In this document: in pieces, positions 1-64,000 of the stretch
How the letters are laid out: every line of letters starts with the position of its first letter
Numbering within the stretch: the first letter of the stretch is position 1
Source of the DNA: Rhizophagus irregularis
Lineage: Eukaryota
DNA length: 64,000 nucleotides
Assembly (NCBI RefSeq): GCF_026210795.1
Contig: NC_089430.1
Location: 4,712,001-4,776,000 of the forward strand
Reading direction: 5' to 3'
The notes under the pieces: generated by a model
Databases searched by the model: none
What the model was told of the DNA's origin: nothing
Seen by the model: the letters and a program-made list of their open reading frames with translations, nothing else
Position numbers and translations under genes: made by a program

Positions 1-360
1 TGATAATAAAAAAGAAAAAAAAAGTGTTAAATATCAACTTAAATTTATATTATTATTAACTACTAGGTAAACGGAAACCGTTGAATTTTATCGCTCAATT
101 AAGAATCTGTATTTTATAGTATACAATATTTATAATATTTCACTTAAAATTATATAAATAACGAGAATTTTTTTAAAAATTATCTTTACTTTATTATTAA
201 TTGAGACAAATTTCACAATTTATTGGCATCTAAAAGAAAACTAAATTATAATTTGTGTAGAATATTATTCTAGCTAATCATTTAACATAAAGTGAATAAA
301 AAAGAAAAAATAAATTGTAAATTATAAAACTAATAAAAAATTGAAATAATATTTATAATA

Positions 361-888
361 TTATTTCGATATTCCAGAGTAACCAGAGCCTTCACCATCC
401 TGAGTGGTCATTGCACCATTAGGAAGACGTTTCCTAAGTTTATTGCTATGACAATTACGTTTATTATGGTGAATTTTTTTGGTGAGAATACCATTGTCAT
501 CACAGTCAATACTCATATTTGTAAACTTATGTCTGAAAGATTTGGTACCGCCACGACCATTTGGTTTTATATTCAATCCATCCGTGAGATCGAAAAGTGT
601 ATTTTTGCACTCATCAATAATTTTCATTCCGTAAGACGCGTTTGTATCATCGAAACCTTTGTTAAAGATTCCTGCGACTTCAGTGTGACCATTTTCGTCT
701 TGGGCAAAGAATACGTAACCTATAACCGGACCAGAATTGAAATCCGCGGCGGCGACAGAGCAACTGCATTGATGTCGTTTTTCAGGAGTATTAGATAACA
801 GTTCATTACTACTTGGAAAAGCTGACGAAATAGTAACGAAAGATAAAAGAATAAAAAAGGTCAAAAACGTAAAGTATTTCATTGTCAT
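361..888 (-). CDS. Small secreted Cys-containing protein SSP1 (175 aa), SOD-like fold lacking metal ligands
   Basis: Intronless ORF. Likely start is MTMKYF (ATG at 888 or 882), not the GTG at 1014. Hydrophobic signal peptide, pro-region ending EKR, CxC, close paralogy to 22772-23302 and 40450-40965. TATAAAAA at 999-1006 on the minus strand. Confidence 0.9.
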   Translation of the reverse strand: MTMKYFTFLTFFILLSFVTISSAFPSSNELLSNTPEKRHQCSCSVAAADFNSGPVIGYVFFAQDENGHTEVAGIFNKGFDDTNASYGMKIIDECKNTLFDLTDGLNIKPNGRGGTKSFRHKFTNMSIDCDDNGILTKKIHHNKRNCHSNKLRKRLPNGAMTTQDGEGSGYSGISK

Positions 889-998
889 ATTTTTTTTTAA
901 AAAAAAGGGAAAAATTAATTGTTTTCTCTTGATATTATTTCTGTTTATTATTCGAATATTGAATTCGATGAGGAATGGAAGAAGGGTAGAATCCACCC

Positions 999-1006
999 TT
1001 TTTATA
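999..1006 (-). promoter_or_regulatory. Putative TATA box of SSP1
   Basis: TATAAAAAG followed by a pyrimidine-rich tract about 110 bp upstream of the ATG. Equivalent motifs lie at 23430-23437 (-) and 40340-40347 (+) before the paralogs. Confidence 0.6.
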
Positions 1007-2365
1007 TTTCTCACAAGAAAGAATTTATATTAGTCGAATAATCAGTAATTTGATTAATTCTTTCTTTTGTTCTTGATCTAAAAATACATGTAAAAATTTA
1101 AAAATATAGAAATGTTACATAAATATGCTACATTGCATAAGTTATTGAAACTTTCTAATTTCTTCGATATTTTAATTAAAGTTCCTTGTCGGAGATTGTA
1201 TGAATCATAAAATTTTAACATTTTCGTCATTTGTAATAAGTTTATTAGTAAAATCTATATATAAATTTAACGCTAAAAAAAACAAAAATCATTATTGAAT
1301 ATGTTGTATGATTGTGTTTACATAAATCAGAAATGAGTTTATTCACGCACACATATTATTTTGCATGCATAAATAAAGTATAAAAAGTAAACAATTAAGG
1401 AAATAAACATCACCGAATGATAACATATAAATATTTTTATGGTACACGTGATAATTTCAGGAACGGAAAAACTTCGGAGGAAAAAAAAAGAGTTTTCATT
1501 GATTTGTTCAAAAGCCTAAAAGAAGTTAGATCCCATCTTATATATCTTATATATATAAGGAAAAAGAAAATGCAACGAATAAAAAAAGTAATGTTAAATG
1601 ATGCATAATGCACAGATTGACCCGAAAATGTCAATCATAATAATAAAATTGATTTTTATCTTTTTTATCTTAAAATGAACAATACATTATTACTTCAATT
1701 AATTTAATTAATAATTTTACTTGTACGTGTATCCTTAAAGTAGTAACACAATCAATTTCATTGATTCTTTATTTCCGGATTTGAGAAATTTTTGTGCCGT
1801 GAATATAAACATTTTTATCCATTATAATAAGTTTTACGATACACCGATAGTCACTACGTTACGTAAATTTCATTATATCATCAGTAGATAGAATTTATGA
1901 TTGCGATGAACAACGAAATTTGTTCGTTCATGAAAATACATGAGTGCATAATCATAAAATTCATATCACATTATTGATAATCACAAGAAAGAAATGATAA
2001 AAAAGATCTCTTGGCAAGAATTTTCGGGAAAAACTCCGAAGAATAAATAAAGTAACGTCACTAAACTTATTTTGTTTATTTTAATAAAAAAAATTTTTTT
2101 TTTTTTTTTATGCATTTTATGCATCAAACAAAATCTAACTCTTTTTAATTTTCTAAATCACTTTTTATTACTCTTCCGCTACCATAATAATTTCGAAAAA
2201 GGTTAAATTCTTTACGAAAATTTTGGGGACTGGTTGAAAAAAAAAAACTCCAACAATATAATAAAAAAACAAGTTAGTTGTATATACTCTAAAAATTTAT
2301 GTCTTGTTTTCTTTTCCCTTTTAAAAAAAAATTCGTCTCTCTAAAGTAAATGCTACTTTTTTAAG

Positions 2366-5300
2366 ATGAGGTTATATTATATTTTTCTTTTATCAATTAT
2401 TTTACTGGCGATATTACCAATAAAATCATCCATTATAATTGAAGAACCAATACCTGAAACCCCTTCAACTCCTCGCGTGTTAAATATAGATAATTATGAG
2501 GATGGCACGATAGTCGTTCGAATAGTTCGTTTAAACTATACAGCTCCTCCCAAATTTTGTCTGGAGGAAAACTTATCAATTCGCACAATTTATCCCAATG
2601 GAACTGTTAAAGGATTTGATCTTTCAGCAGATACATTAAATATACAACCTTTCAATTTTTGTCTTCTTTCAAAATTTAACCCTCTTAGATTTTACCCTGT
2701 AAAAAAAAATTTTTTGTTTTTAACTTACGCGGAAGCTGAAGATGTAAACAATCCTTTCACTTATAATGATTGGGGGATGATTATCGACTTAGATGGAGTA
2801 ATTAAAAGGTATATATGTAATATAAATTAACTTATTTATTTATATATTTGATATGAGCATAAATAATAAAGATTATTATACCGCTTCTTTATAGTAAATT
2901 TTGGTTAGGTACATCTTTTGTTAATACTACTACTAACGAATGGTTGCCCGCTCAAGATTCTATCAGACTAAATATCCATAGAGATAATGGATTTCTTCGT
3001 ACGGCACCCATAACTAGTACTAATTCTATGATCTTGCAACAATTCAAAGTGTAAATATTATATTTTAATTTACGAAAATTAATTTTAATAATTTTAATGT
3101 ATAATTTAATAAATATTTCTACTTCTTTTATAAGAAATGAAAATGGTGAAATCCAACTTCTTGCAAAATCTTATATGAATTTTACGGCTACTCCAGTCGA
3201 AACAGTTGCAACAATGGACGGAGGATACGCGATTATTTATCCTGGTATTACGCCGTCATCAACAATCCCTTTTGCTCCATATATATCGATCCATGGCTTT
3301 TTTTTACAAAATGGAAATCCAGAACCGCAAGGTCCATTTGTTCTTTATCAAACTCCAAATCCGGTATCAAAAATTATTTTACTTGATTGTGGTTTTACTA
3401 AAGTGGGATTTGGTCAAACTTGTATACTGGTTTTAAACGTTGCCCCAGCAACAGATCAAAATACGTTTATTAAAATGGATTTTCTTTCAACGGGAACTGT
3501 ATATAATATTACTATTTTTCAAAACCCTGCTGATCTTACTGATTTTGCCATTATGCCATTAGATTATGGAGGTTATCTCTTATTTAGTACAGCACCAAAT
3601 CTAGATAAAACTAAACTTAATCTTTATGGTTATATTTTGGATGACAATAGTAAACGTTATAATTGGAACATATCATATCCTACTATAACAAATTTTATTG
3701 GTGATATTTTAATTTTACCAAATAATACTCTTGTAATCCCTCAACCGGAATCTGGACAAACTTGGGGTTTGATCACCACTGATTTGTATAAGATCGAGGG
3801 TGCACGTGGTAAGGTGATACGAACGAGAAATAATATAATTACAGTATATCGTATAAAATATTTTTTAACTTGTATAAACTTTTAAAATGTTACTAGATCA
3901 TGGTTATGGAAATTTACATATCTTCAACACAACCCCGATCATTGGTGATACTATAGATCCATCTGGAATTGAATCCCTTACAATTAAATTTTATAGTAAA
4001 GTCAATTTATCACCTTATCGTAACGTTACGATTTTACAAGATGGTGGTATTATACGTCAAATTACTTCTGTAAGCAACGATAATGGAAATTTTGTAGAAG
4101 CTATTGATGACTATACTATTAAAATCAAAGTGATTGATAGTACTTTTAATCAGCCTAATACAAAGTATTATGTTTTAATTGATGATGGTTTTGTAGAGAG
4201 TAAAGATCTTCAAGAACCTATCATTGGAATACAAGATAATGCTTGGAATTTTAATACAAGTAAGTGTTTATCTTATTTAAAATGAAAGTGATGTTGCATA
4301 TACATAAAATAAAATTCCTTCTTTTCTTCATAATAGCTCAACAAGAAGTTACACAAAAAAGTATTTCAACTTTTTATGAAACAAAATTAAACGAATCTAG
4401 CATTAACGGAAAAGTTCGATTGACTGCAGAAGGAACCACTTATTTCAAAAGTTTCAAACATGATAAAATTAAACGTAAAGAATTTTTTGATAATTTAACA
4501 CAAGAATTGGCCAAAGCAGTCCCTGTTGGTCCGGAACGAATAACTACAAATGAAAGACATGAAATTGATACTTCCGTTTCACCCGAACAATACATTATAT
4601 CTATTAATATTAAAAGAGCCAAGAATTCAAATGACAGCAGATCTGTTAATTTGGTCGCTAGTGATTTAAATACTTTAATAAAATATAAACTTATTACTGT
4701 TATTGGTTCTGGAGTATATACAAATTATTTAGATGAAGAATATGGATATGAACCCATACGTAAGAATCCAATTTTTTTTCGGATAAAGGATTTCATCTCA
4801 AATAACTAAATAATATTTTTTTTTTTATAAAAATAGCCAGGTGGTTAGAAGAACATTTGAGTAGTATTCTTGGAACAATTGGATTGAACATTATATTATT
4901 GTTGTTTGCTTATTGGGTAAATATTCATTTAATATTAATATATTACAAAAAATAAAAAAAAATTTTTCTAACTTTTCCCCTTTTTTTAGAACAAAACATT
5001 TGCAATTTATACATGTGGCAACGCTATTGAAAAATTTGTGACGACAATTCTTTTTACTAGCATAGATGCGGGTAGCGTGGAAAATATCTTCACTACAAGG
5101 TAAAAAAAACCCCCTAAAAGTAAAATAAAAGAAGTATATTTATAGGTTTGTTTTTTTTCCAAATACTGATTTATTCTCTTCCCTTTCCCTCACTTTTTTT
5201 CTTCTAGTCTTTTTTTTGTGACATTTCCGTTTATCGTAAATTTGGGATTTGCATTTAAAGTTGTAATTGATGAACTTATGGGATATGATTTCCAAAAATT

Positions 5301-6626
5301 ATTAGAAAACATTAAAAAACTTAATGACTTGGTAAAAAAAGGCAACAATTCCACAGTAGAAGTTAACGATCGCAAAAAAAAATTTAAGAAACTCATAAGA
5401 GAAACTAGAAAAGAATTAATAAAAATTGAAGAAGAAGTTAGCGATCTTAAGAAAGATGTTAATGAAATATTAAAGAATCCTGTTGATGATGTAAAAACCA
5501 AGGAAAAATTGGTGAAAATTATCGATCATATAACAAAATTAGTAGACATTAGTGGACATTTAGATGAACTTTGGAAATTATTAGAATTTAATAAATTTGT
5601 TGCTATAAAATTAGAAGAAATTATCGTCGAAAAAGAATCGGAAGTAGATAACAAAGAATCAGAAGTAGATAACAAAGAATCAGAAGTAGATAACAAAGAA
5701 GTTTCAAAAGTTAATGAAGGAATTGTCAAAAAATTTGCAAATGAATTAATTAAAATTCATAATCTTATAATAAAGGAATTAAAAGAAGTTAAAGAACTTA
5801 ATGAGCAATTAAATAAAGCTGTAGACCTTATCGTGAATGAATCAAAAGAAGAACCTCCGATGAGCGAAAATGAACTCACGACGAGCGAAAATGAACCTAC
5901 GACGAGCAAAAATAAATTTATGAGCGAATTAAAAAAACTTGAGAGCTTTAAAAAGGAATTAGAGGAATTAGAAAAACTTGAAAGCTTTAAAAAAAAATTA
6001 GAAGAATTGAAAGAAAATAATGAAGAAAGTAACGGAAAGGATAGTATTCGGATAAAAATTAAGAAATTGTTTAGTAGGCTTCAAGAGAAATTCGAAGAGA
6101 TTATAAAAGCGATAGAAAAAAAGCGGCCGCCGAAGAAATATCGAAAACTTTCAAAATGGTTAAGAGATTATAAAGATAATCAAACAATTGTTATAATATT
6201 CACGATATTAGCAGGAGTCGATATTTCACATTTAGAATTGCTTGGATCACAGTTACAAATTCCAAATATTAATTATTTTGGTCTTGAAATTCGAAATATT
6301 AATTTCAATGCTGAATTATCTCAAGCAGCAGAAAATAGTTTATTTTGGGGTGATGTCACTAATATTTTCATTGAAGATGTTTCTACAATATTTATTCAGG
6401 TATGTAAATTATTTTTGTATTAATATTTTATTTTTTTATTAAACCAATCATTAAATTTTATTTTATTTTTCAATAGTGTTTTTATTTGTCTCAAGTTGTA
6501 TCATTTGGTTACACGCCCATATACACTATTTCAAAATCTATTATACATCTCATTAATAACGTTTATCACATACATCAATATAATAAATCCTCAGACACCA
6601 ACCCGGGCGAACCCAATAATTTGTAG
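2366..6626 (+). CDS. Multi-exon cell-surface multipass membrane protein R1 (about 1196 aa)
   Basis: Hand-spliced exons 2366-2808, 2895-3050, 3135-3808, 3897-4259, 4337-4759, 4837-4916, 4990-5099, 5208-6399, 6477-6626; all GT-AG, 3591 nt, in frame. Signal peptide; exon 4 resembles an SbsA/Big_5 Ig module (TTP..G...YYVLIDDGFV...WNFNT); hydrophobic segments in exons 6-9; K/E-rich coiled coil in exon 8. Confidence 0.88.
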
Positions 6627-7538
6627 AATGAATGGAGATGCTCAAAATTTAACTAATAATTTTTATTGTTCGATCAATACAACTTATTAAATTAATTATT
6701 ATTTAAATAAATGTTATATATAATAATGCAGAATTGCAGACGTCGTTAAAATTTTTATTTTTCCAAATAAAATTTCTAATATATAAATGTTATACACGAT
6801 CTGCCTAACAAAAATTTTGTTTCTTTACTTATTGTGTCGTTCGCCAATTAATGACCCTAATGAACAATTGTTTATGAGAAAAATCAGGGTGGCGGGCTAT
6901 GCATGCGCAATACCGGCGGTCGTCATATTGATGAGTCCTTTCGAGAATAAACTGCTGATTAATTTTAAACAATACGTTTCTTTCTAACAAACGAAAAATT
7001 ATTCACTATGTCCATTTTTAGAGATTGTCAGTGTGGGGCAAGTCAGAACTGTAATTCAATTGACACTACAAATATTAATCCATGCTAATAATATTCACGG
7101 AATTAATAATAAAACCACTTAGACTAGATTTTGCCGATCATGTAGAAACATTAAAATTTTACAGGGTTGGTGAGTTTTGCAGCATATTTAGGGTCATTGT
7201 CGTGTCCAAAAATTGTTTCTTCAGTTGAAGTTAAATCACCTTCAATCAAACGAAGATCAGTTCAGCTGCAAACTCCTTTCGTTGTAAACCATTATACTAC
7301 AATCGCTAATCTGATTGTTGTTTACATTTTCCTTCCAACAATACTGAAACTTACTTTCTCATCTTCTTTCAGTCTTCATCAGGACAAAATTTTCGTGTAT
7401 CTTCTAGGTAAGACTTATTTTTCTCTCAACCATTTCTTTAGAATACCATATAATATTGCATTGAATATTATTTGTTTTTAAATTTATCTTGTATGCCAAT
7501 AGCAGTAGAACATCGATAGCAAGTTAGTATAATACGAT

Positions 7539-9739
7539 TAGTGCTTCGATCCGGGTAGAAATCGTTATCCGGATAAATTAAAAAAATTATCCGGCTTTTA
7601 TCCGGATAGAAACCGAACCCCGGATATATACTTGCCGCCCATTTAAATGGGATGGGAGTCCCATCCCATCCCATCCCATTCCATCCCAAATCCCAAATCC
7701 CATTCCCATTCCAATCCCAAATCCCAATCCCAATCCCATCCCAAATCCCAAATCCCATCCCAAATCCCATTTCCTATAATTTCAGCCAAATTTTATAATT
7801 CCGGCCAAATTTTCCTTTTTGGGCACTTGAGTAACGTTACACAATCCAAAAAAGGCAATTTTGATTCTCATCAAAAACGGGAAATGAGTTACACAATAAT
7901 CCAAAAAAGGATATTCTATGTCGATCACTTAATTCCGGCCAAAATTAAAAATTACGTGACTCCGGCGATAAATAGCAAACTCCTTTTTTATTAACATAAA
8001 ATTTTTTCAAATATAATACTCTTTAATCTAAGAATTGATTAATTACAGATTATATGATAATAATATGAATGCTTAATAGGTTAATACTTTACAAATAATT
8101 AAATATACAAAAAATTATAAATAAATCTCTTTAAAGATATTATATCTTATACTGTATATGCTAATAATTTAAATTTAAATTAAAAAAATTAGAAAACTAA
8201 ATCCATTTTTATTGAATACCAAGCCATTTTAATTAAATACTAAGCATTTGATGTTAATGAATTATTATTTATTATTTTATAGATAAATTTTTTATTATTT
8301 TAATAAATAGGTTAAAATAAAGTTAAAATATTACATTTTTGTTATAAAAAATTTATAATTTTGTAATGTTTTTTTATAATAAAAAGGCAAATGCAACAAT
8401 AAAAAATTAATTCCAAATATTTCTTATTTAATTGATATTACAGGACCTCAGACATCTATTATAGAATTCATAATGGCTTTTTGCAAAAATTAACCTAATC
8501 TGCTCTTTTTTTTTATTATTTCTTGCAAGAAATATTTTTATTTTATAGAGCTTAATATTAGCTACAAATTAAAAAAAAGTTTATCAAAATTGGATCACTG
8601 GATATTGAGAAAATCGCAAAAAACTAATTTGAAAAAGGACCGTAATACTAGAGCTGTAATTCTGGCCGGAATTATATGATCGGCATAAAAATTTCCTTTT
8701 TCGGAATGCTTGTGAAACCAAATCTCCCATTTTTTGTGGGAAGAAAAATTTCCTTTTTTGGAATTTTGTGTAACATCACGTGATAGATAGACCAATGGGA
8801 GTAAGGTTACACAATATACATGTATAAGATTAATGGGATATGGGATGGGATATGGGATATGGGATTGGAATGGGATTGGGATTTGGGATTGGAATGGGAT
8901 TATGACAAATGGGATGGGATAAATGGGATATGGGATGGGATATGGGTGGGATGGGATATGGGATTCTCCCAATCCCATTTATATGGGCGGCAAGTATACC
9001 CGGATAAGATTATATATAAAAAATTTTTTTATTGATCGATCTTAACAAATAATATCAGTGGCATTAACCTAATTAAATTTTGACTTAATATTTTTAACTA
9101 AATTGGTGATATTTTATTAATTTTAAATAAAATAAAATTTTAATTTCGGCCGGCACTATGAATTTTGCCTGTCAATTTTTTGAAAATTTGAGAAACGTAA
9201 AATTTTGCAATAAATACATTATTATAAATATAAAAAACACGATAAAATCGTAAAATAATGGAAGATTAGGCATAAACCAATTATTTTTATTATATTTATA
9301 TACTGTACTATTTTGTAACTTAAAATTAATCAATTCAACCTATCTATTAAAAAAAACTTTTTTTTTTAAATCATGGATCGACAGTAATTTGGGCCAAACA
9401 TATAATGGCGGCCAAAATTACAAAAATCCCAAATTTTGTTTAGCTGGGTTCAGGCCATCTATAATGCCAGCCCGAATTTTATGAAATTGCTTGATATTTG
9501 TCAAGAGGCAGCAGTATCCGGATTACTGCCGACCATCGAATGTTCTACTAGTAATTTTAGTAAGATAGATTATGATTTTAATAAATGGTAATTTAATAGA
9601 TAATAATTTCAATAAATAAGTAATTTAAATGATTAAAAAAAAATTTTTATAATTTTTTTTATCCGGATAATGGGTCAAGCTATTTTTTTTTTGGATATCC
9701 GGATACCGCGGTTTTATCCGTGCACGGATCGAAGCACTA
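7539..9739. mobile_element. Non-autonomous hAT-like DNA transposon
   Basis: 15-bp perfect TIR TAGTGCTTCGATCCG (7539-7553; reverse complement 9725-9739) and 8-bp TSD AATACGAT (7531-7538, 9740-9747). No transposase ORF. Confidence 0.9.
7631..8994. mobile_element. Nested TIR element with TA-flanked ends and long G/C-skewed subterminal repeats
   Basis: Ends CTTGCCGCCCAT...ATGGGCGGCAAG, flanked by TATA on both sides. Imperfect inverted arms of roughly 330 bp contain CCCAT/CCCAAAT arrays (left) and GGGAT/GGGATT arrays (right). Confidence 0.8.
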
Positions 9740-10264
9740 AATACGATAAACGACCTGTAATTTCGTATGACAATCTAAATTGACATATATATTATAGTTC
9801 AAAAGTATTGTATGAATACAAAAAAAAGAGTAAACTGAAAATATCAAATATTTGGATATGTCAGGAGGTTATCAATTCCAGCAGACATTTAACGTGAAAG
9901 ATAATTAAACTTTATTACTTGCATATAAACACAAATATTTTATTAAGGCCATGTTCATTGCTTAAGCATCTCTTTCAATGATAAGATATGACTAAGGCCA
10001 TAACAAACTTAATCTTATGGTTTTCACAATATAAAAATTTCATCAATAACCCGGCAACCGGCCTTTAATTTTTTTTTTCCAAAAATTTTATGTGAAATTT
10101 TTTTTTTTAATTTTTAAAAAATTCTCACCCGACATAGTAATAATATAAAAAATTTTTTTTTGGGACCTAACAAAAACTGACCTGGCCGGGATATGAAAAC
10201 CATTTTTACCATTTTTGCCACTTTGTGTCGCCTAATCTAATTTTTATTTGATTTTATAATTGAA

Positions 10265-10645
10265 CTTCCTAAAATAAAAAAGAATAAAATAAATGAAATA
10301 AGGAGAAGAAATAAAGGAAGAGGAAAAGAGAAAAAAAACAAAGGAAAAAAAGAAAACAAAAGGATAAGAAAAAGTGAAAATGAAATATAAACAAAATGGA
10401 ACAGGAAATGTAGTACAAAATGTGATAGTAAATCACAAAATGGAATAGAAAGTGGAGAAACAAAATGGAACATGAAGTAAAGAACAAAATGAAACGTGAA
10501 GTAAAGAAAGTGAAGTAAAGAACAAAATGGAACATGAAGAACGAATGGAATAGGAAATAAAAGAGGGAAGAAAGGAAATAAAATGAAATAAAATGAAAGG
10601 AATAAAGAAACGAAATAAGAATAAAGAATAAAAGAAAGAAATGAG
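10265..10645. repeat. Purine-rich low-complexity tract
   Basis: Degenerate AAAATGGAA/GAAGTAAAGAA units. Explains the F/S/L-rich spurious minus-strand ORFs. Confidence 0.7.
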
Positions 10646-13101
10646 GTTAGTGTGGTGGTATGGGCCGATTTGATGCATTAAGTAGTAAATTTGTTATTTA
10701 TTAAAATTTTTGTTAAAAAATTTCAATGAAGTATTTTTTTTCTATATAACAATAATTGTAAAGCTTAACAAATTTACTTTAGTTACAAAATTATTATTTT
10801 TGGCAAGATAGTATAAAGTTATAATAATAATCATCTATCGTCTCCTCAAAAACCTGTTGTCCACCTGTTGGACATGCTGTAATTTTGGCCGAAAATACCG
10901 TAATTTTAGCCAAATTTCCCTTAAAATATCCGATAATGTTGGCCAAATCCATTTTATGCGTTGAATCGGCCCATATGAATCAAAACCAAACCCATGCAAA
11001 TTTATAATACCTAATTCTTCAGTTTGGCCGAATAAGTTGTAAGTGTTAAAGCATACTAATTAATATATAAAGGCTTTCAAAATTTCACTTTGTTTACGGT
11101 GCAATAACACTTTATTACGATTGACATGTACCTCAGACTAATTAATAAAGAAATAGTTATTTTGTTTTTTAAAAATTATTTATAGCTAATATTTTAAATA
11201 TGTAATAAAACATTGTATTTAACGCTATTTTTAATAATAAAGTTTCTTATAATATTTAGTAAAAGTTGTAAAAAAAATAACATTGTTATCGTGGAATTTC
11301 AATTGTACATTTCTGGTAGTGAAAATTTTATGGTGATCATGATTCATGAATACGATTTCAATACTATATCGTTATTTTTTATTGTACAAGTAAAATTCAA
11401 TTCTTGATCGACCGAAAAAATGTATAACCAATCAGATCATAGTTACAATTAAGCACAGTTTTTGGATTGGATCTGGGTGAACACCAATTTTTTTTGTAGA
11501 TCTATTTGACTGACCGCTGATCGCATCAGCAACCAATTATCTAAGATGCAAATTTTTACGATAAATCCGATTCGGTTTAGAATTGAACAAATTGAACAGG
11601 GCTAGTGTTACAAATTATTGATCGATCGATCGCACGTATACTAATGCTCGACTTCAAACGTAACAATAATATAGCATAGTTTGAATTATAATTTGATATT
11701 TCATTTTAAATTAATAAGACCTAACATGAAGAATAACGTGTTCATCCGAAGACGCAGCTGCTATAGTACAGAAAAATTATTTCATCGTTAAATGTCTAAA
11801 AAGACTTTTATTGTAAATAAAGGTCTATTAGAAGATTAATTTGAATAATAATTTCACACGAATAGAACAATTAGTTTTGACATCTTATTGTTTTTAATGC
11901 GAAATTTTCAATTAATCACAATGACATCCTATTAAGTTAGTTTGTATTAACGACATAAATGTATTAGGTAGCATCAAATTTGTTTTTATATGCAAGGGAA
12001 AAATCTGATCGCGGTAAAAAAATCAACCTAATAAGCCTAATAAGGGAAAAATCAGCCCATATGAAATGTACAAGCTACAAATATGAGTATGAGATCATAG
12101 TTTTACTTCTCAAGCCACACCACTCAGTTGATCATCAAAAGTTAGAAATTATGTCATAAAGTTGATCACTTGATTTTCTTGTATTTTATTATTGATTTAT
12201 TGATCATGAGACTACTGATTATTATAATAATTATTCAATGAAATTGTATCATTGTAGTAATTATATAAATATATTAAATAAAAATTTTTATAGTATTACG
12301 CTGTATAGCTACTAATATTTTATAAAAGAACCAAAGAACCAATAACTATAATAACTACATCAAATAGGGAATTTTATTTTCATCATTGCGTTCACGATAA
12401 GTAGTCAAAGAAAGTTATAGTGAAACATGACAATTTTCATTTTTTTTTTACATTTACTATTTATCGCCGTTATCGAAAAAAAAATTCGACGATATTATTG
12501 GTCATATATATATATATATATTTTCATAAGTTTGAAGTATTTGAGTTACCATTAAAAGAACCACTAATGAAACGTACTTACTTTCAATGTTAATTGAACA
12601 AATCTCAAACATTATCTGTTATTCGAAATTTTAAAGGCTAGTGAAACTTCAAAATTTATTGGTCAAAAAATTAGATTTTTAATTTTTTTTATTACTTTTG
12701 TTGTGGTTCTAGAAACTCATAGGTGTCTAGATTCATTCGTATATTTCCACGTTACTCGATATCACTTCGTCAGATCAACTTGTTTGTAAATTACACGATA
12801 CTTATGGCCAAGGAAGCCAAGGAAAGTATACCAAGTTAGTTATTAATACTTATTGAGTTCAAAAAGACAAATTGTCAAGATGATAAAATTAGACCATAAA
12901 ACTAGTGCCAAGAAATCACATTTTATTCATACTATAATAATAAATTATTTTTTAAATAAAAAAGGAATTAAAGGTTGTTACAAACGTCTAACCTAATAAG
13001 GAACATAAATGTACAAGCCATAAATTTGAGCAACTTCATAATTTCTTAATAAATCTTAATGCATAAAATTTGTGTTTGTGTGGAAGAATATCGCTTGATG
13101 A

Positions 13102-13494
13102 TCATTTATCATCGATTTTTTCGATAGAAGATGAATATTTATTATTGTTATTGCAATTTTGAGTTGTAAAATTCACCAATTTATGTAAATTTTCCAAAGA
13201 AAATTTTGATAAATCATATTCTAATTCGCAAGGGATATTATTTAAAGTAAATTTTGCATTAAAAATAGAAATTTGTTTATTCTTATTTTTTTTTATGGGA
13301 TTCATATAAAAATTGTCAACAATTTCTTCTAATTTATTTACTTTACTAGAAAAAAGTTTGATAGAATCGCTCGTTTCTTTACAATCGGAGCAAATTTTTT
13401 GGGGGTTTCTTTTTTTTATTTTATTCTCGAAACGAATTTTTTGAACATATGGCGGCGTTCCGCACGTTTTTTGTCCATAATTTTTTGATGACAT
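13102..13494 (-). CDS. Hypothetical basic 130-aa protein (CxxC, short predicted coiled coil)
   Basis: Intronless ATG-to-stop ORF with protein-like composition in very AT-rich context and a TATA-like element upstream. Family not recognised. Confidence 0.55.
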   Translation of the reverse strand: MSSKNYGQKTCGTPPYVQKIRFENKIKKRNPQKICSDCKETSDSIKLFSSKVNKLEEIVDNFYMNPIKKNKNKQISIFNAKFTLNNIPCELEYDLSKFSLENLHKLVNFTTQNCNNNNKYSSSIEKIDDK

Positions 13495-14901
13495 TATAAC
13501 GAAAGTAAATAAAACTTATTATTTGTTAAATGCTATAAAAAATAAGGTTCAGTTTATATATAGTTTTTTATTCGTAAATATTGCATCATATCTCTATTAC
13601 TTAATTATTCTAAATCAGCAAATTAATGAAATATTTGAATATCGTCGAATTTATTTTTTAAATTATTGGTTCTTTTAATATCAGTAACTATACGGCGTAA
13701 TACTATAATTTTTTTTTATTTATATAATTACTACAATGATACAATTTCAGCAAACAAATTAAATATATCATTTGAAGATCAAAAAACAGTAACCTTGGCG
13801 TTCATTTGTTCTCTACTTAAATAAAGGGCTGTTTTGTGTTGTTAAAAACTTTAAATAGAACATTTAGTCCTTTTTGGTCACTAGTTGAAACCGGATACTT
13901 CGGAGTTTCTTTTATACCTAATATAAATAATCTATATCACTCAGAAATGCATGTGATAAATATTTCGTGCATTAATTTATGGTTTGAAATCTATTTGGCC
14001 AGATCTTATTGTCAATGTTATCAAAGCGTCTTTATTAGTGATTTTAATTGTAATTAGAACTAGAAATAATGTGCATTAATCAGTAATCGCTAATATCAAC
14101 TCGTTAATCACAATAAAAATTAGTAATAATATCAATTCATCTGCTATTTTATATGTATATTTAACTATTTACGTCCATGCTGTTCACCTCCTGGTAAGTA
14201 AAAAAGTCGCGGAAAAAAACGAATAATCGTGCAATAATGTCAATCAAATATTAGCACAAATCAGAACTTACAGTATATTGTATTATCATTTGAATCTGTT
14301 CTTTTAACTAAAAATGTACTATAAACTATCCCTTTTTGTTTCATTATTAATAATTATTAGTAATAGCTTGTAAAATATAAAATGCAGTATAACTAATTAC
14401 GTAAAATTATAAATCAATTTACAATCGATCGAGGAAAGCATAATGTTATTTATGGAAAGACTTGGCGCCAAGTATCCAACTATTGGTAGAAATCGGAAAA
14501 AAGTTAAGATTTATGATAATAATCTGTGCATTGATTATTAAATGGAAAATGCAGAAACAAAATAAAATTTAAATTATATTATTCTGTCATTACACGACAA
14601 AAGTGATATACAAAAGTGATATACAGTATTATCCTTTATCTGTATAATAAATAAAATTTCATATTTGCGTATTGTCCTTACTACGTCCGCCGATTGCGTT
14701 TCTTTCAAGCATTTTCGGAATATACGGAGATAAGAATGACAAAAAAACCTTATTATTAGAAATCAAAAATCCAAATTTTGGAAAAAATTTTTTTTATTGG
14801 TTCACTTCCTGATCACGATCATCACGATCATGTACACAAAGTTAGTTAAATTACTCAAAAATTCTAGCTTTCACCCTTTTTAGCTGATGACTCACTAGTA
14901 C

Positions 14902-15380
14902 AGGACCCTTAAATATATATACAGGGATAAGGTACACAGATGCGTTGTCATCATAGTGAAATTAGACAGAGTAAAGTACAATCTAAGAATTTTTCATCCA
15001 TAGTTAGGTATCAAAATTTTTATATGTAAAAAATTAGTTTGCATATTTTTGGCCTAAATTTGGCTAATCTTAATAAATATTTACTGTACGTGAAAGAAAT
15101 TTCTAAGGGTTAAAAAGTGAAATTTTAGAAAAAATATTATTGAAAAAAATGGTAAATTAGAATAAATTCTATTTTTTCACGTTAGTATTTGTTTTTTATA
15201 AATAATATAGAAGTCATGATAAAATAATTAATAACTTAATGTCTGAAATTTTATTTGCGTATTTTTGCAGGATTTTCAATATCGGGTGTCAATTATGCGT
15301 ACTACTCATATAAAAGTCTCTCATAGTAAAAAATTTTTCGCCATCTGACCCTTTATTAAATATATATATATCTGGGTCCT
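14902..15380. mobile_element. MITE with 8-bp TSD (hAT-like)
   Basis: Ends AGGACCC...GGGTCCT with adjacent (TA)n. Direct repeat ACTAGTAC at 14894-14901 and 15381-15388. Confidence 0.7.
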
Positions 15381-15535
15381 ACTAGTACCTCTGATTTCTG
15401 TGTCAACGAAACCAGCTAATTTAAGTTAGTTTCGCCATATTTCTAAATTTCGAAACTTCCAAAACGCGGTAATATTGACAAAAAATTTTGATTAATGAAA
15501 CCTATCAAATCAATTTTCATTTTTTATTGTGGAAC

Positions 15536-15647
15536 TCCCCAACAAAAAAAGCTCGGGCACTTGATCCGGGATGTGGCTGTGTTTGAATATAAATAAATAT
15601 CACAGCCACATCCCGGACACGTGCCCGAGCTTTTTTTTTGTTGGGGA
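15536..15647. repeat. GC-rich near-perfect hairpin
   Basis: Arms of about 45 bp (TCCCCAACAAAAAAAGCTCGGGCAC..CCGGGATGTGGCTGTG and its reverse complement) around a 19-nt AT loop. Confidence 0.85.
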
Positions 15648-16816
15648 AGATGAGAGGGGATCAATGGGATCATCAGCGGATCATAAACAAAAAATTTTAA
15701 ACAAATAAAACTAATTGACTAATAATATTTAATACAAAATGTTTGGTTAAACGAGACTATTTATTGGAGCGGCCTTAAATTTTAATAAATTGAATAAATT
15801 TATGAGATTTCACAAAAAAAATATTTAAATTTTTAAATTTTATAATTTAATTTATTTTATTTTATTTTAAAACAAGTTAACATTAAACATGGCAGGGAGC
15901 TATAGTCATAGTATAATTAGAACTGTAATAATTCTGACTTTTTTTTTAATTAAGTTGGTTTATACTACCATACAGTATCATAATTATTATGATAAATAGT
16001 TTTTAAGATTTAAAGAGAATTTCTAAATTTTAACTGGTGGAAAAATTACTGGTAGATCATGTGATTGTGTATTAAATATTCATGTGATTTATTATGATGA
16101 TGCAATTTCATTTGGCTCGCTTCGCTCGCCGGGCTTTTCTAGCCAAACCATAACTTTCACTTTATTTGCAAAATTTTTGATTATATTTAACATATCTATA
16201 AAAAAAAATGAGAAATTACTCTTAACTAGCTATTAACATAATTTTTTTCTCATTTGGTAAAGGATGATCATTTTCGGTTTATTTTGCTTGTTAATCATTT
16301 TTGGCTTAGTTATTTCACTTGTTAATCATTTTAAGGTTAATTATCTTGATTGTTGTTTATTTTTTGGTTTAAAAATAAAAATATATATATATCAGAATAT
16401 GTGATTAACTTTAAATAACAATACAGAAAGATTGTTTATTACTTGATAAAGCATTTATTTAATATTTACTATCATCATTTTGGAATTACGGCTCTGGAAA
16501 AAAATTTTTCATGATTATATTGTAATAAAACAATTCTACTATCCGATTGTTGATCATTTTTAGTTCTGGAAAATTATGATAACTGAATATCATAATAATA
16601 AGACAATGATAATGAAATTTTACCATTTAGTTGTTGTTTATTGTTTTGTTTCAAAATAAAAAATTACTTGATATAACATTTATTTAATTTTATCATCCAA
16701 TTGTTGAGAAAAAAAATTTTATGATAACATTATAATAAAACAACAATCTTATTATCTGATTGTTAATCATTTTTAGAATTACTACCCTGAAAAAATTTTC
16801 ATGATAGCATTATAAC

Positions 16817-17531
16817 TAAAGTTGCCTGCCAAAACTCTACAGGCTATTGTCGAAATGTCGAAACTAAAACCTGTAGAAATGCCGAAATGCCGAAATAGTT
16901 TCAACATGTCAAAATTGTCGAAACCTAAAAATATTACGTTTCACGTAATAACACGGCGTCCAATGATCGTAGAAAGATGCACCATAGCTCGTTGGAATCG
17001 TCTCATAACGACGAGTCGAATGGTGGTTAGATCGTCTTTCTACGATCATTGGATGCCGAGATAATAGACGAAACGTCAAACGGCGCAGTAGCGCAAAATA
17101 CAAAATGCCGATTTTTGACGTTTCGCTCAATATCTCGGCATCCAGTGATCGTAGAAAGACGATCTAACCACCATTCGACTCGTCGTTATGAGACGATTCC
17201 AACGAGCTATGGTGCATCTTTCTATGATCGTTGGATGCCGAGTTATTAAGTGAAACGTCAAATGGCGCAGTATCGCAAAATACAAAATGCCGATTTTTGA
17301 CGTTTCGCTCAATATCTCGGCATCCAGTGATCGTAGAAAGACGATTTAGCAACCATTCGACTCGTCGTTATGAGACGATTCCAACGAGCTATGGTGCATC
17401 TTTCTATGATTATTGGACGCCGAGTTATTACGTGAAATGTAATATTTTTAGGTTTCGACAATTTTGACATGTCAAAATAGTTTTGACAATTTTGACATGC
17501 CGAAACTCCCTAATTTCGGCAGGGAACTTTA
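16817..17531. mobile_element. Palindromic non-autonomous hAT-like element
   Basis: TIR TAAAGTT(G/C)CCTGCC; 8-bp TSD ATTATAAC (16809-16816, 17532-17539); internal 182-bp units in direct and inverted orientation. Confidence 0.85.
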
Positions 17532-18287
17532 ATTATAACGATAATGTAATGACGACGATAATGAAAATTTACCATTTGATTATTGTTTATTTTTTGGTTC
17601 AAAATAAAAAAAACAAATTGTTTATTTACATAATATTAAAATTTGTCATCCGGTTGTTGATCATTTTTGGCTAACAAAAAAATTATTCAGTTTTCACATG
17701 ATTTGCTAAAAATTTTATCCCATAATTTTTAAGCAAGAAAGATCATTCTATATAAGTGCAATATCACCCTATGGGTGGGTGGGTGGCGCGTCACGTTATT
17801 GTTATGACTTAAAATGATTGACATGTCATGATAGGTTAACGTTAACTTAACGTTAACATAAGATTAGTTTTTGAGTGATTTCCATTTTAAGATGCTGATC
17901 CCCCATCTTTGGTATTGATTTGCTGATTATATAAATACATTTCAAATCAAGCTTTTCTATTTTAGTACGATCGGCAACCAACAAATCTTTTAGTGTTTTA
18001 AATATAGACAATGACGGGAACCATACAAGTCTGTGGGCTGAGCTCTTACAAAAGGATTACTACTACGCTACACTATACTCGTATAAACCCAACCTCCTCG
18101 TAGAAGAGATCGTACTGCCTGTTATTTATAAAATAACACTAGGCATTAACAGCATTGCACGTAAAATTGGTAGCCGGATAGGATCCCCCTGGGTGTCGAC
18201 TACCGAAGTAGTCTACCATTGGTTGGTAACACGGTTGTGATTAAATTTTACCAAATTTCTTCCCCACGTGACTTCGAGGCGTAGCAC

Positions 18288-18704
18288 TCGTTCTTATACG
18301 ATCACGTGCTATTTCTTATGCAAATAGCGGCAATACCTTTTACGTATCTTTCTTGGACCATTTTCTTGTACGATCATATATCTCAAGTATAATAATGTTT
18401 TGATATAAAATATTAAAATAAAAAATTTAATTTAATTTAAATACAGTATATACAGTATATATATATTCATAAATATCAATACTGTTTACTACTGTATTAT
18501 TTTTCATTAAGTATTATAAGTCCATTTATTAATAATGTCTTGCAAAAAAATTCTTTTTGTATCTATACTCTATACTCTTGTAAAAAGAAAAAAATAATTA
18601 AATAACAACGCGTTAATGCTTTTGATTTTCAGGTCAAGAAAAGAACCAACATATCCGAATTATTTGATTGTATAAGAAAATAGCACGTGATCGTATAAGA
18701 ACGA
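18288..18704. mobile_element. MITE-like element
   Basis: Terminal inverted repeat TCGTTCTTATACGATCACGTGCTATTT at both ends; no clear TSD. Confidence 0.65.
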
Positions 18705-19449
18705 TACATTTGTGCCAAATATTGATAAAATTTACTGTATTAGCGAAACATTTCCGAATAAAAATTAAATATTAAATTTTAGACCATATCATTATATTAT
18801 CATAAAAATAAACAAAATTTTTTAATTTTTTTTTTTAAGCAACTTTATTATAGAAAAAAAAATTTTGTCTAAATTCTCTGGTTCAATATTTCTATATCAA
18901 GTTTTATTCCACAAAAAAAGCCTTTTTTTGTTTTGTAACTGTATGTTATGTTTAACAAATCATTGTAACTAAGAATCCTAATAATAGCCGTCACTTTCGA
19001 GTACATAGTAAACATACTGTAAAAATGTAGTGTATTCGTGCTACGTATCTCATAAGGAGTCGTTATGGGCTTAAGGTTAAACGCAAACGCTTAAACGTGG
19101 TGAACTGGTGATCGGTTCTAGGCCTTTCCTTATTTGGTAATAAACAATGTAAATCTGTATGTGCACGTAACTACACTAAATCATGTTATCGTAACACGAT
19201 CGTCTTGGATTACGCCATATCAATTGAAATATTGCAACTAATTCTAAGTATTCATTAGTGTAAATTTCTAGTTAAGTTCATAATTATAAAGCAACATTAT
19301 GGTGACATATATTACAAGTTTTAAACTGACATGCATTTCATTAATGAAGGTAACATTTTTTACATTTCTGCACATCTATATTTGAAGTAGAAAATTTAGT
19401 AACTACAAAATCACAATCATGTGATATTTGATAATTACATGATTGTAAG

Positions 19450-20048
19450 TAGTGGTGCAGACTTTTGAAGCTTAGTTAGTTACGTCATTTTTTTTCAACG
19501 TCCCGTCAGTAGCGTCACATTGTCGTATGACGTCATAAATGACTTTTGCCATATGGATTTTTTAGAACTTTTGACGTAATTACTTTTAAATTTTCTAGGC
19601 TTTGTATAATAAACTTTTGGTGTAACTACTTTTAAACTCAATATATTTTTTTTTATTTGAAAACTGCTTTTAAGTTTCGAAATTTAACATATCGGCATAT
19701 ACTACTACTATAATTTTAGGAGAAAATGGATTGCGTGAAGAACTAAATATACCTAATACTAATAAAGAATTTAATAATAATATAGAATTTAATCCTATTA
19801 ACATAGTTTGATGATGTTTTAAATACATGCTATCATTATGATTTTATATCCTTCGTTTATATACTAGTAATAGTAAAATTGCATATAGAAAAATGTTAAA
19901 TAATGCTGTTAATTAAAAGAAGCAGTAATTGATTATATATAAATAATAAAAAATATGCTAATTTATTTAATATTTTTATTTGTTTTAATTATTTAGTTGT
20001 TTTTTTTTAATTACGTCATACGTTAAAACTGCATTACCAGCACCACTA
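19450..20048. mobile_element. hAT-like MITE
   Basis: 9-bp TIR TAGTGGTGC; flanks ATTGTAAG and ATTGTAAC (7/8 TSD match). Confidence 0.55.
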
Positions 20049-22771
20049 ATTGTAACAAGATGTTTTAAAACAATTTAAATCAATTTTTTTTGTTTTAAAA
20101 CATTGATCGGCATGATTATTGCGCAATTATTTTTTAATGACATTTTTTGTATTTTTAAGCAACCCTTTTTAAAATTATTCTCGTGGAAGACCATCATCGG
20201 AAGACGTCCGTAAGCACTTTGAAAAGTTACGAAAAACACCTCGCCAAAAGTGTGTAATTATTGTGGGAAATGACATTAGTTATTGATTTGATTGATCGAT
20301 TAGAAGATTATATTATATAATTTTTTTTTTAAGAGTTAGCGCACATTTTATTTAACGAATCACTAGTATCACTAAGCTATATTCCTAACAAGGTCGGTCC
20401 GGCTATACTCTAAATATATATTATATAATAAAGTGCTTAAATTTTTATTGCAAATATGTATTACGTCGTAAAGGCTAATAAAGTGTTTAATGTTTTAAAA
20501 CGCCAAAATTGTTTTAAACATGTTTTTTGCCATCCCTAATTGTAACTGAGACACTATCCATTAAGTTCTTAAAAATGTTTATCAGGAAAAAAGAGAAAAA
20601 AAATAATACGAGAACAATTGCTTCGAGCCATATCTGAATTTAACGGATAACACTATTGTTATCGTCTCATAGATTAACGCCACTAAGCCTACTTTATTGA
20701 TAAAGTGAAAAAAATGAAACCATTTTTACTAATTACATTTTCTTTACTCCATTATGTAATGCAGTAATAATTTTTCAAATCCTTTCAATTACATAATAGG
20801 AAAATGTAATACTTTATTTGGTGTTATTCTCAAAAAGGCAGAACTTTTTTTAGGTTTGTAAAATGTGTATTTAAAAAATTTCTTATGATAAAATCATTTT
20901 TCATTTTGTTATATTTTTTAGTTTCATTGTAATTTTGGTTTCATTGAAAAAAAAAAACGACAGCCAACCACATTATCTTTTATCATTATCACCGAATGAT
21001 TTTCGCCGAATGATTTCTATTGTTTTTATTTTTAATGGCGCTATTCTTCTATATTATTGAACGGGATTTTTTGGGTTAGTCCTATTTATAATAAAACCTG
21101 ATATTAAACAAACAGTATAATTTTCACATAATTATACAGAAAAATAGTCGGTGTATTAAATTCCGGTTGTGTTACTTCATAAATTCGATAAAATATATGA
21201 TATTTCTTTAAAAGAATACATATACAGGTGCATTAATAAAATAAAATAATAAAAATGGATATTTATTTGAAAATTTTTTAATAAAATCATTTTTTATTAT
21301 GATTAACATTCAGTGGAACTGAACTTTAATATTATTAAGCAACAACACTTGAAAAATTTTTTTTTTTATAAAAAATATGTACCATAATCCCTTCTTCCTT
21401 TTACGGAAAATAATTCAATAGTATTTTTCCGCTTTGATGCATGCAAATTAAATGTAATGAAATAATGAATTTCGAATTTTGGGAATCATTGTAGATGACG
21501 TAATATAAGGTATTGTAAACACAAACACCCTAAATTTTTTCGGTGTTTTTAATTTAGTGCCACCCCTAATTGTGTAACCAAATGTAAATCCTTCATTTTT
21601 TTTTTTCAAATCGCTTCTAATAATATTTTCTCACAAATTTATCATGATTTATAAACCTTTTACAACAATATATACACTTGCAAGGTTATACAGCCAAGAG
21701 TAAAGTTTTCAAGTTATGAAGTTTCACGGATTTTCTTTGATTTTTCTTTTTGCAAAAGTTTGTTTTAAAAGTTACACTTTCAAAAAAAAAAACTTTAGAC
21801 AAGTATTAATTTAATAGGTTTAAAATTTTATAAACATTTATTATGTATATTTAAATGGTTATAACTATGTAGATAATTTTAAGGCATTAGGACAAACTTT
21901 GTTTGTTCTTTTAAAAAATTAAAAATTTGAAATTGATCACATGATTACACTTATTTCTATTGGTTCTCACTGCGTACTGCGTTGTAACAATAGCTTCATC
22001 ACGTGAAATTGAAAAATCTGAACAATTAACCGTGGAAAATGTCGATCACATGGAATGTTTTATTCATTGAAGTACTACTAGTACTACCTACTACTGTAAT
22101 AATTGTATTGATCTTTTATTTATTATTTATTATATTGATCGGCTAGAAATTCTTTAATATTGTACTACTAAATTTTGTGCTACTAAATTTTATATAAAGA
22201 AAGAGATGACAAAAAATCACGTCATTTAAACTTGAAAATTTACAGTATTTATTTGAATGACCTCATAATAAACATATATAAAGATTAAAGAGTATGTATA
22301 ATAAAATATATTTTAAATTGTTTTTGACACGAAAAAAAAAATTATAATCTCGTGAGTTAGTTATATAGCATTAAAGATTGCAAAGTGGACTAAAAAAAGA
22401 AATGAAGTACTGACTACTCAAGCCGAAAATTCTAACAGTATTATTTACTTTAGTTCTGATAATAGAAAAGGAAAAAAAAATGTTAATCAACTATTATTAA
22501 ACGGAATGTAAATGACCATCATTGTACAGTAAAGTGTTACAAAAATAGTGACGTAAAGTGGAAAAAAATACACCGCGTCGTTCGGCCCGAACTAAGTTCC
22601 GTACAATAAAGAGATCGATGATAAAATATTATTTTTTCAATTAAACAATAATTATTATATTTCATTTAAAATTGTTTTTATTTTATTTATTAATATTTGA
22701 CAATTTAATACAAAAATTTTAACACTTAAAAGACAAAAAAGAAAAAAAAATGTAAAATTATAATTCTAAAA

Positions 22772-23302
22772 TTATTTAGATAATCCGGCGTAACCATGGC
22801 CTTCACCATTTTGTGTTGTCATGGCACCATTAGGACCACGCTTCTTGAATTTACTGCTATTACAGTGACGTTTACTATGGTGAAGAGTTTTGGTGAGAAT
22901 TCCATTGTCATCGCAGTCAATGGACATATTTGTGAACTTGTGTCTAAAAGATTTGGTACCGCCGCAGCCATCTACTTTTATATTCAATCCATCCGTGAGA
23001 TCGAAAAGTGTATTCTTACACTCATCAACAATTTTAAATCCGTAAGACGCTTTTGTATCTTCGAAGCCTTTTTTAAATATTCCTGCGACCTCTGTGTGAC
23101 CACTTTCGTCTTGTGAAAAAATCACAAGACCTTGAACTGGATCGGAGTTGAAATCGGCCATTGCATATGAACATTTGCATTGATTACGCTTTTGGAGCGT
23201 ACTAGATAATAATCCATTATCAGTTGTAAAAGCCGAAGCCGATGAAATAGTTGTGAGAGATAAAAGAATAAAGAGTTTCAAAGTTGCAAAAGAATAGTAC
23301 AT
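22772..23302 (-). CDS. Small secreted Cys-containing protein SSP2 (176 aa), paralog of SSP1
   Basis: Signal peptide, QKR, CxC, shared GHTEVAGIF, DECKNTLFDLTDGLNI and GGTKSFRHKF blocks; one extra Cys. Confidence 0.92.
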   Translation of the reverse strand: MYYSFATLKLFILLSLTTISSASAFTTDNGLLSSTLQKRNQCKCSYAMADFNSDPVQGLVIFSQDESGHTEVAGIFKKGFEDTKASYGFKIVDECKNTLFDLTDGLNIKVDGCGGTKSFRHKFTNMSIDCDDNGILTKTLHHSKRHCNSSKFKKRGPNGAMTTQNGEGHGYAGLSK

Positions 23303-24582
23303 ATTTGTTGTTTGTTATTTTTTAAAAATAAGGGGAAAAAGTAATTCTTTTTGGAAAATATTTTATTATTGATTCTTTGTTTCGAATATTGAATTGGTGA
23401 AGAGGGTGGAGAAGGGTGGAGCTCAATTCTTTTTATATTTTTTAACTTATTAGTCGAATAGTAAAATTCTTTCTTTTTGTTCTGATCTAAAAATACGTGT
23501 AAAAGTTTAAAAATAAAAAAAAATGTTGCATAAAATATATTGCATTATATAATTTCTTTAAACAAGTTCTTTGTCGGAAATTATGAAGCGGAAATTTTAC
23601 TTTTTCGTCATTTGCAATAAGTCTTTTTAGTAAATATGAAAGTTCTATATATAAATTTTTACGCCATAAAAAAAATGACATTGAATTTGAAATTAAGATT
23701 TTTTTTAAAACATTTCTAATATTAGAAGAATATTACCAAAAAAAAAATCATTTATTTGAATATGTTATGTTTAAAAATTACAATGAAGAAAATGAATTTA
23801 TTCATATACATGCATAAAAGTGAAAAATCAGCAATTAAGGAAATAAGCATAATCCAAATGTTAGATTTTTGTATGCATATATTTTTTGCATTAAAAGGTC
23901 GTGATTCCAGAAAAAAAAGGGTTCCATTAAGTCGTTAAAAGGCCCAAAAGAAGGTTAGATCCAATTATATAAGGAAGGAGATCAACAAATAAAGTAAATG
24001 ATGTTGTAGATTGAAAATTGTTGTTAACTGAAATAGTTCTAGTTAATAAAATAAGGTAATAAAAAATGATTATCTTTAAAATGACAATCCATTTTATTAT
24101 ACGTGCATCTTTTTCGGCGGATTTTAAACATTTTTATCCATTGTATATATACTGCATATTTTAAAATTTTAAAAAATATCATATATAATAGAACCTTTTA
24201 TATTTTTGGCTGGTGGGAACTTTCAAGAATATAAACTCCGGAGAATAAATAAGTAACGCCATTAAACTTATTTTGTTTATGAAAAGTATTTTTTTTTTCA
24301 AATTTCATTTTTTTTTATGCATTAAACAGGTCCGAATCTTTTAAATTTTAAATGAATGATAAAATTATTAAGAGATCTAAAAAAGGTTAAATTCTTTTAC
24401 GAAAAATTTCGGAATAATGGTTGAAAAAAACTCCAACAATATTAACTACATTGTTACGTTAACTACATTGTAAAATATCAAGTTAGTTGTGGTAATATCT
24501 TTTTAATCAATGATCCAAAATGTCTTGTTCAATAATTTTAACCAATATGGTAATATATATTTGAAAAATTTCAGTGATCTAT

Positions 24583-24696
24583 CCCTATAAAAAAAAAAAA
24601 TTCTGAAAAAAACTCCGATAAATGATAATTTTTCTAGTTTTCATTTCGAAGTAACTCGGGTACGTGATCATTTTTCTGAAAAAATTTTTTATAGGG
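24583..24696. mobile_element. 114-bp CCCTATAAAA-type MITE in the R2 promoter
   Basis: TIR CCCTATAAAAAAA...TTTTTTATAGGG with TAT on both flanks. Same termini as 51647-51941. Confidence 0.7.
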
Positions 24697-24790
24697 TATT
24701 TTTTAAACTGGGGTTCATTTCTTTTTCATTGATTTTTTTTTTTAAAAAAAAAAATTATTCTCTAAAAAATTAATTTCAACTTTTTCAAAG

Positions 24791-27700
24791 ATGAAGAAGT
24801 TGAAGTTATCTTTTATTTTTCTTTTATCAATTATTTTACTATCGATATTACCTGTAAAATCTTCCATTACATTTGTAGAAGAAACACCTGAAACCCCTTC
24901 AACTCCTCGCGTGTTAAATTCAAATTTTTATGATGATGGCACGATAGTCGTTCGAATAGTTCGTGTAAACTACACAGCTCCTCCAAAAATTTGTGTGGAG
25001 GAATTCTTATCACTTCGTATAATTTATCCCGATAAAACTATTAAGAAATTGGATCTTTCAGCAGTTAAATTAAATATACAACCTTTCAACTTTTGTCTTC
25101 TTCCAACCGCTAATCCTATTAGATTTTACCCTGTAAAAAAAAATTTTTTGCTTATAACTTACGCGGAAGCTGAAGATGTAAACAGTCCTTACACTTATAA
25201 TGATTGGGGAATGATCATCGACTTAGATGGATCATTTAAAAGGTATATATGTAAATATAAATTAACCTTTTTATATATTTGATATGAGCATAAATAATAA
25301 AGATTATTTCGCTTCTTTTATAGTAAAATTTGGTTAGGTACATCCTACGTTAATACTACTACTAACGAATGGTTGCCCGCCCAAGATTCTGTCACATTAA
25401 ATATCCATAGAGACAATGGATTTCTTCGTACCGCGCCCGTAACTGGTACTAATTCTATGACCTTGAAACAATTCAAAGTGTAAGTATTAAATTTTAATTT
25501 ACGAAAATTAATTTTAATGTATAATTTAATTTATATATATTTCTTCTTTTATAAGAAATGAAATTGGTGAAGTTCAACTTCTTGCAGAAACTTCTATGAA
25601 TTTTACGGCTACTCCAATCGAAACAGTTGCAACAATGGACGGAGGATACGCGATTATTTATCCTAATTATGAATTTACAACAACAACAACAACAACAATG
25701 CCCCTTGCTCCATATATGTCGATCCATGGTTTTTTTTTACAAAACGGAAGTCCAGAAAAGCAAGGTCCATTTGTTCTTTATCAAACTCCAAATCCGGTAT
25801 CAAAAATTATTTTACTTGATTGTGATTTTACTAAAGTGGGATTTGGTCAAACTTGTATACTGGTTTTAAACATTGCACCAGTAATAGATCGAAATACGTT
25901 TATTAAAATTGATTTCCTTTCAACTGGAACTGTATATAATATTACTATGTTTCAAAACCCTGCTGATCTTATTGATTTTACTGTTGAGTCATTACAATAT
26001 GGTGGCTATCTCTTATATAGTAGAGCACCATTTCCAAATGATATGACTAAACTTAATCTTTATGGTTATATTTTGGATGACCATGGTAATCGTTATGATT
26101 GGAATATATCATACCCTACTACAACAAATTTTAATGGTGATGTTTTAGTTTTACCAAATAATACTATCGCAATTCCTCAACCGGAATTTCAACAAACTTG
26201 GGGTTTGCTCACCACTGACTTGTACAAGATCAAGGGTGCACAAGGTAAGGTGATACGAACGAGAAATAATATAATTACAGTATATCGTATAAAATTTTTT
26301 TAACTTGTATAAACTTTTAAAATGTTTACTAGATCATGGTTATGGAAATTTACATATCTTCAACACAACTCCGAACATTGGTGAAATTATAAATCCATCT
26401 AAAATTGAATTCCTTACAATTCAATTTTATGATAAAGTTGATTTATCATCTAATCATAACATTACAATTTTACAAGATGGTGGTATTATAAGACAAATTA
26501 CTTCTGTAAGCCATAATAATGGAGATTTTGTAAAAAATATTGATGGTTATACTATTCAAATCAAAGTGATTAATAGTACTTTTAATCAGCCTAATACAAT
26601 GTATTATATTATAATGGATGATGGTTTTGTAAAGAGTAAAGATCTTCAAGAGCCTATCATTGGCATACAAGATAATTCTTGGAAGTTTTTTACAAGTAAG
26701 TGTTTTATCTTATTTAAAATGAAAATAATATTAAATATATATAAAATAAAATTCTTTTTTTTTCATAATAGCTAAAGAAGGTGTTACGCAAAACAGTGGT
26801 TTCTCAAATTATTATAAAAAGAAAGTAAACGCATCTGCCATCAACGGAAAAGTTCTATTAAACGTAGACGGGACAGATTACTTCAGAAGGATTAAAGACG
26901 ATAAAATTAAAGTTAAAGAATTTTTTGACAATTTAACACGAGAACTGGCCGAAGCAATCCCTGTTGATTCGGAACGAATATATACAAATTACAAACATGA
27001 AATTGATACTTCCGCTTCACCTGAACAATATATTCTATCTATTAATATTGGAAAAGCCAAGAATGAAACCGAAAGATCTGTTGATTCTATCTCTGATAAT
27101 TTAAATACTTTAATAAGGAATAAACTTATTACTGTTATTGGTACTGGAGAGTATACAAATTATTTAGATGAAAGATATGGATATGTACCCATACGTAAGA
27201 ATCCAATTTTTTTTTCGGATAAAGGATTTCATCTCAAATAACTAAATAATAATTTTTTTTTTTTGTAAAAATAGCCAGGTGGATACAAGAACATTTGGGT
27301 AGTCTTCTTGGAACAATTGGATTGAACATCATATTATTGTCACTTGCTTATTGGGTAAATAATAACATTTAATATTAATATATTATTAAGATTATTATTT
27401 AATTTTTTTTTTAATTGAATATTGACAAAAAATGAAAAAATCTAACTTTTTTCTTTTGTTTTTAGTGTAACTCAATTGCAATTTTTTCATGTGGCAACGC
27501 TGTTGAAAAATTTGTGACGACAATCCTTTTTACTAGTAATGATGCAGATAGCGTGGAAAAAATTTTTCCTGCAAGGTAAAAAAAAAATTCCCCTAAAAAA
27601 ATGTATAGACTTATTTTAATCAAATACTGATTTATTCTCTTCCCTTTCCCTCACTAGTCTTTTTTTCGTGACATTCCCGTTTATCGTAAATTTAGGTTTT

Positions 27701-29310
27701 GCATTTAAAGTTGTAATTGATGAACTTATGAGACATGACTTACGAAAATTATTAAAAACCATTAAAAGACTTAAAGATGACTTAGTAAAAGAAGGCAACA
27801 ACTCTACAGTAGGAGGAGGCAACAATTCTACAGTAGGAGGAAGCAACAATTCTACAGTAGGAGGAAGCAACAATTCTACAGTAGGAGGAAGCAACAATTA
27901 TACAGTAATAGATGTCAACAATTCTACAGTAGTAAATGTCAACGATTCCATAATAGAAGTAGACAACAATAATACAGTAAAAGATGGCAATTTTAGTGTA
28001 GAAGATGGATCAAAGAAAGACGAAGTTGCCAAGCGCGAAGAAAAAGTTAAGAAATTTACGAAAGCGTTAAGAGAAACTAGAAAAGAATTAAAAAAAATTA
28101 ATGAAGAGTTAACAGAAGTTAGCAATCTCTCGAAAGGATTAAAAGAAGTCAATAAAAGTATAAAAAAATTAAAGGATTCAAATCCAAATTATGTAAAAGA
28201 CATCATGGAAAAATCAAACACAGTAAAAGACATCGTGGAAAAATTGAGAGGGATCAACAATCTTAGAGAAAGATTAATGCAAGTTGAAGATTTTACAGAA
28301 GAAATAATAGAAATTTGTAGAAATTTAAATGTACTTGGCAAATTATCAAAAGAATTGAAAAAAATTGATGAATTGGAAGTTATCCTTTCCAGAGAAGAAT
28401 CGGGAGAAGGAGGTACCATTAAGGAACATGTGGAAGAATTAAAAGAAGTTGTACACCTAAAAGGGCGATTAAATAAAGCTTTAAACCTTATGAATGAGTT
28501 AAAAAAAGAACTCCCGACGAGCGAAAAAGAATCTACGACGATCGATGAACTTACGAAGAGCAGAGATGAACTTACGAAAAGTAAAAAAGAACTTATAAGC
28601 GAATTAGCAAAACTTGAGAGTTTTCAAAAAGAATTAGAAAAATTAGAAAAACTTGAAAGCTATAAAGAAGAATTAGAAGAAGAATCGAATGAAGGAAATA
28701 ATGAAGAAGATAATAGAAGAGATAGTATATGGGAAGGAGTTAAGAAAAGGTTTAGTAGACTTATAAGTTTTCATGAGAAAATCGAAGAGGAGGCTAAAAA
28801 AGTGATAGAAAAAGATCAGCCGCCGAAGAAATATCGAAAATTTTCAAAATGGTTAAGAGATTATAAAGATAGTCAAACAATTGTAATAATATTCACGATA
28901 TTAGCAGGAGTTGATATTTCACATTTAGAATTGCTTGGATCAAAGTTACGAATTAAAATTCCAAGTATTGAATATTTTGATCTACATACTCGAAATATTG
29001 ACGTTAATTTTAATGCTAAATTATCTCATGCAGCAAAACATAGTTTATTTTTGGGTGATGTCACTAATATTTTCATTGAAGATATTTCTACAATATTTAT
29101 TCAGGTGTGTAATTTATTTTTGTATTAATTTTATTAATTTTTTATTTTTTTATTAAACCAATCATTAAAATGTTATTTTATTTGTTTAAGTGTTTTTATT
29201 TAGGTCAAGTCGTATCATTTGGGTACACACCTATTTATACTATTACAAAATCTATTATTCATCTCCTTAATAACTTATTTCACATATATACATATAAACG
29301 TAATCCTTGA
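24791..29310 (+). CDS. Multi-exon cell-surface multipass membrane protein R2 (about 1279 aa)
   Basis: Exons 24791-25242, 25324-25479, 25556-26244, 26333-26695, 26772-27194, 27275-27354, 27466-27575, 27658-29104, 29191-29310; 3840 nt, in frame. Intron positions and phases match R1. Confidence 0.88.
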
Positions 29311-29489
29311 ACATCAACCCGGGTAAACCCTTAATGGAAAGGCTATTGTTCGATCAAATACAACTTATTATTTGAATAAATATTTTATATTTTATTTAAT
29401 TTTCTAATATATAAATGCTATACATGATCTGCCTAAAAAAAAACTTTGTTTCTTTACGTATTGTGTCGTTTGCTAATTAATATTCGCAT

Positions 29490-31090
29490 GACTTTTGCTT
29501 GTGTGTTTCAGAGTTTCGGAGGCACTTAATGTTCGATAGTTGCGTAGGAAGCTAAAACAAGGTCCTTCAAGAACAAAATAAAGACCATTGTCAGAAAGAT
29601 CAACTCTGATTATCCGGCCATCTGGAACTTTACGTGACAAATATTAATCGCATATAACTTAAACAACATAATCAATACAAAGAACTTTACCAGCAAATTG
29701 TATGCCTGACTTAAATTTTTCATTGTTTCATCTAATAAATCTTCTTTAAGAAATTTGTCAAGTACACCTTTTGTTGTTCTCAGACATTTTGAGCGATCAT
29801 GAATAGCCTTGGCAGATGTTAGATTCTTGATGCACTCTGTATGATTTAGTTCAATATCTTTGCATTTATGAACAATCCTCAGGTTGATTTTTCATCGTCT
29901 CTCGTTATATTTTCTCCCTTTATATTGCTATTAAGCGAGTGTAGATAACATAATAGAGATAATCTTACCAATGAAGATTCAAAATATCCAAGACATCATT
30001 GAAAATGTCATTCAGAATAGCATTTATCACATAATCCATTTCGCTAAGATTTTTTCGTTTTCCGATTTTCTCATTAAATAAGTATGAATTATCAAGATAT
30101 TTGTCGATCCTCGCAAAAGCATTAGAAAGCATTAGTAATAGACTTAATATAGTAAATTACATAATTAAAAAAAAACTAATTTTAACATCTTACACATGAT
30201 TGATCGCGATTTGTCGCGACTTGTCGAACCATTGGAGTATTCTTGTTAGTTCTAATATTCCCATGCATCAATATATCAACATAGTGCCCACACATCTGAG
30301 AATGAATAAATGGATTAAACAATGGTAGTCGTATATGCGTATATGTCAAAAGTTAATAAACACTTACTTCATCATCAATATTGACGATCGCTTGAATTTC
30401 ACCTTCAAAAGAATTGGTAATCATGTTGATTTGACTATACACCTTCTTTATATCATTCCATCCATTCCTGAACCAGATATGCGTATCATTACAAAATTCT
30501 GAGAACAAATCTGTATCGAAGAAAGTCCTAAATTGTATTTGTAATAGTCACATTAGCAACTTTTCCCTAGTGTACTATATCAATAATGATTAAATTCATA
30601 CCGAATAACGCTCATTGTCCGTTTGCTTTCTTGCTTTTCGTTGAGACTGATTTCACTAATTCGGCAGTGTTTTTGTAAGTGCATCAATGATGGTCATCTT
30701 TCAACTTCCAATCAGTCTCATGAGTTTCACTCGCATACTCTTCGTTGCCTGATTCCAATGATTCCAGTGGATTAGAAGGTTTAATATGAAAGATTTAGGA
30801 TTAGTAATAGTCTTTAACTAACATGTCAATTTATCATTAATTTCCCACCCTACCTAACCATCGAACCAAGTAGACCACTTGTATTCCAGTGGGTCCAGTG
30901 CCGGATCAGCGAGCACCTTTGTCATTAGATCATCTATTTGCTAGCACCAGTTGCGTAGCTCAGTAAATAGCAACCTAGTAGGCCTAGGTAGGTCTAGCCG
31001 TGCACTTTCTTTTCAACTACCTTCCCAAATAAAAAGATTTTTATTTACCTTTTTATATCCATCTAGAAGCACCTGTGCTCTTTACCGCCT
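29490..31090 (-). pseudogene. Decayed multi-exon gene, possibly PD-(D/E)xK-like nuclease fold
   Basis: Minus-strand coding-like fragment LRIVHKCKDIELNHTECIKNLTSAKAIHDRSKCLRTTKGVLDKFLKEDL, intron-like signals and multiple stops or frameshifts. Fold assignment is tentative. Confidence 0.45.
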
Positions 31091-31649
31091 GCTACTTTGA
31101 TCAGAACCAGAAATTGCTTCGAGATATTACGTAAAAATCTATTTTTCAATCAAACGGCTCTAAATTAGGCCCATTTAGAAAGTCAGGAATCACCAGCTTC
31201 CAGGATTTATTTTGAAATATTCGGACATATGTATTATAGATATTATATAATACTTGGCATGAGAAATATTGATAATACAGTTAATTGAGGTATATATAAA
31301 ACTTTTTTTCTTCCGGGGGATTGGAAAATTTTGTACAATCGTAATAATAATAATATCTTATTTTAAAATAATACAATATATATTCTTGACATATTTATCC
31401 GTGAGATACTTAACAGTTAACAGTTAACGTTAGAAAAGATAGAATGTGAGAATCGATTAATATATATAGAAATCGATTGTCACATGTTAACAGTTGACAA
31501 GTCGCCTTTAACCATTTACGTTTTATTGGTCAAATGATAATCGGTCATGTGCTATAAGATTCAAAATTACCACTTTCACACTTTCACATTATCTGTTATA
31601 TTGTTAACCCCAAAAAATTTTTACGTTACGTTATATCTCATTAAGACAA

Positions 31650-33235
31650 AAATATTATGTTTCTCAGTCAAATTATTTCGACTGGCGCATCATAGCCAGA
31701 CCAGACGTTCTTTCACGAAAAGGCAGGAATGGACGAACCTTGAATGGTACAAATTCTTAATAGAAAATATTCGTACAAACAAAGAAACCTTCGTCTTAAC
31801 TTGGACTTCAGCAGCCCTCCCATTATTAACATTAATGTTACACGTCCCAAAATTCCTCTGGTCTCGTTTAATTCAAGCAAAGACTCAAGAACCTGGTTGA
31901 TTTCTGGTCCCCATGAACTAACGACATAGTTTATGGAAGAATTTTAGAAATCACATAGACCGCATTGTCCACCAATGCTTTTTATGGAACTCTAACCAAT
32001 CAATCTTAGGAGATAGCCATAATTGTGTAATGCATCGCCCATACTACGTGGGAGGGCATAGGAGGATTTAAGACCTAAATGTGTTTATCTGGGTCAAATT
32101 ATAAAATTTTCACAACAATTTATATCCATTATACTCCCAAACAAAGAAATATCCGTATTATTAACAAACATTCGCACCATACCTTCCGTTGTACTGCCTA
32201 CAGCGATTTTCTAGTTATAATTCATTTACCAATAGAACGGCCTTTACCTCTTCCTAAGGTTTCAATCAACTGTACAGTTATCTGGTGTAATTATAGATCA
32301 GTTAATTAATATTTCTATTGCGATTAATAGTTCATCAAATATCTCAATTTATACGGATGGCTCAATTACAGATCCCGATTCGGTTTTATCAGAGTTAGGT
32401 TTAGGTTGGATCATAGATCTCCCTACCAACATCACGCTGAAATTCAACGCTTCAACCGAACGCTGGAGTTCCTCCATCAAAGCGGAGGCTTTAGCAACAT
32501 GTACCGCTTTAATTACGTGCCCAAAAGATAGTTTAGTTAACATCTTTATAGGCTCAACAATGTTGCAAATAATCCGTTGATACCATAGCTATTTTAAAAA
32601 TCAACAATTATCTCATCAATCTGGAAAGCCATAGAACTGATAATCCTTTACCAAAGTCAAAGCTAATTCTGATGACGTCTTAAATGATGAAGCCGACAAA
32701 CTAGCAAAGCTGGGTGCGACTTCACCGTATATTATCATCATCAATAAAGACATCGACACATTTATCTCAACAATGAATATTCAATGGGCAACTCAATTGT
32801 GATCGATAGGAATATATGGAAAACAATGAGGTCTATTTTTAACAACAACTTACTTTATTAAAAATGCGTTCATAAACAACCTCATCGACTGGCCATGGAC
32901 TAAACCATGGATTAATCACAACCAAACAGATCGCCCAACGTCACTTTTAAAAATTAGCGAAACTTATGTTATAAACTGAAATCGTTCACACAATCGCTGC
33001 CAACTGGAGATCTTAATACATATTACCCTCAGATTATTTAACACTCTCACATGTTTTCACCGCAATCAAGAATTAGGTTCTAGCCGCCATTTATGGACGT
33101 GTCATCATAACGTAAGAAATTTTCAATAAACATAAACAAATCCTTATCCAAACTCTTGAACAACATTGTGATAAATTGTTGATTTTACTCAAAGTTTCTA
33201 TTGAACGCAATCCTATATTCAAATGGATATCAAAC
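31650..33235 (+). mobile_element. Degenerate non-LTR retrotransposon 3' part (RNase H plus Cys/His knuckle remnant)
   Basis: From 32341 the + frame reads ISIYTDGS...LGLGW...SSIKAEALATCTALITCP..VNIF, then TKVKANSDDVLNDEADKLAKLG (RNase HI motifs), then SLPTGDL and HLWTC. Many frameshifts. Confidence 0.8.
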
Positions 33236-33249
33236 CTCGACGGGCCTAC

Positions 33250-34120
33250 CATCAAGAATCTATCATTGGTATACAAGATACTGCTTGGAATTTTTTAAGT
33301 AAGTGCTAATGTTACGTATATGCGTAGAAGAAAATTCTTTTTTTTTTCCATAATAGTTCAATTGCTCAATTAACCAAAATTTCGAAATTAATTAAAATAG
33401 AAAATACAGATCCTACTCACGAGAAAAGAATGCGAATAATTAATGGCGCCAATTAAAAAGTTAGTTCGAAAAGTATATCAAATATGTACAAACGCATCTA
33501 GCATTGAAAAGTTTGGTCGACTTCAGAGTTACTTCAAATGTTTTAAAGATGATGTATGTATGTATGATAATTTACACAAGAACCGGCTAAAGCAATCCAC
33601 TTGCTAATTTGATGGTCGCTGGTGATTTGAAAGAAATCAACGTTAACGGAGATGAATCACAAGAAGTCATCATTAACAAAGAAGAATTGAAAGAAGTTAT
33701 CGTTAACAAGAAAGAATTAAAAGAAGTTAGCATATTTAGAGAAGAAATTGGTAGAGAGTTTGAAAGTTAATGAATCCACGGAATAATTAAAAGATGAGAG
33801 AAAGTAAGAGATGGAGTAATATATGGGAAGGAGTTAGATATGGATTAGTAAAATTATACATATAGGAGGAATGTGGAAAATGCTGAAAAATTGGTAAAAT
33901 GGTTAAGAGATTATAAAGGTAATCAGTATTTTTAAATTAATTTTTTTTACCTTTTATTAAGCCAAACATTAAAATTCATTTAATTATTTTTTTGATAGAA
34001 TTTAGTTTGATTCAAGTTGTATCATCTCGTTACATCATATACACTATTTCGAAATCTATTATATAATACGATCATATATATAGAATAATCTTTCAAATTT
34101 TTTATTGTTCGATCAATAAT
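33250..34120 (+). pseudogene. Heavily deleted fifth copy (R5) of the membrane-protein gene
   Basis: Collinear fragments matching the exon 4 end (CAAGAATCTATCATTGGTATACAAGAT..GCTTGGAAT), exon 5, exon 8 (AAATGGTTAAGAGATTATAAAG), exon 9 (CAAGTTGTATCA..TACACTATTTCGAAATCTATT) and the 3' UTR (TTATTGTTCGATCAATA). Confidence 0.8.
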
Positions 34121-34956
34121 TTAATTATTATTTGAATAAAATATTTCTATATACTGTACGATCTGTACGTATATAATGATGAATTTTCTAATACAATTAG
34201 ACGGTCAGGTATCGTAATTGTGATTAGATCATATACTGTAACAGCTATCACGTGCAACCGCAGAGGCAAGTTTGACGTGCGTTAACTATATGTAATAAGA
34301 TGCCATTGTAATTTACGTGAAAAACCCGCATCGAAAGATAATAAGATGTTAAAACTAATTGCATAAATTTGAAATTATTATTATTATTCAAATTAGTCAT
34401 ATTAAATATAAATGTACGTAACATGAAATTTAAATTTTTGTATTAAAGATTCTAAGTGGCAAATTGTCGAATGTCGATCACTATATTGTAATACGAAGGT
34501 AATATAAACTTCAAATAACTTCATTGAATTCTGATCGATCGATCACATTTGATCGATGATGGCGTATAATTAAAATAATTTGTTGTAAATAATTTGACAT
34601 TGTTTTCCTCTTTTGGATCAAAAAAAAAGAATTAACTATACCGCGTCGATAACACGCATAGTATTATACATTATTGTATTTGAAACGTTATTACTAATCT
34701 TTAGCATCTAAGAAATAAAATTTTATATTTATTCACGTAACTAGACAAGAGTAATGAAGTGAGGATATTATAGCACTCATCAATAATTTTGAAATTCGTA
34801 CTGTCACTTTGATCACAAATTAGCAGTAAGTTAAAAAGAGTTATTACAATAAATTACTTTATTAAACTCATTATGATAACAATTATACATGATAAATAAT
34901 GAAAAAAAAATCGGTAAAGTACCAATAATATTTGTGATTTAGTAAATATTAACTAA

Positions 34957-37900
34957 TTAATTATTATCTACTGATTTCGTACAAGGAAATATTCTACCAA
35001 TGATGATTCTAAATGATCCAGCCCAACTATTTCCCTGTTCCGACATATATTTATATATACAACGTAGATTATTTATGAGATGTAAAAAGGAATATAATAT
35101 AATGTATATAGGCGTGTAACCAGCTGATACAACTCGGCTCAAATAAAAGCTCTATTGATTAAAAAAAAATATTAAAATTTAATTAATGAAAAATATTAAT
35201 GTAAAAAGAAATTTTCATACCTGAATAAATATTTCGGCAAGATCATTTATGAAAATATTAGTGATATTTCCAAAAAATATTTTACGTTTTGCTGCATAAG
35301 ATAAATTAGCATTAAAATTAAGATCTCGAATTCGTGATGGCACCTTTGATTTAAGCCAATTAAGCCTACAAGTTTGAATTTGTAACATCGATCCAAGTAA
35401 TTCTAAATGTAAAATATTAACTCCTGCTAGTATCGTGAATATTACTACAATTATTTGATTATCTTTATTATCTTTTAACCATTTTGAAAATTTTCGATAT
35501 TGCTTTATCGGCTGATCCCCCTTAATTTTTTTCAACCCATTTTCTATTATATCTTTAATCTTATAAATCTGTTCTTTACTTTCTTCCCAAACATTACTAC
35601 AATACCGATGGTTTTTCTTCTGTTCTTCTCGATTTTCTACGTAATCTTCATTATTTTGCGATAATTTAACTTGAATTGATTCCATACAACTGATAATATC
35701 TTTCAATTCTTCTTTAAGTTTGCGTTTGTTAGATATTTTTTCCTCATTTTTTATTCCTAATTCTTTTATATATTTGTTAGTTTTTATAAAATCAAGTTCT
35801 TTAACTTTTTTTAATATTTCTATAAGTTCGCTAAATCTTTTGAATTCTTTCATAAGAGCGTTAAATTCTTCGATATTAATTTCTTTTAATTTTTCTTTTA
35901 GTTTAATACGTTCTAGTTCTATAAGTTTGATTAAATCTTCTGTAAATTTGATGACTTCTTTTAATTCTTTTGTGAAATTTTCAACTTGATCTATTTTTTC
36001 TAAGAGTTTCTTAACTTGTTGCAAGTTTTTTATAATAGATTTTACTTCCTTCAATTTAATTTCTTCTTGACTCTCTAATTTACTTATAAGATCATTAGCA
36101 TCTTTTAATTTTTTCGTAATTCCTTTAAATTCATTTAAATCATCTTTAACTTTTTTTAGCTCAACTTTAGCTTTTTTTAATACCATTGTAATTTCGTTAT
36201 TAACTATTTGTAACTTTTCTTTGTGATCGCTGTGATTATTACCTTTTTCTAATAGATCATCGTAACTGTCTAATATGTCTAATAATTCTTTAACTTTTTT
36301 TAATAATTTTGCAAAGTCATTTGAATCAAATCTCGTGAGCTCATTTAATACAATAACAAATGCAAAACATAAATTTACGATAAATGGAAATGTCACGAAG
36401 AAAAGACTTTGAGATGGAAAAGGAAAAGAAAAAAAAAATTATTGTAAGTAATTTTTTTTTCGTTTTAACGTTAATTTCACTATATTTAAAACTTGTTTTA
36501 CCTTGTAGTAAATATATTTTCAACGGCTCCTGCATCTCTTCTAATAAAAAGAATAGTCATCGTAAATTTTGCAATAGAGATACCACATTCAATAATTGCA
36601 AATGAATTAAACTGAAAATAAAATATCATTTGTCAGCAATTAGTTTTTACTTCAATTAAAAATTACAGTAATTATATTTTTTTTTTATATACCATAAAAG
36701 CAATTATGATCAATAATATTGTATATATAACTAAACCAATAAGGCTCATCAAATATTTATCTATCCAACTGGCTGTTTATACAAAAACAAATAATATTAA
36801 ATTTTGTTATATGAGATAAGATTCTTTCATACGAAAAAAAAAAATGGATTCTTACGTAAGATTTTATATCCATATTCATGATCCAAATAATTTGAATATT
36901 CTCCAGAACCAATAACAGTTATAAGTTTATTCTTTATTAAAGTATCTAAATCTTCAGCGATTGAATTATCTGACTTTTCATCTTTATTCTTAGCTTTTTT
37001 TATATTAATAGCCAAAATGTATTGTTCAGGTGAAACTGAAGTATCAATTTCATATCTTTCATTTGTTGTTATTCGTTCTGAACCAACAGGGACCGCTTTG
37101 GCTAATTCTGATGTTAAATTATCAAAAAATTCTTTACGTTTAAGTTTATCATGTTTAAAACTTTTAAAATAAGTGGTTCCGTCTGAAGTCAATCGAACTT
37201 TTCCGTTAATACTGGAGTCAATCATATCTTTAATTTTCTCTTTCAAATTGGATTTACTTGAAACACTTTCGTTTTCTGTAAAAGAAAATTTTCAAGAAAA
37301 AATGGTCATATTCGTAAATATAATTTTTTTTTTTCGTTTTATTTTTTTTCGTTCAAAATAAGAGAAATTTTATATAGAACTTACTTGTTATAAAACTCCA
37401 ACCACTATTTTGTATACCAATGATAGGTTCTTGGTAATTTCTATTTTTTACAAAACCATTGTCAATTAAAACATAATACTTTGCATTAGGCTGATTAAAA
37501 GTACTATCAATCACTGTGATTTCAATGGTAAAGTCATCGATATATCTTACAAATTCTCCATTATTATTGCTTATAGAAGTGATTTGACGTATAATACCAT
37601 TCCCAGTACCATCATCTTGTAAAATTGTAACATTATAATTCGGTGATAAATCAACTTGATCATAATATTTAATCGTAAATATTTTGGTTTCAGATGGGTC
37701 GATAATTGCGTTAACTTCTGGAATTGTAGCATTGATTTGTAAATTTTCAAAACCATTATCTAGTAATATATAAGTAAAGTTAAAAAATAAAGTTAATAAT
37801 TATTTAGGAATTAAAATTTTTTTTTTTTCGTTTGAATCATTTTACCTCGTGCTCCCTCGATTCTACTTAAATCAATGGAGATTAAAGACCAACTTTGACC

Positions 37901-39253
37901 AACTTCCGGTTGAGGAATTATAAGAGTATTGTTAGGTAAAATTGTAATATCAGCTTCACTATTCGTCAAGGTGGGATATGGAAGACCCCAACTATATTGT
38001 ATACCATTGGTATCCAAAATAAAGCCATAAAGATTAAGTCTAGTTGCATCATTTACAATTGGTTGTGTATAATATAAGAAATAACCTCCATATCGTAGTG
38101 ATTTAATATTATAGTTAACGCCGCCTGGACTTTGAAAAGCTTTAACATCGTATGCAGTCCCTGATGAAAGAAAATCAACTTTAACAAATGTGTTTTGACC
38201 TTGTGCAGTGTTTAAAGTTAAAATACAAGTTTGTCCGACTCCTATGTAGGCAAAATCACAATTAATTAAAGTAACTTCTAAAATTGGAGCTCGAGTTTGA
38301 TAAAGAATAACTGGCTCTTGTATAATATTTTTTCCGTATTCTAAGAATATTCCATATAATTTCATTTGCGGAGAAAAGGGGATAGTTGACATCGTAATAT
38401 TAGGATAAATAATCGCATATCCTCCATTTGTCGTTGCAACTGTTCCAATTGGATGACCCGTAGGATATTCGATGATTGTTTCTCCGAGAAGTTGTATTGC
38501 ATTATTTTCATCACTAAAGTGAAATATAAAGATTGAATCAATATTTTATAATTAAATTAATATTTTATTGTCTTAATAAATTACATTTTGTATTGCTGTA
38601 AAGCAAACCCAGTAGAATTTGTTATAGGTGTAGTACGAAGAAATCCATCATCACGATGAACGTTTAGTGTAATAGTAGAATCTTGATCGGGCGACCATTC
38701 GTTAGTATTAGGATTAACAAATGATGATCCCAGTTTAGATTTACTATGAAAAAGAAATTATTATTTAGGCGTGTAGTTTTATTTTATTTAAAAAATGAAA
38801 AAGTCAAATTTATTTTATTTACTTGTGGATAACTCCATCTAAGTCAACAATTAATCCCCAATCATCATAAGAATATGGATTATTTACATCTGCAGCTACC
38901 ACAAAAGTTACGAACAAAAGATTTCTTTTTATTGGGTAAAATTTAATTTTTGAAAGAATACAAAAATTAAAAGGTTGAATGTCCAATGAAATATCAAATT
39001 CTTTAATAGTTCCATCTGGATAAATCGTACGAATTGAAAAGGATTCCTCAAAACAAGTTCTGGGAGGAGTTGTATAATTTACATCATGAGCTATTCGAAT
39101 AACTATTGTACCATCATCGAAATTTTTTATATTCATCACGTTAGGTGTTTTAATTTGCTTTTCTTCATATGTAATAATTGATGATTTTACTGGTAATATT
39201 ACCAATAAAATTGATAAAAAAAGTATAAGATTTAACCTCATCGTAAATTTCAT
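34957..39253 (-). CDS. Multi-exon cell-surface multipass membrane protein R3
   Basis: Same exon layout as R1 (ORF pieces 38819-39253, 37811-38392, 36827-37246, 35215-36396, 34957-35142, plus a hand-read intact Ig exon at about 37386-37760). Start at 39253 or 39241. Confidence 0.85.
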
Positions 39254-40449
39254 ATGAGTTAAAATTTTTTAAACAAAGGAAAAAAAATTTTTTTTTTAAA
39301 GATAAATTATTATTATTGAAATTTTTTTAGGGGAGCGTCATCAAATTTATTATGTGACTTTTTTTGGATCGTTGAATAGAAATTTTCTTTTTTATTTTTA
39401 TATATTTTTTTTATTTTATTTTTATCTTTATTTCTTTTTTTATACAAATGTTACTGAAATTTTCTTATCGGTAGTTAAAAAAAATTATTATAAAATACAA
39501 TCAATTTTGATGGAAAAATAAATATATAATTTCTTACATTATGAATAGTAGATAAAAATAAAAATATACATAATCTATAATCTAACTTTTTTTATTATTC
39601 GTTACGTTACAATGAATGTAATACGGATTCAGCCGAGATTTTACAAGGGTAGGAAAAAAAAATTTTTTTTCATTTTTTTTTTATGCATAAAAATGTAGTA
39701 ACATTCAATGCAATACTTTTTTTTATTGCATTACATATACATTTGATTATCTCTTTACCGAATATACTAAACAAATAAGAACATCCATTCAAAATTTTAG
39801 AAATTTCTAAATTTATAAAACGGGTAAACTTTTTGGCTGTCCATTAACAAGTTTGTCGTACAAAAATTTTTATCCGTTACATGCATAAAAGAAGCGTTAA
39901 TATTGTTCGATTATTTGTTTGAATACAAAGTTTATTATTACCATAATAGTTATTTAACATTTTTAGATTCTTTGAATCATTTTTTTTTTTAGTTTATCAT
40001 AACGGAGTCAAATAATTTTATCCGAAATTTCTTTCGCCTTTTTTGTTATTATTTTGAACGGACCGTCCGGATTACCAAATTAAGTTGATTCAATTGTACG
40101 ACTATTTTTGGTGTAGTGCAAAGTTGTATTTTAATTTTCTCCAATGATAAGAAACTTATTACGGAAGACAAAAGTGCTGAGTTCACAGTCCGCGAATTTG
40201 ATAATAAAATTTAAAAGGTTCATTGACCTTAATCACACTCGTACGCATGCATATTTACATATTTTTTTTTTTTTTTTTAGTAATTAGATGAAATCAAAGA
40301 AATATTTATTAATATAAATTCCTCCTCCTTTCGAAAAAATATATAAAGGGTGAATTCCACTCTCTCCAATTCCTCACGATAATAAAAGTAATAATAAAAT
40401 ACTTTATCACGTCTTTTTTTCCTTTTAAATTTTTAAATCAAAAAAAAAA

Positions 40450-40965
40450 ATGAAATATCATACATTATTATTTTTAGTTCTCTTATACCTTATTGCCGTT
40501 TCGTCAGCTGCTCCAAATGGTAGTAAATTATTACCCAGAGCATTTGAAAAACGAAATCAATGTAGTTGCAGATTCGTGGTCGCAGATTTCAATCATGGTT
40601 CAAGTAGGGGTATCGTGACCTTTGCTCAAGACGAAAGAGGTGATACCGAAGTCGCAGGAATTTTCAGCAAGGGTTTCGATGATGAGCACGCAAGTTATGG
40701 ACTTAAAATTGTTGACGAATGCCGTAATGTCCTCTTTGATCTTACGGATGGGTTAAATATAACACCAGACGGTTCTGGTGGTACCAAATCTTTTAGGCAT
40801 AAATTTAGTGAATTTAGTGTTGACTGCGACAGCAATGGTATTCTTACCAAAAAAATTCATAATTCCAAACGTACTTGTCATAGCAATAAAATTAGGAAAC
40901 GTCTTCCTAATGAAGCGATGACTACTCAGAATGGTCAAGGCATGGATTATACAGGGATCTTTTAA
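40450..40965 (+). CDS. Small secreted Cys-containing protein SSP3 (171 aa)
   Basis: Signal peptide, EKR, CxC, and the same five Cys and three KR sites as SSP1 and SSP2. Confidence 0.92.
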   Translation: MKYHTLLFLVLLYLIAVSSAAPNGSKLLPRAFEKRNQCSCRFVVADFNHGSSRGIVTFAQDERGDTEVAGIFSKGFDDEHASYGLKIVDECRNVLFDLTDGLNITPDGSGGTKSFRHKFSEFSVDCDSNGILTKKIHNSKRTCHSNKIRKRLPNEAMTTQNGQGMDYTGIF

Positions 40966-41792
40966 ATGATACTGCATATTACATTTTTTTTTAAATTTCA
41001 AAAAAATATATTAGTTAATATTAGTTATATTTTCAGCACAACGTGCAGGTAATCAAATAGGTTGTTCGACCCCATAATAGATTATTCGAGATTTCATTTA
41101 ATTCTTTGATTTTTTGTAAAACGTCATTTTTTTTTTTGGTCGCAAAACAAAAATGCGAGGCGTTTTTTTTTTGTAAAATTATTTTTGTAATTTTGTATCT
41201 TTTTTTTAAATAACATAATAAATTAATAAACATGTATTTTAAAAATAAATATTATTATAAATTTTAAACTGAATATATTGTTCTGCGCTTAATTGTGTTA
41301 CATTTACGATTTGGAATGAAAACTTAGAACCTGACCATTTCGTAAAAAACGACATGAGTCAAATTATTAAAAATTTTACATCTATAATATATTATCTATG
41401 ATATTTTATGAAGAAAATAGGCATTTTTTTCATGATGTTTTTCTTTTGATAAACGGTTTACTACTGTCCAATATTTTTAATTACAATTTGCAAAATATTT
41501 CTAATATTTCTAACTAGAAATCGGAGTTAAATTTGTACAAATTGGAAATTTTCTTATAAAGTATCACGAATTCACAAGAACTGGTAAATTATATTAATTT
41601 AAAGAATAAAAATGGAAAATTTATGTTAAATAGTTTTAACTCCGTTATATTTGTATTGTACAGATAATATTAAAAAACATAAAATATAAAATTAGTACTA
41701 TTATATTCTATTTATGGATCATTCGTCACATTATGTTTTTTATTTATTGATGATAATCAAAAGTTCATACTGAAAAAAATAAATTCTCGATC

Positions 41793-41900
41793 ATTTCCTA
41801 TTTACCTATTATATATGACGCTTTTGGTTAATACTTATGTAAATATTGTAATATTTCCTATTTACCTATTGTATATGACGCTTTTGGTTAATACTTATGT
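41793..41900. repeat. Tandem duplication with 60-bp period
   Basis: ATTTCCTATTTACCTATTRTATATGACGCTTTTGGTTAATACTTATGT occurs twice. Confidence 0.8.
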
Positions 41901-42635
41901 TACCAACTTTAACATTATCCATATTTGTATCTATTGAATGAATTATTTGTGTAGTTTATCGGCGTACTACACATTGTCGATTACACAAAAATGAAAATGT
42001 CTCAACCCATTGTTCCACAATGAGTGACGACAATATGTATCATATGACGACTGATTTATGCAGTACATACTGTATATGACTTTAACATACTTCCTCCATG
42101 ATACGAAAAAAACTTTTTAAATTCCAAGTTTACTTTTGGACTACTACAGATTTCTGAACAAACTATAACATTCTTGCACATTTCCAGAAATCTCTTAGAC
42201 ATTCTCTGGCGTGATGTTTTAAATGAAGTCGTTATCCTAGGCACAGTCCATGAATAATTTATTAAAAAAACGTGACATTTGTTTCACAATCCTTGCGTTA
42301 CAAGATCATCTCATCTTATAGGCCTGAAGTAAAAAAAAAAAATACGTTCAAATAAACGACGCAAAGTTCAATGGTCTTTTAGATTCTTATGAGTTTTTGA
42401 TATAGATAACAATTTCATAATAAATATTTTTTTTTGTTTTTCAAAAGTTTTAATGCGTGGTAAAGTTGTAAGCATTTATTATCAATAGTAATACAATAGT
42501 AATATAAAATAATAAAAATAACAAGAAAAAAAGAAAAAATTTTTTCTATAAAAAATTTGTCACATATTATTATGTGTTCGTTTTAACTTCTTCTTTTTCT
42601 TTCTCAGATTGCCAGGTTTGAGATTTTAGCCCTTT

Positions 42636-45600
42636 TTATATGTAGCGAGCTGTGAGCATATGTTTAATTATTAAAAATCCTTTACTGAAGAAATCTATAC
42701 TAGATTTTGAAATGTTGTATACAGGTGTATAACCAAGTGATACAACTCGAGTCACATAAAAACTCTATTAAAAAACAAATGAATTTTTAATGTTTGATTT
42801 AATAAAAGATAAAAAAATTAATATAAAAACTACTTACTTGAAGAATGATTAAAGAAATATCTCCAATAATAGCGCTAATGAATACTCCCCATATCATTTT
42901 ACGTTTTGCCGCATGAGATAATTTAGCATTCAAATAAATGTTAAACCATGGAATTGTCATCTTTGAACCAAGTAATCTTAAATATGTAATGTTAACCCCT
43001 GCTAATAAAACGAATAGTGCTGTTACTTTTCGATGTTCTTTACTATCTTTTAACCATTTTGAAAATTTTTGATATCCCTTTTTTTGCTTTATTGAGTGAC
43101 TCCTTTTTTCCTTTATTCCATTTATTATATTTAATAAACTCCATTTCTTAATTTTTTCCTCGTTTTCATTATTATTTCTATCCTCATTTTCTACTTCCTC
43201 TATATCATCTTCTGCATCGTCGTCTTTTTCGTCTTTTACACGACTATTTAATTTATCGGCGAAATTTTTAATGTTTTTTAATTCTCCTTTTATAAGAATG
43301 TCTTCTAATTTCCTTTTATCTACAAATATGCTTACTTCTTCTGCAAATTTCTTAACTTCTTTTAATTTTTTTGTAAGCACCCTAATTTTATTTAATTCTT
43401 CTGCAAGTTGTTCGATTTCTTCTGATTTAACTGTAAAACTGTTCACTTTTCTGACCAAGTTTTCTGAGAGGTTTTCAACTTCTTTTAATTCTTCTGCAAA
43501 ATCCTCAAATTGCATTATTTTACTTATAAGTTTATTAATTACTTTTAATTTTTCTTTAATATTTTTTACTTCTGTATTATTTATTGTTTCATTTTCTGTA
43601 TTATCATTTTTTTCTTTTACGATAATTTCGTCAACTATTTTTATTTCTTCCATGAGTTTATTAAGTTTTTCTAAATCTTCATTTATTATTAGCTCTCTTA
43701 TAACTTTTTTCAATTCTTTACTCACTTCATCTGATTTTGTTACATTGTCATTATCAACTATTAATTCTTTTGTAGAATCAGAATCGTCGGATACTTCTTC
43801 ATTTAATAGTTTATCAATAAGTTCATCAATTTTTATTAATAAATCTGTGAGGTCGGTTCTCATAAATTCATTGATTATAATTATAAACGCAACCCCCAAA
43901 TTTACGACAAACGGAAATGTCACAAGGAAAATACTAAGAGAAATAGAGAGAAGTGTAAATAAATATACATATATATATATTTTTTTTACTAAAAAATAGA
44001 AAAATAGTTTTATTTAATTTAATACTTAATTTACCTTATATTAAAAATTTTTTCAATATGTCCTGCATCTATACTAGTAAAAAAAATTGTCGTCACGAAT
44101 TTTTCAATAGAATTACCACACGTATAAATTGCATAATTTTTTTCCTAAATAAAAAATAAATTATTCTATTAGTACTTAGTTTTACTGATTTATTTCGATT
44201 AAAAATTTATGATAATTATAATCTACCTTTGCAGAAAATGATAAGAGTCCGATATTAAGTAAGACTGTTATAATAAGTTTTTTCAAATTTTCTTCTATCC
44301 ACCTGGCTATTATCAAAAAAAAATTCAAAAGTATCTTTAAAATAAAATTCTTAATTAAAATATATATTTATAAAATCTTATTCTTATTCTTACGTTTGGT
44401 TACATATCCATATTTATGATCCAAATAATTTGAATATACTCCAGATCCAATAAGAGTGATGAATTTATTCTTTATTAAAGTATCTAAATCAATAGCTGCT
44501 AAATTAACTGATATTTCATCTTTATTCTTTGCTTTTTCAATATTAATAGATAAAATATATTGTTCTGAAGAAACTGAAGTATCAATTTCATATTTTTCAC
44601 TTGTAGTTACTCGTTCTGTACTAACAGGAATTGCTTTAGCCAATTCTCGTGTTAAATTATCAAAAAATTCTTTATATTTAAGTTTGTCATCTTTAATACT
44701 TTTAAAATAATTTGTTCCTTCTGAAGTCAATCGAACTTTTCCGCTAATACCAGCAGAGTTTACCTTTTTTTGATATATTTCTTTTATGCTAGTTGATTCA
44801 TGATCATCTTCTTGAACTATTAAAAACAAATTATTATTTTAAAAGTTTTATTTATATATGAATTCGTTTATAAAACACTTACTAGTTGTAAAGTTCCAAG
44901 CGCTACTCTGTATACCAATAATAGGTTCATGATAACCTCTACTACTTGCAAAACCATCATCAATTAAAACATAATATTTTCCACCAGGCTTATTGAACGT
45001 ACTATCAATTATTGTAATGTTAATAATAGAACCAAATTCATCATCAATAAGATTCACAAATTTATCGTATCCATCGTTGCCAGTAGAAGTCATAGACGTC
45101 ATTTGACGTATAATACCATGACTAGTACCATCATCTTGTAAAATTGTAACATTACGATTTGGTGATAAATCAACTTTATTATAATATTTAATTATGAGAA
45201 ATTTAGTTTCAGACGGGTTTATAACGTCACCAATTTTAGGAATTGTGGTATCGATATGTAAATTATCATAACCATGGTCTAAAAAAAATATATATATATA
45301 AAGTTTATATAAGTTTAAAAGGTATTAAAAAAAAAAAAAAAAGAATTTCTGTGTAACGTTACCTCGTACCCCCTCAATTTTATACAAATCAGAAGTGATC
45401 AAAGACCAACTTTTTTCTCCCTCTGGTTGAGGAATTACAAGTGTGTTATTTGGTAAAACTAAAATATCAGCTATAGGATTTGCCAACGTGGGATATGTAA
45501 GGCCCCAATTAAAGAGGTTACCGTAGTAATCCATAATATAACCATTAATTTCAAAGTTTTTCTTAATATTTTGTACTCCATAATATGAGAAATAACCTCC

Positions 45601-46792
45601 ATATCTTAATGATTGAATACTATAATCTGTGGTAATTTCTGAACTCTGAAAAGTAGTAATATTATATACAGTTCCAGATGAAAGGAAATCAATTTTAATA
45701 AATGTTTTATCAGTTAATGTAGAGCTTGCAATTATCATACAAGTTTGTCCAACTCCTACATAAGTAAAATCACAATCAAGTAAAAGAACATTTATTGGAG
45801 TCAAAGTTTGATAAAGTACGATTGGCCCTTGTGTGATTTCTTTTCCGTATCTTAATAACATGCAGTAAATTCCAAACTGTGGAGTAAGAGGAGTTGTTGA
45901 AATGGTTGCTGAACCCGTATTATTAGGATAAATAAGTGCATATCCTCCGTCCATCGTTGCAACTGTTTCAAGCGGGTAGCCTGTAGGATATATGTTTATA
46001 GTTTCTACAATCTGCTCTATTCCTCCATTTTCATCGCTTAAAAAAGGAAATAATAATATACGTATGTTAAATCAATTTTAATTATGTTTTTATAATTAAA
46101 ATTAATATGATAAATTACATTATAAATTGCTGTAAGGAATAACCAGTAGAATTTGTTAAAGGAGCGGTTCGGAGAAATCCATTATCACGATGAACATTTA
46201 GCGTGATGGAATCTTGACCTGGCTTCCAATCTTTAGTAGTGATATTAACGTACGATGGTCCCAGCTTAATTTTACTATAAATGAACCAAGTAAGTATTAT
46301 TTTATTTTTATATATATTTAAAGATTTATTTGTTTACCTGTGAATTCCTCCATCTAAGTCGATAACCACTCCCCAATCATTATAAGTGTAAAAATTGTTT
46401 ATATCATCAGCTTCCGCGTAAGTTATTAACAAAAAATTTTTTCTTACTGGATAAAATCTAAGAGGATTTGCTTTTGGATATTTTGGAAGAATACAAAAAT
46501 TAAAAGGTTGTATATTTAATGTATCTGATGAAAGATCAAATTCTTTAACAGTTCCATTGGGATAAATTGTACGAATAGATAAATAATCCTTAAGACACTG
46601 AAATTTGGAAGGATCTTTACGAACTATTCGAACGACTATAGTATTATCATCATAACAATCTAAACCGAACACTCTGGGTTGTTGTTCAGTTGAATTTTGA
46701 TTTTCTTCAAAAATGATTGATGATTTTACTGGTAATAATACCAATAAAATAATCGATAGGGTTATAAAAAGTGATATATGATTTAATTTCAT
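42636..46792 (-). CDS. Multi-exon cell-surface multipass membrane protein R4 (no divergent SSP partner seen)
   Basis: Eight GT-AG introns at positions equivalent to R1-R3; ORF pieces 46334-46792, 45325-45954, 44848-45102, 44368-44829, 42799-43923; last exon SFYVTRVVSLGYTPVY...ARYI*. Confidence 0.85.
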
Positions 46793-49576
46793 TTTGAAAT
46801 TTTTTTATTTTTTTTAGAATTAGAAAAAAGGTAAAGAACTTTTCTTTTTTTTTTTAGAGTACGTCAGATTTTTTAAAACATGGTTAATGAAATTATTTTT
46901 TAATTTTATGATGTTGTTGATTATTTAATCCGCTGCATTTTATTGGGCACAGGACTTTTGTTTTTAACATTCAAAAACTTTCAAAATACTTGAATATCAA
47001 TTCTTAATTGACCATTGTAATCCGCTTATCTCCGAGATGTATCACCGTGTCGATTATCTCTATAATTTCTTGTAAAGTGTAAAGTAAAAAAATAAAATAA
47101 ACATATAAACAAAGCTTTTTAATTGTTACATTATTCTTATGCGATTTAGGGGTGAAAATTTTATTTTTTTTTTGTCTTACCTTTTTTTAATATTGCATAC
47201 GTGAATCCGTATGCTGATTATGTAATCTTTAATGAAACCAAATTTAGTTATTCAACTATCAATGCAAGCAATACAATGAACTATAAAATAAAATGATTAT
47301 CAATTTTTGAGTTTGAATAGAAAAAAGAAATTTATATTATTTATATTTACATAAAATAATGACTTTTTAAGCGTTGAATCATTTTCTTTATTTATTTTCT
47401 TTATTTATTTAATATATGAGCAATAATGATTTTATTACTTTTAATGCAATGTATAATGATAACACTTTTATTATAATGAATTCATAAATATATATTATTA
47501 CTTTTATTCTAAAATAAAATAATGAAAATAATAAAAAAAAAGAACAATTAAAATTAGAATAAAATAAAAAGGAATTATTTCATCCGTTCTCCTTAATTAT
47601 AGTTCATTTATCATATTTTCATTCAATCAGCCATAATAATCTCGGATAAACTATTTTTAACGATACCCATAAAGAGAGAAGAAAAGAATGCTGCAAATAA
47701 AAAAAAAATTATTTAAAATTCATTCAAAGATTCAAAAAAAAAGTTACACTTAATAAACTTTGTTAAAAATTTTGATGAAATATTTATTAAACAAATAAAA
47801 AAATATAAAATGTGTTATGTATAAAATATTCGGTATATCAATAGTCATGTTATATATTACTAAAATTAATGTTATTATTAATTAAACAATTGTTTACTTG
47901 AAAGCTTTAAGTTTACTTAAACCGGAGCATCTCTTCCGAGTTCCTTCCGAGTTCCGGCAGACAAAATTAGACTAAATTAGAAATTTTGTTGCGTAATTGA
48001 AGTTAATTTTGTTTACGTCGTTTGCGGGTATGATTCCATTTTGACTTTTGATAATTAAAATGTATTAATTTAGTTTAGTTTTGAAGCATAATAAAAAAAA
48101 AGTATTAAATAAATATACATATAGTACATGTACTGTATAAAACCAATTTAAGAACGGATCATGTTAAAATAACTTTTTTTCTAGTCTCGTTACACCTTTT
48201 TTTTTGATTTTGATAATACTAAGCCCGTATTCCTTTTTTGTCATTGTAAAAGATTTACTTATACTAGAACTAACGCACTATACAATCATGTATCACAGTA
48301 TGCATGTCGATCGTAATAACAAACAACACAGAGCAGTCAGTTACATTGTGCTGTGCAACATTGAAACTAACCGTTATTGAATTACTTAACGATGTTGTAT
48401 CCACTTACACAATGTATCACAATAAGTACGACTAAAAATGTCGAAATTTTCGCTTACTCCCCCCGTATCAGGTATGTATTCTATTTGATTATTTAATATT
48501 TACTATTTACTTGATTATTTATGGAATTTTTCGATGAAGACTTTCTTTTTAATCTAAATAAATGAATACAAATATTATCAATATAATGACTGCCTTTTTT
48601 TTAAATATTTTTAATAATAAAATATATTGTATATTCCTTTCTTAATTTATACTAATTAATAATAAATTAAAACAAATAAAAAAAAAATATTTTTTTTTAT
48701 AACAAATCAAATAATTAATTTTTTTTAATGGGATGAACCCTCAACCGCTGTATCTTTGACGACAGGGTTTAAGATTAGGTTAGGGTTAGTATGTTAGCAG
48801 CTATTAAAATATATCATACCTTTCTAAATTTATTTTCGTAAAGGCGTGACCGTCGACCTAATTTTATGAAAATTTATAGAAAAATTTTATATGTTAAACA
48901 TATTTTATAAAATCTTAAATTATGGGACTTGTAAATACTTGTATAAAATAAAATATCGACCGCTGATCTCAAAATTTTAAGTCCATAAAATGAGAATCGT
49001 GCGTACCTTTAAAGGAAGTCAAAGCGTATCGTCATAAAATTAATTTTTTTAAAAAATCTGTTTGTTCCTTTTGTTATATAATTCCTGATAATGTAGCATT
49101 TATTATTATCATTAATTAAAAGCTTGATTAATTTTTACATAATAAATATCTGAATGATCACCCTATGCATTAAAATTTAACGTTAACGATAAAATTGATG
49201 TTTTGGTCTGCCGAACTTATCATAGTGCAGGCTGAGATTTATGGTCCAATCACGTGATATTGACGTGTCAAAAAAAAATTATTTTATAGAAACTGTTTAA
49301 CGGTAATTAAGTTTCACTGACAGTCCAATCAAAACTGTACTACATAATAACCCAATGTAATATTGATCCGAAAAAAATAGTAGTAAATACCACTTCAAAC
49401 CCATCATCTAGCTTTAAGGGCTTTTACAAGTTGATTATAATTAATATCATTGGAAAGAATTATGGAAGAATCAATATTTAATTTGCATATTTCAAAATAT
49501 CTCTTTCTTGTCTGATGTTATTGTATTAACTCTAATGAAATCTTAGCACTCGAATAATAAGATCACATTTGTTAAT

Positions 49577-49854
49577 AACTTTTCATTTAAAGCTAGTGGC
49601 GTGAAAGTACATTTAATGTGTCTCATTATGATAAACCCAGTGCGTGAGTTTTTTTGATTAATAGATAATGTAAAACTTCAACATTTTTACATGTTAGAAA
49701 TCAATTTTCAAAAGATGAGTTGGATGCAAAAACATTGAGATATTACACCACCGATTTATCATAGAAGGATGAGACAAAGCTCATTAGAATTTCCATAATA
49801 AGATGCATTGAATGGTGATATTTTCATGCCACTAGCTATTAAGATGAAAAGTTA
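49577..49854. repeat. Degenerate inverted repeat (old MITE-like)
   Basis: TAACTTTTCAT..AGCTAGTGGCGTGAAA versus TTTCATGCCACTAGCT..ATGAAAAGTTA. Confidence 0.5.
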
Positions 49855-51304
49855 GCATTCTTTTAGTTTAAATATTTATGGGAATAACATTGCAATGGAT
49901 TTATGAAATTTGGCAAAACTCTGTTGCTGCGCCCTCGGGAATTAAATAAATTTTTTTAATAATACCAGTCAATCATTATAATTTCGGTCACCAGTAATCA
50001 TCACTCCAGTTAGAAAAATTCTTTATAAAAATAAAAAGTAATTTATTTTATATATTTGATATAATTTATATATAAAATATTATTTGGGTTACTTTTAGTA
50101 TAATTTATTATGCAAAATATCATCTGAACTGCAAAGAATTAAAATTGACTTAAAGAAACAAGCTTTTTCCTAAAAAAATGTCAAATAATAACGCGCCTTT
50201 AGATAGTGGAAAATTGATTAGACGCATGATTTGGGGCGGGGCTCATTTTTGACTAAATTTGGTGACTTAAATAAAATTTGATGACCAAATATTTATTTAA
50301 TTTTGACATGACGGACAAATTTGGGATATTTCATAAACCCGCCATGATGGCTCATTATATTGAGGCTAGAGCTATGAAAAAATGACTTCTTTATTCGTCC
50401 CCATTCTTTCAACTTTTTTAATCTCCATCGCTTTCTAAATTGTTTTATTTCCGTCAACGTCATATTCCTTAGACACCATTGCTTTTATTGTTGCTAACAT
50501 ATTTGGTAGTGTTCAATTATTATTAATAGGTGAGTAATTTTATCTAATAGCGATGACAAACAATTTTAAACAAAAGCCCATGGACAAACTTTGAGAGATG
50601 ATAACAAAAACGAGTATGTAATGATAATTTTATCCAAACAATTTGAAATTAACCCTTTTTCACATGAATGTTTATTTCTACCCGAGAGGTTCTTATGATC
50701 ATTCTCCCGCAAGCTTCTGATGAAAACATTAGAAAGTATAAGAGACAACTGTATTACGGGCGTCCTACACTTGTATTTATTTTTTGTATGTTATATCACG
50801 CCACTAGTGTATTTGTAAAAAAAATTGCTTGGCAAAAAAGTGATCCATGTTCCAAATTAAAACGGAGGCGTATGTGATTCGCTTTAATGATGTTCTTTTA
50901 ACTTAGTTTCGTATCATTAAGCTTTGTTTTTTTATAAGAATTAAAAGGCAAAAATAAGATTTTGTTCGCAAGTGATCCTTTACACACTGGAAATTGCATT
51001 AAGAATGAACCGCTATGTACTGTATCTTAAAAATCAATAAAATTTCACCTAAAATTTTTTTCAAAATCCTTATATTAATTTTTTTCGCTTTATTGGAAGA
51101 TTTTACGAAGTTAAAAGGAGTAGTAAGCATTATTCATTAAAAAAAATAAATTCACTTATAAAATTGATTTAACATTTTCTTCTGTATTACTTTGCGTATT
51201 AGCGTATATTGATCATGAAATTATTAACTTTTAATCTTTTAATTCTTAAAAAATGTATCATCTTGCCCAAAATCACTCTTGCACACTCTCACTTTAGTAA
51301 GTAC

Positions 51305-51977
51305 TCAAGCAATACCAATCAGCTCCTGCTGGTTGAGCATTTTGGTTGATGAATCATGAATGCATTGGGTATTGTGTTTGATGTTTCCATGTACAGTGTA
51401 CATTTCAGTCACATTCGCAAAGTGGAACACGAAGCATGAATTTTCATCTCTGTGATCATTTTGTTGAAATCCATCGGTCGCAAATGCATCTATTATCACT
51501 TGGTAAGCTTGCAATGAGTGTTGATTTATCCAATTTTGATTTAGAGAAATTATTAGAATAGGATCAAAATCATCCACGCCATTATAGTACTAATGAATAT
51601 CCATATTTGTGGATGACAGATATTCATGGATATTCATGTGGACAATCCCTATAAAAAAAAAAAATTCGGAATTTGTCCTGAAAAGTATGGAAAATGTCCG
51701 GAAATTTTCCGTGCGTCCGGAAAACATTCGGAAACGGTCACGTTTTGGAACACTTTCCGGACGCACAAATTCCAGACATTTTCTTGACACTCCAGAATTT
51801 GTCCAGAATTTGTCCAGAATCGAGCGTCCGGAAAATGTTCCAAAACATGACCGTTTCCGAATGTTTTCCGGACGCACGGAAAGTTTCCGGACATTTTCCA
51901 TACTTTTCAGGACAAATTCCGAATTTTCTTTTTTTATAGGGAATGGATAGACGGATTGTAACACTACATGCCGTCAA
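51305..51977 (-). pseudogene. Hypothetical-protein pseudogene interrupted by a MITE
   Basis: Removing 51647-51941 plus one AAT joins TACSVTIRLSI to VHMNIHEYLSSTNMDIH*YYNGVDDFDPILIISLNQNW... in one frame with a single internal TAG. Confidence 0.65.
51647..51941. mobile_element. 295-bp foldback MITE with CCCTATAAAA termini and 3-bp TSD
   Basis: Near-perfect inverted arms of about 120 bp; AAT at 51644-51646 and 51942-51944. Confidence 0.9.
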
Positions 51978-52339
51978 AGTTCATCAAGAAATTTTTCAGG
52001 TGATATATAGCGATATATCACTTTATCGATATATATCACATTATTTAGAATGTGATATATATCGATAATAATCACACTCGTCGAGTAGTATCGATATAGA
52101 TAAAAATGATAAATCATCAAATTTAAACCTAACAGCTAAATGATAAATATTGATATTTAATATAAATAATAAACAATTGATATTTAACATGAATAATAAA
52201 CAATCGATATTTAACTTTAAACATCTTAAACGATAAACATTTTTATTTAATCATCATAATATTGCAATATACAAATAAAACGAAATAAAAATATAATAAA
52301 TACAAATTTTATATCATATTAAATATAGTAATTCTACTC

Positions 52340-54300
52340 ATAAATTTTAACCTGAACTCCAAAGGGACGGAATTGATGAAACCTACAAGAAAAGTAAATA
52401 TAAACGTTAGCAAAAGTTTCTAATTAAATAAAATAAAATAAAAAATCTAGTTCACAACAGGATGTTGCAAAACTAGAATAATGGCAGAATCTAAAAATCT
52501 ACACACCAAATTTCACATGTCCAAAAGCCCAACTGTCTAAAAAAAGAGAAAGTTAAGCTGATACCTAAAAAAAAAATCAGTTTTTTCAAATAAAAATCAA
52601 AAAAAAAAAAATATTTTTAAAGCTTCAATTTACCGATCCAAGTCACCAAGGAAGATCAGTATCTAATAAAAAAAGAAATAAAGTTAATCCAATTTTTTTC
52701 AAAAGAAAAAATTCACAAAAAAAAAATTTTGAAGACTTACCTAAGGTCGAAAGTTTTGAATGTGTCTAAACAAAGAGCCGATAAAATTAAACTTTTTTTT
52801 TTTTAAAATAAAAATAAGTTTCAAAAAAAAGTCTTCAAAACTACCGATTTAAAGTGGTAATGTCAAAGTTGACCTAACTAGAAAAAAAAAGAAATAAAAA
52901 ATTAAAAATTTTATTTTGAAAAAGAAACAAAAATAAGTTTCGGAATGAAACCCTCAAAACTTACTGATCTAAAGTCTAAAGTCGAAGCCATTATATACCT
53001 AAAAAAAAGAAAAAAAATTAGAAATTTTTACTTTAAAAAAAAGCCAAAAAAGTTTCAAAACGAAAAGAAACTTTCAAAACTTACTGATCTGAAATGAAAG
53101 ATTGAAGCCGATAATATGCCTAAAAAAAAAAAGAAATTGTTTAAAAATTTTTTATTTAAAAAAAAAGAAATAAGTTTCAAAGCAAAACTTTCGAAATTTA
53201 CCGATCTGAAGGCTGACTGAAGCTGATACCTAAAAAAAGAAAAAAAAATAGATTACCGTATTTTGCTATTATTAAGTACCCCCAAAAATAAGCACCCCGG
53301 CCAGAATTATGGCGATTTTGGCCAGAATTATGAGCATCTTGGCCGGCATTAAGTGCAAAAAAGGGGTGCTTAATTACTGCCAAATATGGTATTTTTTTTT
53401 TAAAAAAAATACCTAATTCAAAAGAAAGAAAGAACTTTCAGAACTTACCTATCAAAAGCCTAAAAGGAAGATTAAAGGTGATATCTAAAAAAAAAGAAAA
53501 AAAATTAGTTTTTTTTTTCAAAAAAAAAATATTAAGTGCTTTGAAGCTTTTGCTTCAAAACTTACCTATCCAAAACCTAAAAGGAAGAAAAGTCGATATA
53601 AAAAAAAAAATGATTTTTTTTCAAAAAATATCAAAAGATGTTTTGAAGTTGTAGCTTCAAAACTTACCATATTATGCCAAAATTCAAAGCTGCGTCTGAA
53701 TCTGAGATATTAAAAAAAAAAAAAAAAATTATTTAAAAAAGACTGATTTCACTCGTCCAGACTCGTCTAAAAAAAAGGAAAAAATATGAAGCGTTATAAA
53801 CGTTTTGTTAAACAAAATAAATTTTAATCGTTACAATTCCCTTACTAAAATCAAATTCCACGTGTTCAGCCCTTACCAAAATTCAAATCCACGCAACCAG
53901 ACCTGTCTAAAAAATAGAAACGTTAATAATCGTTACTGTAAAAATAAAAAAAAAATAAGGAAACTAACCACTGAATTCCAAAATGTTTAAAGACCTGGCT
54001 ATCTAGAATTTTTTACGCATCCGAAGGTCGAAATGTGGCAAACCCTAAAAAAAGAAAGGTTAGTAAGGCCAAAAAAAATTAACATTTCCACAAGAGATCC
54101 GCTGAAATGAAAGTGTTACCTAAAAAATAAATTCATAATTTTTTTACTTGGTGAAAAGCGGTTAATTTAGAGGATGAAAGAGAGGAGGAAACGAAAAGAA
54201 AGGGAGAGAGGAGAACGAGAGAGAAGAAGAACAAAAGAAGAGGGGAAAGGTAAAAATGGAGGAGAGGAGGAAAAAGGGAAAAACGGAAAAGAGGGAGGGG
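52340..54300 (-). ncRNA. Micro-exon array (about 15 short exons), probable spliced non-coding transcript
   Basis: Regular minus-strand GTAAG donors and poly-T-AG acceptors about every 100-120 bp, mutually similar 25-40 nt exons, and a CT-rich leader at about 54170-54300. No ORF recognised. Confidence 0.5.
53256..53389. mobile_element. Tc1/mariner-type MITE inside an intron of the micro-exon array
   Basis: TA-CCGTATTTTGCTATTATTAAGTACCCC ... GGGGTGCTTAATTACTGCCAAATATGG-TA. Confidence 0.75.
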
Positions 54301-55189
54301 GATTTTATTAAAAAAGTTTAAAATAGTTTAAAAAAAGTAGATTAGTATTATGTGATACACGTAATACATAATTTTATAAAATAGAGGGGATTATAATTTT
54401 TTTTCCAACAGAGTGGAGAAAAATTATAAAGATGATGAGTTGGAATTCAAGTAGTTTCAACTTGGACGGTAGTAATCATGTAAATAAAGATAACAAGCAC
54501 CTGTTTTGTTCAAAGAAATACAAAAAGCTAACGTCGAGCAAGTCGTTGTAAAAGAAAAGGGATAAAACCAAAGAGGTGGTAAGTTTGTTAGTAAAGTATC
54601 TGTCATTTATGGTCGTAGGTATTAGCATAGATTTTGATTAAAAGTTAAATTAAAATCATAAATAGCTAGTACGTTTTGGTATATTCAATTTTTTTTGTTT
54701 TTTTTCGTTTTGGATAGTTAGTAGATAGATACTTTATTAGGAGATGTAATGACGTCTAAATTATAACAAATTGTTGTATAACAGATAATAATTGTTATAA
54801 TATTAATAAAGTTAATTAAAAAAAATAATAATAATTTTTTTTTATAACATATCGAGATAATAAAATAAAATAAAATAAATTTATTTGGGGATTGCTAACC
54901 ATTGGGGGTTTTTTCCAAATATGTCACATGATGTACAATATAGAGTAAATTAGTAATTTTATTAATCGGCTGATGGATAATTTTTTTAATTTCTGAATGT
55001 TTGATCGGCGAAACTAAAATTTATGAAATTTTATTTGCAAATACTAAAATTTAAGTAAAAAATCACTGGCTTTATTTTTAATGAAGTGATGCAAATAAAA
55101 AAAACAATAACAATAAATAAATAGATAATAAAATTACAATGATCAAGGAGAAAGATGCTAATAAAAAAATGAAGCAACAATGGAGTAAT

Positions 55190-56015
55190 GGAAAGTAATA
55201 GAAGATGAAAGGGAGTAAAAAAGAGTGTGATAGGAAACAAAAAGGAGAAATAGGACATGATGAGAGACGAAAAGAAGTGATGGAGACAAAAAGGAGCGAT
55301 GAGACGAAAAGGAGTGATGAGAGATGAAAATTAAGTGATGGGAGACAAAAAGGAATGATGAGACGAAAAGGAATGATGAGACGAAAAGGAATGATGAGAC
55401 GAAAAGGAATGATGAGACGAAAAGGAATGATGAGACGAAAAGGAATGATGAGACGAAAAGGAATGATGAGACGAAAAGGAATGATGAGACGAAAAGGAAT
55501 GATGAGACGAAAAGGAATGATGAGACGAAAAGGAATGATGAGACGAAAAGGAATGATGAGACGAAAAGGAATGATGAGACGAAAAGGAATGATGAGACGA
55601 AAAGGAATGATGAGACGAAAAGGAATGATGAGACGAAAAGGAATGATGAGACGAAAAGGAATGATGAGACGAAAAGGAGTGATGAGACGAAAAGGAGTGA
55701 TGAGAGATGAAAATTAAGTGATGGGAGACAAAAAGGAATGATGAGACGAAAAGGAGTGATGAGACGAAAGGGAGTGATGAGAGATGAAAAGAAATGATGG
55801 GAGACGAAAAGAAGTGATGGGAGATGAAAAGGAGTGATGAGAGACGAAAAGAAGTGATGGGAGGTGAAAAGGAGCGATGAGACGAAAAGGAGTGATGAGA
55901 GATGAAAAGAAATGATGGGAAGATGAAGAGGAGTAATGGGGCGAAAAGGAGTGATGAGAGATGAAAAGAAGTGATGGGAGACAAAAAGGAATGATGAGAC
56001 GAAAAGGAGCGATGG
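55190..56015. repeat. 18-bp minisatellite (ATGATGAGACGAAAAGGA)n
   Basis: 18 perfect copies at 55355-55678, flanked by degenerate 18-20 bp variants. Confidence 0.95.
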
Positions 56016-57056
56016 GCATGTAACCGCCTTCTTTTGATAAATTCTAAAAAACAAGTACCATCATTACTGATTATGTATTACCGATAATAGCGATATCGAA
56101 TTTTTTTTCAACAGCGATTTGAAATAGATTACAATGATGAATCATAATCATTAAATTCTGATCACTGATTGCTGAGATAATGTGATTAAACGGCCATTTT
56201 TAAGAGGTGTCGGATACTTTTGGCAGGTGTCGTGCATGACAAAGAAAATAAGAAAATTAGATCGTTGATTACGTAAGATCCACGTAATAATGCGTCCTGA
56301 AAATGGAAATTTTACTAGTAAACTCGATGCTGATGTAAATATTATTTTTACAAATAATATCGATATGGGGATTAAAATTCTATTTATTTTTATTTGGTAA
56401 ATTTGGTAGTATAAAAGGTAATATAAAACTATCTTGTCAAATTATGAATTTCTTCAAAAATGTCTTTTTAATGTAATTTAATTTGAAAAATATTTCCAAG
56501 GATACTTTTAACTGGAAAAAACATTAAGTCTTAAAGGTGAAAAATGAGTTTGAGACAATCAATACAAGCTAAAAGGTGAAAAATGTGGATCAAAAAAGTA
56601 AAAAAAGCTCAGATTTAAAGTGATATAATTTAATAAAATGAAATCATTTATCTTTATAATTTAAAAATTTAACAAAAAAAAAATACGGTCAAAACTTCCT
56701 TTGATCATTGTTTTTTTTTTTGAAAAGTCACTTTGCTTTTGTAAATTTTTCACACGTTCACGCATCCAGAAAATGTCATGTTTTAAATTAATAACTACAT
56801 CAATCAAATCAAAACCCAATTTTGCATAGTATTAACATAAATTAGCCTTTAAGATTATTTCAAAGAATCTGGTAGGTTGGTAACATCCTTTTGAACAAAG
56901 TATTGTGGTCAATGTATTGTCATCACGAAATCCACCACCGTCAGAATAATAGCAGAAAGAGAATTTTTCATTCCACTTATACGAAATAATATTTCTGCCT
57001 GTTTTTTACGCGAAAAAAAATTTCTCTACATATAGTTTAGAAAATTTCTTAATTTA

Positions 57057-57295
57057 CACGGGGTGTTCATACACGTATCACGTGACTTTATTAATAAGTT
57101 ACTGTATGTAAAAAAAATTTTTAATAAATATAATTTTAAAGGGAACATGCGTCAAAGTTGATTTTGAATGCCAATTTTGATTATTTAACAAATTCTTTTT
57201 TTTTCCTGTTTTCGATTAAATTTAATTCTGCCCAACATTAAATGATCAGCATAGGAAATTTACTTTTTTGGAAACCCGTGTTTGAACACCCCGTG
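57057..57295. mobile_element. Tc1/mariner-type MITE (239 bp)
   Basis: TA-CACGGGGTGTTCA...TGAACACCCCGTG-TA. Confidence 0.85.
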
Positions 57296-57633
57296 TACAA
57301 ATAGAAATCGCCTATAGTTTATTACTGAAAGAATATTATCACCTAAGATACAAAAAAATTACAGCTGTTAAAGTACAGAAATAATGCATCGTGAACTATT
57401 TAATAATAGGTAAATTACGTGGGTTACTGCAGTTTCGTTAAATGAATAAAAGAATTTATTCTGATACAATGGTCAATAGTTTACCAAATAATCCATAAGT
57501 AAATTTTATATAATTTATTAACTAGCTTTAAAATATAAATAAAATATAAAGAAATATTACATTTAAAAAAAGTTCTAAAGAGTTAAAAAAGAATATTTTA
57601 TCGTAAATATAATGGGAAATTAACGAAAGTTGA

Positions 57634-60600
57634 TCATTCATCAATTTGATCGTCATTTTCTTTTTTTTCAACAACTTCATCGTTAGCATTAGCCTTATCC
57701 TTTTTAGCATTATTTTCTAATACTTCTTGAATATGTTTTTTGAGTTCATTTATAAGTTCATTTTTTGTTTCATTCAATTTTTCTTCCCTATATTTATCCT
57801 TAATTGCTACTAAACTTCTCAACTCATTACTGATAAACGGAGGATAATTAAAATCAGCCTTATTATTATCAATTGCATTAATTAATTTACGAACTTCGGA
57901 AACAGGCATATCATAATAACTAAAATAATTAAATAAAATATAGTTAACAATATAATGGGACAATAATTAACAAAAATTTTTAATATTGATAAATTAACTC
58001 TTACATCCAATCTGGAAACCATTCTTTGTTATCACGTCTCTGACTTGGTAACATATAGAATAATTCAATCTCTGCAATAATCTTTAAAAATAAAGTGTAA
58101 TCAGTGAAAATTTGATATCATCACCGAATATAGTAACCAAGACAAAAAAACTATTACCTGTGCTTTTTGAAGTAAAAATTCTTCTTCTTTGTTATAATCA
58201 GCAATTGCTATGTTAAGCAATCCAATAAATAAATTCATAAGATAGATTACAGTGAAAAATGTAAAAGCAACTAATAAAAATGTCATTGTGGGATTTTCAC
58301 GAAAAGTCCATGATGATAAAGATCCAGAATCACCAGTAAGCATTTTATAAACAGCTAAAAGTGAAGTAGGAAACCAATTAAACAAATTTGTATTTGAATC
58401 TGAAGGTTGAATTATATTATTTATAGTTCCATCTGAATTAACAAAATCATATTTAGTTACAAGGTTCTGTGGATCGTTATCATCATTAACTTCAATTGAT
58501 CTTAGAATAATAAAAAATGCTTGAGCAAATCCAAGTATAATAAAAAATAAGACCACCAAAAATGGAAAAACTGTTTGGGCAACACCAATTATTATGGCAA
58601 AATATTTTCCAAACGAACTAAATACTCTAAAAAATAATAAGAATTTAAAACTTAATAATATAAAAGATATAGCCATAAGCCAATGGGGTGGATTTTTACT
58701 GATAAACCAATAAAGAGATATTATAACGGGTAATGAATAAGCCCCTACATCTATTAATTGATTGAATTAAAGTTAATTTAGTTTTAATATATCATATGCA
58801 AATAAATAATAAATTTCCTTACCAAATAAATTCCATAGATCAGTGAAATATTTTTTTGGTCTCCATAGACACTGTCGAATTTCAAAAGATAATTGTATGA
58901 TGCCAAATATAATTGTAATTTTGTAAAGTGAACCACGATAAAAATCAGCAATGGACAATGCTGTAGAAGCTAGTGTATAGCAAATATAAAAAATTGTATA
59001 GATAACCCAAATAAAAGAATAGTAAATCCATCCAAAAGTTTTCCACTTAAAGTCTATGATCGCAGCAAAATTCCACCAATTATATAAATTATTACTATCT
59101 ATATTACAAAAAAGAATCTTTTTTGGTTTATATAAAAATTCATTCCAAATATTATTCTTTTTTGGTACCATCATGATTGTTTTTAGTCCTGTAATCATTT
59201 TTTTTAGTATTGTGGTATCGGTGTCATCTTGGTATTCACAAAAAATTTGAGGAAAAGGAACAATGAGACTGATTGTTCTGGTTTCTTTCTGTGACTTATT
59301 TAAATATCGATCATATAATGAAGATATAGACTTAAAGTAATTACTACCCAGATGTGATTTTATAATGCAATTATTTAAGTATGAGTTAAGTGAAGTATCT
59401 CTTGAACTACTAATGGAATTACAATTAGGAGATAACATAATAGATGTGTATGCCATATATTTAATTAAGAAATCAGAATAACAGTTTTGACATAATTCAG
59501 GCAAATTTAAACTAATAAAAGGCAACAATGTGTTTTTGTAATCTCCTGAATTACTTGTAATTGATTCAATAATTTTATCAATAATTTGTTGAACAATATC
59601 ATCATAATTTTTCTTAATGGTTATTTTTAATATTTCTGATCCAAATTTTATAAATAACTTTCTATCGTTTATAATTTTTATAACCATTGGTTTAAAAATA
59701 TTCTCCCATCCAAAAGTAGTATCGTTTTCATTCCATAATTTCAAAAGTTCTGATCCAAATTTTGATAATCCTATTGTATCATTTATAATATTATCACTAT
59801 ATAAATCTTTTATACTCGATAATGGTATTGAAGATCTATAATCATTAAATTCATTATCTAGAAGTTTTTTAAAGTGGTAATTAATTAGTTTAATATCGTT
59901 ATTATCTATTTGTTCAAAATATAAAATATTTTCAATTTTTTCTCTAATATCATTCCATTCATTATTACTCCAAATGTATTGACATCTCATATCTTCAATG
60001 TTATAAATATTGATTCCACTCCCCTTAATTAGTACCAAATACCGGTTATTTAATAATTTAAATGAAAGTATATAAGACCTAAGATTAAAAATGTATGATG
60101 TACCACGATCCCCATGCTTACTGACTTTTATATGATCCTCATACTCATATCTCTCTAGGAACCATTCCTTTTCATTAACCTCATGTTCTATTCGAACCCC
60201 ACCTTCTGGTATAACCCTATCAATGCCCTTTTCGATGATATCCTTAAGCATTTCTTGAATAAATTTTAAAGTAGAAAAAGAGTAAATACTACTATCTTGG
60301 TCAATCTTGTTCGATATGTTTGTTAATTGTTGTAATCTACTTTCATCTAACCAATCTGTGACACAAACATTATTATTATTGTCAATGGAAACTTTTTTAT
60401 TTAATTTAGTTATCACATTCTTCTTATTAAAATCATTCATATTTCCAATATCACCAGTAATATCTATTACATTAGAAGGCTGATAAGGATCGATAAGCCT
60501 ATATTTATTTTCTTTTAAAACCTTAACTATTAATCCTTCCAAACCATATTTTAAAGTTATGAATTTTACTGGAACTTCGTGATAGTAAAGATTTTCTACG

Positions 60601-61630
60601 AATAATTACTATTAAAATTTATAAAAATTTTTTATCATATCAAAAATATGCTGTATATATTGTAAAAATAATACCAACCACGTGAATATATCATCCCACT
60701 TTCCATTGAAAATATCCGAATACCTGAAAAAATATCTGTCGCCCATAATGTTTGATTTTTATTCGCAATTGCTTGAAAAGTATACCTCAACGGTTGAGTA
60801 TCTAGTATATTGTATTGGTTATCTAAGGTCATTGTCGATAAATTAAATTGAAGTATTAACGTTTCAGAATTTCGTAAAAAAAGAAATAACTTTGATTGAC
60901 ATATAAGACAACCCGATAAGTCATGAATTTCTATATCATAAATATGAGAATATTCCCAAGAAACTGTTTTATTTGGCTTATTTGTAAAACAGAACTTGCA
61001 AATTTTGCGATCTTTTATTGTTACTTGAATTAAATCACCATTAGGAAGGAATCCAATATCTTGCTTGGGAGGTACATAGTTATATTCAGTAAGGGAATAG
61101 GGACACTTTAGTTCAAGATATCGATTACTAAGAGGATTACTATTTAAATCAATAAGACCTAATTACAGTATAAATTATTAATTAAACAAAATTAAATTTT
61201 TTATTATTCTCATTAATTGAGTCAATAAATACTTACAATAGTTATCACCGTCTTCCTCACCCCAATAAAAAAATAACAAAATTTTCTTGCATAGAATATA
61301 TGACTTTATATAGTAGGACTTTTTGAGTCGATCTACTAACTGAAAATAAACATCGGATTTGGGTTGAATATGCTTATTCTTTTCAATATTAACATACCAT
61401 CCAAGAACTGAATTATTTTCTTTACTATAAGTTACAACATAAGCTTCATTGTCAGTATCATTGATGTATTGAGAAACAAAAATACGATCAATTGATTCCC
61501 TATGTTTTTCCTTATTTTTTTCATCCTCATTATCAGTCGCTTCCATTTGTACTTTCGTACTATCATCAAAACCATGATCCGCAATTGGAAGTCTAGTATC
61601 TTCTGGAGATTCAATTTTTTCGGGATCCAT
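57634..61630 (-). CDS. TRP-type cation channel (about 1200 aa)
   Basis: Exons 61630-61237, 61158-60679, 60595-58823, 58750-58158, 58081-58005, 57919-57634; 3603 nt, in frame. Motifs: AIIDFKWKTFG pre-S1, FEIRQ..KYFTDLWNLFD, LLFFRVFSSFGKY, pore SLLAVYKMLTGD, S6 IYLMNLFIGLLNIAI, TRP-helix LLQKAQIIAEIE. Confidence 0.9.
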
Positions 61631-61739
61631 ATCACGTTAATGAATTTTATTTCAAAATCCACAAAAAAAATTTTTTTTTTTTTTGCGCTTTTTATAAAAA
61701 AAAAAAATAACAAATTACAAGATTATTTTATTAAAATTT

Positions 61740-62740
61740 CCATTTATAGTAAGCATAATAAAATATGCACGGTAAACCAATTAATTAATTTATTTGATGA
61801 TAAAGTCAACTTGATTAGATAGAAAAAAATTAAAATTTTACATGTATGGTACAAAATTTTACGCCAAAGAGAACGATAAGAAAAAAATTTTTTTTATTGT
61901 GTAGGATAAAATAGGAAATTGAAATCATATGAATTCAAACATTATGTAAAAGAATAGTTCCAGTTTAATTTTGTGAGAAATTGATAAGTTTCTTCTTGAA
62001 ATTTATTTATTTAATTATTGATTTATTTGCATGAACGAGTTTAAAAAACTAGATTTTATGATTAAGTTTATTAGCATAATGGAATACGATCGATAAATCA
62101 ATAACTTATTTGACGAAGTTAAATTATTTAATTGGACAAAAAAATTAAAAATTAAAATTTTGTAATGCATAATGCATATGCATGTGTTTAGTACAAAATT
62201 TTGCGCCAGAGAGAACAATAGATAAAATTCTTTTTTTTATTGTAGCTTTTTTTTTATTGTGTAGGATAAAATAGGAAATTGAAATTATACGATCCTATAA
62301 AAAAATTTCTGGGAAAATTGATCAATTTTCTAAAAAATTTTTATAGGGAGAATTCATGTAAAAGAACAGTTCCAGTTTAATTTTGTTATTCTTGAAATTT
62401 ATTTATTTAGTTATTGATTTATTTATAAACGAGTTTAAAAACTAAATTTTAAGATAAAGCTTAATAGCATAATGAAAATATGCACGGTAAAATCAATTAG
62501 TTTATTTGACGAAATTAACTTTTAATTGAACAAAAAAATTAAAAATTAAAATTTCATTATGCATAATGCAGAGTACAAATTTTGTGCGATAATTTTTTTT
62601 TATTGTGGCTTTAATTGTGTAGGATAAAATAGGAAGACAAATGTTGTTTAGTACAAAATTTTGCGTCATAGATAATAATAGAAAAAAATTCTTTTTTTAT
62701 TTTGGCTTTTTTTATTGTGTAGGATAAAATAGGAAATCCA
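61740..62740. repeat. Degenerate tandem repeats upstream of the TRP gene
   Basis: Four copies of GTACAAA(A)TTTT...TTGTGTAGGATAAAATAGGAA (near 61850, 62190, 62575, 62650). One unit carries a CCTATAAAA...TTATAGGG insert of about 56 bp at 62293-62348. Confidence 0.75.
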
Positions 62741-62869
62741 TTATTCATAAAAAAATCAATAAGTTCTCTTCTATAATTCTATTACATGCGAAACTTTAAT
62801 TTGTTTATGTTCGAATGCATGCATGAATGAATTAAAAAACACCAGATTTAAGTTTAATATCAAACTATC

Positions 62870-64000
62870 TTGTCTATGTATCTAATAAGGATCCGAAACG
62901 GGTATATGATAAGTTTCGCATCTCATTACATACAAAACTTTAACATTTTTATAAAAGAACGTTTCTAGCGTTCTTTATTCTTTTTTTTTTGTAGGTTTCG
63001 GTACTCCAAGGTTCCCGAAACGGTAAGTTTCGCAACATCTTGTTGCGAAACTTTAAAATTATTTTTTTATTTTTTCAAAGAACGTTTCTAACGTTCTTTA
63101 TCTTTTTTTTTTGTAGGTTCGGTACTCAATATTTCCAAACTTTAACATGGTAAGTTTAAACTTGAATTTTTTTATATTTTTTTTTCGCTAAGAACGTTTT
63201 ACTTATGTTCTTATTTTATTTTTTTTAGAGAACGGTAAGCCGGGGAAAGGGATTTTATTTTTTTAAAAAAAAATCTTTTCGTTAAGAACGTTTTACTAAC
63301 GTTCTTTTTTTAAATTTTTTTAAGGAACGCTTCCTGGACCATTCAAGGTGAAATTGATGCAAGGTAAGCTAGGGGAAGGGATTTTTTTTTTTCTCTTTTT
63401 TTTATTTTTTTTCGCTAAGAACTTTTACTGACGTTCTTCTTTGATTTTTTTAGATGGATACTATAACCAAAGAAATGCAAACCCAACGAAAAATTTATAA
63501 TACAAAAAAAAAAATAACGTGGTGAGAACGGCTTCCTAAGATGGAACGGATCAAGGTAAGCCGAGGGAAGGGGAATTTGTTTTTTTAAAAATTTTTTTTC
63601 GTTAAGAACGTTTACTAACATTCTTCATTGTCTTTTTTTTTAGAGAACGGCTCCCCGGACGAAATGGATATGAGGTAAGTTGGAGAAAATATAATATATT
63701 TTTTATTAAACAAAACGTTGACCAACGTTTCGATTTTATTCTTTTGTAGGTCCACGGTCCTGTTAGTTTCTGGGCGGAATTTGAAGGTAAAACTTCAAAA
63801 TTCTTTTTTTTTTTACTTTATTTAAATGAGACATTAGCTAACGTTTCAATTTTATTTTTTGTAGGTTTTCAGCTTTCCGGACGCCTCTTGGACGGAATTT
63901 CGAAGGTATTCCTTCGAATAAATTTTTTCTATTAATTTTATCTAGTGAACGTCATGTTCCTTTTTTTGTAGGTCCAGAACACCGCCAGACTCCATTTCAA
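62870..64000 (+). ncRNA. Second micro-exon array, runs off the window
   Basis: Candidate exons 62995-63022, 63117-63149, 63229-63234, 63325-63363, 63454-63555, 63644-63674, 63750-63786, 63865-63905, 63972 onward, separated by GTAAG-type...poly-T-AG introns. Confidence 0.55.

What the first reader, a model, noticed from the sequence alone, without database searches (positions are those of the whole stretch)
361..40965. Repeated head-to-head pair of secreted SOD-fold protein and large surface membrane protein: candidate linked ligand/receptor or toxin/immunity system
Seen: the same divergent arrangement occurs three times (SSP1/R1 361-6626, SSP2/R2 22772-29310, R3/SSP3 34957-40965) with 1.2-1.5 kb between start codons. 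It persists in the third pair, which is inverted and so diverged that little intergenic similarity remains. Both partners have signal peptides and intact frames. Established: tight linkage of a small Cys-rich secreted protein with a polymorphic surface protein characterises recognition loci such as Brassica SCR/SRK, Papaver PrsS/PrpS and fungal pheromone/receptor loci. Inference: co-regulated cognate pairs acting in self/non-self recognition (e.g. hyphal anastomosis), signalling or antagonism. I know of no description of this pair.
Basis: partly seen in the sequence, partly recalled or inferred. Interest (0 to 1): 0.88.

Follow-up and report, generated by a model that had tools for sequence, protein, structure and literature searches.

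The report
Paired decoy-SOD and surface receptor genes
In the root-symbiotic fungus Rhizophagus, a gene for a small, likely secreted protein predicted to fold like superoxide dismutase without its metal site sits back to back with a gene for a large receptor-like membrane protein; the pair recurs on several contigs and in three species, and is likely a signal with its own receptor, though binding is untested.

Summary
Observation confirmed. Three intact divergent pairs (start codons 1,484, 1,489 and 1,197 bp apart) lie in the window, plus a fourth receptor-like gene (R4) without its own partner. The proteins match Rhizophagus irregularis records at 99-100%. The small protein is predicted to be a Cu/Zn-SOD barrel (Z 12.2) without the copper histidines, with conserved dibasic (Kex2-type) sites. 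The large one has a signal-like N-terminus, a predicted beta-propeller, Ig and alpha/beta domains, and a polytopic membrane module with a long coiled-coil insert. Linkage goes beyond this locus: 6 of 7 close SSP groups in R. irregularis sit next to an R gene by position or consecutive accession, one pair on another chromosome-scale contig; the same holds in R. diaphanus and R. clarus, and probably on one scaffold in Glomus cerebriforme. The S-locus or toxin/immunity reading is weak: alleles are 90-100% identical between isolates, orphans of both genes exist, and partners do not share one history. Published counts show cluster genes transcribed in hyphae outside roots and hardly inside. Most likely a co-regulated ligand/receptor cassette (0.45); interaction untested.

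The parts
361..882 (-). SSP1, 173 aa, one exon (alternative start at 888): signal-like N-terminus, pro-peptide ending KR35-36, predicted SOD-type barrel, loop flanked by KR141-142 and KR151-152
883..2365 (.). divergent intergenic region 1, likely a shared promoter; patchy similarity to region 2
   Evidence: promoter function is inference
2366..6626 (+). R1, 1,196 aa, 9 exons: predicted beta-propeller (about 18-423), Ig domain (about 425-545), alpha/beta domain (about 565-685), membrane module with coiled-coil insert (about 773-1062)
22772..23302 (-). SSP2, 176 aa; a published 'secreted protein' RiSP342 is the antisense frame over it
23303..24790 (.). divergent intergenic region 2
24791..29310 (+). 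R2, 1,279 aa, 9 exons; insert carries a 24-bp tandem repeat
33205..34063 (+). decayed fragments of a further R gene
34761..34798 (-). possible 38-bp remnant of a further SSP gene (weak, E 0.003 within the window)
34957..39253 (-). R3, 1,207 aa, 9 exons
39254..40449 (.). divergent intergenic region 3; only the part next to the SSP start resembles region 1
40450..40965 (+). SSP3, 171 aa
42636..46792 (-). R4, 1,172 aa, 9 exons; tail-to-tail with SSP3, no divergent SSP of its own

Best explanation
A two-gene cassette, copied as a unit in Rhizophagus, likely co-expresses from a shared promoter a secreted SOD-fold protein predicted to lack its metal site and a receptor-like membrane protein that likely binds it at the surface of hyphae outside the root. 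Shown: the divergent arrangement and intact frames in the window, neighbouring accessions at other loci and species, purifying selection on the SSP, and transcription of one SSP and one R of the cluster. Predicted: the SOD barrel, the beta-propeller/Ig ectodomain and the membrane module. Inferred: secretion; Kex2-type cutting after the pro-peptide and on both sides of a disordered loop, which would give a two-chain mature protein in the manner of peptide-hormone precursors; binding to the propeller; and a signal passed through the membrane module and its cytoplasmic coiled coil. Recognition is probably family-wide rather than strictly one-to-one, with R4-type genes as extra receptors sharing a neighbour's ligand.
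For: 6 of 7 close SSP groups of R. irregularis lie next to an R gene, one pair on a different chromosome-scale contig. Neighbouring locus tags in R. diaphanus (755030/755031, 676524/676525, 765463/765464) and an SSP/R array in R. clarus. A G. cerebriforme SSP (about 39% identical) and R (about 44%) are both on a contig of 108,968 bp. Homology between units 1 and 2 ends close to the outer gene ends. SSP dN/dS 0.22 and 0.25, intervals below 0.45 (0.32 and 0.38 with transition weighting). Parallel divergence, Mantel r 0.53-0.85. Loop KR conserved in 20 of 21 close and about 40 of 55 wider homologues; loop pLDDT under 50. Beta-propeller ectodomain with 9-15 N-glycosylation sequons. SSP2 and a neighbouring non-cognate R are both transcribed in germlings and extraradical hyphae and near zero in Medicago roots; Spearman 0.68 over 8 conditions.
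Against: Co-duplication of neighbours alone also gives linkage and parallel trees. Partners do not share one history: dS SSP1/SSP2 0.65 (0.41-1.02) against R1/R2 ectodomain 0.16 (0.12-0.21), and R. clarus SSPs 96% identical go with R ectodomains 74% identical. Orphans: one SSP group, one R group and one R. clarus SSP have no partner in the rows I saw; R4 has none of its own. A distant R in loci L009-L011 has an ion-channel gene, not an SSP, head-to-head. Three Funneliformis SSP-like records checked against listed R records were on other contigs or had no listed R. Orientation outside the window was not seen, and the expression comparison is between non-cognate genes with few reads.
Confidence: 0.45

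Rival explanations
1. The two genes are kept together because they share a promoter and serve one process on the hyphal surface (for example sensing and countering soil microbes, or wall adhesion), but the products act in parallel and do not bind each other.
For: Fits the linkage, the fixed 1.2-1.5 kb spacing and the similar expression, and explains the mismatch in rates: R1/R2 ectodomain dN/dS 0.88 (0.65-1.21) against SSP 0.22, as for a receptor following outside ligands. Most of the wide R family (ESM Atlas clusters of 81, 169 and 232 members) probably has no SSP.
Against: Does not by itself explain why a non-catalytic protein with precursor-like processing sites stays beside a propeller receptor back to Glomus.
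Confidence: 0.27
2. The pairing is a by-product: one ancestral chance neighbourhood was copied by block duplication, and the genes are functionally unrelated.
For: All close pairs descend from one SSP clade, so they are not independent events. Both wider families are large and appear unlinked in the few distant cases seen. Orphans survive with intact frames.
Against: The pair survives relocation, inversion, loss of intergenic similarity and speciation while flanks decay to repeats; same-contig location in G. cerebriforme at about 40% identity.
Confidence: 0.15
3. The pairs are an allorecognition locus like a plant S-locus, with matched ligand and receptor haplotypes deciding hyphal fusion between isolates.
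For: Linked secreted and surface proteins, extraradical expression, pair C seen in only some R. irregularis records, mosaic R records.
Against: Alleles are near-identical: paired R ectodomain segments 90-100%, SSPs 95-99% including R. diaphanus; there is no sign of deep allelic lineages.
Confidence: 0.07
4. The SSP is a Kex2-processed antifungal or antibacterial toxin and R is its immunity protein.
For: Dibasic sites flanking an internal loop resemble killer-toxin precursors (recalled; motif shown); divergent gene pair.
Against: No toxin fold among the top matches; an SSP group without an R neighbour is intact in 7 of 7 records listed, four of them full length; low allelic diversity; a 1,200-aa receptor-like protein is an unusual immunity factor.
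Confidence: 0.06

Closest known systems
Cu/Zn and Cu-only superoxide dismutases (Candida albicans SOD5, PDB 4n3t; loop-deleted human SOD1, 6flh/4bd4)
   Same: Same barrel in the predicted model: Z 12.2, rmsd 2.3 over 108 residues to SOD5; Z 11.8 to the loop-deleted SOD1; weak sequence match to strands 1-3.
   Different: No HxH copper motif, no Pfam Sod_Cu hit, 13-23% identity, extra loop flanked by KR sites. Not a dismutase by its sequence.
R. irregularis secreted structural sub-community C18b, 'similar to superoxide dismutases' (bioRxiv 10.1101/2022.12.16.520752)
   Same: Same species and fold; these SSPs may belong to it.
   Different: The passages and section I read name the group only, with no function or linkage; its datasets were not readable, so membership is unchecked.
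Linked ligand/receptor loci: Brassica SCR/SRK, Papaver PrsS/PrpS, fungal pheromone/receptor loci (recalled)
   Same: Small secreted protein gene tightly linked to a surface protein gene.
   Different: Unrelated proteins; several paralogous pairs per genome instead of many alleles at one locus; R has no kinase or GPCR domain by Pfam.
XK-related membrane proteins (PF09815)
   Same: A short-loop homologue from Funneliformis mosseae matches profile positions 4-171 of 337 at E 1.7e-4; a feature hit to a cluster with 40% XK-related members scored 0.76.
   Different: Below the Pfam cut-off (21.1 against 24.8 bits), 1 of 40 members, half the profile only, no match to solved XKR structures by sequence. 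A lead only.
Glomeromycotina 'SbsA Ig-like domain-containing' membrane proteins (unnamed family)
   Same: R belongs to this family: homologues in Rhizophagus, Glomus, Funneliformis, Gigaspora, Dentiscutata and Scutellospora; membrane module shared with large Mucoromycota clusters at TM-score 0.93-0.96.
   Different: The SSP-linked clade carries a coiled-coil insert of about 270-370 aa that is short in distant members.

Membership tests
Cu/Zn-SOD family | SOD Greek-key barrel | tested here: met
   (predicted model)
Cu/Zn-SOD family | copper-binding histidines (HxH on strand 4, His on strand 7) | tested here: not met
   positions 87, 89 and 161 are K/R/Q/I, V/I and Q/I/K in 21 of 21 close rows; 4 of 55 wider rows have any HxH. 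Mapping to SOD1 numbering is by strand order and recalled
Cu/Zn-SOD family | dismutase activity | not testable with these tools
   needs an assay
S-locus-type allorecognition pair | tight linkage of secreted and surface protein genes | tested here: met
S-locus-type allorecognition pair | many deeply divergent alleles at one locus | tested here: not met
   paired R ectodomain segments 90-100%, SSP 95-99% identical among the records examined
S-locus-type allorecognition pair | haplotype-specific binding and a compatibility phenotype | not testable with these tools
   needs binding assays and crosses
Linked ligand/receptor cassette | linkage conserved at independent loci and species | tested here: met
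   by accession order, orientation unseen outside the window
Linked ligand/receptor cassette | co-expression of cognate partners | tested here: inconclusive
   only a non-cognate SSP and R of the cluster had counts
Linked ligand/receptor cassette | physical interaction | not tested
   no complex model or assay was obtained
Toxin/immunity pair | toxin never intact without its immunity gene | tested here: inconclusive
   one SSP group has no adjacent R in the rows seen, but unlinked R genes exist in the same genomes
XK-related proteins | PF09815 above cut-off over the full domain | tested here: not met
   best 21.1 bits against 24.8, positions 4-171 of 337
XK-related proteins | XKR membrane fold | tested here: inconclusive
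   fold searches of the whole R model were filled by the propeller; the membrane module was not folded alone

The most novel reading that the evidence does not exclude
Arbuscular mycorrhizal fungi have turned a superoxide dismutase into a protease-matured protein hormone and encode it back to back with its receptor, a beta-propeller surface protein whose membrane part is half of an XK-type module; the duplicated cassettes form a signalling code for hypha-to-hypha communication in the extraradical network.
Probability: 0.2. Interest if true: 0.87.

Novelty: new variant of a known kind. Interest (0 to 1): 0.6.

Why it matters
How the hyphae of arbuscular mycorrhizal fungi signal to or recognise one another is an open question, and I know of no defined protein ligand/receptor pair in this group (own knowledge). 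The cassette names concrete candidates: a small protein that can be made in yeast, and an ectodomain that can be tested for binding it. It also gives a first functional hint for two large unannotated Glomeromycotina families, and shows that a published effector candidate (RiSP342) is the antisense frame of a real gene. If the pairing proves a by-product, what remains is a description of two new protein architectures.

Tried and rejected
Complex prediction of SSP with the R ectodomain was not available: no verdict. No sequencing runs could be listed, so no reads were laid; splicing and cognate co-expression were not checked with reads. No whole genome is held, so linkage elsewhere rests on accession order and contig lengths. 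Scans for SSP loci found none: metagenomes 0 of 140 pattern matches, prokaryote genomes 0 of 107, viral contigs 0 of 141. The R scan gave 27 loci of 76 matches; none held an SSP by HMM, but only L009-L011 have more than 2 kb upstream of a full-length match, and L026 and L027 are weak hits that I take as unrelated. A third homologue search with the 55-row SSP alignment added little. Pfam gave nothing above cut-off for either family. PDB sequence searches for R found nothing meaningful; XKR was not listed in the fold searches. The label 'Cyanovirin-N domain' on R. clarus SSP records had no support. An active dismutase was rejected. P0036, P0057 and P0054 first looked like divergent alleles but are another paralogue or mosaics. 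The careful SSP tree did not finish; the quick tree was used. Earlier-findings look-ups were empty. Ten paper searches listed no description of the pair; the library lacks most subscription papers.
Full report
1. Observation. Self-comparison of the window shows four copies of a 3-kb block and three of a 0.5-kb block. Gene models from splice-aware search and correction give three single-exon SSP genes (171-176 aa) and four 9-exon R genes (1,172-1,279 aa), all without internal stops. Three SSP/R pairs are divergent, with start codons 1,484, 1,489 and 1,197 bp apart; the third is inverted. R4 ends 1.7 kb from the end of SSP3, tail-to-tail, and no SSP was found between 46.8 kb and the window's end. 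SSP paralogues are 60-73% identical; R paralogues 46-51% over the whole length, R1/R2 74% over the first 800 residues. The proteins match Rhizophagus irregularis records at 99-100%. The spacers hold repeats and decayed fragments, including pieces of a further R.

2. The small protein. Pfam has no match above cut-off for the three window SSPs or for 55 of 55 wider members. The AlphaFold2 model (mean pLDDT 74, pTM 0.64; core 85-96) matches Cu/Zn-SOD folds: Z 12.2, rmsd 2.3 over 108 residues to Candida SOD5, with the 15 top rows all SODs or SOD-fold proteins and the next row at Z 5.9; Foldseek's best match is a SOD1 lacking loops IV and VII. The strand that carries HxH in SODs (recalled) reads YG(F/L/M/V)(K/R/Q/I)I(V/I)(D/N) in 21 of 21 close rows, so the copper site is absent. 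Five cysteines are conserved. Dibasic sites follow the pro-peptide and flank a low-confidence loop (KR141, KR151); 47 of 55 wider members have KR/RR in the first 75 residues and 46 of 55 after residue 110. Kex2-type maturation is inferred, not shown. The family is wide: 93 representatives at E 0.001 or better; the 26 close rows form one supported branch in the quick tree.

3. The large protein. The model of a public protein identical to R1 (mean pLDDT 74.5, pTM 0.60) has a beta-propeller at about 18-423 (Z up to 19.3 against many unrelated propellers, so only the fold is indicated), an Ig domain (weak Big_5 match), an alpha/beta domain, three membrane helices, a poorly modelled coiled-coil insert of about 270-370 aa and further membrane helices. 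A profile of six homologous membrane modules matches all four window R proteins across the insert. Homologues: 59 of 7,998 scored candidates, from Rhizophagus to Gigaspora. An XK-related match is a lead only (nothing).

4. Linkage elsewhere. I looked up 10 of 20 close SSP clusters, 10 of 59 R clusters, and 9 of 93 SSP representatives plus one more R. Consecutive accessions place an SSP next to an R for: a fourth pair of this cluster (OCT59_012378/012379; CAB4378268/269; CAB4477138/139); pairs 1-3 in other isolates (PKY25881/25880, CAB4378279/280, PKK70114/70115); a pair on another chromosome-scale contig, 4.9 Mb against 6.1 Mb (OCT59_008454/008455; also GBC28004/005, PKC07633/634, CAB4488737/736, PKY49506/505); and pair C (PKY51380/381, CAB4420382/383). 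That is 6 of 7 close SSP groups in R. irregularis; the seventh (GLOIN_2v1883405 cluster) had no adjacent R in these rows. Of 9 close R groups, 6 are these partners, R4 and an R4-like group flank an SSP or share its small contig, and one (OCT59_021786) showed no SSP. R. diaphanus has 755030/755031, 676524/676525 and 765463/765464; the last may be the tail-to-tail SSP3/R4 arrangement. R. clarus has SSP 01, R 03, R 05, SSP 06, R 07, SSP 08 on one scaffold and one SSP (06570006) with no R seen. In G. cerebriforme an SSP-like and an R-like record are both on a contig of 108,968 bp; adjacency is not shown. Against: two Funneliformis SSP-like records are on other contigs than the listed R records of those species, F. 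geosporum has no R listed, a distant R. irregularis SSP paralogue lies on a contig length with no listed R, and the distant R in L009-L011 faces an ion-channel gene. Accession order does not give orientation.

5. Evolution. Distances of SSP and R ectodomain correlate over 15 pairs (r 0.85), 14 without Glomus (0.72), 6 R. irregularis paralogues (0.74) and 10 non-orthologous pairs (0.53), permutation p 0.004 or less. The R. clarus pairings, two R. diaphanus pairings and the Glomus pairing were my assignments from gene order, orthology or contig, and co-duplication alone predicts such correlation. SSPs are under purifying selection (dN/dS 0.22 and 0.25). R ectodomains are less constrained (0.5; 0.88 for R1/R2), and with transition weighting 0.71-0.75 and 1.17, intervals for R1/R2 spanning 1. 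R1/R2 ectodomain dS (0.16) is far below SSP1/SSP2 dS (0.65), with two introns 95-98% identical, which suggests gene conversion between receptors after the pairs arose. Mosaic R records (P0054, P0055, P0057) may be recombinants or assembly chimeras. Among isolates the paired genes vary little: R ectodomain segments 90-100%, SSPs 95-99%; the unpaired R group varies more (78-99%).

6. Expression. In Table S1 of PMC5293756 (supplement rows seen), RiSP342 is identical over the 106 codons compared to the antisense frame across SSP2. Its counts are up 17.7-fold in extraradical mycelium (54-72 reads per replicate) and 23.9-fold in Lunularia (2-8 reads), and are zero in six Medicago and Brachypodium replicates, where only 2-4% of reads were fungal. 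RiSP830, a partial model of the fourth-pair R, shows a similar pattern (Spearman 0.68 over 8 conditions, two-sided p 0.06). I assigned table blocks to conditions from the fold-change columns; the word 'stranded' does not occur in the paper, so the strand read is unknown. These two genes are not cognate partners.

7. Mechanism. Most likely (0.45) a co-regulated ligand/receptor cassette acting on hyphae outside the root, with loose rather than one-to-one specificity. Rivals: co-regulated but non-binding partners (0.27), duplication by-product (0.15), allorecognition locus (0.07), toxin/immunity (0.06). The interaction is untested.

8. Comparison and novelty. It works like linked ligand/receptor loci (recalled: SCR/SRK, PrsS/PrpS, pheromone/receptor) but fails their allelic-diversity feature and shares no protein family with them. 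The SSP is not a SOD by its metal site. bioRxiv 10.1101/2022.12.16.520752 (passages and section 5 seen) notes a SOD-like structural sub-community in the secretome; its datasets were closed and could show whether these SSPs are included. Ten searches (listings and abstract starts only) showed no account of the pair. A supplement search of PMC12941956 was empty; for PMC11035146 and PMC9883914 I saw only supplement lists, and their large tables could hold expression data. Verdict: a real, conserved and apparently undescribed gene pair of two unannotated families; new variant of a known kind; interest 0.6.

Noticed in passing
window 57634-61636 (-): Multi-exon ion-channel gene (Ion_trans E 1.5e-13), TRP-like by recall, about 11 kb upstream of R4 on the same strand. 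A gene of the same Pfam family lies head-to-head with a distant R in L009-L011.
   Followed up: partly
L009 1229-5503 (-) and 6039-8312 (+); also L010, L011: A distant R whose whole ectodomain is in one open frame (no introns) faces an ion-channel gene across about 0.6 kb; no SSP within 6 kb upstream.
   Followed up: partly
window 22796-23116 (+): The antisense frame over SSP2 is listed as secreted protein RiSP342 in PMC5293756, likely a mis-annotation.
   Followed up: yes
window 55260-56008: 18-bp tandem repeat, about 40 copies, open in several frames.
   Followed up: no
window 16904-17472, 51643-51945, 15536-15647: Long near-palindromes; the first holds 2.2 copies of a 182-bp unit; probably non-autonomous transposon remnants.
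   Followed up: no
window 7627-8998: Inverted pair of ATCCCA-type microsatellite arrays about 1 kb apart.
   Followed up: no
window 32236-32580 (+): Short frame that looks like an RNase H remnant of a retroelement (by eye).
   Followed up: no
protein P0151: An R record of the second locus ends in a kinase-like tail (named 'Protein kinase domain-containing'); may be a gene-model fusion with a neighbour.
   Followed up: no
protein P0249: A 1,109-aa protein with an SSP-like N-terminal domain followed by what looks like an aspartic protease.
   Followed up: no
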